Source: a virus | Taxonomy: Duplodnaviria > Caudoviricetes | DNA: 54,277 bases | Virus record (IMG/VR): IMGVR_UViG_3300028025_005704 | Span: 1-54,277 of that record | Strand: one strand, 5' to 3' | In this document: positions 1-54,277 of the stretch, piece by piece | How the letters are laid out: each line of letters opens with the position of its first letter | Position numbering within the stretch: position 1 is the stretch's first letter | Translations under genes and position numbers: made by a program | Notes under the pieces: generated by a model | What the model saw: the letters and a program-made list of their open reading frames with translations, nothing else | Told to the model about the DNA's origin: nothing | The model's database searches: none

Positions 1-61
1 GTGTTAGGGGCGTCGGATGGAACGTTGGCGATTAGGTATGCTGCTGGTGTGAATTGCTCCA

Positions 62-619
62 TTATAAACGGTTCTCCTTCAGGATTGGGTTGTAGACCTT
101 CGAGGTCGCTGTTACTGGTTTCTTATATCCGTATCGTACGAGACGGAAACGTAGCGCACCGTGCGTTACGCCAAGACGTTTTGCCAAACGGTAGAGGGTC
201 ACGCCCTCAACGGTGTGGGCGTAGTTGAGTAGCTTTGTGTACTCCTCGGCTTCCGCGCGGTACTTTTTGCCGTTAGAACGTACTTGCTGTGCGTAAGGCT
301 GAAGCTCTAGTAGACGCTCTAGCGTTGCAGGGGTTGGTTCAACGTAAACTGGCTTGGCCTTTACGGCGTGCATTGGTGGCTCAGGGATTTCGATGTTGAT
401 TGGAGAATCTGGAGAATCGGAAGTAGAGATTTGACGGACGCGCTCGCGAGTTAGCTTAGAGGCAGATGCAATCGCTTCTAGCGTCCACTCTGCTAGACGA
501 AGCTGACGGATCAAGTAGTCGCGGTGTGCGGTGCTACCAGAGACGTCGGCAAAAGCGTCGGCAATGTACCCAGGTAACTGCTGATTCTTTTTGATGTAGT
601 TCTTTTCTTCTGTTGGCAT
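62..619 (-). CDS. Tandem helix-turn-helix DNA-binding protein
   Basis: Two HTH-like segments: WTLEAIASASKLTRERVRQI (sigma70 region-4-like) and VTLYRLAKRLGVTHGAL; AAAGGA RBS upstream. Confidence 0.65.
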   Translation of the reverse strand: MPTEEKNYIKKNQQLPGYIADAFADVSGSTAHRDYLIRQLRLAEWTLEAIASASKLTRERVRQISTSDSPDSPINIEIPEPPMHAVKAKPVYVEPTPATLERLLELQPYAQQVRSNGKKYRAEAEEYTKLLNYAHTVEGVTLYRLAKRLGVTHGALRFRLVRYGYKKPVTATSKVYNPILKENRL

Positions 620-673
620 TTTGTCCTTTTCTGTCTCTTTATAATCCGAGTGTATAGGGTTGGATTTGAGTTG

Positions 674-973
674 TCAAGTTAAATTTTTGGCTCGCTTTAG
701 GGGCACGCTCTTGATGATGACTTCAATGTCGGACCTAGCTTCGGTAAACACTCTTAGGTTGACGACGTTAATCGCGCCCTCTATAAGTGTGGTGATTAAG
801 TGGACGTCCGAAACAGGGGAATCCCACGAAGCAGTGATTTTGACATCGCAGTCGACTAACTCAAACAGGCCTGTCGAAGGTAGTCGCTCACGGAACTCCT
901 CTGCGTCATCGACGTTTAGCTTTATAGTCGTCAAGGTAGTCCTTCTCTGAGTGTAGATCGTCATAAGCGTCAT
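674..973 (-). CDS. Hypothetical protein
   Basis: ORF track; same strand as neighbours; start uncertain. Confidence 0.45.
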   Translation of the reverse strand: MTLMTIYTQRRTTLTTIKLNVDDAEEFRERLPSTGLFELVDCDVKITASWDSPVSDVHLITTLIEGAINVVNLRVFTEARSDIEVIIKSVPLKRAKNLT

Positions 974-1219
974 CCATTCCTGAAATAACAGTTACAAGGG
1001 ACGCTAGCACAAGTGACACAAGAATTGCAAATCCGATTACGGTTCCAACTACAATAAGGGCGTTTAACATAAATCACCATCCTTCCTAGTTAATCATACT
1101 ACCCTAAGATGGGGTGTCAAGTAGGGGCGTTTACTACTTTTTGTTTGAGCAAAAAGAAAGCCGCCTCTCTCCCAAGGGCGGCCTTCTTGCTTAAATAGCA
1201 CTTGCTAGTCTAGTACGTT

Positions 1220-1393
1220 TTAACGATCCTTAGAGAGGGTTGCTAGAGCGTTAGCTGCAAGGCCAAGAACTAGGGCGAGGGGGAGGAAGTCGGTGGCGGA
1301 GACCAGAACCAGAATGATAGAGGCGACTATCAGTAGAGCTGAAATCGTCGAGGTCCATACAATGGATCGAAGAAAGAGGATGAGATTGGTCAT
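1220..1393 (-). CDS. Small two-TM membrane protein (57 aa, not in ORF track)
   Basis: Manual translation MTNLILFLRSIVWTSTISALLIVASIILVLVSATDFLPLALVLGLAANALATLSKDR*; AAGGAAG RBS; followed by a hairpin terminator at about 1155-1190. Confidence 0.6.
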   Translation of the reverse strand: MTNLILFLRSIVWTSTISALLIVASIILVLVSATDFLPLALVLGLAANALATLSKDR

Positions 1394-1879
1394 TATTTCT
1401 TCCTTTTGGTTTTTGTCTCTTCAGGCCATACTACACCAAGTAGTGGCTGGAGAGTGTCATCTTGGTTGGCGCGTCTATTATTTCGAGCTTTGAGAAGGGT
1501 TCGAGCGATTCGGATTGCGTTTACTAGAACCACGGCACCAATGAGGCTCAGGGCTATAACTTGTTCAACCATGGCTAAATCCTATACATAAAAGTTGGGC
1601 GAGCAGTTTAGAGACTTACTCAGGTCTTTGGGTTTAGTCTACACCATGTTTGGGACGATTTTTTTGAAAATTTGTGGAGGCGGATTTTATAAAAGGGGGG
1701 TCTTCAGGATGGGAGGATTTGTAATTATGGGGGTACTATGCTATATGGACGTTCAACTGCTTTTGGGGTGCGAGACGGCAGTTGTTAGTTTTCGGGCGTG
1801 TCGAAATTGTTTCCTAAAAGTCGGGGGGTCTGTCTTTGACTTTTGTTTTTACAAAAGTCTTTTGACTTACTAAAAATAA

Positions 1880-2220
1880 TCGTGTCTGTTGTAATGGCGT
1901 TGGCTGTTTATTATGACTTGGTTGTTTGATTGGTTGGTTGGTTGGTTGTTAGTTATCCAGGCAGTCAAGTATCAAACAACACTTGCTTGGGTGTTTAGTT
2001 GGTTGTTAGTTGGTTGATAAGTCTTTGATTAGTTGTCTTGTGTTTGGTTGTGTGTTTTGTATTTGGTTGGTTGTCTTGTGTTTGGTTGTGTGTTGGGTAC
2101 AAATCTAAAGCTGCCAAACAACTAACTAAAAAGCTTTTTTGGGCATCAAGTTTTGATAAGTAGTTAGTCAATAACAAGTTGTAAAAAGTTTGTATGACTT
2201 GTCTAGGTCTTGACTCAGTT
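1880..2220. repeat. G/T-rich low-complexity tract (TTGG/TTGT/TTAG units)
   Basis: Runs such as ttggttggttggttggttgttagtt and tgtgtttggttgtgtgtt; strong strand skew; no credible ORF. Confidence 0.8.
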
Positions 2221-2341
2221 GATCCAAACAATTCCCTAACGCTTCTAGGCGCTCCGGTTAGGCGATAACCAGGCTAAAGCCAAATGGTAAAGCAAAACCC
2301 CTAACCGCATTGGCTAGGGGCTTGCTTACCGCATTACCGCA

Positions 2342-2674
2342 TTACTTCTTAGGCAGTTCCAACTTGTCGTAAGTCTTGACTGATACCGTAGCGTTATACG
2401 CTTCGCTAAAAGACGCTTCTAGAGTCTTTAGGTCTGTATTACGGCGCTCCGCTTCTACAAGTTCGTAGACAAGTTCACCGCTCGAATCAAACGCAACGCG
2501 GGCATTACCTAACACGCTAATTAGTTCGGCACGCAATTCTGCTTCTTGCGCCGCAAGTTCTTTTTGGGTATCACGCAAGATACGCATAGTATCCGCAAGA
2601 GCGACAACCGCTTCATCTACAAATACAGCCGGGGTAGCAACTACAACTTCTGACTTTGACATTTTTGATTCCAT
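2342..2674 (-). CDS. Hypothetical phage protein (coiled coil)
   Basis: ORF between a TTGACA promoter element (2742-2747) and a hairpin terminator (about 2294-2322). Confidence 0.7.
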   Translation of the reverse strand: MESKMSKSEVVVATPAVFVDEAVVALADTMRILRDTQKELAAQEAELRAELISVLGNARVAFDSSGELVYELVEAERRNTDLKTLEASFSEAYNATVSVKTYDKLELPKK

Positions 2675-2864
2675 TCTTTTTGGTGATTCGTTTTTTGTTA
2701 TCGGTTGATAACATCATAATCAAAGCATAATTTTTAGAGCGTGTCAAATCGAAACCGCATCTTTTTTATAACAGTTTTATAACGGCAGATAACGCCATCA
2801 AAGCTGCCATCACCGCAAGCAAGCGAAAACCCCTGCCACAATAGGCAGGGGTCCGGTGAACCGC

Positions 2865-3173
2865 TTAGGCGCTTACAGACTCATTACAGAATTCGCAAGC
2901 CCAACCAGGTTCATCAACTTCATCTAAGCCACACTCCACGCATAGATTAGTCTGAACCCAATAGTCTGCTACAAAAAAGTCTTTTGCCCCATTCGGATAC
3001 GCTTCAGCGCAATCGCCACACAACCAAAACCAAGCGATCTCATTTGCCTTTTTAGGGTCAAAGGCAACTTCAGCTGCCAGTGAGTCATTGACTCCGATTA
3101 GGTCAATCGGGTCTCCATCAAAGGCGACACTACAGCCGTCGCAATTAGTTTCGCCGTATTTATTACTAGCCAT
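2865..3173 (-). CDS. Cys-rich hypothetical protein (CxxC pairs)
   Basis: CDGC, CGDC, CVEC, CEFC; TAATG coupling to the upstream ORF; terminator at 2826-2852. Confidence 0.65.
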   Translation of the reverse strand: MASNKYGETNCDGCSVAFDGDPIDLIGVNDSLAAEVAFDPKKANEIAWFWLCGDCAEAYPNGAKDFFVADYWVQTNLCVECGLDEVDEPGWACEFCNESVSA

Positions 3174-3337
3174 TAGATTCCCTCAACCTTCGAAATAATA
3201 AACATAAAACCTAGGCACAAGAGCAAATTACCTGCACCGAAAATAACTACAGCATTAGCAAAAGCTGCAGGTAAAGCAAACACGCCCACAAGCATTAGAG
3301 CGACAATTGCCATTGCGATTACGATTAGATTCTTCAT
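3173..3337 (-). CDS. Small membrane protein (54 aa, not in ORF track)
   Basis: MKNLIVIAMAIVALMLVGVFALPAAF...; GAAGGGG RBS; stop overlaps the next ATG. Confidence 0.65.
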   Translation of the reverse strand: MKNLIVIAMAIVALMLVGVFALPAAFANAVVIFGAGNLLLCLGFMFIISKVEGI

Positions 3338-3420
3338 TTTTTACCCCTTCGTTTTGGTTGCTTATGCAACACAAGAATTGTCCCATAACTTCTAACGAAT
3401 TGTCAAATCTATTTATGGGC

Positions 3421-3962
3421 GTGTTTTGCCAGGCGATCCGGGTAAACAACCAGGCTAGATCCGGGTCTAGCTGCTAACTTCTAACGAATAAGCCGCAAGC
3501 CGAGCTGCCTAACCAGGCTAGATCCAGGCTATTTGCCAGGCTAGATCCGGCTAGATCCGGCTAATAAGCTGCCTAGATCCGGGCTAGATCCGGGTAAAGC
3601 TGCCATCGAAGCTGCAGACTTCGAACGAATAAGCCGCTAACAACCAGGCTAGATCCGGGTTAGATCCGGCTAGATCTAAGAAGATAGCCAGGCTAGATCT
3701 AACGAATAAGCCGCTACTGATCCAGGCGATCCGGCTAACTTCTAACGAACAGCTGCTTAGATCTAACCTTGAGCTGCTAGATCAGCTGCTAGATCTAACG
3801 AAGATCTGGGCTAGATCCAGGCAGATCTCCGGGGCGATCCGGGTTAGATCCGGTCAACTTCTAACGAAGATCCGGGCTGGATCAAACCTAAAGCTGCTTA
3901 GATCGCCATCGAAGCTGCCACCGATCCGGGTTAGATCCGGCGAGCGCTGCCATAAGCCAGGC
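3421..3962. repeat. Non-coding mosaic array of short words (TAGATCCGG, CCAGGC, AGCTGC, AACTTCTAACGAA, AATAAGCCGC)
   Basis: By-eye count: about 26 GATC, 15 CCGG, 10 CCAGG and 10 AGCTGC in 540 bp; lies between a terminator (3968-3990) and the next promoter (about 3401). Confidence 0.9.
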
Positions 3963-4004
3963 AATAAAAAACCCCGCAACCAGGGCGGGGTCTTCTACTG
4001 TTGC

Positions 4005-4166
4005 TTAGTAGTTTTCGTTGCAATGCTCCAAGAGCGTTTCGTAAGTTGCTCCACTCTTGATTAGTTCCACAAGGTCTTCATCTTCCATTAGAAGATAAGC
4101 ATCTACGGTTGTCTCAGCCGCGAGGCGCATTAGTAGAAACTTAGGGCTAGTTAGAACATCTCCCAT
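4005..4166 (-). CDS. Small acidic hypothetical protein (53 aa, not in ORF track)
   Basis: MGDVLTSPKFLLMRLAAETTVDAYLLMEDEDLVELIKSGATYETLLEHCNENY*; GAAGGGA RBS; own promoter (TTGACA 4234-4239) and terminator. Confidence 0.65.
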   Translation of the reverse strand: MGDVLTSPKFLLMRLAAETTVDAYLLMEDEDLVELIKSGATYETLLEHCNENY

Positions 4167-4539
4167 TTTGCTATTCCCTTCATTCGTTTACCAGGCTGTC
4201 TGCCTAGTACTAAATTACCATTTTTTAGGTAATTGTCAAACACCTAACGCCTACGAATAATCTCCGAATAAAGTAAAGCTTGAGAGGCTAGGCCACCGAT
4301 AAGAATAGGCCACCATACAGACTGATACCCAACAGCAAAACCAAATAGCCAAATAAACCCTAGCCCAGCTGCCACACCGCGCCACAACACAACCAGGTCT
4401 CCGGTGTCTTGCTTATCCATTTTTATTTGCCTTTACATAGTTCCAATGAGCTGCGTCATAGAATAAACCACCCACCGAAAACACCCACTTAGACACTACG
4501 CCTAAAGCCTTGTACCAAAATAAATGCCACGCTCTCAAC

Positions 4540-4776
4540 TTAGTTCCTCTCTAAAAAGATTCGGTAAATCTCTTGATTCAGTCTTGTTAGGTTTCGTTCG
4601 GCTCTCTCTGATGAACCAACTAAATACATTCCCGCAAGTTGTTTTAGAGTTTCGTTGCGAGAGCATTCTGCCCAAATCGCCCCTTGGGTGTGAACAGAAT
4701 AATTATCCTTACCGCCCGCAAGTTTCATAACTTGGTCAAAAGCGAATTCGGCTCTGTGGTCTACATAAGTTTTCAT
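4540..4776 (-). CDS. Hypothetical phage protein
   Basis: AAAGGGAG RBS; cassette context. Confidence 0.65.
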   Translation of the reverse strand: MKTYVDHRAEFAFDQVMKLAGGKDNYSVHTQGAIWAECSRNETLKQLAGMYLVGSSERAERNLTRLNQEIYRIFLERN

Positions 4777-4858
4777 TTGTCTCCCTTTCGTTTTAGGTTT
4801 TCACCTAGGTTTAGGATACGCCCTAACCAAATAATAAGCAAGTGATTAGGGCGTGTCG

Positions 4859-5053
4859 CTATTTGCCTAGAATTGTTTTGATGGCGCGAATTGGATCGCC
4901 CACCAGGGTAGCGTCTTTACCGCCCCGATCTAGGTAAGTAGCGTGAGCCGGGATCATTAGATCCTTTAGATCGCCATCGGTAAGCATTCCGTCAGCTAAG
5001 CCTTGGCGAACATCTTCTGCCATCTGAATAATGATTGGGTCTTTAGTTAGCAT
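4859..5053 (-). CDS. Hypothetical phage protein
   Basis: Start re-assigned to MLTKDP after an AGAGGA RBS. Confidence 0.55.
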   Translation of the reverse strand: MLTKDPIIIQMAEDVRQGLADGMLTDGDLKDLMIPAHATYLDRGGKDATLVGDPIRAIKTILGK

Positions 5054-5129
5054 TTGTTTCCTCTCTGTTGTTTTCGATTGTTCCATAGATCATTGCCACA
5101 CGCAAGCGACACGCCTAGCCGGGGTAAAA

Positions 5130-5330
5130 GAAAACGCCACACAGAAAACGAAAAAAAACTGTGTGGCGTTTCTTTGGCGGTGTGTTCACGCCGTTGGCTA
5201 GGTCATTGGGGGAAATCTCTAGCCAAGTCTGTGAGCAGTTTCACAACTTACTCAGGTTGAGCGAAATTATTTTACCCGTCTAGTCGCTACCCCAATTCGG
5301 GCTTCGGGCGTTAGCCCTAAGTCTTGTTAT
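5130..5330 (-). ncRNA. Candidate structured RNA / 3' UTR (hairpins plus an H-type pseudoknot)
   Basis: 12-bp stem AACGCCACACAG/CTGTGTGGCGTT; stem TTGGCTAG/CTAGCCAA; minus-strand CAAC-CU-GAGUA-A-GUUG-UGAAAC-UGCUC pseudoknot at 5233-5259. Confidence 0.45.
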
Positions 5331-5334
5331 TTAG

Positions 5335-5526
5335 TTATGGCATTGCTCTGTCTATGTCTGCCTCAAAGCAACTGTCGCATTTAGTAAAAATGCTTTTGTC
5401 CGGGCTGTTGCCAAAGCCTCGAGAGGCTAGGTAATTGCCACCGTCAAAGCCACCAAAATCTGCGGTGTTGTCTGGTGTGAGTTCGCTCTCGCAATCATTA
5501 CAGACTTCTAACTTGTTATCTGGCAT
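5335..5526 (-). CDS. Small CxxC protein
   Basis: CNDC...CDSC; AAGGGGA RBS. Confidence 0.6.
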   Translation of the reverse strand: MPDNKLEVCNDCESELTPDNTADFGGFDGGNYLASRGFGNSPDKSIFTKCDSCFEADIDRAMP

Positions 5527-5650
5527 TAGTTCCCCTTACGGCGATAGCGTGGCTTAGAGGTAATCAAACCCTGCTGTCGCATTGCCCAAACTAAAAGCAC
5601 TACGCCACCAACTACTAGAGATACCCCTATCCCTAAAATAAATTCTGCCA

Positions 5651-5842
5651 TTATGCCACCACCTTATTAGCGATAGCAACGGCAGGGGCGAAACCTATCG
5701 CCCAACCTAGAGCAACTGAAACCCAAGCGTCAGCAAACAGGTCAGGAGTTCCGCCCAACACGATTAGCAATAAAGCGTAAAGCCCTAGCACGATTGGAGT
5801 TGTAGCAATAGCAAAGATGATTCTGCGAGTTGTAAAGTTCAT
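5651..5842 (-). CDS. Small membrane protein
   Basis: Two hydrophobic segments; start MNFTTRR after AAAGGGA; promoter TTGACA(5917-5922)-16-TATCCT. Confidence 0.6.
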   Translation of the reverse strand: MNFTTRRIIFAIATTPIVLGLYALLLIVLGGTPDLFADAWVSVALGWAIGFAPAVAIANKVVA

Positions 5843-5960
5843 TTGATTCCCTTTCGTTTTCGTTTCGTTTTCGTTTTGGTTTCCCAATAGTTCTAGGATA
5901 CACGCCTAGAAACTCTTGTCAAGTGTTTTCTGAAAAAAGTTTTTCGGCGTGTCGCCCAGG

Positions 5961-6143
5961 CTAAGCGTAAGTTTCCGCAAGCATACGATCATTGACAAAA
6001 CGCTCCGCATCCATCCAGGCAGTCTCGCCGGTGAACCGCGCAAGGATCTCGCCATTCTTTCTAACCTGAGCTGCAAAGCTGCTTGACCAAACTTCATAGA
6101 TCCCGCTGCCAATAATGAACTGTGTGTCTAGTGTTAGTTCCAT
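5961..6143 (-). CDS. Hypothetical phage protein
   Basis: GAAAGGGT RBS; cassette context. Confidence 0.6.
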   Translation of the reverse strand: MELTLDTQFIIGSGIYEVWSSSFAAQVRKNGEILARFTGETAWMDAERFVNDRMLAETYA

Positions 6144-6363
6144 TTTGTTTACCCTTTCTAATTGGTGATCTCACTCTAACCTGGATCTGGTCTAAAAGCA
6201 AGTAGATCTAGCTGCGATCTCAGCTGGAATCTAAAGATCGCCATCGAGGGCCGGGGTACGAAAAAAGGCACCAGTGGGGGACCGGTGCCTTTCTCGCGGA
6301 TAAGTGAACGGGATAATTCCCCTATCCATTGCCAGGGAGTGGTCTCAACCTAGCAAGATTAGT

Positions 6364-6705
6364 TTACGCCATAGACGCTCGCTTAGCAAACTCGGAATAG
6401 GTTACGCCTTCGATGGTATAGACGCCAGTGTCTGCGTCGACATAGACAGTCGGTGAGTTCACCCAGGCGTCGCTAACCTCTCCTGACGCGATTCCAAAAC
6501 CTAGCTCACCATCGTACGCGCCTAAGGTGTTTGCGAACTGCTGAAAAATTTGAGCTGCGAGATAACTAGCATCTCCAATTCGCCCAGTGCGGTCTAAAAC
6601 ATTACGGACTGCCTCCAGGTTTTCATCTCCTGACCAGTGCCCATAAAAAAGAATGGGTGCGAGAAACTCTTTACTCTCCACCTGAATGAATGAACGATTT
6701 CCCAT
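6364..6705 (-). CDS. Conserved-looking phage protein (MGNR...YGHWSG)
   Basis: Start re-assigned to MGNRSF; TAATG overlap with the upstream gene. Confidence 0.65.
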   Translation of the reverse strand: MGNRSFIQVESKEFLAPILFYGHWSGDENLEAVRNVLDRTGRIGDASYLAAQIFQQFANTLGAYDGELGFGIASGEVSDAWVNSPTVYVDADTGVYTIEGVTYSEFAKRASMA

Positions 6706-6908
6706 TACGCCACCTGAACCCATCGAACGGCGGTGCGTAGCAAGTGGTCGTAATCGCCGCTTGTACTCTCAGCGTAGTAAGCGTCGATTTCTTCCTTCGG
6801 AACGCCTGCATCTTTTAGTGCGCTAGCAACGCGTGCCATAATCGCGAACGCGTTTCCATCTTCGCCAACCAGGCGAACCTGAATCTCAGGATACTTTGTG
6901 TCTTCCAT
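6705..6908 (-). CDS. Conserved phage protein (DGNAF...GDYDHLL)
   Basis: Motif LVGEDGNAFAIM...SGDYDHLL, recurrent in phage hypotheticals; RBS and promoter upstream. Confidence 0.7.
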   Translation of the reverse strand: MEDTKYPEIQVRLVGEDGNAFAIMARVASALKDAGVPKEEIDAYYAESTSGDYDHLLRTAVRWVQVA

Positions 6909-6935
6909 TTTTTACCCCTTTCTAAAGGTACTTTG

Positions 6936-6964
6936 ATTGTATGCTATACCGCGATGCGTGTCAA
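6936..6964 (-). promoter_or_regulatory. SigA/sigma70-type early promoter
   Basis: TTGACA-N17-TACAAT; representative of similar elements at about 1115, 2742, 3401, 4234, 5917 and 16583. Confidence 0.8.
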
Positions 6965-7013
6965 GTTTATAAAAAGCTGGCGAGCTGCGATCCTGGAATC
7001 GATCGAGCTGCAA

Positions 7014-7457
7014 CTACTTAGCTGCCTGCCTCGCCAGAGAGCGCTTTAGCCCCTCCACGCGACTACACGTCCGGCAACGCTGTTCTATGTAAGCCACCGA
7101 CTCGCCATTAGGGCCTGGTCGTTTCGTTTGTTTTACATAAAAGTTTTCTGGCGTGCGCTTATGCCCATGAGGGCAAATCTCTGAAATGTTTTCATAGTGA
7201 TAGGGGTTGATGCAAGCACGATTGCCACAGGCATTACGCAGCTTGTCGTGCTTAGACAGTTCCGGGCGAAACAGCCCCCAGGTGTATCTAGGCACGCTAA
7301 CCCAAATCCTTTTAGTCTGAGTAGTTTTCATAATTGGCGTAAGTTTTGAGCCTTTGAGTTTGAGGCTGCCAATCCAAGTTAGGCACTCGCTGTCCGGCTC
7401 TATAACTGTGCGCTCCATAGCGTAAGAGTTCAGTCTTGCGTAAATAGTTTCTTTCAT
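7014..7457 (-). CDS. HNH endonuclease-like Zn protein, possibly degenerate
   Basis: CLTWxGS, CGNRACINPYH, CPHGH..TPEN, CRTC as in actinophage HNH proteins; the usual His before the first Cys reads Asn. Confidence 0.6.
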   Translation of the reverse strand: MKETIYARLNSYAMERTVIEPDSECLTWIGSLKLKGSKLTPIMKTTQTKRIWVSVPRYTWGLFRPELSKHDKLRNACGNRACINPYHYENISEICPHGHKRTPENFYVKQTKRPGPNGESVAYIEQRCRTCSRVEGLKRSLARQAAK

Positions 7458-7579
7458 GCCCCCATTTTACAAAGGCCATGCGACATTTTAGGATAAGCAA
7501 CCATAACTTTTTAGTAACGCATTTGATCGATCCGGGTAAGCGAAAACCCCGCCACAAAGGCGGGGTCTCGCTTCGGTCA

Positions 7580-7810
7580 TTACTTCTGGCTTGGCATCTC
7601 TTTGTGTGCCATGTCCATTAGGTAGTTGATTGCCGACAGAGTTTTTTCCAACTTGTCCCAGTCTTTGTTTGTAGCAAGTTGTTCTGCATACTCTGACAGG
7701 ATTGCGCTGGCACTTACTAATGGCTCTACTGAGTCAAGAAACTCGGTTGATTTTGCGATTGCATCAAAGTCCGCAATCAGGTTGTCTAGCGTTTTGGTCA
7801 TGTGTCCCAT
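7580..7810 (-). CDS. Hypothetical helical protein
   Basis: Cassette with promoter (about 7865) and terminator (7543-7567). Confidence 0.6.
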   Translation of the reverse strand: MGHMTKTLDNLIADFDAIAKSTEFLDSVEPLVSASAILSEYAEQLATNKDWDKLEKTLSAINYLMDMAHKEMPSQK

Positions 7811-7992
7811 TCCGTTGGATACTTTCCAACTAGGTCTAAACTAACATACCCTACTGACATTTTGCGTCAAGTTTGATAACTAATTTATAACAAGATTTCC
7901 ATGTGTTACCAGCTGCAGGATCAAGGGCCAGCTGATCCCTGGATAAGGCGAAACGCGCCAGGCACCGGCCTGACGCGCTTCGAGCTGCAAGA

Positions 7993-8193
7993 TTATGACA
8001 CCCGGTCCAATTCTTTTGAACCCCAGGCATCACCACCCTTGGCCACCCTGATTGCATTTTCTAACGCGTTAATGTTGCCACGAATAAACTCCGGGCTTAG
8101 TTCGATGTCGCGAGACTCCCAGTACAGTTTTAGATTTTCGAGTTTCGCGAGTAACTCTTTACCCTCTTTAGTCTTCATCGTACTCTTCTTCAT
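7993..8193 (-). CDS. Hypothetical protein
   Basis: Overlap-coupled to the upstream ORF. Confidence 0.45.
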   Translation of the reverse strand: MKKSTMKTKEGKELLAKLENLKLYWESRDIELSPEFIRGNINALENAIRVAKGGDAWGSKELDRVS

Positions 8194-8485
8194 CTTCAGT
8201 ACACCACGCGTCTAGATGGTGATTAATAATGATTTCGCGAGCGGGAGCCCAAGGCTCGCCGCGCCACTGGATTTGGAATGGATTGCCATCGCGGTCTAGG
8301 CCATCAGTTGGCAAGTCAATTTTCCGGTCTAGGTCATCTTCCCAGTAAGCGTCGATTGCTTCGATACATGCCTGCACCATTGACACTGGCACTGGCGGAT
8401 AGTGATTGCCCTGCAGGTGCCAGGCAATTTGTTGCTCCATTGACACGCCACTTGTAGCGATGTCGATTGCTGTCATTCTTCCCAT
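8168..8485 (-). CDS. Conserved-looking phage protein (WHLxxNHYPPVP)
   Basis: GAAAGGGG RBS; acidic tail. Confidence 0.65.
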   Translation of the reverse strand: MGRMTAIDIATSGVSMEQQIAWHLQGNHYPPVPVSMVQACIEAIDAYWEDDLDRKIDLPTDGLDRDGNPFQIQWRGEPWAPAREIIINHHLDAWCTEDEEEYDED

Positions 8486-8522
8486 TTTTTATCCCCTTTC
8501 AGTTGGATAGTTTGATTATAGG

Positions 8523-8729
8523 CTACTTGCGCGTGTTTTGTAAATTCCGGTTGCGCAATTCTTTCATAATGTTTTTTAGCGCGCGAGAGTCTGACGGCGT
8601 GCTTGCCGAAAAGAAAAACGCGCCATCACTGCGTGTCCACTTTAGGTGTCCACCCTTAGTAAGACTGATAACCCAGCCCTGCTTCTCAGCAAGGCGAATT
8701 ATGTTTTTTAGTTCACTTCTTAGTGCCAT
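8523..8729 (-). CDS. HicA-like (dsRBD-fold) mRNA interferase-type protein
   Basis: AEKQGW...TKGGHLKW...ASTPSDSRALKN pattern typical of actinophage HicA-like proteins; AAAGGA RBS. Confidence 0.6.
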   Translation of the reverse strand: MALRSELKNIIRLAEKQGWVISLTKGGHLKWTRSDGAFFFSASTPSDSRALKNIMKELRNRNLQNTRK

Positions 8730-8861
8730 GTTTTTTATCCTTTCCAGATACCTCAAAATTACCATCTGCCACTGACATTTTTGATAAACATTTGGCGTGT
8801 CGCGTAAAGATCCTTAGACGCTGAAACCCCGCCATTTCTGACGGGGTCTCGCGGGGTAAAA

Positions 8862-9254
8862 CTAAACCAGTTCCTCCTCTGGCTCTAAGTCTCGAACCAA
8901 GACGGTGCGAGTGAAAACACTTGAACCCCAAGTTAGGTCGTGTCCCATTGCGTCTGCTTCAACCTCAACTGAAGTTCCCGAACGCTCACCGTTATCCCAG
9001 TCGCGTACGCGTAGAATTCCGTGAACCATAATTCGGTCGCCCTTGTTGATTGAACCTGCACAATTTACCGCGAGTTGTTTGAACGCGGTAATGGTGTACC
9101 AATTAGTTTCCCCATCAACCCACTTATTCTGACCGCGGTCGAAACGGCGTGTACTTGACGCTAAACGGAATGAAGTAATTGGCAAGCCCTCTTTAGTAAT
9201 TAGGTGTCTAGGTGTTGTTGCCACTAACCCAGAGACTGAAACCATTTCTGACAT
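8862..9254 (-). CDS. ssb: Single-stranded DNA-binding protein (actinobacterial type)
   Basis: SFRLASSTRRFDR..WVDGETNWYTITAF..LA.N...S..KGD...V.G.L.VR.W...EVEADAMGHDL. Confidence 0.9.
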   Translation of the reverse strand: MSEMVSVSGLVATTPRHLITKEGLPITSFRLASSTRRFDRGQNKWVDGETNWYTITAFKQLAVNCAGSINKGDRIMVHGILRVRDWDNGERSGTSVEVEADAMGHDLTWGSSVFTRTVLVRDLEPEEELV

Positions 9255-9564
9255 TTATCCCTTTCACGCAACCAACTTGATTGCTAGTTTGATTGTACGC
9301 TATTTTGATTGTTAGCGCAACTTCCAACGAAACTTTCAACCAAGCGTGTCTCAGCTTTTGTGATCCTTCAGCTGCGCCAGGGTAAAAGAAAACCCCCACC
9401 TATTGGCAGGGGTTGTCTTTTTAGTTTCTACTTGAACGCCACTAGTTGTGAATTGAACCAACCATCAAATTCTTCTTGACAGTCATCACACAAGGGATGA
9501 ACCACTTCCAAGTTTTCAACTTCGATTTCAGTTTCGCATTGGTAGCAAGTTGTTTTCTCCATGA

Positions 9565-10038
9565 TTACCAACTTGACTGATACTCAAAGTCGAAGTCTGC
9601 GAATTTCGGATTGCTCAAAATTTTCCCAAGCATTTCCGAAGTCTGCTTTACGCTTGCGTGATACCACTCATCGTAATCAGTACCACCAAAGAAAAAACCA
9701 TCTTGAGTTGGTAGAAGTTCGTGAGCCTTAGTTGCGTTGCCCAGTACCTCATCGCAAACATCTTTCAACTCTTGAAGTTTCTCACGCTCAACATAAGCCC
9801 TTTGACATTCATCAACGCCACCTTGAACATTGTCCACAAACCAGTTGTGGATAGCATTAGCCTTACGCCAATACCCAACAGTAAGTTTCACTTCAGCACT
9901 AGGGCTTTCGCCATCAAAGTCTGACTTGTTCAAACCACTAACCGCAAGAATGTCTGCGTACTTCTTTTGCTCATCTTGCGATGAGTGTGAATAACCTGAA
10001 ACATACTTCCTAGCAGATAGGTACATGTCTAATCCCAT
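9565..10038 (-). CDS. Conserved phage protein (MGLDMY...YWRKANAIHNWF...GFFFG...YQSSW)
   Basis: Recurrent phage hypothetical family motifs; start re-assigned after GAAAGGGA. Confidence 0.75.
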   Translation of the reverse strand: MGLDMYLSARKYVSGYSHSSQDEQKKYADILAVSGLNKSDFDGESPSAEVKLTVGYWRKANAIHNWFVDNVQGGVDECQRAYVEREKLQELKDVCDEVLGNATKAHELLPTQDGFFFGGTDYDEWYHASVKQTSEMLGKILSNPKFADFDFEYQSSW

Positions 10039-10115
10039 TTTTTTATCCCTTTCTAAATTGTGGATTTCCCCACAAGTAAATTGTGCCATAGTTTCAACGA
10101 AACCGCAAGCGTGTC

Positions 10116-10442
10116 TTATCTAGTTTTCCAGCATTCCTCACAGACAAAGATCCCTGAGCCCAGCCCCTCAACCTCTGTCATCTCCTCCTGCTCAGCGCTG
10201 ACTCCACAAGTAGAGCATTTGACAGAGTTGTCATAGAGGAGCTCAGTGCTCATAGACTCCCAAAGTTCACCGCGGTATACCAGGTTGCTAATGTCCTCAA
10301 ACGCAAGATCCTTACAGGTACTTAGAATCTCCTCCTCGGTCTTAGCTGCTTGCTCCCCGTCTTCATCTGTAAACATTTCTGCGTGCTCGGTGTCCGGGTA
10401 GAACTCGAATACCACCCCAACCTTTATGACTCGGCTACTCAT
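10116..10442 (-). CDS. Hypothetical protein with C-terminal Zn ribbon
   Basis: CSTC...CEEC; start re-assigned to MSSRV. Confidence 0.5.
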   Translation of the reverse strand: MSSRVIKVGVVFEFYPDTEHAEMFTDEDGEQAAKTEEEILSTCKDLAFEDISNLVYRGELWESMSTELLYDNSVKCSTCGVSAEQEEMTEVEGLGSGIFVCEECWKTR

Positions 10443-10577
10443 CGTCCAGGTCCTCATCCCACAGAACCTCATTACAGTCATTACACTCCAGCGCGACATT
10501 GTGAATAACCTCGCCGCGCCCATAGGTAACCACAGTGATCGCGTGCCCTTTGTGCTCTAGCATTTTCTCGATGTCCA

Positions 10578-10838
10578 TTAGTTGTCCTTACTGGCCTGGC
10601 AGGCCTCACAAGTCATAGCATCGTTCAGTTCGTCCGTATCAAAGTCATCCAAACAAACAGCGCAAGTAGATACCTCATCTTGCTCGTGCTCGACCCAGTG
10701 CGAATACTGGTCAATGCTTGGGGCTTTTGTGCTCCGTAAATAAAACTTGACGATACATTCATCGCAACAATCGGCAGGCCGACTGTTCTCATTAGCGCCG
10801 CAAGCCTCACACGAATAAGAAAACTTGTTATTCATCAT
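10578..10838 (-). CDS. Cys-rich hypothetical protein
   Basis: Four CxxC pairs; overlaps the upstream stop. Confidence 0.5.
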   Translation of the reverse strand: MMNNKFSYSCEACGANENSRPADCCDECIVKFYLRSTKAPSIDQYSHWVEHEQDEVSTCAVCLDDFDTDELNDAMTCEACQASKDN

Positions 10839-11184
10839 CCTCGCCGTCCTCGTCCTCATCCTCGATGAAAACGATTTCCAGGCGCGCGATGCGCTTGCCC
10901 CAGCCCTCGGTTTCCTCGTAGTGAGCATAGACAGGATACAAACCATCACCGTATCCCGAACTTGAAACTACACCCGCGCCTGCGTGCCCCGCTTTGAAAT
11001 TGAGCTGCCCCGCTTGCCCCTCGGCGAGAGTTGTTGAACACGCGCCGCCGTATGAATAGTGCCCGATTTCAGCCTCGCCGAAACCCTCTTTACCCCAGTC
11101 GTTCAAGTACCCAGGGTCGGTGATTAGAATCTGTCCTGAATCAACCGCAATGAATCCGATTTGCTTTGTGCTTGTAATTACCAC
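10828..11184 (-). CDS. DUF4241-like protein
   Basis: VDSGQ..I.DP and SSGYGDG.YPV motifs. Confidence 0.6.
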   Translation of the reverse strand: MVITSTKQIGFIAVDSGQILITDPGYLNDWGKEGFGEAEIGHYSYGGACSTTLAEGQAGQLNFKAGHAGAGVVSSSGYGDGLYPVYAHYEETEGWGKRIARLEIVFIEDEDEDGEDDE

Positions 11185-11215
11185 TTGGTATCCCCTTTCT
11201 CGAGATACCTCAACC

Positions 11216-11515
11216 TTACCCTAGGTCGGCGTATTCGTCAATAACCTCGTATAACGATTCTGGCGTGTCCGGGATGTCCAAGCCAGCTAACCGCATGCCC
11301 GCGCGAATAACAATGTCAGCTGTCTCCATACCTAAACCCCTAGCTGCGAGTGATTCCAGTAGATCTGAAGAGATCTCCTTCTGACCGCGTTCAACCTCTG
11401 ACAGATACCCCAGGGCTAGCGTAGATTTCCCAGCCACCTCCCGCATTGGCATCTTCTGACTTAGGCGCTCTTCGCGCAAGATCTCCCCTAATGCTTCCCG
11501 ATACAGCATGATCAC
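11216..11515 (-). CDS. XRE-family HTH regulator, ClgR-like
   Basis: REALGEILREER...REVA....LALGYLSEVERGQKEISSDLL closely follows the actinobacterial ClgR consensus. Confidence 0.8.
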   Translation of the reverse strand: MIMLYREALGEILREERLSQKMPMREVAGKSTLALGYLSEVERGQKEISSDLLESLAARGLGMETADIVIRAGMRLAGLDIPDTPESLYEVIDEYADLG

Positions 11516-11585
11516 TCCTTCATTGTCTTAGGGCTAGTGTATGGGCAAAATGCTCGCCGTGTCAATCGACACGCCTCCGGCTAAA

Positions 11586-12425
11586 CTACGCCACTGGGAA
11601 GAGCCGTTGGTTGGTGTCCATGTCCTTGACGAATACAGAGTTTTCATCCGCTTGGGTAATGTTCTCGCCCAAATCAAGAACCACGCCAGCCATCTTCTCA
11701 CCAGCAAGTTCCCACGCCTTTTCAGCGTTCGCCGCTTTCACATACAAAGTCTGCTCGATAACCACCGCAAAGGTTTGCTCTGGTCTTGGGCAATCCTCAA
11801 ACCAATACTCTTGGTCGTCGTCGCCGTCTTGGCAATTACAGTTCTCTTCCCTATCAAGAGCCACATAGTCTGCGTGGCTTTGTGGAATGTCCCACTCCCT
11901 AGTAATCGAGAACTCGCCACTGATACCACTAGCCTCGATACCCCAGCCTTGCTCTTCTTCGCATGAGAAGTCGAACTCCAGTTCTGGGTGCTGTTCCACC
12001 ATTGCGATAAACGCCCCTTCAGCCACGCTCCAAGGTGTGGAAAAACTGTAGTGAAGATACTGCTCTTTTTCTTGGCTGTAATCTTGAAGTGCTACATCAC
12101 TAGCGTCCCACTTACAGCCCCACTCACGAACATTCCAGTCATACCAGCCATCACTTGTCGCCTTCATGTCATGAGCCAACTTCTGATTCAAGTCCCAAGT
12201 TTCGTAGCCCTCTGGCTTATAGTCGCTCGCTCCGAAATAAAGAGACTTGTCTTCTGGCTCCTTGAAGTTCCAAAACGCAAGTTCTGACGAATCACTCTCT
12301 GAATACTCCAGCGTGCCATCATCTGAAATACCATTTGGCGATAACTTGCTCGCCTTATCACGAAACGCAATCAGTGCCTCACGCTCGCCTTTGACATTCA
12401 TGTTGTTGTAAACCCAGTTTGGCAT
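11586..12425 (-). CDS. DUF1281 / YubB ferredoxin-like domain protein
   Basis: MPNW..N, WYDWN..EWGCKWD and FSTPWS motifs. Confidence 0.7.
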   Translation of the reverse strand: MPNWVYNNMNVKGEREALIAFRDKASKLSPNGISDDGTLEYSESDSSELAFWNFKEPEDKSLYFGASDYKPEGYETWDLNQKLAHDMKATSDGWYDWNVREWGCKWDASDVALQDYSQEKEQYLHYSFSTPWSVAEGAFIAMVEQHPELEFDFSCEEEQGWGIEASGISGEFSITREWDIPQSHADYVALDREENCNCQDGDDDQEYWFEDCPRPEQTFAVVIEQTLYVKAANAEKAWELAGEKMAGVVLDLGENITQADENSVFVKDMDTNQRLFPVA

Positions 12426-12482
12426 TTGCCTATCCCCTTTCAGTTGGATACCACAAGCGTAGCATAGTTTGACGAAAATACC

Positions 12483-12722
12483 CTAATCTTCGTCATACTT
12501 TTCTACGCCACGAACAATGTTCATTTCCAGCTGCCCCTCAATTGCCAGGCAGTTATCGCATAGGTTATAACCAAGGTAGTTATAGTTCCAGTGATTAACC
12601 ATGCTCGCGCAATCCACGCATTGGGCCAGTTCCCCGGTCGCTCCGCAAACATGGATAACATCATCATTTTCAACCCCGTAGAACATCTCCACGAAGGTAT
12701 CTTCATTCAGCTCTTCATTCAT
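12483..12722 (-). CDS. Small CxxC protein
   Basis: CVDC...CDNC; leaderless-type -10 element upstream. Confidence 0.5.
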   Translation of the reverse strand: MNEELNEDTFVEMFYGVENDDVIHVCGATGELAQCVDCASMVNHWNYNYLGYNLCDNCLAIEGQLEMNIVRGVEKYDED

Positions 12723-12984
12723 GTCATCAGGTTACCCGACAGCTGCGACATTTTCCGTTATTGATTTTGGATCAATTTCCAGGAGGGACCCAACTTCCCA
12801 CGATCGTGAGACACCCGTTCGTTCGAAGTTCTGCGTAATCTCCACATTGCTCAATGGGATCCGTTCACCCGGGCAAGGCGAAACCCCCTAGGTTGGGGGA
12901 ACCTAAGGGGTCTCTATCCGTTGGGAGAGCGGGTAGTACTTTTAGAAAGGGGTGCTCAATCCCAACGGAATCCTACGCACGCCG

Positions 12985-14766
12985 TTAGGCACTCACTCTC
13001 GCAAGTGCCTCGGACGCTGACCGACCAATCTCCAGAGCAATTTGCTCAACATCAAGTCCGTCAAGGTGAACTCCGCTCGCCGTTCCGCTCATAATCGCTT
13101 TCGCACCCACGCCATTACACGCCTTTGGGGTAATGAACAGAACAGCCACGCCGTTTTGCTCGCAAGACTTCATTACATTCTTGGCGTGTTCCGTTTCGTT
13201 CCCTGTGTAGTTTCCGTCCGAAACAATTACTAACATACGCACGCCGTCTCCGTAAGTGAGATTCAGCGAGCCGTCCAATGCCATGAACGCCTTGTGAAAC
13301 ATCTCCGTTCCGTCTGGTGCTGACCAGACCGAAACCTTGTCCAACTTCTGACCGACTTTGAGAGTTGGGAAAACATCAGAGCCGTAGTAAACCATAGCGG
13401 TCTTGGCTTGGATTCTGCGTCCAGCCTCTGACATTACCCACGCCGTAGTCGCCATAGATTCCATAGCCGAACCCATAGACCCACTAATGTCCACCATGAT
13501 TCCAAGTGAAAGTGTTGGGTCGTCTGTGTGCTTGCGTGTCTTTTGTCTCCACGCTGGATTCAGGTCTCGCACGCCCTTTGACTTTAGTGCCTCGTTCTGA
13601 ACTAGAACTCGTGCCTTTAGTTTTCCAGCAGGTGCGTGAGACTTGATAACAGTTTCCGAACGCTCACGATACTTTGCCTTTTCCAACATCTGACCAATCT
13701 TGACAGCAGACGCACGCTCGTTCGAAGTTGGATTGCGTTGTTCCATGAGAGACGAACGAGACGAAGAACCCTCTGACCCAATGGACTTCGACATAACTTC
13801 GTCAGATTCTTTTTTGGATTCGTTCTTCTTCTTGCTCTCGCTTTGTTTCTTGGAAACTTCTTCTTTCCAATCTTCGCCCATTTCTTGGTCTGCCAAATCC
13901 ATAGCGACTGAAACGCTTGTGCCACTTGCGTCCTCGCCAAGTGCCTCTAGCAAATCTTTCACGAACTCTGGAAGTGAACCAGCACCACCATTGTTCTTTC
14001 CCTCTGGGTCTTTGGTGTCAAGAATGTTCACCCACTTGCGAGCGATTTCTAATCCAGCCAATGTCGCACCATTACGAAGTTGTTGGAACTCACACCACAA
14101 CGCACGAAGTTCGTCAAAAAGTTCTTCGCCCAAAATCTCCAACGCCTTGTCGTAAGTTGTCGCAACATCTGACAACTTCACAACGCCAGCGTCCACACGA
14201 GCGAGAGCAAGTCCAGCCAAGTGAGCCATGACACGAACTTCGCTAACTTTGGTCAAGCGTTCTTCATCAAGGTCTCCCAACGCAAGACCCAAAGCAGACG
14301 CACGCAAGAACAACTGATTCTGTGGGATTTCGATTACGCCCATGCGTTCGATACGAGATTCTTCTAACAAGAAAAAAGCCTCTACAACATCTTTGTCTTT
14401 TTCAGACGCAAGTAAATCTTTATCCCACTTGTCTGAAAAGCGAGCGTGAAGTGCCTCGTGATAAATCACGCCAACTGGCTCTGCGAACTCATACTGATTG
14501 GAACGCTTACGCAAGTCGCCAACCATTTCTGGAGTTGTCGCTTTACCAAAAGCACCCTCTAGGTTGATTTCGATTTCAGCAGTATCGCCAATGAAACAAG
14601 CGATTGCTTGACCCATGCCAGCGTCCTCGCCAGCGTAAACAGCCAAGTCAGTTCGACCTGACCATGCGTTAGCAAGTTCGCCAATGTGTGAACAAGTTGG
14701 TAGCCACTCGCTAGGTGTCGCACTCTTGCGACTTGCTAGACGAGATTCTGGAACATAGTGAGACAT
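12985..14766 (-). CDS. vWA-domain protein with N-terminal HExxH domain (CobT/NorD-like AAA partner)
   Basis: HEALH; MIDAS DISGSM; C-terminal VIVSDG; adjacent AAA+ gene. Confidence 0.85.
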   Translation of the reverse strand: MSHYVPESRLASRKSATPSEWLPTCSHIGELANAWSGRTDLAVYAGEDAGMGQAIACFIGDTAEIEINLEGAFGKATTPEMVGDLRKRSNQYEFAEPVGVIYHEALHARFSDKWDKDLLASEKDKDVVEAFFLLEESRIERMGVIEIPQNQLFLRASALGLALGDLDEERLTKVSEVRVMAHLAGLALARVDAGVVKLSDVATTYDKALEILGEELFDELRALWCEFQQLRNGATLAGLEIARKWVNILDTKDPEGKNNGGAGSLPEFVKDLLEALGEDASGTSVSVAMDLADQEMGEDWKEEVSKKQSESKKKNESKKESDEVMSKSIGSEGSSSRSSLMEQRNPTSNERASAVKIGQMLEKAKYRERSETVIKSHAPAGKLKARVLVQNEALKSKGVRDLNPAWRQKTRKHTDDPTLSLGIMVDISGSMGSAMESMATTAWVMSEAGRRIQAKTAMVYYGSDVFPTLKVGQKLDKVSVWSAPDGTEMFHKAFMALDGSLNLTYGDGVRMLVIVSDGNYTGNETEHAKNVMKSCEQNGVAVLFITPKACNGVGAKAIMSGTASGVHLDGLDVEQIALEIGRSASEALARVSA

Positions 14767-14964
14767 TTTTTAGCCCTTTCTAAAAGCGTAAGACGATTGT
14801 AGCATGGCAAATCAAAATCACGCAAGCCCCAAAAGGATCCTTTTTTTCGTGTCCAGCTGCGGACCTCTCACGATCGTGAGAAAAGCTTTCGCCCCCTGGT
14901 CCGGGCAAAAGAAAAAGGCACGAGACCGAAGTCTCGCACCTTTCCTTTTTAGTAGGACGAACCA

Positions 14965-15987
14965 CTAAATCTTTGCTGGGCGACATTCCTCACCGAAAAC
15001 TCGTGTGAATACATCTGCCACAACTGGTCTGTCAATCTCTGGGGCAGACGCAAGCAAGTTGGCGATTGCGAACTTCGTTCCAAAGATTCCAACCAAGTCT
15101 CGGAACGCAAGAAGTTCACGCATTTGTGGAGACCACATTGTTTCGCCATTCGCTTGTTTCTTTGCCAAGTTTTGAGCAACTGAAACAGCAGTCGCTGGAA
15201 CTCCAAGTTTCTTCGCCAAGTTCCAATCAGTTGTCATTTCGACTTGGACTGTGAAACGAGAAAGCAACGCCTCTGAAAGTCGAACTCCTGGGGCATTTGG
15301 ATTGGTCGCACCAATTACGAAAAATCCCTCTTTCGCTTTTACAGTTCCACGCTCTGGATTCTGTGTGATTGTGATTTCTTTTCTTCCGTCCATGAGACCA
15401 TAAACAGCAGAAAGAACTTTCGGGTCAATCAGACCAATCTCGTCAATGAGCAAAACTTTTCCTTGCTCGGCAGATTTGATAAGCGAGCCGTCCACCCATT
15501 CGAACGCACCACTTGGGGTCTGAACATAACCACCAATGAAGTCTGAAAGTTCTGTGTCGCCAGAACCAAGAACTGTATAAAGTTCGTCTGGGAACGCACC
15601 CTCAACCAAAGCAGTTTTTCCAGTTCCTGGGGAACCATAAAGAAGAACATACTGATTCGCCTCACGAGCCTTGCGAAGAACCTCAATGTCTGTGTGTTCT
15701 CCCCAAGTGCGTGAGTAGTAATCCTGACCATTAGGACGAGCGTATTTTTCTACGCCCTCTAGTGCGGAAACATTTACCACTTTGTTCGCCTTTACTTTTG
15801 GAATAGCAGTTCCAACTTTAGCACGCACCTTTGCCTTAGCAGTTTCTGGCATGAGCGAAGTGAGACCAGCAGGAACACTCGCTGGGTCAGCGTGCTGGAC
15901 AGCGACTCCATAAACAAGTGAAGTCAAGTCTGCGAACAAGTCGTCAATCGAAAGTTCGTCCATTGTTTTGTCTGAATAAATTGTCAT
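14965..15987 (-). CDS. MoxR/CbbQ/NirQ-family AAA+ ATPase
   Basis: Walker A GSPGTGKT, WVDGSL, Walker B LLIDEI, ATNP, ALLSRF. Confidence 0.9.
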   Translation of the reverse strand: MTIYSDKTMDELSIDDLFADLTSLVYGVAVQHADPASVPAGLTSLMPETAKAKVRAKVGTAIPKVKANKVVNVSALEGVEKYARPNGQDYYSRTWGEHTDIEVLRKAREANQYVLLYGSPGTGKTALVEGAFPDELYTVLGSGDTELSDFIGGYVQTPSGAFEWVDGSLIKSAEQGKVLLIDEIGLIDPKVLSAVYGLMDGRKEITITQNPERGTVKAKEGFFVIGATNPNAPGVRLSEALLSRFTVQVEMTTDWNLAKKLGVPATAVSVAQNLAKKQANGETMWSPQMRELLAFRDLVGIFGTKFAIANLLASAPEIDRPVVADVFTRVFGEECRPAKI

Positions 15988-16015
15988 TTTGATTCGTCCT
16001 TAGTTTTCGTTTTGC

Positions 16016-16330
16016 TTACGCAAGTTTTTCTGGAAAGCCCAATGAGACACGAGCCTTTTGGATTCTACGCAAAGCACTCGCTGGTGCTTTCCACTTTGAT
16101 ACATCTGTGAAGTCCACATCAGTAAGTTCGAACACGATTGGGCGTGAACGCAATTCCTCAATCGCACCCCACTTCATTTGACGCTTTAGGTGTTCTTCGA
16201 CTTTGCCACTCATGTTGATTGCTTTATCTTGGGCAGACATTGTTTCGACTTCTTTGTCTGGTCGAATAAAGTTCACGTGCCATTGTGAGCGTGGAGAGTG
16301 TTTTGAGATTGAGCGATAGGTAGTCGCCAT
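16016..16330 (-). CDS. Hypothetical protein (possibly the C-terminal part of a frameshifted gene)
   Basis: ORF track; joins the upstream ORF in frame if the A6 run is read as A5. Confidence 0.55.
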   Translation of the reverse strand: MATTYRSISKHSPRSQWHVNFIRPDKEVETMSAQDKAINMSGKVEEHLKRQMKWGAIEELRSRPIVFELTDVDFTDVSKWKAPASALRRIQKARVSLGFPEKLA

Positions 16331-16340
16331 AGCAACATCT

Positions 16341-16514
16341 TCACCCTTTTCGTTTTTTACCCTCTGGGGTAATCAGAAACTGGAAAGTGCTACTACCATG
16401 TGGGAACTCCAAATAGATTCCCATGCCAGCGACTACTGGCTTGTTTGATTCAGCAGAAGAAATAGCGTCAGCCACTTCTCCAGTAAGAGTGCCAAAAGCA
16501 CTTAGTGGATTCAT
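16341..16514 (-). CDS. Hypothetical protein (possibly the N-terminal part of a frameshifted gene)
   Basis: Start MNPLS after AAAGGA; first gene after a strong promoter. Confidence 0.55.
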   Translation of the reverse strand: MNPLSAFGTLTGEVADAISSAESNKPVVAGMGIYLEFPHGSSTFQFLITPEGKKRKG

Positions 16515-16559
16515 GTTTCGTCCTTTGTTCGTCCTGTGTGAACTTTTGCTCACAAGTCG

Positions 16560-16588
16560 AACTTACAGGGTTTCGTGTCAAGTGTCAA
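16560..16588 (-). promoter_or_regulatory. Promoter of the AAA/vWA block
   Basis: TTGACA(16583-16588)-N17-TAAGTT; a second TTGACA in tandem; A-tracts upstream. Confidence 0.7.
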
Positions 16589-16700
16589 ATCTATTTACGA
16601 AGTTTTTTGAAAAAGTTTTTCGTGGGTCTCCATACTGACTTCGCACGAATTCTGATCCTGATTCGTTGGAAGTACACCAAGCAGCTGGTGCCTGGTTGGC

Positions 16701-16985
16701 CTAGTCGTTGGGGTCTGTTACAGAGCTTTCCCAGGTAGGGGCATCCTCTTGTACTGGAGGGGCAGTGTCGACGACTGGTCCAGCGCACTCAGTGCAGACC
16801 ATCCATTGCGAGTCTTCGTCTAGCGCTACAGCGTATGGATAGAAGGTGCCCGCCTTATGGCCAACTTCGTTTGCGCAAGCTGCGCACTCGGGTGCATCCA
16901 GATCCTCCATCTCGAGGAGTCCAGCGGTGAGCCCGTCACCAACATCGGCGTTATTTTCCATTACATGTAGTTCTATGTTTTTCAT
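16701..16985 (-). CDS. Zn-ribbon hypothetical protein
   Basis: CAAC...CTEC; TATGCT-N7-ATG leaderless start. Confidence 0.55.
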   Translation of the reverse strand: MKNIELHVMENNADVGDGLTAGLLEMEDLDAPECAACANEVGHKAGTFYPYAVALDEDSQWMVCTECAGPVVDTAPPVQEDAPTWESSVTDPND

Positions 16986-17665
16986 ACCCGCTAGCATAAC
17001 CCGTTCCTCAGATAGTGAGTTGTTCGTGAGAAGTCAGGAAGGAGCTTCCGGCATCAACGAACTTCGAACTAACCAGGCACGCCGTTTCGTTGAAAGTAGC
17101 TGCGGGCATAAGCTCAAACGAAGTACGCACGCCGCTTCGTTTGAAGTCCAGCACACAAGGTCCGCAAGGTGAACAAGGTCATACAGGTGATACAGGTCCG
17201 ACTGGTCCGACAGGTAACTTTCCACGGGTAGCAGAAAACCCCCCGTTAGAAGTTAGGAAGGGAATCGCATCCCGGTTCTTCTAACGAAGGGCTCGCCGTT
17301 GTTTGAAAGTTTACTCTTTCTTTGCTGGCCACTGCCGTTCTAGTTCTGCAGACCAATCACCGTCGGGTAGGTCCTCGTGTGATTCGATACCCTTCTCGAT
17401 TGCTTCCTCTTCGGTTTCCGCTTCCACCCAATAGGTGGCGTTGTACTCTACTTGCCATGTTGCCATGGGTTACACCCCTTCCACTAGTTCTGTAAGCAGG
17501 CCGTCCGCCTGGTCTTCGGTCAGGCCGCATTCCTCCTGAGCGTTTGTTACTGCAGACGTATACCCGTCATTGAATCCCCACTGGTATGCGCGCTTAATTG
17601 CTGGGTCCGTTAAATCCAAATCGTACATTTGGAATCCTTTCTATAGATAACTAAAGAATAGCAGA

Positions 17666-18076
17666 TTAGGAAGATTTGTCAACTACCGTCATTGCGCTCG
17701 CCAACTCTTCGCGGTCAATCAAGTACTCGTTCCCTCGACCGTATCGATACTTGCGCAGGCCGTGCCGTTTCACAATCCGTGAGATGGTGTGGTCAGTTCT
17801 GAAGAACGCGGTAGCTGCTTCGTGAGTTGTTAGGAGCTGAAGATCCGGGAACTTCTTACGAACCGTTTCAACATCCGACGCAGTCCCGTTACGGAGGAGT
17901 TCCTCTTCACTCAGCAGAAAGCGACGCACGCCGATGTCCCGTTTGTAGATTTCCTTCGACCGTTCAGCCAGGGGGTACGGGTGCTTGGTGAGTCGTCCCG
18001 TTCGAACCCAGTAGCGGATAGTCGGGTACGAAACCCTGGCGAGCGCAGCTGCTTGCTTTGGGCTTAATAGGTTCAT
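17666..18076 (-). CDS. Tandem MerR/excisionase-like HTH protein
   Basis: LLSPKQAAALARVSYPTIRYWVRTGRL and LLTTHEAATAF..TDHTISR. Confidence 0.75.
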   Translation of the reverse strand: MNLLSPKQAAALARVSYPTIRYWVRTGRLTKHPYPLAERSKEIYKRDIGVRRFLLSEEELLRNGTASDVETVRKKFPDLQLLTTHEAATAFFRTDHTISRIVKRHGLRKYRYGRGNEYLIDREELASAMTVVDKSS

Positions 18077-18091
18077 GCTCGCCCGCTTGAG

Positions 18092-18313
18092 TTACTCACC
18101 GGTAAGCGCCTTGTTGTGCTCGGCTACTAGTTTGGTTAACTGCTCGCACGCCTCGTCATAGAAAGCCTCGTGTTCTGAAACGTCTTCCCACTCCTCGGTG
18201 GTTTCATTCCAGATTGGCGACTCATCGTAATTGATGCTGATGTCGTGGTCGAGATACATGGTGCCGTCATCATTTACTGCTACGGCAAAGTAGGCCTGCT
18301 TAGTCGCCATCAC
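18092..18313 (-). CDS. Hypothetical protein
   Basis: ORF track; GGAG RBS. Confidence 0.5.
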   Translation of the reverse strand: MMATKQAYFAVAVNDDGTMYLDHDISINYDESPIWNETTEEWEDVSEHEAFYDEACEQLTKLVAEHNKALTGE

Positions 18314-18531
18314 TCCACCCCGTATGACTCGCAGATTTCCGCAACAGCGTCATCTAGCGCATTGATAAGGAGGCTGAGTTCGTGTTCATTCAAATCCGCA
18401 GTCATTTCAGTGGTGACTGCAGATGTCCAAATAATGTTTTCCATAGTTCTAGCATAGCACGCCGCGAGAGTTTGTCAAGCCGGCCGCGACATCAAATGAA
18501 CTTTTTCGTTGGAAGTTTGCATCCTCGGTTA

Positions 18532-18840
18532 TCAACTCCGTTGTGGAAGTTTCTTTTTGCTGACGGCAACTTTGATCGAAGCTTTGATATTCGTTAGAAG
18601 TTGATATGGAGTCATCCGATCTTCTCCGGGGAGGGCACCGTATTTGTGCAGGAGTTTAAGGAGCAGGCCTGCAATGAACAAATCGTCTTGCCAGGCAAAC
18701 CAAGGTAACAACACATCCCACGGGTCAATCGGCATAGCTAAGTACAGGAGGCAGATCCAAACCAGGATCTTGATTCGAAGTGGGCTTCGTTTGAACTGCT
18801 CGACGTAAGGGCGCAGGCCGTCTTTGACTCTAGTCCTCAT
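18532..18840 (-). CDS. DUF1232/YkvA-like membrane protein
   Basis: LYLAMPID...P...W.DD motif; start re-assigned to MRTRV. Confidence 0.6.
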   Translation of the reverse strand: MRTRVKDGLRPYVEQFKRSPLRIKILVWICLLYLAMPIDPWDVLLPWFAWQDDLFIAGLLLKLLHKYGALPGEDRMTPYQLLTNIKASIKVAVSKKKLPQRS

Positions 18841-19537
18841 TGCCTCGCCCGTTGCGAGTTCCATCGCGGCGGAGGCCCTGTTCGTTGTAAGTTGATACGA
18901 AGGACGGAAGCACGTAACGCTGCGGTCCAGCAAGTGGTGGCTTCACTCCGTGAGGATAATCCTCAGTAGCTGCGAAGAACATCATCGCACCAGCTGGTAC
19001 CCGTAGCTCAAGGTTCCTTGTTGGGAAGATGAGCTCGCCACCGTTGTAATCATCATTGATGTAGATGATCCCCGCATATGCTACGTAAGGATCCGTGTAG
19101 TTATCGACATGAACCCGTAGCTCAGCTCCCTCGTACTGGCGCTGGATAGTACCCAGGCCGTTGTAGTACAGGTGGGGGTAGGGGCGGAGAATGTCTTCAA
19201 CCTGCTTATTGGTTTTATCTGTGATATCACGAACCGTCTGAAGATGGAGGTTCTTATCCGCCCAGTCCCACGTGATCTCGAGCTTGCCGTCTTTGTTCAG
19301 CTGCTCAATGTCGCGCGTGCCGTGCTCCCGTTCAGCGTGGTCGCGGAGGTGGTCCATGTAGTGACCAAGCCATTGCTCATCCGTGTAAGTAACAACCTCG
19401 TCCAAGATCGACTTACGGTCTTCAGCTGTGATGAAGTCTCTTACTAGGAAGATGTGCTCGTCTAGATCTTCAGCTACCCAGCCCTCTCGTTCGAAGTCCG
19501 CTTTGGTAACTGAGAGCATTTCCTCTTTAGTCAACAT
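18830..19537 (-). CDS. Fe(II)/2OG dioxygenase (P4H-like)
   Basis: HVD...YINDDYNGGEL.F...HGV...RY. Confidence 0.9.
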   Translation of the reverse strand: MLTKEEMLSVTKADFEREGWVAEDLDEHIFLVRDFITAEDRKSILDEVVTYTDEQWLGHYMDHLRDHAEREHGTRDIEQLNKDGKLEITWDWADKNLHLQTVRDITDKTNKQVEDILRPYPHLYYNGLGTIQRQYEGAELRVHVDNYTDPYVAYAGIIYINDDYNGGELIFPTRNLELRVPAGAMMFFAATEDYPHGVKPPLAGPQRYVLPSFVSTYNEQGLRRDGTRNGRGNED

Positions 19538-20204
19538 GATTCTCCTGGTTTGTTTGAATGAACGACGGTAGCACATATCTGGTGGGTCCTACCCCTACAG
19601 AATGCACGCCGTGTTTATATTCGGAAGTTGTTGGGAAGATCACCAAAGATCCGGCCGGCGGCTTAACTTTCAACGAACGTGTTGGGAAGTACAGCTGGCC
19701 TTCAGTGTAGTCATCGTTCAAGTAAAAGATTACCGCATATACAACCGCGGGTTCAGAATCACCGTCCGTGTGAAGTTTGAGCTCGATGCCAGGGAACTGC
19801 CGCTGTGCATTGCCTAGCCCGCGGAACTGCAGCTGCGGGTAACTTTCAATGAGCGCTGAGATCTGGTCATTGATCCTACATGTGAGCTCTGTGTTCTGAA
19901 CAGTGATGTTCTTATCGGCCCACGCCGTGTCCAGGGTGAAGACGCCTTCCTCGAGGAGCTCTTCCATCGAACGACCGAACTGTCTTAGGGAGTACTCCCG
20001 CATGCTTTCAATGTAACTGCGGCTCCAGTCTTCCTCCGAATAGCTCTGCAGTTCTTTTAAGATCTCACCGCATTCGTTTGAAGTTAGTACATCCCGTACC
20101 AGGAAGATCTGTTCATCGAGTACCTCGGGCACCCAACCCACCCGTGCGAAATCTGAAAGCTGCAACATGTTTTGAATCATAGCATGTCCGTTACTCGATT
20201 GCAA
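19527..20204 (-). CDS. Fe(II)/2OG dioxygenase (P4H-like), tandem paralog
   Basis: HTD...YLNDDYTEGQL.F...HGV...RY. Confidence 0.9.
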   Translation of the reverse strand: MQSSNGHAMIQNMLQLSDFARVGWVPEVLDEQIFLVRDVLTSNECGEILKELQSYSEEDWSRSYIESMREYSLRQFGRSMEELLEEGVFTLDTAWADKNITVQNTELTCRINDQISALIESYPQLQFRGLGNAQRQFPGIELKLHTDGDSEPAVVYAVIFYLNDDYTEGQLYFPTRSLKVKPPAGSLVIFPTTSEYKHGVHSVGVGPTRYVLPSFIQTNQENHVD

Positions 20205-21009
20205 ATAGCTTTGTAATTGCGGCGAGTCTCTTTAAAGAATTCAGATCTGGATCACCGGTAGCTTCAGCTCCGACTCGACCAATGCTTCGTTGGAAGTTAG
20301 CGAAGGCAGCTGCTGTAGCTCCATCCCACTTCCCACGTTCGCAGTTAGTTAGATCCGTTACTTGTGACAGCGCTAGCTGAACAAGTTCGATTGAGCGGTT
20401 GCGGGTGTTACCGCGGATCATCTTTAAATGAACGGCTTCTTGATTGCTCGCCGCTTCTTCGATCTGACTGAGCTCGATCCTTCCTGGTAGCTTACCGGTT
20501 AACTTCCGATAAAGCTTCGTGAGAAGATGCTCGCCGTTACCAGGTCTGCAGAAGATCACCGCATCTGTGATGTAACGGATCTTCTGATGCACGCCGTCTT
20601 TTTGTTGGTGGGAAGTTGTGCCCGTCGTGTTACCCTCGATGGTCAGGAAGCGTCCGTTCGTTTTAAGTTCGCGGACGTCAATGACGATCCCACAGTGTGG
20701 GGCGCTAAACGCGCTCGCCGAGTATGTGGAAGTTGATGAGAAGTTAAAGATGGCAATGTCCCCTGGTCGAGGGGTCCGTGAGATGTTACCGCGTCGGATA
20801 GCTTCTGACAAACCAGCAGGGCTATATGTGAAGCTTGGTAAATCCACGCCGCTATCGCGGGCAACCACATCAATGAATGCCCCGCTCCAAACTGTGGCGT
20901 CATATCCTACGCGCTCGCCGAATGCATTACGGCCGAGCAGATCCGATGTGTATCCGATGTGCTTCCGTGCGTTGTTGATAAACGCGGTGATGGTTGGTGA
21001 AGTCTTCAT
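20191..21009 (-). CDS. CHAP-fold protein with C-terminal peptidoglycan-binding domain (Cys to Ser)
   Basis: ARKHIGY, WSGAF (normally WCxxF), PRPGDIAIF, HCGIV, TIEGNT; C-terminal G.WD..T..A...FQ. Confidence 0.75.
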   Translation of the reverse strand: MKTSPTITAFINNARKHIGYTSDLLGRNAFGERVGYDATVWSGAFIDVVARDSGVDLPSFTYSPAGLSEAIRRGNISRTPRPGDIAIFNFSSTSTYSASAFSAPHCGIVIDVRELKTNGRFLTIEGNTTGTTSHQQKDGVHQKIRYITDAVIFCRPGNGEHLLTKLYRKLTGKLPGRIELSQIEEAASNQEAVHLKMIRGNTRNRSIELVQLALSQVTDLTNCERGKWDGATAAAFANFQRSIGRVGAEATGDPDLNSLKRLAAITKLFAIE

Positions 21010-21082
21010 GGGCTAATCCTATCACGGGTAGCAGATAAAGTCAATCTGACTATAAGTGCGGGTAACTAGTGCAGGCCGTTTG

Positions 21083-21274
21083 CTAGCTGTCCGTTGGAAG
21101 TTCGTAGATGCCCGTCAGCTCCCTGACCTGCTCAAGCAGGTGGGCAGCTTCCTGAGCTAGGGAGGAGATCCGTATGTGCTCGATCCGTGTACCTGCGTTT
21201 TCAATGTCCGCTTTAAGGTTCGCGTACAAGTTGCTCGCCGCTGTTACTAAGTCCAGCTTTTGCTCTTCAGTCAT
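21083..21274 (-). CDS. Hypothetical protein
   Basis: Overlap-coupled to the upstream gene. Confidence 0.55.
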   Translation of the reverse strand: MTEEQKLDLVTAASNLYANLKADIENAGTRIEHIRISSLAQEAAHLLEQVRELTGIYELPTDS

Positions 21275-22253
21275 TGTCTGTGGGTTCTTCCTTGGTTACA
21301 ACTTGCTCGCCGTCACTATCAGGAACAACTTCAGCGTCAATGATTTCTTTATCGGGTTCTACGTGCAAACCAGCTTCGGCTAGTCTAGCAGCTGTTGAGA
21401 TGGCACCTTGGGCCAAACGTTCTAACCGCTCTGCAATAACACTAGCTGCAGGCCGTACATCAACATTAACTGTTGAGTCGATCTCGATTCCTCCGCGGAC
21501 GCCCGCTCGATCTAGGATCTCCGTTGCAGCTTTAAGCTTCACCGGTTCTGACTCCGCGTTCTCCATTAGATCTTCCAGCATGTCAACCGCGTAAGGAGCT
21601 GCCTGGGTTAACTTCGCACGAGCTCGTTCGATGTCATCGGAGGTTTTCTTCTGGACAGATCGGAGGTGGATACGGCACAGGCCGTCATCCTTTGGACGCC
21701 CCGATCCCCACAACATACAACGAATACCGTCGTCCTTGATGTGACGGCAACGGTGAGGTTGAGCTAGAGGTTGACGCTTTGGGTTAAGCTGGCCCGTTTC
21801 CTGTTCCTTGAGGTAGAGGCGGGTACTGTGTATTACCCAAGGTGGTACCAGGTAGTCCGTTGCTTCTTCGGCTAATAGATCCAGGCCTGTAATGAAATCT
21901 GAGTTGTTGTCCGTTGGAACCATGAGGAGGGGGCGCTTCTCCGCAAGGGATTGTAAGCGACGTTCCAACCGTGACTCTGCGCTTCGTGCGTAGATAAGAC
22001 CGGTGGCTTGTCCCGTTGTTGAGTAGACGGGATCCCAGGACATACGAGCTTTGCGAAGTATACCACGGTTAATGTAATTATCCTCGCAGATGCCCCTATC
22101 TACTTCCTCGATACCAAGGGTAGCTAAGTCGGGGCGGAGGTCGATAGGTTCATCAACTTGATGCTGGCCGTTATCCTCTTCTTCGTTAGAAGTTGAGAAG
22201 AGCTCTGTTCCTGCTGTCATTATCTCTCCGTTAGAAGTTCGTTCGAAGTTCAT
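21267..22253 (-). CDS. Putative terminase small subunit
   Basis: C-x-C-x-C-x-H Zn knuckle, ARAKL..AA..A...L..L, KLKAATEILDRAG and IIDAEVV tail, as in actinophage TerS-like proteins; start may be 22220. Confidence 0.55.
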   Translation of the reverse strand: MNFERTSNGEIMTAGTELFSTSNEEEDNGQHQVDEPIDLRPDLATLGIEEVDRGICEDNYINRGILRKARMSWDPVYSTTGQATGLIYARSAESRLERRLQSLAEKRPLLMVPTDNNSDFITGLDLLAEEATDYLVPPWVIHSTRLYLKEQETGQLNPKRQPLAQPHRCRHIKDDGIRCMLWGSGRPKDDGLCRIHLRSVQKKTSDDIERARAKLTQAAPYAVDMLEDLMENAESEPVKLKAATEILDRAGVRGGIEIDSTVNVDVRPAASVIAERLERLAQGAISTAARLAEAGLHVEPDKEIIDAEVVPDSDGEQVVTKEEPTDND

Positions 22254-22482
22254 TGATGTTCGTTCTAAGTTAGTTACTAAGTGCTCGCCGTACCTGTGGA
22301 TAACTTAGGTGACGATGGCCTAAAGTACCGGGGAGAGGGCTTGACTCCAGACCACCGTCCTATTAATTTTACCCGACGTTCCTATGGTTGATTAATCCTC
22401 GGACGAATTTTTTGGGTGAGGTGAGGGTGAGAGAAGGGGTTTGCCCTTTGCATTAACAACGAACGGGTTTAAGCCGTCCCTG

Positions 22483-22755
22483 CTATTCGGAAATAGTCTT
22501 GTATGTCTTGCCGTTGTGTTCGCCACTTAACAGTTTAAATCTGCCATTCTCACGGAAGAATCGACCAGAATGGTCCTTGCCCCATTGGGATCTGCTGTTC
22601 TGTTTTACCATCTGGGCTTGCTTAACTTCACTCAAGTAGACGTACCCTGGGTGGGCAAGTCTTAGAGTGCCGTCCTCAATCCAGTTATACAAAGTCTTGT
22701 ATGTAAGCCCCATTGTGTCGGCAGCTACGATGATCTTGACCATCTTCTCGCTCAT
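22483..22755 (-). CDS. HTH DNA-binding protein
   Basis: AADTMGLTYKTLYNWIEDGTL. Confidence 0.65.
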   Translation of the reverse strand: MSEKMVKIIVAADTMGLTYKTLYNWIEDGTLRLAHPGYVYLSEVKQAQMVKQNSRSQWGKDHSGRFFRENGRFKLLSGEHNGKTYKTISE

Positions 22756-22767
22756 TGAGAATCTCCC

Positions 22768-23223
22768 TTAAATCGCTGTCCACCATCCGCGGTGGTTTCG
22801 TTTTATGGTACCAGCTTGAAGTCTAGTTTTTGTCAATTCCCACGAATGAGTCAACCGTTCTTTTACTAGCGCAGGTTGGGCTAGAATCTCTTCTCGGTCT
22901 ACTAAGTAGTTTCTTTTGTTACCTAGAACAAAATGTTGTTTAATATACCCCATCTTGATGTAATAAGAAATCTGCCTGGGTGTTACATGGATGAGCTTGG
23001 CTGCTTCATTTGTAGTGATCAGATTGGCCGATGTATCTTTCATTAAAAGTTCTCGCTTAGATTTGCCAGCTAGGCTTTTGACTTGATATAGGTCTACCAA
23101 ATATTGGCGAGACTTACCTGCTACTGGATACTTAGTCAGCCGTCCGTCTCTAGCCCAATAGGTGAGGATTCCCTCGGACATAAAGATTGCTTTAGCTGCT
23201 TCTTTGCGAGTCACTAGTTTCAT
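22768..23223 (-). CDS. Tandem MerR-like HTH protein (paralog of 17666..18076)
   Basis: LVTRKEAA...YWARDGRLTKYP and LITTNEAAKLIHVTPRQISYY...YLVDREE. Confidence 0.75.
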   Translation of the reverse strand: MKLVTRKEAAKAIFMSEGILTYWARDGRLTKYPVAGKSRQYLVDLYQVKSLAGKSKRELLMKDTSANLITTNEAAKLIHVTPRQISYYIKMGYIKQHFVLGNKRNYLVDREEILAQPALVKERLTHSWELTKTRLQAGTIKRNHRGWWTAI

Positions 23224-23340
23224 TTCGCCAGTATAAAGAAAAAAGATCCCAGACGCAAATCCGAGATCTTTTATTCTCCTAAGCACAAGCCTTATGAAGA
23301 GCTTAGGATTTGCCACCCTAGGTTAAGTGGCAATCGCCAC

Positions 23341-23595
23341 CTACTTATTTTTCGGTGTCGACTTTTTTGCTGGAGCCTTAGCTGGAGCTTTCTTAACAGG
23401 AGCCTTCTTTGCTGGGGCCTTCTTGTTTTCCGCATCCTTTGAAGGCTTGCTCTTTGAAGCTGCCTTCTGCTTCTTGACTACTGCCTTAGCGTACTCGCTA
23501 GGGATAGTCGTTGGCTTGTCGTCGGTAGTGGCTTTGATCAGTTCAATCTTGACTGGCTCAGCCTTCTTCTTAAAAATCTTACTAAAGATTCCCAT
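23341..23595 (-). CDS. Small basic protein with histone H1-like PAKK repeats
   Basis: KKAPAKKAPVKKAPAKAPAKKSTPK. Confidence 0.65.
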   Translation of the reverse strand: MGIFSKIFKKKAEPVKIELIKATTDDKPTTIPSEYAKAVVKKQKAASKSKPSKDAENKKAPAKKAPVKKAPAKAPAKKSTPKNK

Positions 23596-23772
23596 CTTTG
23601 TCCTTCCATTTCCAGACGTCCTCGAGTTGATCTACATCAACAATCGGATCAATCTTATTAATAATTTCCCAAACGTACTCCGTTAGGGTATCTGCTACTC
23701 GTACATCAAGAACATCATAATCTACGAGAATCTGTAAGTGGGCTTCAATCTGACGCCCTGCTTCTTCTTTCA

Positions 23773-24432
23773 TCATACCTGGTAAATCGCTTCCTTGTGG
23801 TGTAGCACTTTCACATTTGGATCGACCATAATCCTGAACCCTGCAGCTCTTGCATGGTTGCACCAAGAGTAGTCTTCTCCAACATTGGTATCAAAATCAT
23901 AGCCGTCCCAACGGATCTTGTCAATACCAAACCAGGGTCTAGGGATTTTTTCAAACACACCAGACTTCATAGCAACAAAACCGAACCCGACTCCCAGTAC
24001 TTCGAAGTGGTCAAACCAAAGCATGAACTCCGTCTTGTTCACCTTACGAGGCTTTCCGTTATCATCTGCCATTGCTAAAGCAACAGTGCCATTTGGGTTG
24101 GTCTGATACACCCCACTAGTCACATCGAACGGAGATTCGAGGATTGCTTTAAAATCCTCAAGGTTCCATTGGATATCCGAGTCAATCCAGAAGATGGTCC
24201 CGTAAGTGAACTCCCCACTACCGACCTCATTAGTGTCCCAGTTATGGACGAAGGTATTAGTAGCCGTTAGCTCTCTACCGCTAGGGATGAATGAACTTTG
24301 CTTTCCCAAGAACTTGTAGGTCTTACCCTGCTCAGAAAGCCAAGCAAGCGTCTCAAACAAACTTTCAACATACTCAGCATGCATGAGCTTTCCAGGTGTA
24401 GCAATCAGCACGTCATAGTGTGGCTTCGTCAT
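23773..24432 (-). CDS. GT-A fold glycosyltransferase
   Basis: VLIATP, WIDSDI (DxD), GFGFV, GEDYSWC, HHK. Confidence 0.8.
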   Translation of the reverse strand: MTKPHYDVLIATPGKLMHAEYVESLFETLAWLSEQGKTYKFLGKQSSFIPSGRELTATNTFVHNWDTNEVGSGEFTYGTIFWIDSDIQWNLEDFKAILESPFDVTSGVYQTNPNGTVALAMADDNGKPRKVNKTEFMLWFDHFEVLGVGFGFVAMKSGVFEKIPRPWFGIDKIRWDGYDFDTNVGEDYSWCNHARAAGFRIMVDPNVKVLHHKEAIYQV

Positions 24433-24570
24433 TTACTTCTTCCGTCTCAGTTGTAGAGCATTCCTCGCATGGGCAATACCAGATAGTGTCATAGTGCTTA
24501 ATCTGTTTTACGCAACCGTCATGGAATCCATCCATGCACCATCCGCAAGGTGTAGCCTCGGACTTAGCCA

Positions 24571-25086
24571 CTAACGGACTCTACGACATTCTGCACATAG
24601 CCACTTGTTAATACCCTTATCCTCGTAAAGGATCACTCCCCGTTCACTCACTGGGCATGGGCTTAGATCAACCGTTGACCCACATGGCTCACACTTGGGT
24701 GTCCCAATCCACTGGAGCATCTGCCCAGCTTTCTCGGCGTCTCGAATACCTTGAGCCAAAGCATGTTGTGGTCCAGGGCCAGTTGTCTTACGTAAGAAGA
24801 TCCGGGTATCCTGAGCTACCAGAACTAGATCCTTTTTCACACACTTACAGTTCTGCTTGTTGGCAGTACAGTATTGCTCTCCTGACGCAGATGAGTCATG
24901 AAACCCATCAGCATGTCCGCACATACAGATCGACTTGCTCTTAGCCTTAGACTTCTTGGCTTCTTCTAAAACATCTTCAACTTCATCTACCGAGAAGTCA
25001 AAAGCTGCAAACAGACTTTCATTCTTAATTTCTTCCATAGTCACATCTTCCCGGCTTGACATTTGATTTGTCAAGTCCTTTTCCAT
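24571..25086 (-). CDS. Cys/His-rich Zn-binding protein
   Basis: CMCGH..FH....C......CKC; CEPC...CAEC. Confidence 0.6.
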   Translation of the reverse strand: MEKDLTNQMSSREDVTMEEIKNESLFAAFDFSVDEVEDVLEEAKKSKAKSKSICMCGHADGFHDSSASGEQYCTANKQNCKCVKKDLVLVAQDTRIFLRKTTGPGPQHALAQGIRDAEKAGQMLQWIGTPKCEPCGSTVDLSPCPVSERGVILYEDKGINKWLCAECRRVR

Positions 25087-25109
25087 AAAATTGATTCTAG
25101 CATAAAAAA

Positions 25110-25440
25110 CATACCTATATTGCCTATAAAGCTATTTAACCTATTTAACTTAGATTTACTAAAGGAATAGAGCGTACACATACACGCGTAATAGTAAATC
25201 AATCAAATAGGTTAAATAGATATAGTAGTACCATGTATTATCAGATTTTTAATCTTTTCAAAAACTTTTTTTCTTGATAATAACCACCAAAGTATTATCC
25301 AATTTTTACCCACAAAGATCATCTTTTACCGATAATACTTTTTCTTGACATTCCCTAAAATCTCTGCTACCATTCACCTTCACTATGGTATACTTGACCT
25401 AGCTATATAACCTATCTAACTTAATTTACTACGAGAAAAA
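25110..25440. other. AT-rich non-coding locus with direct and inverted 30-bp repeats (candidate replication origin)
   Basis: GCTATTTAACCTATTTAACTTAGATTTACTA at 25131, inverted copy at 25192-25219, direct copy at 25402-25431. Confidence 0.5.
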
Positions 25441-25487
25441 TCTACAGGATTTCACACCATTCTCTTAGCAAAATAAATCCAATAGCT

Positions 25488-26273
25488 CTATAGGTTATCC
25501 ATTTTCTTCTGGTGATCTAGGTAGGGGCATCCAAAAGCATGCTCTCCATTAAAGTATTTTCTGCCAACAGAATTATTCTTATCTAGGTCATCAGAGTTTC
25601 TCTGTCTAACCAGCTCGGCTTGATCCTCAAATTCATTTAGTAAGACCTGCTCAGAGAAGTAGTCCGACGCAGGGGCAAGTTCAAAGCTGTCCACATAGTA
25701 TCTAGGGATAGGGATAAAAGCAGCTAGGGCATCACCTTTTTTGAAGCTGACCGTTCTGTTAGGGTCCGTAAGCTTAAGGTTGAAAGTAAAGTCTCTCCGC
25801 AGCTGGTCCGTTTCCACGACTCCGGTCATAGCCACCACGCCAGGGATAAACAGGTTAGGCGGTTGTATGGTCATCAAGTTAACCCCAAGAGGAGTCTTAA
25901 AGTAAAACGCATGCGAGACCGTTAGGATCCCGTGGCCAAAGTGGCTCTCTATTGTCTGAACCTGCTTCTGATCCTTGTTCCCAAATACAAGTTCTATATC
26001 ACCAGCATGACCAGTTTCACCATTCCAAGTAGCATCAAAGTCATATCTCGAGTGAATAGTAAACCCATACTGATTGCCAATATTCAAAGGCAGGCAGTAG
26101 TAGAAGTTCTTACTAAACCAGTCTCTTTTGATGTTACCTTTTAGTGATTGGACAATCTCCATGAAGTCAGGGATATGCTCTTTTTCTTTAAGCCTCAAAT
26201 AAGGTACAAGTAGTATTTTGCCTTCAGGCACTTCTTCACCAGGGTCATTAATGTATTTTTTATTAGGATTCAT
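25488..26273 (-). CDS. DUF6065-like protein
   Basis: YYCLPLNIGNQYGF, PPN...PG....TGVVETD, FTFN motifs; coupled to an oxygenase gene. Confidence 0.6.
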   Translation of the reverse strand: MNPNKKYINDPGEEVPEGKILLVPYLRLKEKEHIPDFMEIVQSLKGNIKRDWFSKNFYYCLPLNIGNQYGFTIHSRYDFDATWNGETGHAGDIELVFGNKDQKQVQTIESHFGHGILTVSHAFYFKTPLGVNLMTIQPPNLFIPGVVAMTGVVETDQLRRDFTFNLKLTDPNRTVSFKKGDALAAFIPIPRYYVDSFELAPASDYFSEQVLLNEFEDQAELVRQRNSDDLDKNNSVGRKYFNGEHAFGCPYLDHQKKMDNL

Positions 26274-26883
26274 ATTTTGAAATCCAATCATCAAAGTAGC
26301 TAACATCTTGCGTCCAGAAGGACGAGAGGGTGTACCTTGTTCCGTCTTTAGCTGCCTTCACCCCGTGGCGGTGGCTTTGATCTCCAGGGTGTATGACCAG
26401 CCTACCAGCCTTAGGTTTGACCTCGACATCGTGGTTAGGGTAGTAAGTATGCCCACCCTCAAAGTTATCATTCAGATACACCACAATCCCGAACTCCCTA
26501 TGATGGAACCACTCCGAACCCTCTCCGCTGGAGTCAGTCATGTCATCTACATGAGGGTTTAGGCCAATACCAGGGAACCACCTAATAATAGAAAGATGGT
26601 CAGGATAGACCTTCTCCACTTCGAACGAACGCTCTATCTCTATACCGATTCGATCCCTGATAGCTAGAAGCTTAGCCCCCATGTTTTTGCTAAGTTTTTG
26701 ATAAACGTACTCATCGCTCAGTGTCCGATTATCCCAGAACCCCTGAGACCCAGACACCCTATCCCACTCAGAAACCGACGTGACAAAGGCCAATATGTCC
26801 TGACATTCTTTAGGGGTCAAGAAGTCATCTACAATTTTTGCCCTGAAATTGCCCTTGTAGGTAGCGGTCTCCTCGGTATTCAT
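26263..26883 (-). CDS. Fe(II)/2OG dioxygenase (P4H-like)
   Basis: HVD...YLNDNFEGG...HGV...RY. Confidence 0.9.
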   Translation of the reverse strand: MNTEETATYKGNFRAKIVDDFLTPKECQDILAFVTSVSEWDRVSGSQGFWDNRTLSDEYVYQKLSKNMGAKLLAIRDRIGIEIERSFEVEKVYPDHLSIIRWFPGIGLNPHVDDMTDSSGEGSEWFHHREFGIVVYLNDNFEGGHTYYPNHDVEVKPKAGRLVIHPGDQSHRHGVKAAKDGTRYTLSSFWTQDVSYFDDWISKYES

Positions 26884-27053
26884 AAGATTAATTCTACAGG
26901 CTAGGGACCAAGAACCTGTAAAGTAACTTCCAACGAACCTTCAAACCAACATTCGTTCGAAGTTTGGTAACGAATTTATAACGCTTATGCTTGTTTATCC
27001 TGCACACCCTGCACAGATAAATAAACCCCCACCCACAGCCGTACAATAGTTCC

Positions 27054-27302
27054 ATGGAACGCTACGGCATATCGACCCCTGATACCAGGGATCCGCTTCA
27101 ACGCGCACTAGAGCGTATTGAACTATGTACTTATGCCATCCAAGAAGCTCACTATGAAATAGAGCAACCTCACGATCCAGAGCGCAAAGCAGACTTGCTT
27201 ATTGCTGTAGAGAACATGGCGTTCGAAGCAATGGATCTACTGCACACAACGAAATTACTTGTGTGGGGTCCAGAGGACGAAGAGGGAAAAGAAGAAGACT
27301 AG
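27054..27302 (+). CDS. Hypothetical protein
   Basis: TACAAT-N6-ATG leaderless start. Confidence 0.6.
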   Translation: MERYGISTPDTRDPLQRALERIELCTYAIQEAHYEIEQPHDPERKADLLIAVENMAFEAMDLLHTTKLLVWGPEDEEGKEED

Positions 27303-27619
27303 CGGTGGAATCTAGGGGGGAATACCGCTTTTATAATCTGCCTCTGCCCCGCAGGAGTCTGACGCATGTCTCTAATAGACGGCATCAAAGCAAACCAGAT
27401 ATAAATTCCTACCCCAATAAAAAATAAAAGCACAAGTATGCCTATTACTAATAGCCAAACACTTGTAGTTTCCATAGATACATTATAGTCCCCGCCGTAT
27501 ATTCCTGATAAAATAGATGCAGGGAGAGACTTCTCTAGCGCCAGCGAGTCTCATGTACAACACAGACAAGAAAAAAGGACTGCCCTTTAGGACAGCCCTT
27601 TATTTCGTCACGCCAGCCA

Positions 27620-27760
27620 TTAGAGCCGACGAACACCTTTACGCTTCTGTCTACGGTACTGAACCGCAGCTACTACTACCAATAGCAGAAAGCTTGCAAC
27701 CACGGTTGTCACAGCTCCAGCCCAAAACGAAGCCCAATCTAATACGAATGAAATTGTCAT
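27620..27760 (-). CDS. Single-TM small protein (46 aa, not in ORF track)
   Basis: AAGGAGGT RBS; MTISFVLDWASFWAGAVTTVVASFLLLVVVAAVQYRRQKRKGVRRL*; terminator at about 27575-27602. Confidence 0.7.
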   Translation of the reverse strand: MTISFVLDWASFWAGAVTTVVASFLLLVVVAAVQYRRQKRKGVRRL

Positions 27761-27802
27761 TTGTTACCTCCTTAAACATCAAATTAGCATACCCAGAAGT
27801 GG

Positions 27803-30800
27803 ATGTCAAGCATGCTTAAATCAAAATCTTCAAAACTCTTTACCGCCATTCTACTAGCGTTTATGCCAGTATTTAGCGCCACTACAGCCCATGCTACCCC
27901 TCCGACCCCTGCCCAGCAACTGGCGACCTTACAGGCTAACCTGCAGGCGTATACAGCCCAATACAACCAATACCAGCTCCACTACCAGACTTACGCACCA
28001 GCACTAGTCTCAGAGCTTGATACAGCCTCTAGCGCCCTCACAGCCTTTACAGCGGACGTTTCTGTCCTTGCTAATACAGTTGCCACCTTGAACCAGGACA
28101 CCACTGACCTAGCAACAGCACAGGCAAACCTAGCAAACCAGCCAACCGTTATCTCAAATACTGCCTTATCCGTTGACGTTGCAAGAGCTGCATATGATTC
28201 AGCCGTTGCCGCCTACACTCCGCTTCACGCTCTATACACTCCAGCCTTATCAGAACGCAACACTGCTTACGCTGACTACCAGGCGACAGCACAAGGTGGC
28301 ACAGTTACCGAAACTTTTACTAACCGAGTTAAGAACACCTCAGCTCAGTTCTTGGTCAATGGAACTACTCCACTTTCAACGAGCGACAATGCAGGCTACT
28401 CAATCACTAACAACGAGTACTCAGGTACTTACATGTCTGGTGGATCAATCAAGGCATACCAACCGTACGGCTCACTAGTAATCATTCCGCCAAACCAAAC
28501 AGCAACAACTTTCTTCCAGTTCGCAACAGGCGCACTTAACGGAGACTTCAACGCAGTCGTTACTTACACTGACGGATCGACTGGAACACTTACAGTTCCT
28601 AACGGGGTATTTTGGCCAGCAGTTGACGAGCACACTAGAACTCAAGCAGTTACAGCGCCATCAGGAAAGTACATCCAGTCCATCACACTCCCTGCGCACA
28701 ACGACTGGTACTACATGGACAACTTCGTATTTACTTCACAAGTATTCAACGCGACTCTTTACCAAACTTACCTAGACAAGAAAGCAGCTCTAGATTCAAT
28801 TCTTGTTAATTACACACCAGCCGCTGCAACTTACAACCAAGCAGTTGCAAACCTATCCGCTGCCGAAGCAACTTACAACACAGCCCGTGATGCCAGCACG
28901 ACGGCAGCACTTACTGCTCTCGTGACTTCCGAACAAGCTTCATACGATGCTTCATTGACTGCAGTTCAAGATTCCATCACCGATGCATTAGCTTCGAAAG
29001 AAGTTATTGCCGATGCTCTAGCAGCAGTTGTTCTCCCACCAGACTCGTTGGAAGTTACATCAACAAGTGACGAGTATGTTGCTGGCACACTACGCTGGGC
29101 GATCACCCAGGCTAACGCAGTGTCTGGTTCTATTTACGACCGCATCGAGTTTAAGACTGAAGGAACAATCACTCTTACTTCAGATCTTCCACGCATTGCA
29201 GGCAACCTAACAATCGAAGGTCTAACCAAGGAGACAACAAAGATCTCTGGTGCCGACCAGTTCCGCATCTTCCACATCAATTCAGGCATCACCTTGACCG
29301 CCAGCGACCTAACCCTGCAGGACGGTAAGCAGACTTCAGGCGGTATGGTCTTCCAGGACCGCGGTAACTTTAACTCGACTGACATGCGCTTCACTGGACA
29401 GAACGGTGGATCTGCAGTATTCATTGCTAATGCCGGGATAGCAACTTACAACCAAGCAGAGTTCACAAACAACGGCGTTGGTATTGCTGCCGACTGGGGA
29501 TCAACTCCTTCGCTTCCACAGGGCGTCACCACTTGGGTAGGACAGCCAGATTCTGTATTCCAGAACCGCACATACATTTACAACTCAACCTTCTCTAACA
29601 ACAGCTCAGCCATCAACAGCTATCGCTTTACTTGGATCGAGAACTCAACCTTCACCAACAACGGCTACGCTGCAAACATCACTGGACTAAACCGCACAGT
29701 GATTAAGAACTCAATCTTCCAAGGCAATGGCGTTGCTTACTACAACAACGTATGGATGCCACCATCATTCAACATGGGAACAGACAACCGTCTAATCCAG
29801 AACAACATCTTCCGCAACAACGGAACAGCTATCTACAATGATGACGGCTACAACAACGGACAGAAGTTCCCTGGCTGGTCTACCTTTACTGGTAACACCT
29901 TTGTTAGCAACTCAACAATTGTTCGCTACTACAAGTGGAATGGAACTACTAACCAAGAGTTCAGCATCAATGCAGACGTAGCTTCTGCCACTACACCGAT
30001 TACTGATTTTGTGTTCACCGGAAACTCAGTGCCAGTTCTTCAGCCCCCAACTAACGTAACTGCTACCCCAAACCAAGACGGCTCAGTAACTCTCTCATGG
30101 GAACCAGCAGTAGCACTTGGCACAACAGTAGAACGCTACGCAGTTAGCTGGACAACAGAGGGGGCAAATGGCTGGGGAGTAGCTGCAACTTCTACTTCAA
30201 TCACAATTACCCCAGAGCAGTTTGAATCAACTGGTGGCTTTGATAAGACTTATCAGTTTACAGTTCGCGCAGACAACGACACAGTTGGTGTCTACTCTTC
30301 AAACTCTGTAGTAGTCACTGCTGCCGTTGCGGATCCGACTCCAGCGCCAACCCCTGCGCCGACCTTTGCACCAGAGCCACAGCCCTCCACACCAGTAACC
30401 CCAGAACCAGAACCGTCAGAGGAGCCATCGCCAGAACCAACGACAGAACCACAGCCAGAGGAAACATCAGAGCCAGAAACGCCAACCACAGAACCTGTAG
30501 AACCCTCTCCAGAACCTTCTCCATCTGAATCAACTCCTCCTGTTAAACCTGAAGAAGAAGAGCCTATCACTTCTGTAGAGGATTTGCCAGAGGAGATTAC
30601 CCCTGAAGTTCTAATGGAAGTTAATCTCGAAGAGATTGTTGCAACTGACCTAACAGAAGCACAGGCAGAAGCCCTAGTTGAAGCAGCCCTCGAAACCTTT
30701 GAGACAGCAGAGGCTGGAAGCCCAGAGTACGAGCAAGCTCTTGATGCTCTTATGGTTGCAGCCCAGCAAGACGACATTGTGATCGACCCTGCACTTGCAG

Positions 30801-31075
30801 CTATCCCAGCCCTTGGTGCAGTAGCAGAAGGTCTTGTTGACGCGTTGAACTTCATCTCCAACGTTGGTGCTGACATGTCACCACAGGTTCGTGAAGACTC
30901 CGAGAAGGTAGTTGTCTCAGCCGTTGTTGCCGGACAGGTTGCACAGATGGCAATGAGCGCATCAGTTGTTATCAACGCAGGAACTCCAACTCCATCTGCA
31001 CCGAGCGCACCTTCAGGTGGATCTGCTCCAGCAGGTGGATCATCATCACCATCAGCACCACGAAAGAAGGACTAA
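27803..31075 (+). CDS. Large exported/surface protein: signal peptide, coiled coil, beta-helix, FN3, Pro/Glu linker, C-terminal hydrophobic segment
   Basis: ATTAHA signal cleavage; GTLRWAI..AN and repeated (N)S.F.NN beta-helix turns; PPTNVTA...V.LSW...Y.F.VRA.N FN3; PEPSEEP linker. Confidence 0.8.
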   Translation: MSSMLKSKSSKLFTAILLAFMPVFSATTAHATPPTPAQQLATLQANLQAYTAQYNQYQLHYQTYAPALVSELDTASSALTAFTADVSVLANTVATLNQDTTDLATAQANLANQPTVISNTALSVDVARAAYDSAVAAYTPLHALYTPALSERNTAYADYQATAQGGTVTETFTNRVKNTSAQFLVNGTTPLSTSDNAGYSITNNEYSGTYMSGGSIKAYQPYGSLVIIPPNQTATTFFQFATGALNGDFNAVVTYTDGSTGTLTVPNGVFWPAVDEHTRTQAVTAPSGKYIQSITLPAHNDWYYMDNFVFTSQVFNATLYQTYLDKKAALDSILVNYTPAAATYNQAVANLSAAEATYNTARDASTTAALTALVTSEQASYDASLTAVQDSITDALASKEVIADALAAVVLPPDSLEVTSTSDEYVAGTLRWAITQANAVSGSIYDRIEFKTEGTITLTSDLPRIAGNLTIEGLTKETTKISGADQFRIFHINSGITLTASDLTLQDGKQTSGGMVFQDRGNFNSTDMRFTGQNGGSAVFIANAGIATYNQAEFTNNGVGIAADWGSTPSLPQGVTTWVGQPDSVFQNRTYIYNSTFSNNSSAINSYRFTWIENSTFTNNGYAANITGLNRTVIKNSIFQGNGVAYYNNVWMPPSFNMGTDNRLIQNNIFRNNGTAIYNDDGYNNGQKFPGWSTFTGNTFVSNSTIVRYYKWNGTTNQEFSINADVASATTPITDFVFTGNSVPVLQPPTNVTATPNQDGSVTLSWEPAVALGTTVERYAVSWTTEGANGWGVAATSTSITITPEQFESTGGFDKTYQFTVRADNDTVGVYSSNSVVVTAAVADPTPAPTPAPTFAPEPQPSTPVTPEPEPSEEPSPEPTTEPQPEETSEPETPTTEPVEPSPEPSPSESTPPVKPEEEEPITSVEDLPEEITPEVLMEVNLEEIVATDLTEAQAEALVEAALETFETAEAGSPEYEQALDALMVAAQQDDIVIDPALAAIPALGAVAEGLVDALNFISNVGADMSPQVREDSEKVVVSAVVAGQVAQMAMSASVVINAGTPTPSAPSAPSGGSAPAGGSSSPSAPRKKD

Positions 31076-31078
31076 ACA

Positions 31079-31486
31079 ATGTACGAATACAGAGTCAAAT
31101 CAGTATTAGCCGTTGTTGACGGGGACACAATCGATGTAGACATTGACCTCGGCTTCGACATCTCACTAACAAAGCGCGTACGTCTCGCGGGCATTGATAC
31201 CCCAGAGTCACGCACAAAAGATAAAGAAGAGAAAGTTCTTGGCCTAGAGGTTAAAGAAGTTCTTAAGAAGAAGTTGAAGGAAGCTACGACTATCGTCATC
31301 AAAACAGAGCTTCCAGACTCAACAGAGAAGTACGGTCGCATCCTTGGTTGGATCTACCTCGATGGCGCAGAGCTTTCAGTTAACGAAGCTCTCATCGCAA
31401 GTGGATACGCATGGGGATACATGGGAGAGACCAAGGTCAAAGACTTTGAAGCACTAAGAAAAATCCGCGCAAAGAACACTAAGTAG
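31079..31486 (+). CDS. Thermonuclease (SNase-like)
   Basis: VVDGDTI, RVRLAGIDTPE, KYGRILG. Confidence 0.9.
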   Translation: MYEYRVKSVLAVVDGDTIDVDIDLGFDISLTKRVRLAGIDTPESRTKDKEEKVLGLEVKEVLKKKLKEATTIVIKTELPDSTEKYGRILGWIYLDGAELSVNEALIASGYAWGYMGETKVKDFEALRKIRAKNTK

Positions 31487-31498
31487 AAAGAACACATC

Positions 31499-31681
31499 AT
31501 GAAGAAGTTCCTAAAAGAATTACTAGCTGACATCATCGGCCAGGCTTGGACCTTGCTAGGTATGACCGTTGCATGGCTCGTACTTGAAGGCTCAGCCAAA
31601 GAGCTGACTGGAAACCTAATCTTTATCACCCTTGCAGTTTGGGTACTTACATTCCCGCTACGTCGCCCTAAAGACGACTAA
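31499..31681 (+). CDS. Small two-TM membrane protein (holin-like)
   Basis: Two hydrophobic helices and a basic C-terminus; upstream of M23 peptidases. Confidence 0.5.
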   Translation: MKKFLKELLADIIGQAWTLLGMTVAWLVLEGSAKELTGNLIFITLAVWVLTFPLRRPKDD

Positions 31682-31749
31682 GTAACTGATGCCCTTACAC
31701 GGTTGGTACAATAAATATGTACAACTTAATGCTCGTGTAAGGAGTAAAA

Positions 31750-32406
31750 ATGGCAAAAACCCAATACCCGATTGACGGGAAAAAGGGCAAGGCTTGGAAG
31801 ATTACAAGTCCTTTTGGATGGAGAATTCATCCAATCGAAAAAACAAAGAAGCATCATAACGGCGATGACATTTGGGGATCCAACCCAAAGCTTTACTGCG
31901 AGGCTTGGCATGACGGCACAGTCGTCTACGCTGGCACCTCAAAGCTAAAGAACGCCGACGGCTCCCTAGGCGGTGTCGGATACTACGTAGACCTAAGATG
32001 CAAGATTAATGGCGTCTGGTACACAACTCGCTATGGTCACATGGAAGAGGGGTCTCTAAAGGTGAAAACTGGTCAGAAGATCGAAGCTGGAACCATTCTC
32101 GGAATCATGGGAAACACTGGCGCTTCTGCTGGTCGACACCTTCACTTCGAGATTGTAGAAGGCAAGGTCCACCGCTGGGATCTAAACGGCAAGGGATTTG
32201 TTAGCCCAATTGCCTTTGTTGAAGCAGTCATGAGCTGGGAGAAGCTAAAAGACTCTGCCAAAGAGATCACCCCAGACGAGGGCGTAGTCAACGACACTCC
32301 TCCAAGCTTCGATGCAAGCGAACTAAAAGCAAAGAAAAAGCCAACCGGAAAGCTAGTAAACCCAGTTCCAGGCTTTGGCTCAGCAGGCAAAAAGAAAAAG
32401 GGCTAA
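31750..32406 (+). CDS. M23 family peptidase
   Basis: ITSPFGWRIHP, HNGDD, YGHM, GNTGASAGRHLHFE. Confidence 0.9.
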   Translation: MAKTQYPIDGKKGKAWKITSPFGWRIHPIEKTKKHHNGDDIWGSNPKLYCEAWHDGTVVYAGTSKLKNADGSLGGVGYYVDLRCKINGVWYTTRYGHMEEGSLKVKTGQKIEAGTILGIMGNTGASAGRHLHFEIVEGKVHRWDLNGKGFVSPIAFVEAVMSWEKLKDSAKEITPDEGVVNDTPPSFDASELKAKKKPTGKLVNPVPGFGSAGKKKKG

Positions 32407-32451
32407 GCACAAGACAAAGTAAGATTACTCCCCCAGTGGTATAATTTAAAG

Positions 32452-32715
32452 ATGTCTAGTATATTAGCAAAGTTGAAGCGTCTAGGGCTCTATCTCAAGT
32501 TCTATTGGGAACCAAACGAGAAAGCCCTAGGCGCTGAAGCATTTGCTGCTAGCAAGGTCTATACGGCCTCTATGAGGGAAAAGGGTCGACTTAAGGTGAA
32601 ACCGTACCCAACAAGTTATTCGCAGCTCATGGCCGACTCTCTGGCTTTTCAGAGTGCATACAAAGATAGTTACAGACATACCTACGCAAAACGCAAACTC
32701 GAATCATTGGGGTAG
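32452..32715 (+). CDS. Hypothetical protein
   Basis: TATAAT-N6-ATG leaderless start. Confidence 0.55.
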   Translation: MSSILAKLKRLGLYLKFYWEPNEKALGAEAFAASKVYTASMREKGRLKVKPYPTSYSQLMADSLAFQSAYKDSYRHTYAKRKLESLG

Positions 32716-32766
32716 CCTAGCGGTAAAATTGTAGTATCCACCCATTTCTCTAACGGAAGATACACA

Positions 32767-33606
32767 ATGGCGAAAGCACAATTTCCAATCGACGGAAAGC
32801 TTGGCAAAGACTTTAAGGCAACTAGCCTCATGGGTATGCGCATTCACCCGGTCACCAAGCAAAAGAAACACCACAACGGAACCGATATCTGGTCTCCGCA
32901 CGAACCATGCATTATCGAAGCCCCTTACGATGGCAAAGTCTTAGAAGCTAAAAAGTCAACCGCTGCAGGCGGTGGCTTCGGCAACTACGTAATCTTGCTT
33001 CATAAGATCGACGGCAAGTTCTACACCACCCTGTACGCTCACATGAAGGATGACTCACTTAAGGTCAAGAAGGGCCAGAAGATTGAAGCTGGTCAGATGC
33101 TCGGCAAAATGGGCACTACTGGTATGTCTACTGGTAAGCACCTCCACTGGGAGCTACGTCTAGGTAAGGCACACACCTGGGACGCAAACGGCAAGAACTA
33201 CATCGAACCAATCGGTTTCTTCAAGGCTCTTATTGCCAAGGAGAAAGCCATTGCTTCAGCTGCCGTTGTTGCAACTGACGCTGATCCAGTAGCAGAAGCA
33301 CCAGAGCACAACGAAGCACAGGCTGCAAAGGTTGATGCAGAGTTGGTAGCTAAGAAGGCAGAAGCTAAGGCAGAAGCCCCTAAGGCTCCAGTAGTTGCAA
33401 CTATCAAGAACCCTGGGTACCCTGGCGCTTACGTCAAGAAGGGCGATAAGAGCCAAGCAGTACGCTTCGTACAACAGCAAGTAAAGGTTGAGATCACTGG
33501 CGAATTCGATGAGGCAACTCACGAAGCAGTAGAGGCTCTTCAGAAGAAACACGGTCTGCTAGTAGACGGAATCATTGGCCCTAAGACTTGGGCATTCCTA
33601 GATTAA
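32767..33606 (+). CDS. M23 family peptidase with C-terminal peptidoglycan-binding domain (endolysin-like)
   Basis: HNGTD, YAHM, GTTGMSTGKHLHWE; C-terminal GL.VDGIIGPKTW. Confidence 0.9.
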   Translation: MAKAQFPIDGKLGKDFKATSLMGMRIHPVTKQKKHHNGTDIWSPHEPCIIEAPYDGKVLEAKKSTAAGGGFGNYVILLHKIDGKFYTTLYAHMKDDSLKVKKGQKIEAGQMLGKMGTTGMSTGKHLHWELRLGKAHTWDANGKNYIEPIGFFKALIAKEKAIASAAVVATDADPVAEAPEHNEAQAAKVDAELVAKKAEAKAEAPKAPVVATIKNPGYPGAYVKKGDKSQAVRFVQQQVKVEITGEFDEATHEAVEALQKKHGLLVDGIIGPKTWAFLD

Positions 33607-33625
33607 TCTCTAACTACGAAACAAG

Positions 33626-33667
33626 AAAACCCCCCGGAAAACACGTAAACCGGGGGGAATTCTTTTA
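33626..33667. terminator. Bidirectional intrinsic terminator at a convergence point
   Basis: CCCCCCGG...CCGGGGGG stem flanked by A and T runs. Confidence 0.7.
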
Positions 33668-33748
33668 TCTCATCTATCACTGAAAGGAGTTCCGAATGTC
33701 AATTACGAAACAATTAAAGTCTATAGATATTTTTAGCTTTGTCAAGTC

Positions 33749-34045
33749 TTATTTGAAAGGATCTTCTTCTTCATCATCTAAGAATTCATCTCTATCATCT
33801 GGACCAAAGTCCTTGATGATTGCGTTGTTAATCGCGTCCACGATGTTCTGGAAAGATTCGTTGGTGCGGATAAGCGCGCGATCCCTAGCGTGCATCTCAA
33901 TCATCTCGGCCTTGTAGATTAGCTTGGCTAATACTCGCTGGTCTTTGTCAGACAGGTTCTTAAAGATCGGGTTGTTCAACAGCATAATGAAGATGTTAGA
34001 CATATGGCGTTGCTTTTGGATCTTCAATAGTTGACGCTCATTCAT
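33749..34045 (-). CDS. Hypothetical protein
   Basis: GAAAGG RBS; acidic tail. Confidence 0.55.
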   Translation of the reverse strand: MNERQLLKIQKQRHMSNIFIMLLNNPIFKNLSDKDQRVLAKLIYKAEMIEMHARDRALIRTNESFQNIVDAINNAIIKDFGPDDRDEFLDDEEEDPFK

Positions 34046-34207
34046 AGGTAAAACCTTTCTGACACATATCCTATATCAAGACTACACATATACGACGCTC
34101 TTCTCTGAACCATAGCAGACTACTTTACCTAGTCAACTACCTTTTTTATCTTCACTGCTTCCGATTCTCAGAACCATAACAGCGTTTACTACTTTTTACA
34201 AATACAA

Positions 34208-34429
34208 TTAATCTTCAACTTCACGGCTTTGATACAAATCAAGATCTACAAGTTCCATAATCCCTGACCCAGGCTCTTCAATTACTACCATATGCGGGAT
34301 ATCAGAATTCTCTACATAAGTAACGGTACCGCTTACGCGAGGAGGGAGGCTAACAAAATAGGGTGCGTAGATAGTCAGGGTCCTACCAATCAAGTCTTGA
34401 TTGATATCTTCCCGTGCTAGCTCACCCAT
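34208..34429 (-). CDS. Hypothetical protein
   Basis: ORF track; tightly packed run. Confidence 0.5.
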   Translation of the reverse strand: MGELAREDINQDLIGRTLTIYAPYFVSLPPRVSGTVTYVENSDIPHMVVIEEPGSGIMELVDLDLYQSREVED

Positions 34430-34430
34430 G

Positions 34431-34613
34431 TTAGGCGATGCGACGGTCTATTTTTACTAAAAGAGCCTCCAGCTGCTTTGCAGTGTTGGCGTCTGTAGTG
34501 TCTTCCAAGATGTCAGCAATTTCAGATAGGTTCTCTTTGAGGCCAGCCTTAAAGCCGTCCTCCCATTTCTGAACTTCTTTACTGCTCTCGAAGTATGGAG
34601 GTAGTGATGTCAT
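34431..34613 (-). CDS. Hypothetical protein
   Basis: TAAAAT-N6-ATG leaderless start. Confidence 0.5.
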   Translation of the reverse strand: MTSLPPYFESSKEVQKWEDGFKAGLKENLSEIADILEDTTDANTAKQLEALLVKIDRRIA

Positions 34614-34991
34614 GCATCTATTTTACTTATACCCTAGAAGGTCTATTCGTAAGGGAAGATGTAGAGCACCCCGTCTTTATCAAGGAAGTAGTAGTCATCC
34701 CAGCTGCTGTAGTTAATAAGCCCTAGGGAGTGTAGATAGGCATAAGTCTCCCTACGCCCCGCATATACAACCTCGTCTTTGATTTCTCTAAATTTACGAG
34801 GGGGTGGCTTAGCAGGTCCTTCCCTCACTAAATCAAGTCCTCTTGCATCATCAAGCGGAGAAACTCGATGTCAACCAGAAGCTGCTCTGCCCTAGCTAGA
34901 TTCGCATCAATACGCTTGCTAAGTGCCTCTACCCTTGCGGAGATGCCTTCCCACTCAGAATCGATCCACTCACTACTTTCGTTGTCAGCCA

Positions 34992-35420
34992 TTAGATAAG
35001 CCCTCCTTCTTCAGCGCAGTAGACACATACCTGCCAGACAGTTTCATAATCACCAACATACACGATTTCACCAGACTGATCCTCGACCTCGCGATGTTGG
35101 TTACACACTCCACAAATAAACTTCTCAGTAAAGGTAAAGTCGACTCCACCACTGATAGGGACGTCCACTTCATAACGCGTGCCGTTATCACGGGCGATTC
35201 GTTCTGTTAGCTTACCGACGTCATGACCTTCGCTGTATCCAGCATGGTAGGCATCAACCTCGTGGAGACTAGCTTTACTTAGTTTGTAAATCTTTTCTTC
35301 AGCATCAATCCCGAAGATCTCCTCTACAGCAGTATCAATAGAAGTGATCCAGGCATAGTCTGTCAATAGGCCCCCACCCTCGACGGTCCAGTACTCATAG
35401 CGATATAGTTTTCTATCCAT
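34992..35420 (-). CDS. Hypothetical protein with Zn ribbon
   Basis: CGVC...CVYC. Confidence 0.55.
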   Translation of the reverse strand: MDRKLYRYEYWTVEGGGLLTDYAWITSIDTAVEEIFGIDAEEKIYKLSKASLHEVDAYHAGYSEGHDVGKLTERIARDNGTRYEVDVPISGGVDFTFTEKFICGVCNQHREVEDQSGEIVYVGDYETVWQVCVYCAEEGGLI

Positions 35421-35482
35421 GCTCAAACAATAGCAGAAACCGGACAGCCCCGAAAGACTGCCCGGTTTATTTAGCTCAACTA

Positions 35483-35920
35483 CTATAAAGCTACCTTCAC
35501 GATATTAGGTAGAAGGTATCCATCGTCACGGTGGTTCATAGGCTTACGATACGCTATACAAGCTTCTTCATAGGTATCAAAAAGCCGAATGTAAACCATC
35601 ATATGGCCGAGGTTGTTGCGTCTACCATTTTGTTCTGACCCATAATAGTCACCAGAATACTTCTCCCTGATCACTGCCCAGTTCCCCGCGCCATCAATGT
35701 ACGGACGATCCAAGTGAGCGTTCTCCCCGTTGTGGCGATAACGCTTACCCACAGCGCAGTTGAAGAAGGTTTCTGCCGACCTATGCTTCGAGCTACACTT
35801 ACACTTGCTCCAAGTAACCACTGAGATCTTGTTTGCAATCTCTTTGGATTTCTGCTCATACTTCTGGCGAGACTCTTCACCAAGAGCCGCAAGCTCCGCC
35901 CATGAAATCTGATTAGACAT
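35483..35920 (-). CDS. Hypothetical protein
   Basis: Overlap-coupled; followed by a terminator. Confidence 0.55.
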   Translation of the reverse strand: MSNQISWAELAALGEESRQKYEQKSKEIANKISVVTWSKCKCSSKHRSAETFFNCAVGKRYRHNGENAHLDRPYIDGAGNWAVIREKYSGDYYGSEQNGRRNNLGHMMVYIRLFDTYEEACIAYRKPMNHRDDGYLLPNIVKVAL

Positions 35921-36416
35921 TGCTCTTATCTACTTTCTCTACACAAATACCGCAGATACTGCCCACGATCTGAACATTCCCTATCGGGAGGATAAAGTCA
36001 TAGAACTTGTGAACGTTATCTCGGAGACAGCGGTCACACACATGAGCATCCTTTTCTTCATCAAGCATTACCCGGTCCGAGGCACACTGCATGCACCAGA
36101 ACTTGTTTGGGTAGTTAAGCAGGCCCATCCAAGGCGCAGGACGCAGAGGATCCACGTGTGAACATGTTTCTGGTGGAGTGAAGTCATCACCAATCTTTAA
36201 AGATTCTAAGCTAGAGAACCAGGTCCACTTCTCAAGTAGATAGCCGTCAATGATTTTTCTCATGTCCACAGTCTTTTTGACTTCTCTACCCTTTTCGATA
36301 GCCATAGAGTCAATCAGAGCTTTTGACATAACTCTTGATTCATCTACAGCAGCTTCAAACTGATCCATAAAGTGGGTCACAAAAGTAGGGTTATTGAATT
36401 CAGTGTCCTCGCTCAT
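35913..36416 (-). CDS. Cys-rich hypothetical protein
   Basis: CSH, CMQC, CDRC, CGIC; TAATG-coupled to Hsp20. Confidence 0.55.
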   Translation of the reverse strand: MSEDTEFNNPTFVTHFMDQFEAAVDESRVMSKALIDSMAIEKGREVKKTVDMRKIIDGYLLEKWTWFSSLESLKIGDDFTPPETCSHVDPLRPAPWMGLLNYPNKFWCMQCASDRVMLDEEKDAHVCDRCLRDNVHKFYDFILPIGNVQIVGSICGICVEKVDKSNV

Positions 36417-37063
36417 TACTTTGCACCCCCGTCCACTACTGTAAATTCCTCGTAACTACCGTGGGTGTTTACATATTCCAAAGTAATAGTCAGAACCCCA
36501 CCCGAAAGAACAGCACTAACAAATCTCACGTTGTCAGTGACAAGAAACTGTCTGGAGAAATCACGCTTGGCAATACCAGCGTGCTCGTAGATTTGAGTAA
36601 CTTTGTTTCCCTCAATCACTGGCTTGAACTCGTCCAAGTTGCGAGCAGAGCCCTCAACATGCAAGGTGTTTTCGCCCAGCCAAATCTCTAGATCGTCAGC
36701 GGTAAATCCAGCCAACGCCATAACGATTTGGTATGTTGTTTTGCAGGGGCCGTCATTCTCATCATATTCATGCTTAGCAATGATGTCATGCGGAGGATAG
36801 TTGCTTGAGTTGTCAGAGTTTTCTTTGAACTCTTCTAGTGTATTAAGCATCCCTGAGTAGCCGATAGTCCACTTGGTTACACCAGGGAACAGCTTCTCAG
36901 CATTGAGCTTACGTTCTTCAAGGAACTCGTTAAAGGTGTCGCGCTTTTTCTGCTCGGCCTTTATATCAATTAGCTTTTGGAACTCCTCAGGGAGAAGGTC
37001 AGCCTTGCGAGCGATATTTTTCTCTACCTGATCCCAATCAATGTTTGGTTTATTTGTTGCCAT
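36416..37063 (-). CDS. Small heat-shock protein (Hsp20/IbpA-like)
   Basis: NYPPHDI, I.MALAGF...DLEI, GIAKRDFSRQF, A.L..GVLTI.L. Confidence 0.9.
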   Translation of the reverse strand: MATNKPNIDWDQVEKNIARKADLLPEEFQKLIDIKAEQKKRDTFNEFLEERKLNAEKLFPGVTKWTIGYSGMLNTLEEFKENSDNSSNYPPHDIIAKHEYDENDGPCKTTYQIVMALAGFTADDLEIWLGENTLHVEGSARNLDEFKPVIEGNKVTQIYEHAGIAKRDFSRQFLVTDNVRFVSAVLSGGVLTITLEYVNTHGSYEEFTVVDGGAK

Positions 37064-37195
37064 ATTAATTCACTCCTTAGACGTGAAGTTATGGCTGCGC
37101 CCCAGTAATAATCCTGCCCGAAGCACAGCACTTGTTTTTAGATACCCAATCGGCGTATCTGCAAACAGCCTAGCATTCGTCTAGCAGAATGTCAA
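37064..37195 (-). promoter_or_regulatory. Hsp20 promoter and structured 5' leader
   Basis: TTGACA(37190-37195)-N17-TAGGCT; hairpin AGATAC/GTATCT; UUCAC/GUGAA stem over the AAGGAG RBS. Confidence 0.6.
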
Positions 37196-37208
37196 CTTTA
37201 AGTTAAAA

Positions 37209-37739
37209 CTATCTTTCCCGTGGCGGCTGATCAGGCTCTACAACGTAGACCTGTTCCCCAATTGCATAGCGGTGTACATCTGTAGTAATGTAGTTAATTT
37301 TGTGCCCGTAGTCCTCAGTGGCAGGGAAGTAAAGCAAGCTTCCGGCAGGGGGCTTTACAGTGAAGTTCTGCTCAACAAAGTTAAGTTCTCCACCCTCATA
37401 GTTGTCGTTGATGATAACTGTCGCACTAAAAACGCAACGCTCGTCCTCGTATTTACGCGCGTAGTGAGGAGCAATATCGGTGACATCACCTGGCTCACGG
37501 CGTTGTATCTTGTTAAAGCTTCTGATTACATATTCGTTCTCATCAAAGATGTCATATAGACGGTCTTTTAGCTCAGCAGCAAATGGCAGATCATCTATGC
37601 CAAAAGCACTTCTCAGTCTCTTGTCCCACTCTTCATCAGTAATTGGCTCGCATAGGTTAATAATTGCGTCTCTTTCTTCCTGCGAAAGAAAGTTCTCTAC
37701 TAGAAAGATTCCAGGGTGTACTTCGATAGGGGCGTCCAT
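37209..37739 (-). CDS. Fe(II)/2OG enzyme with HxA facial triad (candidate halogenase)
   Basis: PHYA in place of HxD; INDNYEGGEL.F, distal H (YGHK) and R (HRY) retained. Confidence 0.75.
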   Translation of the reverse strand: MDAPIEVHPGIFLVENFLSQEERDAIINLCEPITDEEWDKRLRSAFGIDDLPFAAELKDRLYDIFDENEYVIRSFNKIQRREPGDVTDIAPHYARKYEDERCVFSATVIINDNYEGGELNFVEQNFTVKPPAGSLLYFPATEDYGHKINYITTDVHRYAIGEQVYVVEPDQPPRER

Positions 37740-37785
37740 TATTTAGTCCTAAGGTATGGGAGATGTTCTACCTCAATTTTACCGC

Positions 37786-38466
37786 TTATTCAGGACCTTG
37801 TTCAGTAGCTGCGTCCACTATATTCTTTACGGTTGTCGGATGCCATTTACGGCCATTCTGCGTAGGGATTTCGTCTTTGTTAAGGGCGTCTGCTATTTCG
37901 CGGTAGGACAGTCCTTTTATCCTCAAGCTCAGGATTCGATCCTTAACTTCCAACGGAGTCTTATTCTTCGGCCCCATGTCCACACCCCACACAACTCCGC
38001 GGTCACGACGGTCCTTGTGCACATCCTTTTGACGAGCGGCAATAATGCCACGCTCCATCTCCGCGAGCGCCGACATCACCGTCACAACGAAGCGTCCCTG
38101 GTAAGTTGAAGTGTCTAGGTTAAGGTCCAGCATGATTAAGCGCCAACCACCTTTGTTAGCCCTATCCACAATGTCCAAGAAGTCTGTTGTACTTCTAGCC
38201 AATCGATCGATTCTAGTAACGATAAGGGCGTCTGCTTCTTTTTGCTCAAGTGCCTTCAACGCAGCTGTCAACGCAGGGCGTCCAGTAATCGATTTACCAG
38301 AGCGACCCTCCTCGCGCACCAACTCCCACGAATCAAACCCGTGGAACTCAGCAGCAGTAATTAACTGTCTCTCCTGCACGTCCAACGAAACACCTTCATT
38401 AACCTGCATCGATGTACTTACTCGGGCATAGAGAAGAGCTTTGCCAGGATTGGTAGGGGCGTCCAT
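37786..38466 (-). CDS. Serine recombinase (resolvase domain plus recombinase domain)
   Basis: LYARVST, SG, RPAL, RIDRLARS, LAEMER; C-terminal GLSYREIADALN...WHPTTV. Confidence 0.92.
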   Translation of the reverse strand: MDAPTNPGKALLYARVSTSMQVNEGVSLDVQERQLITAAEFHGFDSWELVREEGRSGKSITGRPALTAALKALEQKEADALIVTRIDRLARSTTDFLDIVDRANKGGWRLIMLDLNLDTSTYQGRFVVTVMSALAEMERGIIAARQKDVHKDRRDRGVVWGVDMGPKNKTPLEVKDRILSLRIKGLSYREIADALNKDEIPTQNGRKWHPTTVKNIVDAATEQGPE

Positions 38467-38473
38467 TACTTCC

Positions 38474-39052
38474 TCACGAAAGAGCCATTGACTCTACATC
38501 AGTTATCCATAGGGGAAGGGTGTACCTATGTTCAGTAATTTTTGAAACAGCATGCGTACCGCTCCCCTGAGAAAGAAACATCACAAGGTCACCAGCAGAG
38601 GGGCTATACGAGTAGTCTGTTTCGACAAAAGAGAGCTCTCCGCTATCTGACAAAGTGTTTAAGTAGATCACTGCACTATATTTGAAGTGCATATTCAACC
38701 CATTGTCGGTGTCTTCGTGGCGAGGGACAGTAGATCCGGGGTAATGCTTAGCTGCCCAAAAAGAGCAAACATATAGATCTCCAGTATCCTCAAAAGCTTT
38801 AGAAACCTCAGCAATCGCTCGAGAGAAGTAGCCGTAAATAAGCTCGCGTTTTTCATCCACAATGGCGAGGGTGTGGTGGGACGTGTGCTCATGGCACTTA
38901 TCTTTCCCAAACTGCAAGGCAAGTCTTTTGCCATCTTGATAGACCGCAAACTTATCTAGCTCGGTCTTTTCAAGATGGTTAATGTAGTCAATCATCATTT
39001 CAATTTCTGGCTCTTGGATGAAGTTTTTGATGACTTTAATAGGTGCGTCCAT
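38474..39052 (-). CDS. Fe(II)/2OG dioxygenase (P4H-like)
   Basis: HED...YLN....GEL.F...HAV...RY. Confidence 0.88.
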   Translation of the reverse strand: MDAPIKVIKNFIQEPEIEMMIDYINHLEKTELDKFAVYQDGKRLALQFGKDKCHEHTSHHTLAIVDEKRELIYGYFSRAIAEVSKAFEDTGDLYVCSFWAAKHYPGSTVPRHEDTDNGLNMHFKYSAVIYLNTLSDSGELSFVETDYSYSPSAGDLVMFLSQGSGTHAVSKITEHRYTLPLWITDVESMALS

Positions 39053-39221
39053 TACTTTCTGCTATCTAGGTACGCAATCAAATCTTCGGAATCAAAGTGG
39101 TCCCGGATAATCCACGGCTCTTCAGGATCCCCCATAGTCGTACGATTCTCTTCAATCCATGCTCGAATCGCCGCGCGCTCATCTTCCTTACCTTCGTTGT
39201 AAGACTTAATCCTATGTTCTG

Positions 39222-39452
39222 TCATCTTAGGTTCCTCTTGGTAATGGCGTCTATTATTTGGTTTTTTACCTCCACCACATCTGGATTAGCAGAGAAGGGG
39301 CGGATCTTCATAATGGCGTCTATTATTTCTCGTCGCTCCTCCAGAACCAACTTCCGACGAGCGGTCTTGGACTCGCTCCACATCCCCAAAGTGATTACGG
39401 TAAAGCCCACGCAGGCAATGATCAGGATAGGGATAAAGGTAAGGGCGTCCAT
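39222..39452 (-). CDS. Small membrane protein
   Basis: Start MDALTF; N-terminal TM segment. Confidence 0.5.
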   Translation of the reverse strand: MDALTFIPILIIACVGFTVITLGMWSESKTARRKLVLEERREIIDAIMKIRPFSANPDVVEVKNQIIDAITKRNLR

Positions 39453-39497
39453 AATTACCAGTCTACTACTCATGGGGAGAGCAGATAGAATAGAGGG

Positions 39498-40178
39498 ATG
39501 GAGATAATCGACCACGGAAACGACATCATCGAATACCGAGATGCCATAGAGAACCCTTACCAGGTAATAGCCAATATCAACGAGCTTGACACCAATAGGG
39601 GCGTCTACGATGTTCTACCCCAGTTCAACGACTGGGCAGAGGGATATGTCCAACCAGACGGCGTATGGCGAGCTGTCAACGTAAAAGGCAGGAACAAGAT
39701 CATTCGCTGGTCTGAAACCCGCGACCGCGCAGATTTAAAGCAGATACGAGAGTTTGTTTCCGAAAAGGTCTTAGACCCGATCTGGATCCCTTTTAAGGCG
39801 TCAATCGAACACTACGCGAAAACTGTAGGAGTAGAAGTTCCCAAGTACATAACTAAGAACATCGATATCCGAGTCTACGCAACAGGAGAGAACCTAGGCC
39901 CCCACACTGACACAAACCACGACGGCCCATTTACTCACCACAGTCTTGTTATCTACCTAAATGACGACTACGAAGGTGGCGGACTTCACTTTATAGATCA
40001 CGGGCTAACCATTAAACCAAAGGCCGGAAGCATCGTGGCTTTCCCAGCTACAGCCCTTCACGAGTCCATTGCTGTCACCTCGGGCAATAAGTGGCACAGC
40101 CCCTGCTTCTGGTACGGGGATGTATCCACCGTGAGCTCAGGAAAAGAGCAGCTTGACTCCAACAGGTTTATTGAATAG
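39498..40178 (+). CDS. Fe(II)/2OG dioxygenase (P4H-like)
   Basis: HTD...YLNDDYEGGGL.F...HES...K. Confidence 0.88.
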   Translation: MEIIDHGNDIIEYRDAIENPYQVIANINELDTNRGVYDVLPQFNDWAEGYVQPDGVWRAVNVKGRNKIIRWSETRDRADLKQIREFVSEKVLDPIWIPFKASIEHYAKTVGVEVPKYITKNIDIRVYATGENLGPHTDTNHDGPFTHHSLVIYLNDDYEGGGLHFIDHGLTIKPKAGSIVAFPATALHESIAVTSGNKWHSPCFWYGDVSTVSSGKEQLDSNRFIE

Positions 40179-40232
40179 CCACTGCCAAGCAAAAGAAAAC
40201 CCCTCCCGAAGGAGGGGCTTTCTTGTTTGGTG

Positions 40233-40997
40233 TTAGTTATTTGTTTCGATGATTCGGGTGTATGTGACCTCAACGTTGCCGTTGCCTTTTGCCCAGCGGC
40301 TAATAGACGTGATTTCTGTCTTGTCGCCTCTTTTACCGCCAGAGTGAAGCATCTCATCTGGTCCGGTATAGATTGCTGTGTGGAAGGCTCTGCTTGATCC
40401 CCTGTAGGTGAAAGCCACGATGTCTCCGATTTTCGGTTCAGTAACAAAATCTCCCGAGTTTTTCTGTACTGAAGCGCTGTGATATAGCGTTATGTCGAGA
40501 TGGCCGTATAGCCAAAGCACAAGACCCGAACAGTCCCATGCGTCGGGGGTAGACCCACCCAGTACATACCAGGTTTTTCCGACATATCGCTTGGTTAAGG
40601 CAACTGCCTTATTGAGGTTCTTGGTATCTTCAGCGACCTTCTCTAGTCGAGCAATCTCTGCTTCCAATTCCTCTTGTTTAAGCTCAGCGTCAGACTTAAA
40701 CTTATCCTTCTCTGCCTTCTCCCGGGCCATCCACTCCATAGATCCCATTTCAGGTTCGCCAATCTCTACGATAGGGCCAGCTTTCAAGGAGGTTACCTTG
40801 ACTGGACCAGATAGAGTGGCTACCTCTTTAATTGGATAGCTGATCTTTGGTTCCTGGGCAGTTCTTACTTGTGTTACTTGTGATACTTGTGTTGCTTGAT
40901 CCACCGTTGCACTTGCTCGGGCGGGGGTTCCAAACGGGGGTTTGGTACCTGTAATCATTACTAGCACTAACGCACTAATTGCAATGAGCTTTTTCAT
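40233..40997 (-). CDS. Secreted NlpC/P60 peptidoglycan hydrolase
   Basis: Signal peptide; coiled coil; YVLGG.TP..WDCSGLV, GDIVAF, HTAIY. Confidence 0.9.
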   Translation of the reverse strand: MKKLIAISALVLVMITGTKPPFGTPARASATVDQATQVSQVTQVRTAQEPKISYPIKEVATLSGPVKVTSLKAGPIVEIGEPEMGSMEWMAREKAEKDKFKSDAELKQEELEAEIARLEKVAEDTKNLNKAVALTKRYVGKTWYVLGGSTPDAWDCSGLVLWLYGHLDITLYHSASVQKNSGDFVTEPKIGDIVAFTYRGSSRAFHTAIYTGPDEMLHSGGKRGDKTEITSISRWAKGNGNVEVTYTRIIETNN

Positions 40998-41154
40998 TGG
41001 CAGCCTACCTTTCAGAATTTGAATACCTTAGTACTCGGCTGTTTATTGTCAAAGTGACATTGGTTCTTATATTCAGTTATGCAAAAACCCTAGTTCACGA
41101 CTCGCGTCCTGCTCAAAGGGTACTAATATTTTACCACGAATTGGGGTGTGAGGG

Positions 41155-41409
41155 TTACTTTTTACGCTTAAATGTAGCAGGCTTTAGGCTTTTTAGCTTA
41201 TTTACCCAAGGCTTGTCAGCATACTTGAACCACTCGTAGGTGAAGATACAGGCAGCTATCAGAAGCCCTAGAGACTCCGCCTGGACGATGTAGTAGGTAG
41301 AAGGATCTACTAGGTAGGTCTCCCACGGGAAGTTGTAGTAAACAACAGGGAAGGCAATTAAGTTGCCAAAAACCACGGAGGTTACGATGCTTTTGTAGAT
41401 ATTAGTCAT
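41155..41409 (-). CDS. Membrane protein
   Basis: Two hydrophobic segments; TTGACA promoter at about 41461. Confidence 0.55.
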   Translation of the reverse strand: MTNIYKSIVTSVVFGNLIAFPVVYYNFPWETYLVDPSTYYIVQAESLGLLIAACIFTYEWFKYADKPWVNKLKSLKPATFKRKK

Positions 41410-41568
41410 TTCATCTCTTTCTTTAAGTGATAGTCAAACAGTACAAGATACTTTAAGGCTTGTCAAGTTGAAATGTCAAATTCATCGTACAAACTTAATC
41501 CTAAGTTTATACGGCATTGATTGAAATATAGCATATTCTAGACATTCGAACAGCTGTTCGGAACGGGG

Positions 41569-41868
41569 CTAGATCCCGCATTCTGTAAGGCATTCGATGC
41601 GAACAACCGGAGAAGTCCGACGATTGGTCACAGCATCCTCATCGGCAGGTGTTTCTGAAGTCCAAATGAACATAGCACCGCCAACTTCGGCTACAACAGA
41701 GATAAAGTCAAACCACTGGTTGTCTTTACGCATTTCATTGGCTTCAGGGCCAGGGTTGCGCTTAGCTCTTTTGGTGTCATAGTCGATTAGGTACGAGCTG
41801 CTTTCGGTAGTTACCTTGAACATACCGCTAGTTGTGTTAGCTAGGCTAGTTTGATTAGTTGAACTCAT
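41569..41868 (-). CDS. Conserved-looking actinophage protein (...RRTSPVVRI)
   Basis: VTT.SS.YLID and RRTSPV motifs; leaderless start. Confidence 0.55.
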   Translation of the reverse strand: MSSTNQTSLANTTSGMFKVTTESSSYLIDYDTKRAKRNPGPEANEMRKDNQWFDFISVVAEVGGAMFIWTSETPADEDAVTNRRTSPVVRIECLTECGI

Positions 41869-41884
41869 AGATACATTCTATCAA

Positions 41885-42289
41885 CTAGTCAAAATAGTGA
41901 TGAACGTATCCGTCGCCCTCACACTCTAGGCACTCAGGATCGATGCTTTCTTCCTCCCCGTCCGGGTTACAGGTTTGGCAAGAGATATAAGCGCTAGTTT
42001 TTTGGGAGATATAAGTATCTTCAGTGCCTTCCCAAGGCTTGTCTGATATGTACCAGCCAAAGGTAGTCCAGCAACAGGATCCCTGGAATAGGTGGGCACC
42101 ATTGGTAACCATCTCATCTTCACAGGTTGAATGAGCTGTCCACACTAGGTGGGGGTCAACCTGCTGGATTACACCCCAGTTTTCGTCAGTTTTATCTAAC
42201 CACTGACCAGTACCATACTCATTAAACCATTCTTCATACCACTCGCGGTAATCCTCAACCGTTGGCTCGGTGGACTCGATATCGCTCAT
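41885..42289 (-). CDS. Hypothetical protein with Zn finger
   Basis: CQTC...CLECEGDG. Confidence 0.55.
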   Translation of the reverse strand: MSDIESTEPTVEDYREWYEEWFNEYGTGQWLDKTDENWGVIQQVDPHLVWTAHSTCEDEMVTNGAHLFQGSCCWTTFGWYISDKPWEGTEDTYISQKTSAYISCQTCNPDGEEESIDPECLECEGDGYVHHYFD

Positions 42290-42420
42290 TTAGCATCAAC
42301 CTTTCGATGAATCATCCTTAGCGTTCTTATTACGCTTAATGTTTTCAATCTCAAGCATAGCGGTAAGGGCGAGGAGGCCAAGAAGGCAGATAGAGCTTAC
42401 CAGCATAAGAAACATCTCCA

Positions 42421-42669
42421 TTACTTAGTCTTCTTTCCGTTCTTGACGATTGGTTCGATGTCCTCAACCTTAGGCTTAATCTGACGCTCATACTCGATAC
42501 CACCGTACGCATCTACGAACTGGTACATCCACTCCATGCCAGTAGTGGCGTGAGTCATAAGATCAACGATGTGGCATTTGTTGTCAGCGCCAAAGTCTCG
42601 ATCCAAAGTATTCTTCAGAGCCTGAGTGACTACCGCAATAAACTCGTCTGTTGTTAGGTACTTATCCAT
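42421..42669 (-). CDS. Hypothetical protein
   Basis: ORF track. Confidence 0.5.
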   Translation of the reverse strand: MDKYLTTDEFIAVVTQALKNTLDRDFGADNKCHIVDLMTHATTGMEWMYQFVDAYGGIEYERQIKPKVEDIEPIVKNGKKTK

Positions 42670-42781
42670 GTCTATCTTTTACTCCGATCCATTTAGATTT
42701 ACACACAGGGCACTCATACCAACCCAGTGGCATTTTAATTAGCTCCGTTGGAGCGCAGTTCGAGCATTGCACTGATATCTC

Positions 42782-43372
42782 CTAACCGATGTACTCTAAA
42801 GTACCAGCTACCACAGCCTCGGTCAATTTCTTATTTGCCCTGAGATCAACCTCACGCCAGTGGCCTTCACCTTCATAGTAGAACAAGTCAGCCTTCTGAT
42901 CCTGGTACCAACCGATTTCCATGGGTGGAATAGGGGTCGGATCTTCTTCAACAACGACAGTCGAGTCCAATGTTGCAACAGATTTGTCCTCTAACCTAGC
43001 ACCATACTCATCCGTGACTACTGGCACTGCCTTAGGGTCGAGCTTCTCCCATTTACCAGCCTTACAAACTTCAGTCTTCATTACATAGATAATGCCATTT
43101 TTCTTGCGAAGCTGGATAATGTCATTATCAGCAGTAGCAATCTTGGTTGCCCAAGAGTTAACAGCATCGATTGCAGTGGGCATGGCCGTACCACTACGAG
43201 GAGACATAGCTACCCAGTCCGAACCATTCCATACACCTACGTCACCAACGCTAGGGGCCGACATTCCAGCATGCAGGTGTACACCAGAACTAGTGCCGAT
43301 ATCCATACCGCGGTGAGTAGTTACAAACCGACCCAACAGATCGCGCTTGGTCACCTTAAAGGTCTTCGCCAT
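42782..43372 (-). CDS. Hypothetical protein with adjacent HRGMD and HLH motifs
   Basis: THRGMDIGTSSGVHLH. Confidence 0.5.
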   Translation of the reverse strand: MAKTFKVTKRDLLGRFVTTHRGMDIGTSSGVHLHAGMSAPSVGDVGVWNGSDWVAMSPRSGTAMPTAIDAVNSWATKIATADNDIIQLRKKNGIIYVMKTEVCKAGKWEKLDPKAVPVVTDEYGARLEDKSVATLDSTVVVEEDPTPIPPMEIGWYQDQKADLFYYEGEGHWREVDLRANKKLTEAVVAGTLEYIG

Positions 43373-43550
43373 CTTCTACCTCCACAAAATCAAAGATCTG
43401 CTTCTTTAAACGATCGCGCAGTTTGCTGGCATACGAGCTAGCGTCCCACATCTGAGTGTTGCCATAGTGAATCTCTGCAAGCTTTAGTGCAGTCAATAGT
43501 CGGTACACATCGTCCTGTGGGATATCAATGTTTACTAGTTGCTTAGTCAT
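43356..43550 (-). CDS. Hypothetical protein
   Basis: TAATG-coupled to the subtilase. Confidence 0.5.
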   Translation of the reverse strand: MTKQLVNIDIPQDDVYRLLTALKLAEIHYGNTQMWDASSYASKLRDRLKKQIFDFVEVEDGEDL

Positions 43551-44758
43551 TATCTAACCCTTACGGTCAAACTTGGAAGTCCAGTGCCTTTCGAACCAAC
43601 AGCACTAACTCGATAGTATCCAGTAATCGGAACATCAGCAAACGTATCAGCGGTAGTGGTGATCACTACAGTTTTCCAAACGCTACCGTTTGCACTGCTT
43701 TCTACCTTGTAGCCAATAATGCCAGAGGTACCAGCATTAGTCGGAGCCTTCCATGAAAGCCTGTATCCAGCAGTTCCCTTGCTTGCAGCTACAGTAGTTG
43801 GTTTTGCAGGAACTGTTGTAGCTACAACTACTACTGGAGCAGGTGCAACTACTGGTGTATCAACTACAACAGGAATTGGCTTAGGTGTAGAGACATCACC
43901 AAGGAACGCAGTGCTAAGCAAGTAGTTACCATTCACTGATTTTGCGTCCACTACAGCACCAGCAAGTGCTCCGGTGCGCAAAGCACTGGCAACTTCAGCT
44001 GGCTTGGCAGTCGGGTTCTTTTCTAGATACAAAGCAGCTACGCCAGCTACGTGCGGGGTAGCCATAGAGGTACCAGTCATAGTTTTGTATGCGTCAGGGC
44101 GTTGCCAGTCTTCAGAGTCAATCAGACCACCAGGGGCAAAGATATCTACACACTCACCGAATGCAGAGTTAGTTGTGCGCTGATCATTCTTGTTGATGCT
44201 AGCAACGGTAAACGCGTTTGGAGTTCCAGATGGACTCCACTTACAAGCGTCGGTCATAGTGTTCGAAGCAGCAACAACTGGAAGAATGCCAGCATTGTAT
44301 AGACGATCAATAGCTGCGTCCACGGTCGCACTCTTGCCAACGGTGACGCTAATGTTTACAACAGCAGGGCCTTTGTTTAATGCAATTACGCGATCAATTC
44401 CAGCGACCAAATCCTGAGGATATACAACGCCTCTACAGTCTGCAATTTTGATTGAGACAATTTTTACATTCTTAGCTACGCCAAATTCGGCTGAGCCAAC
44501 GACTCCAGCAACGTGAGTTCCGTGCCCGTGGCAGTCAACGTCACCAGAGGCGCGTCCACCAAAGCCAGGGTCGGTAAGTGCAACACCAGTGTCTAGTACG
44601 TAAGCGGTAACGCCAGCACCAGTGAGGGATACTGAATAGTTGCCATCAACGGCACCATCAATACGGTCTAAGCCCCACGACGATACGGCGGCATAGGCAG
44701 GGACAGCTGTCAGTGTAAGTGAAGCGACTAGGGCTCCAACAATCATGTTTTTCTTCAT
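43550..44758 (-). CDS. Secreted subtilisin-like S8 protease with C-terminal FN3
   Basis: Signal peptide; VLDTG, HGHGTHVAG, GTSMATPHVAG triad; LSWKAP...GYKVE FN3. Confidence 0.93.
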   Translation of the reverse strand: MKKNMIVGALVASLTLTAVPAYAAVSSWGLDRIDGAVDGNYSVSLTGAGVTAYVLDTGVALTDPGFGGRASGDVDCHGHGTHVAGVVGSAEFGVAKNVKIVSIKIADCRGVVYPQDLVAGIDRVIALNKGPAVVNISVTVGKSATVDAAIDRLYNAGILPVVAASNTMTDACKWSPSGTPNAFTVASINKNDQRTTNSAFGECVDIFAPGGLIDSEDWQRPDAYKTMTGTSMATPHVAGVAALYLEKNPTAKPAEVASALRTGALAGAVVDAKSVNGNYLLSTAFLGDVSTPKPIPVVVDTPVVAPAPVVVVATTVPAKPTTVAASKGTAGYRLSWKAPTNAGTSGIIGYKVESSANGSVWKTVVITTTADTFADVPITGYYRVSAVGSKGTGLPSLTVRVR

Positions 44759-44782
44759 GCCTAAACTATAGGCATGTAAAAA

Positions 44783-45319
44783 CTATTTGTCAAGTGCCAA
44801 ATCTATGAATTTATAGAGATCTTCTAAAGTCCCTTGATTAGTAAGTTTTGTAGGGAATTCATAGGTATCTAGGGCACTTTCAGAAGCGTGCTCGTTAGCT
44901 GGGCCAACCCCTGGTCGCTCTATACGCCAAAGCCTGCCACCAGCTTTTTGTATTGCATCCGCCTCGTTGGGGTAGCGAACATCTGTAATGACCGCCTTCA
45001 TTTCAGGAGAAATACTATTCAAAGCAATATTCACCCAAACGTCATCGCCAAACATCTCGCGACCTACTTCAGTCCCCATGCGCTGCATAAGACCACGAAT
45101 GCCTTTACTGGCATCTTTTAGCTGCTCCCACCCCAGTAAGCTCACTGCAGTGGATAGTCTCATGTCATATCCATCGACATCAATTTCTGGGTTAAGTCGG
45201 ACAAGCGCTTCGCGAATAGGATCGGCAAAGGATACTTTAGTAAAGCCGTAGTTTTTTACAAGGTAGTCAGCAATTGTATCTTTACCAGATCTTGCTACAC
45301 CGCTTAGTCCTATAATCAT
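44783..45319 (-). CDS. Deoxynucleoside monophosphate kinase
   Basis: IIGLSGVARSGKDT, FADPIR, MQRMGTEVGR, ITDVRYPNE, HASE. Confidence 0.9.
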   Translation of the reverse strand: MIIGLSGVARSGKDTIADYLVKNYGFTKVSFADPIREALVRLNPEIDVDGYDMRLSTAVSLLGWEQLKDASKGIRGLMQRMGTEVGREMFGDDVWVNIALNSISPEMKAVITDVRYPNEADAIQKAGGRLWRIERPGVGPANEHASESALDTYEFPTKLTNQGTLEDLYKFIDLALDK

Positions 45320-45361
45320 GGCTACAGGCTAGCACAGAATATTAGCTAGATTGCCGATAAC

Positions 45362-46177
45362 TTACTTAAGCCAAGGCTCTAGTAGGGTCTCAACCTCATC
45401 ATCTAGCTCATAGTCAAAGTTTAGGGCAACAGTTAGGCTTGCCAACACTGGAGACATTGTTGATGCTTCGCTAGAGCGTGGGTGCATCTTAGGCAGTAAG
45501 TCGTTGTCAGTTGTGTACTTAGAGTTTTTAGGTTTACCACTCTTGACCAAGTGCAAGAAAGCATTTACACGAGCCATAGCCCATGAGTTGCGGTTTTGAT
45601 CTGGGCGGTGTGAAGTAGAGAAAGCTCCAGCGCCACGGCGATAAACAGCCTTCAACTTAGCAAGAGTAACCTTGCGTCCGTTAGGGGCTTTCTCGTTGTG
45701 GGTAGCAACCTTCTTTTCAAGGCTCTTAGTAATAGAGGCAGTAAACTCAACACCTTTACCAGAACTGGCAGATCCCTTTTTGTTCTTGTCAGAACCTTTA
45801 ATCTGATCTTTTTTAGGGGCTGGTTTAGATCCAGCAGTTGCTCGAACGGCTCTAGGCTTCCCAATCTTTCTCATGTCTAAAATTTCTGCGGGAGCTCCAG
45901 CGCCTCCGCTAGCATTGACAGATCCATCTGGAAGAACTGCAAAGCGACATAGGCCGCCATCTTCTACCTCGGCAACAATAATTGAGCAACCATTAGGTGC
46001 GTTGTAAAAAACGCAGTTTCCGCACTTAACCCCAATAGCAGCGTTTTCTTCGTTCTCTGAAGCAGGGGTGTAGCCAGCCCAGATGCCGGTGTTGTCATCG
46101 TTGAACTTGCCATACTTATCAGCAATAAGTTGCAGGGCATCTGCTAGTTCTTGTTCTTCAGGGATTAGGTTAGTCAT
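45362..46177 (-). CDS. Two-domain hypothetical protein (4-Cys HiPIP-like motif plus basic VYRRG...WAMARVN domain)
   Basis: CGNCVFY...C.I....V...GLC; LKAVYRRGAGAF..SHRP...WAMARVNAF. Confidence 0.55.
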   Translation of the reverse strand: MTNLIPEEQELADALQLIADKYGKFNDDNTGIWAGYTPASENEENAAIGVKCGNCVFYNAPNGCSIIVAEVEDGGLCRFAVLPDGSVNASGGAGAPAEILDMRKIGKPRAVRATAGSKPAPKKDQIKGSDKNKKGSASSGKGVEFTASITKSLEKKVATHNEKAPNGRKVTLAKLKAVYRRGAGAFSTSHRPDQNRNSWAMARVNAFLHLVKSGKPKNSKYTTDNDLLPKMHPRSSEASTMSPVLASLTVALNFDYELDDEVETLLEPWLK

Positions 46178-46206
46178 GTCCTAATTTTACCGCAGATTAC
46201 GCAAAC

Positions 46207-47064
46207 TTAGATTTCTAAATCTTGGGTCAGCAAGGTAAGAGCCAAGACGGCCTGCTGTGGGCAGACCCCGTTCCCTGCAAGTTTAAGCTCTTCGGCTCGT
46301 TTAAGTCCATGTCCGACTATCCAATTTTCTGGAAGCCCCATCATCCATTCGCAAAGCGCGGGGCTTAAGCGATGAGCGCCATCTTTTCCAGAAGGCTCGG
46401 TTGGGTCCGGAGCTGGACGCCCCATGATGATCTCCCAACGGCGGATAGCAGGTTCAAACTTTCCCCAGTCTAGGTTTCCATTGTGTAGGTATTGAATCTG
46501 ATCTTCGATACGGGCCTTTGGTGCACCAGCTGCAACTTGTTTAGGTGTTGACCCATTTGCAGAACTGACACGTGGTGTTCCAAGTAGCGGGGTGATTTCA
46601 CCAGAATTAAAAATAGTCCGTGAAATAGTGTCAGTAGAGATTTTCCCATTGCGAGTCTGCGCAACGGATCCATCTTTATGATCGCGAGTTAGTGGAGTAG
46701 GAAGTAGCGCAGGCGAAACTTTTAAGCCATTCTCCTGAGCAAGCTGAGCCATCTGATCACGAACCATGAGCATGCGATTTTTCGCACGAGCTACATCTTC
46801 ACGAATTGCCCCGCCTTGACCCTCAATAGCTGAAGGGGTGCGGAGCATTGCGTCATCAGGAATCTCGTCGAATTGCGAGGATGAAGACTCGGAATCGTTG
46901 GTGAGGGGCTCCCGCTTCGGAAGCTGGTACGCCTTGCCATCGACAGTCATACCCGAGCTCGGCCAAGTCGCCGAGTACAGCACCCATGGCCCTGAGAGCT
47001 GGCTCTCCGGACTTTGTAACCACAAACTCTTCTCCGAGTTCCACGTCGCTATATGCTTTTCCAC
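46207..47064 (-). CDS. C5 cytosine DNA methyltransferase, C-terminal polypeptide (TRD region plus motifs IX-X)
   Basis: Repeated LRTP/LLPTP/LLGTP segments; RLSP...EWMMGLP.NW; LKLAGNGVCPQQA. Confidence 0.8.
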   Translation of the reverse strand: MEKHIATWNSEKSLWLQSPESQLSGPWVLYSATWPSSGMTVDGKAYQLPKREPLTNDSESSSSQFDEIPDDAMLRTPSAIEGQGGAIREDVARAKNRMLMVRDQMAQLAQENGLKVSPALLPTPLTRDHKDGSVAQTRNGKISTDTISRTIFNSGEITPLLGTPRVSSANGSTPKQVAAGAPKARIEDQIQYLHNGNLDWGKFEPAIRRWEIIMGRPAPDPTEPSGKDGAHRLSPALCEWMMGLPENWIVGHGLKRAEELKLAGNGVCPQQAVLALTLLTQDLEI

Positions 47065-47425
47065 TGAGTAGTCCTCTCACGTTCTCGATCACAACATACT
47101 TAGGTTTAATTGTGTCGATAGCTTTTGCAAACTCAGACCAGAGGCCAGAGCGTGTTCCTTCTTTTAGACCAGCACGACCGCCAGCCAAACTTAAATCCTG
47201 ACATGGAAAACCACCGCAAAGGATGTCAACCTGCTCTACTTCTGTCCAGTTGACTTTAGATACATCTCTATAGTTAGGCACGCCTGGAAAGTTGTCTTCT
47301 AGAATTTTAGAAGGGGCCGCATCCCACTCGCAGTGCCAGGCTACGTTCGCATCGAACACCTGAGCAACAGCCATGTCAAGACCGCCGTAACCACTGAAAA
47401 GTGATCCGACTTTGAGTTTTGTCAT
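46856..47425 (-). CDS. C5 cytosine DNA methyltransferase, N-terminal polypeptide (motifs I-VIII)
   Basis: SLFSGYGG, GGFPCQD, ENV, GAPHQRFRVF. Confidence 0.9.
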   Translation of the reverse strand: MTKLKVGSLFSGYGGLDMAVAQVFDANVAWHCEWDAAPSKILEDNFPGVPNYRDVSKVNWTEVEQVDILCGGFPCQDLSLAGGRAGLKEGTRSGLWSEFAKAIDTIKPKYVVIENVRGLLSGKAYSDVELGEEFVVTKSGEPALRAMGAVLGDLAELGYDCRWQGVPASEAGAPHQRFRVFILAIRRDS

Positions 47426-47773
47426 TTATTTTCCGTCTGATAGTAGATATTCCAGCAACACAGGGTTGTCTCGAATTAATACTAGCAGCGATTCTTCCCA
47501 AACTCCAATAAAATAATGTTCCCAGACATCAAAAGAATCATTTTTCTTAGGGGTTATAGAGGTGTCATAAACGTTTCTAGCAGCGTGCATCAACTCATGC
47601 CAAAGGGTTAGTTGTTGTCTACTCAGAGAAAGATTGCTATCTATGACAATAAGGTTTTCAGTGTCCAAAGTATAGCCAAAAGTCGCATCATTTAGCATCC
47701 CATCGTCATGGCGCGAGCGCTCGACTACGTCATACCACTGACTGCCGACTCTGACCTTGCTTGGGAGCTCCAT
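47426..47773 (-). CDS. HExxH zincin-like phage protein
   Basis: I.ID..LS......TLWHELMHA. Confidence 0.65.
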   Translation of the reverse strand: MELPSKVRVGSQWYDVVERSRHDDGMLNDATFGYTLDTENLIVIDSNLSLSRQQLTLWHELMHAARNVYDTSITPKKNDSFDVWEHYFIGVWEESLLVLIRDNPVLLEYLLSDGK

Positions 47774-47794
47774 GCTAGCTAGTCTACCGCAGGT

Positions 47795-48418
47795 TTACGG
47801 CAGCTTCTTTTTGGTAAAAGCAGTGGTGGCATACCTCATTCCAGAGGTTACAGGCGCAACCCCATGGGCATATTCGACGGTACCAGGGTGTATGACCAAG
47901 CTGCCAGCCTCGGGTTTAATTGCAAGTTTTAGATCAGGGTAGTACAGCTCCCCGCCCTCGTAATCATCATTAAGGTATAGAACTATACCGTGAGGGGTGT
48001 CAACGTTTACTGCAAGGCTGGGGATGTTGTCTGCATGAACTGCCATATCTTTGCCGACACCCATGCCGTTTATGGTTCCTAGGTATAAGTAGGTCACTTC
48101 TTCATCATAACCGTACAGCTCTTCATATACCTTTGTTAGTCGATTATTTACATCTTTTAGAATCAAATGAATTTTTTCATCATTGAGATTGTTAACAAAG
48201 ACAAAAGGGGCGTTTTTAGAGTTAATGTTTCCGTCATTAGAGTAACCAATTAGATGATTGTTGTCAGCCTGGTTTTCTACTATGTCAGTGATTGCTGATA
48301 GAACGTAGCGACAATCTTCTCCAGCCAAAAAATTTTTAAGGTATACAATCTCGGTATTAGAGATATCACTAGAGAATAAAGAAACATCAGGATGCATTTG
48401 CTTGGAAGTACCTTCCAT
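47795..48418 (-). CDS. Fe(II)/2OG dioxygenase (P4H-like)
   Basis: HAD...YLNDDYEGGEL...HGV...RY. Confidence 0.9.
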   Translation of the reverse strand: MEGTSKQMHPDVSLFSSDISNTEIVYLKNFLAGEDCRYVLSAITDIVENQADNNHLIGYSNDGNINSKNAPFVFVNNLNDEKIHLILKDVNNRLTKVYEELYGYDEEVTYLYLGTINGMGVGKDMAVHADNIPSLAVNVDTPHGIVLYLNDDYEGGELYYPDLKLAIKPEAGSLVIHPGTVEYAHGVAPVTSGMRYATTAFTKKKLP

Positions 48419-48995
48419 ACTCGGTATAAGGGATCACAGTAGAGTCAATCCACCAGTCCTCATGGGGGTGGCGCTGTACTAGTTTGTACCCATAGCTCGA
48501 AAGAATTGCCCGCTGAGCGTCACGATCAGGGGTGTTCTTATAGTTATTCATGCAATCATGTTCAAACTGAATAATAGTAAACCTGTAAGAACTGAGAGGA
48601 AGGTTGACTAGCCCTTTGAGGCACAGCGAGTCAGGGCCAACCTCATTTCCTAGGTTGTCGTAACCAGCGTCCATATCTACTTGGAGATAGTCAATCTGTT
48701 TTGGGAAATTATTTTCTTCAAAGTATTTACGAAAATCAAAAGTTGTAGCGTCATGCAGAATGCACGGATTCTTGCGGTTAGCGTTTACTTCCTCGACAAC
48801 GCTAGGAATGACATCAAAGGCTACACCTTTCCAGTCAAATCCATTTTCTAAAAGCCAAGTGTTGCTTCCTTTTTTTGAATGAAAAGCCCCAAGCTCAACA
48901 TAGTATCCGCCACGTTTTTCATTTAAGACACTAAGCACGAATGACTCATTGCCCCCACCGCCACTGTTACTCTCTGGATATATTTTGTAATTCAT
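48387..48995 (-). CDS. FkbM-like SAM-dependent methyltransferase
   Basis: GYYVELGA....SNT..LE..FDWKG, IDYLQVD, FEH, EDWW. Confidence 0.75.
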   Translation of the reverse strand: MNYKIYPESNSGGGGNESFVLSVLNEKRGGYYVELGAFHSKKGSNTWLLENGFDWKGVAFDVIPSVVEEVNANRKNPCILHDATTFDFRKYFEENNFPKQIDYLQVDMDAGYDNLGNEVGPDSLCLKGLVNLPLSSYRFTIIQFEHDCMNNYKNTPDRDAQRAILSSYGYKLVQRHPHEDWWIDSTVIPYTEYGRYFQANAS

Positions 48996-49261
48996 CTAGG
49001 ACTTTCAATAGATTCAATAACTTCAATCGCCCAAACGGCACTAGCACCGTCCGCATCCCCTAGTGCTTTAATAATTTTTAGTTTCATATCTTCAGCGCCG
49101 AGCTCATAGCCAAAAGTTGTAGATGCGTCGATAGCTTCTGTTATCGCATAAGAGAGGGCTTCTTTTGCAGATAATGCAGCGCGAACAGCTCCCCCAATTT
49201 TTGTAACAATCTGATCATCTAGATCTAGTGGCGGTACATTCTCAAAATCGTTGAGGGACAT
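48992..49261 (-). CDS. Hypothetical protein
   Basis: ATGA-coupled to the FkbM-like gene. Confidence 0.5.
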   Translation of the reverse strand: MSLNDFENVPPLDLDDQIVTKIGGAVRAALSAKEALSYAITEAIDASTTFGYELGAEDMKLKIIKALGDADGASAVWAIEVIESIESPR

Positions 49262-49378
49262 TTACTTACTTTCTAATCTGTAGTGGGTCTGTAGGACGCG
49301 TCTTTCTTTATAACACTTAGGGCAATAGCTGCCCATAAATCTAATTCTATGCTTTCGGCAAGGGTATCCTCTTTTCAC

Positions 49379-50077
49379 CTAGGGTGCAACCCTTCCATTG
49401 TCATTAAAGGTCTTGTAGGTGATCGGCATTTTTTGAGCAAAGAACTCTTCCATCTGCTCGGCTACCATCTCGATTTCCCGCTGAGGAAAACTAGGAAAGT
49501 GAGTGCCCTCACGAGTAGTACGCAGACTGAGAAAGTTCATAAGCGATCTAGCATTCATGGTCACATACATGCTCGAGTAAATATTCAGCGGAAGAACCAT
49601 GCGGGCAACTTCACGAGCAATGCCTTCATCCAACATATCTTGATAGCGGGCATACGCATCTTCAGATGCAACAAAGACGGCACTGTCTACAGCTTCGTAT
49701 TGCTCTTGACTGCCATCTTCAAAAGTGTAGGCCCCTGGTTTACCAACTTGAATTAGCTTACGGTTTACGTCAGGAACGTAGAAAACAGGTGATAGCTCTT
49801 TGTAGCGGCCGGATTCTTCGTTGTAGCTTGCAATTCGGTGACGCATGAACTCTCTAAATACAAAAATAGGAGCCTCGATGAAGAAGGTAAATGCGTTGTG
49901 CTCAAACGGTGAACCGTGGCGATCACGCATCAGGTAGTTAATAAGTCCGGCGTCCTTACTGTCGTCCTCGTTAGATGCTCCAGTAGATACGCGAGCTGCC
50001 ATAGCGACGGCCGAATCAGAGGCCATGGAGTCGATAAGCTTCACAGTCATGTTACTGCGGTAGGTGATTTCGGTCAT
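49379..50077 (-). CDS. thyX: Flavin-dependent thymidylate synthase
   Basis: HGSPFEH, REFMRHR...SYNEESGRY, REVARMVLP, NARSLMNFLSLR. Confidence 0.96.
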   Translation of the reverse strand: MTEITYRSNMTVKLIDSMASDSAVAMAARVSTGASNEDDSKDAGLINYLMRDRHGSPFEHNAFTFFIEAPIFVFREFMRHRIASYNEESGRYKELSPVFYVPDVNRKLIQVGKPGAYTFEDGSQEQYEAVDSAVFVASEDAYARYQDMLDEGIAREVARMVLPLNIYSSMYVTMNARSLMNFLSLRTTREGTHFPSFPQREIEMVAEQMEEFFAQKMPITYKTFNDNGRVAP

Positions 50078-50101
50078 GCATTTACCCTACCATAGGGATG
50101 T

Positions 50102-51547
50102 TTACTGATTGCTAGTTATGATTTTGGTGTCATACAAAGTTTCCCACATAAAGATGTCAATCTTATCATTCAACAGTGGTTGGCCTTTAATATTCAAACT
50201 TGTATTCAAGAGAACTGGTACCCCTGTAAGTGCATACCATTTCTCTAAAACAGCATAGAGTCCAGGGTGCTGAGCCTTGTTCACCGTTTGGACCCTAGAG
50301 GTTCCGTCATAGTGGACAACGCTAGGTACTAACTCTGGCTTTAAACACTTAGGAGTGAACTGCATATAAGGAGAGACATAGTCCATATCAAACCACTCAG
50401 TCGCATGTTCTTCCATAACCACGGGGGCGAATGGTCTAAACAACTCGCGTTGCTTAATTCTATTCACCTTGTCCTTGATGTCAGGATCTCGAGGGTCAGC
50501 CAAAATACTTCGATTACCTAAAGCCCTAGGTCCGTACTCCGCCCTACCACTAGCCACTGGGGCAACTTTGTTTTTTATAAGTGCGTCTACTATCTCATCT
50601 ACAGGATACTCACCGGGGAGATTAGTACCTAGATAAGGACCCTGCCAGTCGAGCTTTTTGCCGTGAACAATAGCTGCAGCACCAAGAGATGATCCAGCAT
50701 CCCCTGGGTTAGGCATAATCCACACGTTAGGGAATATGTCATGAAGAAGGGTATTTGCCTTGCTATTGAGAGCACAGCCTCCAGCAAAAACTAGATTCTC
50801 GCTCCACGATTCCTGTCTAGCAATATAGATAAAATCCCAGAGCCTGTCTTCGTAAATCTTTTGTACCGCTGCAGCTATATGGAACTTATCGTTCTCTGAT
50901 ATGTCCTGTCCCCAGTTATTAATTCCTTTATGAAAATTGTAAGTTTGTTTGTACACGGAAGGGAAATACTCGGACACTTTGTCAAAGTATAAATCTGGAT
51001 CACCATAAGCCGCCATCCCCATCATGATGTACTCTTCTTCATTTGGCTTTAACCCGACCAGTTGAGTAAACGCCGAGTAAAAGAGTCCAAAACTAAATGG
51101 GTACTTCCATCGCTTTACTTGCTTAAGTTCGTCGTCCTTAGCGTGCCAAACCGAACTAGTAGTGAACTCTCCAATTGCGTCTAACACGACCACTACTGCA
51201 TCATCAAACGGCGAGGTGTAGTATCCAGCTGCAGCGTGGGAGTGGTGGTGGTATGCCGTGTAGACAGGAATACCCTTAAGTTCTGGCATACTCTTGTAAA
51301 AAGGTCTACCCCCGCCAAGACCTCCACGAGTTGATATGCGCCACTTCTTTAGCCAACGATCCTCGTAGTAAGCAATCTGATCTGGCTTGCCATACGATAG
51401 AGCCTCGAGTATTAGTTCACGATTGGCGTACCAATCATTCTTTTTCTTAGAGTAACGTTCAGCATGTCCAGCAAATAGAATTTTGCCATCCTCTATGACC
51501 GACACTGAAGCGTCGTGGGATGTCTCGTTTATCCCTAAAACTCTCAT
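50102..51547 (-). CDS. Carbamoyltransferase (NodU/CmcH/TobZ family)
   Basis: HDAS, HHHSHAA, AGGCALN, GDAG, EYGPRALGNRSILADPR, FRPFAP, DGTSRVQTV, LNTSLN. Confidence 0.95.
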   Translation of the reverse strand: MRVLGINETSHDASVSVIEDGKILFAGHAERYSKKKNDWYANRELILEALSYGKPDQIAYYEDRWLKKWRISTRGGLGGGRPFYKSMPELKGIPVYTAYHHHSHAAAGYYTSPFDDAVVVVLDAIGEFTTSSVWHAKDDELKQVKRWKYPFSFGLFYSAFTQLVGLKPNEEEYIMMGMAAYGDPDLYFDKVSEYFPSVYKQTYNFHKGINNWGQDISENDKFHIAAAVQKIYEDRLWDFIYIARQESWSENLVFAGGCALNSKANTLLHDIFPNVWIMPNPGDAGSSLGAAAIVHGKKLDWQGPYLGTNLPGEYPVDEIVDALIKNKVAPVASGRAEYGPRALGNRSILADPRDPDIKDKVNRIKQRELFRPFAPVVMEEHATEWFDMDYVSPYMQFTPKCLKPELVPSVVHYDGTSRVQTVNKAQHPGLYAVLEKWYALTGVPVLLNTSLNIKGQPLLNDKIDIFMWETLYDTKIITSNQ

Positions 51548-52065
51548 GACTGCCTACTTAATCGAGAGATAGCTTTGTCGGTAAAATCTTTAATCATCAC
51601 AGAAGCAGCGCACTTGCCGTCACAGCCTCTAAATTTATATAAATCATTCTGATCTAAATTATTTATATTTGATAAAGTTATGTGCACGTCAGGGTACGCA
51701 CTGCTACCCCTGTCATTACATCCTAAAGAATTTAATATTGCTAAGTCTAAATTAGAATCAAAATCCCTAGAGACAGAAGACCAAAGTTTTTTATTGCATG
51801 ATATTAAAGTCTTTGATTTTTTTAAAGATTTCCTAGCAATATGCTCTGCTGCAATTTTATCATCTATGCATTCAAAAATAAATGTAACATCTTCATTATT
51901 AAGAGGTATGTCTATATCGGTAACAAAGTTAATCTCGCTTTGCTCGAGGGGGGCTTTTGGGGTTTTAGTTACAACATATGCAATTTCAACGCCACTAATG
52001 CTAGTCAACCCCGACACAACATGTCTACCTACATTTCCAAAACCATAGACGGCAACTTTAATCAT
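51544..52065 (-). CDS. Rossmann-fold protein resembling the homoserine dehydrogenase NAD-binding domain
   Basis: IKVAVYGFGNVG, IFECI, LISCNK, C-terminal DG..AA; start re-assigned to the ATG overlapping the upstream gene. Confidence 0.65.
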   Translation of the reverse strand: MIKVAVYGFGNVGRHVVSGLTSISGVEIAYVVTKTPKAPLEQSEINFVTDIDIPLNNEDVTFIFECIDDKIAAEHIARKSLKKSKTLISCNKKLWSSVSRDFDSNLDLAILNSLGCNDRGSSAYPDVHITLSNINNLDQNDLYKFRGCDGKCAASVMIKDFTDKAISRLSRQS

Positions 52066-52693
52066 TTTGCTTTTTATTAAATATAAATACCGGAGCAACG
52101 TACCTAGTTGGCCCTTCATTGACGTTACTTACACCATGCAGGTAGTCTGCAGAAAATATAACAAGCGATTTGGCGGGCGGTTTTATTTTTAGCTCAAAGC
52201 GGGGGAAGTACAGCTCCCCCCCTTCGTAGTCGTCATTTAAATACGCAACCGCAGCATATTTCAAATTAGAATCATGCTCACTATCGATGTGCTCTGTCAA
52301 TTTAGTACCAAAATAATGTCTTTGAATCACATCAAACTCATTGACCGAGTACTTATCCTGCGGGATAAGCATCTGAGCTCTAGCAGCAATTTGCTCTGGC
52401 ATCGGGCTTAAAGGTTCTGTTCTTAAAGCTTTATCAATCCAACTTGGATTTACGTGTAGCAGTCCTTCTTCAATTAAAGTTGCGATGTCAGTTCTATTGT
52501 ATTTATCTACAGCTTGATCCTCTAACGCTTTTAAATAGGACACTGTCCAGTCAACCTCATTAGCGTCAGTTGCAAATCTGTGGTAGGTACCGCGCTCTTC
52601 TTCGGTAAGAAAGTTATAGAGTATGTAGACATCGTCTGCAAGTTCTTTATACTCATACCCAGAGTCACCGATTAACGCTCTAATTTCACTCAT
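52058..52693 (-). CDS. Fe(II)/2OG dioxygenase (P4H-like)
   Basis: HID...YLNDDYEGGELYF...HGV...RY. Confidence 0.9.
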   Translation of the reverse strand: MSEIRALIGDSGYEYKELADDVYILYNFLTEEERGTYHRFATDANEVDWTVSYLKALEDQAVDKYNRTDIATLIEEGLLHVNPSWIDKALRTEPLSPMPEQIAARAQMLIPQDKYSVNEFDVIQRHYFGTKLTEHIDSEHDSNLKYAAVAYLNDDYEGGELYFPRFELKIKPPAKSLVIFSADYLHGVSNVNEGPTRYVAPVFIFNKKQND

Positions 52694-52762
52694 ATAGTAG
52701 ACTATATCACGCTAATAGTGCTAGGTTTAACCTACAGACTTAAACCTGGATAGGACATTTTT

Positions 52763-53365
52763 ATGATTGAATTTGACAGATTAGAAGAAGTGCGAGCTGG
52801 GATTGAAGAGGCCCGCGGCGACGGGGTAGCCGTAATCTTTAAAAATTTGGTTCCAGCGGTGCCTTCTTGGGAAAATTTTCTTAAGCTAATTGACAAAGAA
52901 ATCCATGGAGAGCCTAGCCGCGGGGGGTCTCATGCCCCCTTCGAGGAGCGAGTCATAAACGGAGTTACAATACGTAACTTATTTTATTTAATGGTTAGAC
53001 TCTCAGATAGGGAGAACTTTCCCGAAGCAGAACAGCTATACAAAATCTTTCATTCTGTTCTAAAAGTAGAGCTTGATCCAGTAAGTGCGTTTATTAACAT
53101 CATCGGAGGAGAAAAACCTGGAGAAGCTCACAGGGATAATCGAGAGACTATATTTTGGCAATGCCACGGGGAAGCCAAGTGGTATTTCTACGATGCGCCT
53201 GAATATGGCCACTACGACACAGATAAGCTAGAAATTATAAAGACTATTGCTTTAGAACCAGGTGACGTCCTATTCATGAGGAATAAAGCTATGCATTCTG
53301 TAGAAAATTTTGGCCCTAGAGCTTCAATAGCTTTTATGCCAAGTAAGGAAGGCGACCTCGAATGA
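52763..53365 (+). CDS. JmjC/cupin-like oxygenase
   Basis: HRD...FWQCHG...W...LEPGDVLF....MHSV. Confidence 0.8.
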   Translation: MIEFDRLEEVRAGIEEARGDGVAVIFKNLVPAVPSWENFLKLIDKEIHGEPSRGGSHAPFEERVINGVTIRNLFYLMVRLSDRENFPEAEQLYKIFHSVLKVELDPVSAFINIIGGEKPGEAHRDNRETIFWQCHGEAKWYFYDAPEYGHYDTDKLEIIKTIALEPGDVLFMRNKAMHSVENFGPRASIAFMPSKEGDLE

Positions 53366-54027
53366 ACGAATCAAGACTAGAAGAGCTAAAAACTGGTATC
53401 GAACAGGTACGTAATGGCGGCTTGGCCATAGTATTCAAAAACCTATATTCAGATGTCCCCGATTGGGATAAATTTGTTGCATTCACCCACCACAAGGTGC
53501 ATCAACCGCCAGGGAACATTCCGATGATGCCGCTAGAAGAGCGGGTAATCAACGGTGTCGTCTTACGTAATCTTTTCTATCTAATGGTCTCTAGCCCAAG
53601 TGATGACTTCTTCCCACAAATCACGGAAATCATGGAGACTTTTTCAGATTTACTTGGTGGAGAAGTTTTGCCAGTCAGCGCGTTTATTAATTTTATCGGT
53701 AAAGAAAAGCCAATCGCCCCCCACTGCGATATGCGAGAAACCGTGTACTGGCAGTGTCAAGGTACCGCTCTTTGGAAGATATACAAAGAATCCCCTATAA
53801 ATGACCACAACGTTGGATATGTGCAACCGGTGGCAGAGTACTTGCTACAACCAGGCGATGTGATTTATGTTGGCCGCGAAGTCGGGCACTCTGTCGTAAC
53901 AAACGAACCACGTTGCGCCATAGGGTTTCAATACAAACAAGACAACTCTAGGTTTAAAGAAAATCACGATTTGGTCAAAAACCACTACGAAAGCATTGGC
54001 GTAACAATTAACGAACCGCGTTACTAA
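53362..54027 (+). CDS. JmjC/cupin-like oxygenase, tandem paralog
   Basis: HCD...YWQCQG...W...LQPGDVIY....GHSV; shares EERVINGV..RNLFYLMV with the upstream gene. Confidence 0.8.
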   Translation: MNESRLEELKTGIEQVRNGGLAIVFKNLYSDVPDWDKFVAFTHHKVHQPPGNIPMMPLEERVINGVVLRNLFYLMVSSPSDDFFPQITEIMETFSDLLGGEVLPVSAFINFIGKEKPIAPHCDMRETVYWQCQGTALWKIYKESPINDHNVGYVQPVAEYLLQPGDVIYVGREVGHSVVTNEPRCAIGFQYKQDNSRFKENHDLVKNHYESIGVTINEPRY

Positions 54028-54277
54028 TGGTGGAGATGGGGGGAATTGAACCCCCGTCCGATCAAAGACTAACTATTCTTCTACAAGCTTAGGCTATAAC
54101 CGCCACGGTACTGCAACGGCGGGATCTTAGGGTCTCCTGCTGCAACCACTGTTGTTCTATTTATTTAAAACCTGACTGCCCAGCTAGAACTACTGCTTTG
54201 TCAGGGGCATAAGCGGCTATTAAGCAGCTAGTGCGAATGCTGAACGTGAGTTTGCATTTATGGTTTGCCACACTTAA
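54028..54277 (-). ncRNA. ssrA: tmRNA (5' end lies beyond the window)
   Basis: 3' tRNA-Ala-like arm GACGGGGGTTCAATTCCCCCCATCTCCACCA; tag ORF 54255-54220 reads ANSRSAFALAA* after AUAAAU. Confidence 0.93.

Follow-up and report, generated by a model that had tools for sequence, protein, structure and literature searches.

Short palindromes have been purged from one sharply bounded block on the minus strand, 15.8 kb in length at ~1750–17550 of the window (the whole 54,277-nucleotide stretch of DNA that was analysed, from a large environmental phage), and are not purged in the remaining ~38 kb of the contig. On balance we lean towards an explanation in two layers, namely a restriction-driven purge of a first-exposed early zone and lineage-specific binding elements in its spacers. 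The purge was originally placed at 2100–16700; it proved real, but with different borders. The features discussed are given in Table 1.

Table 1. Coordinates of genes, spacers and non-coding regions in the window.
Feature	Position	Strand	Remarks
Purged early zone	1750..17550	-	~38 small, mostly orphan genes
Non-coding region (769 bp), downstream zone edge	1573..2341	-	Repeats and a single-copy element
Non-coding array (667 bp)	3338..4004	-	26 GATC at multiples of ~11 bp
Probable 58-aa membrane-protein ORF	4244..4420	-	Region originally listed as spacer
Spacer	6144..6363	-	Terminator, CCCCGGCC, then 5 GATC and 2 AGCT; aligned to L001
Spacer	6909..7013	-	TGCAGCTCGATC...GATCGCAGCT...AGCT directly after HNH gene, then promoter
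HNH endonuclease gene	7014..7457	-	phrog_826 2.6e-11
Spacer	7458..7579	-	Terminator, then CCGGATCGATC
Spacer	7811..7992	-	Terminator stem with GCGC, GGCC, CCGG; then GATCAGCTGGCC, GATCCTGCAGCT, promoter
Spacer	9255..9427	-	Terminator, GCGCAGCTGAAGGATC, AGCT, GACACGC, promoter
HTH_3 (Cro/CI-type) DNA-binding protein	11216..11509	-	Pfam HTH_3 2e-05; PHROG transcriptional regulator
Spacer	12723..12984	-	Terminator, CCCGGG, GGATCC, CACGATCGTG, GATC, CGCAGCTG
593-aa partner protein, probably VWA/CobT-like	12985..14766	-	Pfam VWA_CoxE E=0.026, under cut-off
AAA-VWA spacer	14767..14964	-	Terminator, CCGG, AAGCTT, TCTCACGATCGTGAGA, GCAGCTG, AAAAGGATCCTTTT, promoter, ribosome-binding site
MoxR-type AAA+ ATPase gene	14965..15987	-	Pfam AAA_5 2.7e-19
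Conserved ~178-aa gene upstream of AAA gene	16016..16553	-	Split by one-base difference near 16353
Spacer	16515..16700	-	AGCT and GATC upstream of TTGACA promoter; without terminator
Non-coding region (313 bp), upstream zone edge	16998..17310	-	Inverted copies of AACTTCTAACGAA; ACGGCGTGC hairpins
Methyltransferase-like gene, outside zone	46207..46950	-	phrog_1008 6e-43

Palindrome depletion in the early zone

The zone genes, all on the minus strand, are served by promoters and terminators of their own and by strong ribosome-binding sites. The ribosome-binding motif GAAAGGG was found in 10 copies in the zone and 0 elsewhere in the contig, and many of the zone proteins are orphans and many very acidic. 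Contigs run through both zone edges; the 4 runs compared are all assembled contigs, which can reveal neither termini nor true depth.

The words ACGT, TTAA and ATAT together occur 5 times in the zone, compared to ~156 expected; the other 38.5 kb contains 381. To test the purge, each gene group was shuffled 300 times among synonymous codons. This resulted in 39 observed 4-bp palindromes versus 158.8 expected for the genes at 12985–16514 (z −11.5; 10 of the 16 words absent), 286 versus 422.6 for those at 2342–12722 (z −9.2) and z-scores of −1.0, −2.1 and −2.6 for the late gene groups. The purge of coding sequence noted originally was confirmed by these shuffles, and in the zone genes it lies far beyond chance. 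In fact, palindromes take depletion ranks 0–9 among the 136 4-mer classes within the zone, which is not so outside it, and 23 of 64 6-bp palindromes are absent from the zone versus 2 from the late part.

As noted originally, GATC, AGCT, CCGG, GGCC, GCGC, TGCA and GCWGC were found 0 times in 12985–14766 and 0 times in 14965–16640, where CCWGG occurs only at 15287 and 15626, both as CCA-GGA (Pro-Gly). The AAA+ ATPase gene, which is conserved and near the upstream end of the zone, is fully purged (0/7 words). So is the gene at 12985–14766 (0 words), originally termed the vWA gene, whose product has 43% identity to a protein of phage DSL-LC01 annotated as cobalamin biosynthesis protein. The ~178-aa gene is matched by an L001 protein in two frames, one base at 16353 being missing in all 4 runs. 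Purging is weaker in some small genes, again as noted, with 5 GATC at 4859–5053. Some asymmetric words are one-way: GCAGC:GCTGC is 37:2 in the zone versus 33:31 in late controls, CGCAG:CTGCG is 23:1 versus 15:31, with the bias reversed in the related locus L015 (0:18), and CCGGA is oriented 31:0.

Relatives were 68 IMG/VR loci found with the MoxR-type AAA+ ATPase gene; the nearest named kin of the phage are actinophages. Regional depletion was observed in 49 of the 68 loci, 20 strongly and 29 moderately purged, while 19 show no purge. The purged word sets are lineage-specific: orthologous AAA+VWA genes hold 9 to 290 palindromes by lineage, and in L057 the purge is near-absolute, with 13 of 16 palindromes at 0–1 copies in 12 kb. 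Relatives are also without GGWCC, CCWGG, GANTC, GTCTC and GAGTC. For 16 relatives the sequence was divided into a coding and a non-coding fraction, and the purged words were missing from both.

A purged zone is present in two of the 3 complete relatives. In G001 (153.7 kb) it is one block of ~9% of the genome, with its downstream edge 4.8 kb upstream of the large terminase gene; the layout of G004 resembles this arrangement (2/3 complete relatives), and in G003 the terminase gene does not adjoin the zone. The downstream non-coding region of the window carries C/A-rich, G-poor repeats on the sense strand (about 1900–2100) and a single-copy conserved element at 1697–1716. This element and the zone edge have their homologous place in G001 at 131004–131021, and the motif of the upstream region is also found at the zone edge there.

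Agent of the purge

Because the depletion is palindrome-specific, regional and common to relatives with lineage-specific words, restriction avoidance is the most likely reading of the early-zone purge. The block would represent an early host-takeover region that, we infer, meets the restriction enzymes of the host at a time when no phage counter-measure is yet acting, in parallel to T5 first-step-transfer DNA or the leading region of T7-like phages. Such exposure would have led selection to strip nearly all short Type II targets from genes and spacers alike and may have left certain asymmetric words, namely CGCAG, GCAGC and CCGGA, facing one way only. Elsewhere in the genome, sites would be retained because that DNA enters, or comes under attack, only once protection is in place. 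Weighing against this reading, the scan of zone proteins turned up no homologue of a named anti-restriction protein or of T5 A1, A2 or dmp, contigs run through both zone edges, 19 of the 68 relatives show no purge and the terminase gene of G003 lies away from the zone.

A regional, word-specific purge with word sets that vary by lineage like gene content could also arise by self-avoidance, if early nucleases of the phage with short palindromic targets destroyed host DNA and co-present phage DNA had to lack the targets. The zone does contain an HNH endonuclease gene, and a similar idea was put forward for the T5 A1 protein (bioRxiv 10.1101/866236). Self-avoidance is nonetheless unlikely. Scanning of the zone proteins revealed no restriction-type nuclease, the HNH gene has no counterpart in L001, and up to 13 of 16 4-bp and many 5-bp words are purged in a single phage, more specificities than an early region would plausibly code for; the late region would moreover still require protection.

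It is very improbable that a base modification protects virion DNA except for the early zone, so that only the zone lost its sites. The contig codes for ThyX, a carbamoyltransferase, several 2OG-Fe(II) oxygenases and a methyltransferase-like protein, whose action on DNA is putative. Homologues of the methyltransferase-like gene carry the JGI name DNA (cytosine-5)-methyltransferase 1, and it has no match in Pfam, NCBIfam or PDB. The gene is present in the L001 and L004 contigs and only in block-bearing relatives, being absent from 4 partial relatives and, counting against modification, from the 3 complete ones, two of which have a purged zone. To our knowledge there is no mechanism for leaving one 16-kb block unmodified.

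Word-rich spacers

ACGT, TTAA and ATAT occur 0, 0 and 0 times in the 3338 bp of zone spacers. The spacer word cocktail that had been noted held in part: only GATC (47 versus 9.4 expected; 21 versus 6.4 without the array at 3338–4004), CTAG, AGCT (as oriented GCAGCT) and CCGG (in the array only) were above expectation, but GGCC, TGCA and GCGC were not enriched. GGATCC, CAGCTGC, CGATCG, AAGCTT, CCTGG and CCGGG were all present at 14833–14906, as noted originally, whereas the supposed spacer at 4275–4455 falls in probable small membrane-protein ORFs (4244–4420 and 4413–4538). The ten blocks originally listed hold 67 words/kb, but were picked by eye; spacers without the array contain 58 of six words in 2671 bp, or 21.7/kb, about the same as the late genome (20.5/kb), with local block densities reaching 3 times that of the late genome. 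When clusters were defined objectively as 6 or more words within 80 bp, leaving out the array, 6 were found in the zone versus 0.43 expected. As 3 of these lie wholly within small genes and 3 at spacers, part of the word-rich pattern is patchy, cassette-wise relaxation.

The spacer words form oriented repeats. GATC-N0-6-GCAGCT or GCAGCT-N0-6-GATC occurs 13 times in the zone, always in non-coding DNA, and 1 time outside; the reverse orientation occurs 0 times in the zone. AGCT is part of GCAGCT in 34 of 52 cases in the zone versus 31 of 250 outside, and GCAGCT per kb is ~2.7-fold richer in the zone than in the rest of the contig. The array is made of CCGGATCTAG units, GATCTA(A)GCAGCT units and TTCGTTAGAAGTT; its 26 GATC fall within 500 bp, its length differs between runs, and similar arrays occur in L001, L015 and L063, the GATC spacing being ~11 or 23 bp in 4 lineages. 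Four sub-lineages have word-rich blocks, in the form of repeats and phased GATC arrays, those of the window, L001, L004/5, L015/16 and L063 being copies of lineage-specific repeats. L004 has GATCGATC 14 times, about one per spacer, and G001 has another sequence, GGTATTTATTTTTTCTG, in 4 spacers. In comparison of the window with L001, conservation is 88% at word positions and 80% at other spacer positions.

In the AAA-VWA spacer, TCTCACGATCGTGAGA is a 16-bp and AAAAGGATCCTTTT a 14-bp palindrome. Its terminator and block were found only in the window, L001 and L004/5 among 17 spacers compared. The regional purge recurs in relatives, but no word cluster was found in the zone of 13 loci (L002, L003, L006–L013, L057, L059, L062), where the AAA-VWA spacer is a promoter region of 43–133 bp without terminator or block; the spacers of strongly purged relatives are clean of words.

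The paradox originally pointed out, that genes are kept free of words which the neighbouring spacer keeps, stands. GATC and AGCT are each found 0 times in the AAA+VWA genes in the window, L001 and L004/5, yet the adjoining spacer is dense in both. Neutral drift would have given 6.7 GATC and 6.5 AGCT in the AAA and VWA genes, versus 0 observed. This contrast is upheld by ongoing selection, and it recurs in L004 though its spacer is not alignable to that of the window. A real, actively kept contrast is what would be seen if spacer sites were deliberate decoys or sacrificial cut points, cuts by host enzymes between cassettes leaving promoter-gene-terminator units working and any loss being tolerated or repaired. 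Every cassette does have its own promoter and terminator, and tandem GATCGATC, the expected product of GATC cutting, fill-in and re-ligation, was observed 28 times versus 3–5 expected in 60 relatives. We still regard decoys as improbable, since the 13 strongly or moderately purged relatives without zone word clusters show that they are not the strategy of the family. Cutting DNA that is present only once severs the genome, and nothing in the per-contig depths of X1 and X2, taken from assembled contigs, points to the zone being present twice. T5 is made sensitive by sites within first-entering DNA (PMC10644984). The words are specific oriented repeats, one GATCGATC per L004 spacer, rather than random cocktails, and the three words missing from zone spacers never occur among them. 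The anti-restriction reading consequently survives for the purge but not for the spacers as a dedicated device: decoy, sacrificial and methylase-loading roles are unsupported, given the clean spacers of strongly purged relatives and the lineage-specific nature of the blocks.

The word-rich patches could otherwise be younger DNA, in which terminators, spacers and small genes were imported by recombination from unpurged genomes and are not yet purged. Whole small genes account for three of the 6 clusters, and the HNH gene is unpurged and recent, containing the ACGT of the zone at 7067 as well as GGCC, CCGG, GCGC and TGCA. The AAA-VWA terminator and block are an insertion relative to most relatives, and cassette content differs between the window and L001. 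By reading of their alignment, the differences end at gene boundaries or spacers in 16 of 17 alignment ends, but there is no sign that cutting causes them. We give recent import little credence, as the AAA-VWA block is older than the window/L001 split (26% divergence at four-fold sites) and has retained its GATC and AGCT, with no gains in the flanking genes, local density is 3 times the late-genome level, and the motifs are oriented, phased and repeated.

In the two-layer explanation that we prefer, the word-rich spacers are a separate layer limited to some lineages, consisting of repeated, non-coding elements between a terminator and the next early promoter; in the window these are phased GATC, oriented GCAGCT and terminator-linked CCSGG. 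Most likely they are binding sites of a lineage-specific protein controlling or organising early transcription units, as palindromic cores suit dimer binding and relatives place other sequences there. The HTH_3 protein is a candidate that might bind them. The purge with its borders and conservation, and the repeats with their position in the spacers, are direct observations; the order of DNA entry, the selecting agent and protein binding are inferred. Against this explanation, GATC and AGCT, if still selected against in the AAA/VWA genes, should endanger the phage as much in the adjacent spacer, and binding-site function alone does not account for spacer sites being safe from cutting. The six different words in L015 blocks are also more than a single binding protein would read.

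Comparison with known systems

Phased GATC clusters in oriC/SeqA and P1 pac bind proteins in a methylation-dependent manner. The array resembles these in the number and phasing of its GATC, with like arrays in 3 other lineages. It differs in that a gamma-proteobacterium is an improbable host, methylation and protein binding at the array are putative, and the sole methyltransferase-like gene seen is named as cytosine-5 type. In T4-type promoter-early/stem-loop (PeSL) cassettes, every small early ORF lies between a promoter and a stem-loop. Close relatives here likewise differ in gene content with ends at promoter/stem-loop elements; unlike PeSL, the spacers have extra repeated words and phased arrays, and cassette mobility is putative.

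Restriction of T5-like phages acts only via sites in the first-step-transfer repeat, those elsewhere doing no harm (PMC10644984). The first-step-transfer region of T5/BF23 is a discrete 8–10% of a >100 kb genome and holds small host-takeover genes; large untranslated repeats lie both at its border and within it, with an HNH gene inserted among them in T5 (PMC10644984; bioRxiv 10.1101/866236). The zone is similar in its ~9% share of G001, its non-coding repeat regions of 769, 667 and 313 bp and its HNH insertion. It differs in that scanning of the zone proteins gave no homologue of A1, A2 or dmp, the assembled contigs do not point to a long terminal repeat, neither the phage family nor the probable host group is related to those of T5, two-step entry is putative, and the purge spans nearly all 4-bp palindromes rather than a few 6-bp sites.

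For the T7-like Murciavirus, Type I restriction works only with a motif in the early-injected part, and the authors of that study propose that restriction-modification selection is concentrated on that segment (PMC12455610). As in the T7-type map, genes upstream of the zone share its gene orientation. The present genome is about four times larger, however, its signature is against Type II palindromes, and the 54 kb showed no homologue of a phage RNA polymerase or of Ocr. Keeping sites in a single orientation is a known escape from enzymes needing two inverted sites. T7 also escapes the Type III enzyme EcoP15I by one-way site orientation (Kruger et al. 1995, cited in PMC10644984). The GCAGCT enrichment goes beyond what evasion alone explains. 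The asymmetric words of the zone are nonetheless one-way in the same manner (CGCAG 23:1, GCAGC 37:2, CCGGA 31:0), and the opposite orientation in L015 is expected if only uniformity counts.

A sharply bounded block depleted of short palindromes

Direct counting bore out the original prediction that restriction-type words are missing from the early genes. GATC, AGCT, CCGG, GGCC, GCGC, TGCA and GCWGC had zero copies in 12985-14766 and 14965-16640, just two copies of CCWGG, both CCA-GGA (Pro-Gly), were counted in these two intervals, and the six longer words claimed for 14833-14906 were all located there. Expected numbers of palindromes in genes were derived from synonymous-codon shuffles in which each protein and its codon usage were kept. 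The four genes at 12985-16514 contained 39 4-bp palindromes against 158.8 expected (z -11.5), with 10 of the 16 words absent, and the 31 genes at 2342-12722 contained 286 against 422.6 (z -9.2), while the same shuffles gave z values of -1.0, -2.1 and -2.6 for three late gene groups. Upon Markov correction of k-mer counts, palindromes took depletion ranks 0-9 of the 136 4-mer classes in the purged block, whereas outside it their ranks were scattered. AGCT was over-represented in late genes (z +5.5 at 16.7-26.3 kb).

This purge had been placed at 2100-16700. It is real, but the feature is larger and sharper, extending over 1750-17555 by counts of ACGT, TTAA and ATAT. Together these three words occur 386 times in the window and 5 times within the block, where ~156 copies would be expected at the outside density. 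In this zone, counts of GTNAC (6 vs 48) and TTNAA (24 vs 83) were low as well, and 23 of the 64 6-bp palindromes were absent as compared to 2 in the late part. The left edge of the zone lies within one long non-coding region and the right edge at or slightly past another (see table). The C/A-rich repeats near the left edge have, judged from sequence, the composition of a Rho-utilisation site.

Features of the window and their coordinates
Feature	Position	Strand	Description
185-aa protein	62-619	minus	sigma-70 region-4-like helix-turn-helix; 75% identical to a protein of the complete relative G001
Left-edge region	1573-2341		769 bp, non-coding, repeats; motifs common with G001
Conserved element	1697-1716		single copy; homologous edge in G001 as well
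C/A-rich repeats	1900-2100		~200 bp, (A)ACCAACC-type, nearly G-free on the sense strand, at early-region end
Non-coding array	3338-4004	minus	26 GATC at multiples of ~11 bp; length varies between runs
HNH endonuclease gene	7014-7457	minus	phrog_826, 2.6e-11
HTH protein	11216-11509		candidate binder of spacer elements
279-aa protein	11586-12425	minus	pI 4.1, net charge -38
VWA gene	12985-14766		593 aa
AAA-VWA spacer	14767-14964
AAA gene	14965-15987
Gene upstream of AAA gene	16016-16553	minus	+1 base at 16353 (16344-16357) relative to contigs of all four metagenome runs
Right-edge region	16998-17310		313 bp, non-coding, repeats; motifs common with G001
2OG-Fe(II) oxygenase-like paralogues (five)	18830-20180, 39498-40178, 47795-48397, 52058-52693		common conserved DNA stretch, repeat family D3
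Serine recombinase/invertase gene	37786-38466	minus	phrog_95, 1e-45
Methyltransferase-like gene	46207-46950
ThyX thymidylate synthase, adjoining NodU/CmcH-type carbamoyltransferase	49379-51547	minus

The phage and its relatives

The window, one virus contig of 54,277 bp, is a fragment; complete relatives measure 130-161 kb, and no near-identical phage record was found. The nearest named kin by protein similarity were Actinomycetia phage DSL-LC01 (43% identity, 593-aa protein) and large Microbacterium and Gordonia phages. DSL-LC01 is presented in PMC10611076 as a phage from a lake metagenome with a predicted Actinomycetia host. Window DNA was present in subsurface and lake-water metagenomes, with at least 0.69 of sampled words in 4 runs from 3 studies. 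Per-contig depth over window 1-20000 in one run (X1) was ~47-62 at 900-10500 and dropped to 13-18 at 12100-19000, which suggests co-existing strains with the left half of the zone in common. Called genes from ~27 kb down to 2.3 kb are all on the minus strand. A recombinase/invertase gene is carried by a phage that otherwise looks lytic. A DNA-modification module could be made up of the ThyX and carbamoyltransferase genes, those for the oxygenases and the methyltransferase-like one. This last gene was present in the contigs of two related loci (L001 and L004) and absent from three complete and four partial relatives, a pattern confounded with relatedness; the specificity of its product was searched for in Pfam, NCBIfam and PDB without a match, the PHROG hit and the source name being the sole indications.

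Relatives were collected as 68 IMG/VR loci found with the AAA+ ATPase gene. Palindromes over 8 kb from this gene, relative to base-composition expectation, were below 0.35 in 20 of the 68 loci and 0.35-0.6 in 29, with no depletion in 19, and in 21 of the 61 loci where the DNA upstream could be used for comparison the value was less than half of the upstream one. The step was 100-200 bp wide and preceded the ATPase gene by 0.8-1.8 kb. Purged word lists were lineage-specific and near-absolute: CTAG, TATA and AATT were the sole words left in 12 kb of locus L057, L002 had no ACGT, AGCT, ATAT, GATC, GTAC or TTAA in 13 kb, and L008 had no AATT, AGCT, ATAT, GGCC, GTAC or TTAA. Orthologous AAA and VWA genes held 9 palindromes in L062 and 30 in the window as opposed to 128-181 in unpurged relatives of similar G+C. 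Relatives also lacked the five-base targets GGWCC, CCWGG, GANTC, GTSAC and GCWGC and the Type IIS words GTCTC and GAGTC, and GATC and CCGG were missing from the upstream DNA of some relatives too. In G001 (153,711 bp) the zone forms one block at ~131-145 kb, or ~9% of the genome, with 40-80 palindromes per kb elsewhere. The contigs of the 68 relatives, inspected for hints of physical genome ends, had no end position in common.

Composition and anatomy of the spacers

The original prediction held that the words purged from genes are packed into the spacers between cassettes. Counts over the 3338 bp that are non-coding by gene calls within 2164-16700 upheld this in part: the enriched words were limited to GATC, CTAG, AGCT and, within the array alone, CCGG, and GGCC, TGCA and GCGC were at or below expectation. 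ACGT, TTAA and ATAT each had zero copies in these 3338 bp. Spacer GATC numbered 47 against 9.4 expected (z +12), or 21 against 6.4 with the array removed. With the array likewise removed, the density of the six words in spacers (21.7/kb) resembled that of the late genome (20.5/kb) and was about twice that of zone genes (9.5/kb). General packing of spacers with palindromes was ruled out, as 4-bp palindromes reached 43.8/kb in early spacers vs 53-54/kb in late DNA. The ten blocks singled out in the prediction do reach 67/kb, but they were hand-picked and one of them (4275-4455) lies within probable small membrane-protein ORFs. An unbiased cluster scan of the zone returned 6 clusters against 0.43 expected, namely three whole small genes (4859-5053, 5961-6143, 16701-16997) and three spacers, and the late region showed no clustering (12 vs 10.2).

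Read along the minus strand, the spacers run from a stop codon through a G+C-rich hairpin, TTTTCTTTTACC, CCSGG, a stretch of GATC and (C)GCAGCT and often GACACGC to a TTGACA-type promoter, the ribosome-binding site TTAGAAAGGGGAT and ATG. All 10 copies of GAAAGGG are in the zone; GACACGC occurs in 7 spacers and has zero copies in the late 37 kb. The arrangement GATC-N0-6-GCAGCT or GCAGCT-N0-6-GATC was found 13 times in the zone, always in non-coding DNA, and once elsewhere, its reverse orientation having 0 copies in the zone. AGCT appeared as sense-strand GCAGCT in 34 of 52 cases in the zone vs 31 of 250 outside. That these words are the centres of longer palindromes or hairpins was ruled out, since extension past 4 bp was at chance (0.26-0.33 per step) apart from exceptions at 12799-12808, 14831-14844 and 14866-14881, two of which are in the AAA-VWA spacer. 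The motif TTCGTTAGAAGTT (complement AACTTCTAACGAA) was observed between -35 and -10 of some early promoters (3377-3406, 9290-9330), at several points of the array, in inverted copies at the upstream zone edge, and at the G001 edge; it looks like an operator.

Spacers of the relatives and the decoy idea

Had the spacers served as decoys or sacrificial cut points, as was proposed, purged words would be concentrated in spacers wherever genes are purged. This was contradicted by the relatives. In 16 of them, split into coding and non-coding DNA, purged words were missing from both parts, and 13 loci had no six-word cluster anywhere in the zone. The AAA-VWA spacer of those 13 loci was 43-133 bp long and held a promoter within an inverted repeat (GTGTCAA...TTGACAC), no terminator and no block. 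Spacer packing is therefore not part of the conserved design of the family, and a decoy architecture is not supported. We know of no described family of decoy or sacrificial restriction sites.

Word blocks were found in the window and in 6 of the 68 loci, representing 4 lineages (L001, L004/5, L015/16 and L063). In L004 the 8-bp palindrome GATCGATC has 14 copies placed after the terminator and before the promoter, roughly one to a spacer, and across 60 relatives it numbers 28 against 3-5 expected; G001 carries GGTATTTATTTTTTCTG in 4 spacers. GATC arrays spaced ~11 or 23 bp were also present in L001, L015 and L063. L010, where both the zone and a further 12 kb are free of GATC, had no such array. 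On account of this lineage-specific repeat behaviour the blocks were read as cis-elements on early transcription units, probably protein-binding sites that would act as repeated control elements, their restriction-type look being due to palindromic cores. The HTH protein of the zone is a candidate for their binder.

Directly after the AAA gene of L008-L010, L059 and L062, early promoters were seen inside the inverted repeat GGAGGTGTCAA...N20...TTGACACCTCC, the right arm of which is the -35 element. In L057, the most strongly purged relative, positions 19184-19650 hold a non-coding array of palindrome-free units (AAAATCTGTA x12, CCTAAAACG x9) with a 10-bp period, ~9 kb downstream of the AAA gene and, like the GATC array of the window, within the purged zone.

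Selection on words in genes versus spacers

The AAA and VWA genes of the window and L001, its closest relative, differ at 26% of four-fold sites. Simulated neutral synonymous drift of that size is expected to generate ~6.7 GATC and 6.5 AGCT, while 0 were present in both phages (P of zero <=0.001 each), and the purge as a relic of past restriction was ruled out for these words and genes by this simulation. In the AAA-VWA spacer common to the two phages, two GATC and two AGCT were kept despite changed flanks, and over ten spacers word positions were identical in 167 of 190 cases vs 1075 of 1337 for the other spacer positions. The same gene/spacer contrast was found in L004/5, where the spacer is unalignable to that of the window. 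The drift result and the kept spacer sites mean that selection acts against the words in genes at the same time as spacers tolerate or retain them. The selective contrast for GATC and AGCT is thus real and actively maintained.

Spacer sites may be shielded by methylation or a bound protein, or the harm in genes may possibly come from protein binding that blocks transcription and not from cutting. That spacer cuts are survivable via error-tolerant repair, a form of the sacrificial cut points in the original prediction, is possible but disfavoured: the spacers of most relatives are clean, depth data from assembled contigs revealed no second copy of the zone, and T5 experiments speak against it.

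Early cassettes and zone genes

The layout of the zone conforms to PeSL-type mobile early cassettes, in which small ORFs sit between an early promoter and a stem-loop and are gained and lost at these elements. Cassette breakpoints were anticipated in spacers, and the window-L001 alignments, upon reading, end at gene borders or spacers in 16 of 17 cases. L001 is without the genes at 7014-7457, 7580-7810 and 7993-8178. The first of these, the HNH endonuclease gene, is in the zone yet unpurged; this and its absence from L001 give it the look of a recent homing-type insertion, as in the first-step-transfer region of T5. Two frames of the window are needed to match the 178-aa L001 protein, so that this conserved gene, which precedes the AAA gene, is split in the window, by assembly error or a real frameshift. 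The G001 counterpart of the 185-aa protein is encoded in the interval from the zone edge to the large terminase gene; a role as late regulator or as small terminase is possible for this protein.

Discussion

The zone is a conserved, sharply bounded, restriction-site-free early region of a widespread family of large environmental phages, with all 4-bp palindromes depleted up to ~10-fold and a word list specific to each lineage. A purge that is specific to palindromes, words and lineages is characteristic of Type II restriction as the selective agent, and its confinement to one sharp-edged block requires a discontinuity, either physical or temporal. No description of a regional purge of 4-bp palindromes that extends over a whole family was found in the literature searched, the coverage of which was limited.

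The orientation of asymmetric words adds what would be a second kind of restriction evasion. CGCAG:CTGCG was 23:1 and GCAGC:GCTGC 37:2 in the zone, as compared to 15:31 and 33:31 in same-strand late controls, and CTGCG on the zone sense strand occurred once against 14.4 expected under a Markov model. The pattern is like evasion of Type III enzymes by strand bias, in which all copies of an asymmetric site have one orientation. In L015/16 the bias is inverted (0:18), as expected if uniform orientation alone matters, which is the case with enzymes needing inverted site pairs. Base skew was ruled out as the cause of the GCAGC and CGCAG biases, since complements have equal base content; for GGTGG and other G-rich words it was partly accepted.

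The zone would most likely follow the T5 model, in which the block must be site-free since it is first exposed. According to PMC10644984 and bioRxiv 10.1101/866236, site-freeness is required in the first-step-transfer DNA of T5 alone, and sites outside it are harmless because they are protected once pre-early genes act; the mechanism protecting the remaining genome is still unsolved according to PMC10644984. In T5, most of the genome may contain restriction targets and one terminal ~8-10% block is kept free of them; in G001 the purged zone likewise occupies ~9% of the genome, a likeness limited to the sequence footprint. The model would also fit the zone genes, which are small orphans with, in many cases, very acidic products, an HNH insertion, and untranslated repeat regions inside the zone and at both borders. 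These border regions may possibly correspond to the large untranslated repeat region that is the injection stop signal at the inner border in T5. In G001 the large terminase gene lies 4.8 kb past the edge that carries the conserved element, a layout also found in G004 (2 of 3 complete relatives), which would put the zone beside the likely packaging start. A two-fold depth step at the zone edges, as from a long direct terminal repeat of the T5 type, was not seen in the 4 runs or the X1 and X2 per-contig depths, which represent assembled contigs of mixed populations and not raw reads. The lack of a step in contig depth weakens the terminal-repeat idea.

Homologues of dmp, A1, A2, Ocr and ArdA were not found among the 30 of ~38 zone proteins that were scanned with Pfam and/or PHROGs. 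In addition to the 279-aa protein, more than 15 zone proteins have a pI of ~4.1-4.3, and the acidic proteins had no family match except PHROGs without known function. It is possible that they are DNA mimics.

On the most far-reaching reading, which we consider improbable, this would be a widespread family of freshwater and groundwater phages (~130-160 kb) with T5-like ordered genome delivery or exposure, in which essentially all Type II restriction is neutralised from a 13-16-kb palindrome-free zone. As effector, a conserved zone gene would serve, e.g. the MoxR AAA+/VWA pair close to the upstream zone boundary or a gene for an acidic protein resembling a DNA mimic. Restriction-type words would, in some sub-lineages, be permitted solely in the untranscribed stretches that separate early cassettes. 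They would there form phased, oriented arrays by which methylation or enzyme binding is sensed or exploited, e.g. in the timing of early-gene shut-off or the protection of the entering end.

If the reading of the zone as first-exposed DNA is right, sequence alone would tell the DNA that is first to enter, the points at which entry pauses and the restriction specificities met by each lineage, and the conserved early genes would make up a short list in which a general anti-restriction function might be sought. Experiments on T5-like and T7-like coliphage relatives have already shown that restriction acts chiefly on the DNA injected first. According to PMC12455610, T7-like Murciavirus behaves in the same manner towards a Type I system, and restriction is argued there to select on the first-injected segment. 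A T7-type leading region has early promoters for host polymerase at the entering end and an early anti-restriction protein; in the zone, TTGACA-type promoters and strong ribosome-binding sites are found throughout. The zone is a new and extreme case of this known principle: an uncultured family of phages carries a very strong natural imprint of the logic of T5 and T7.
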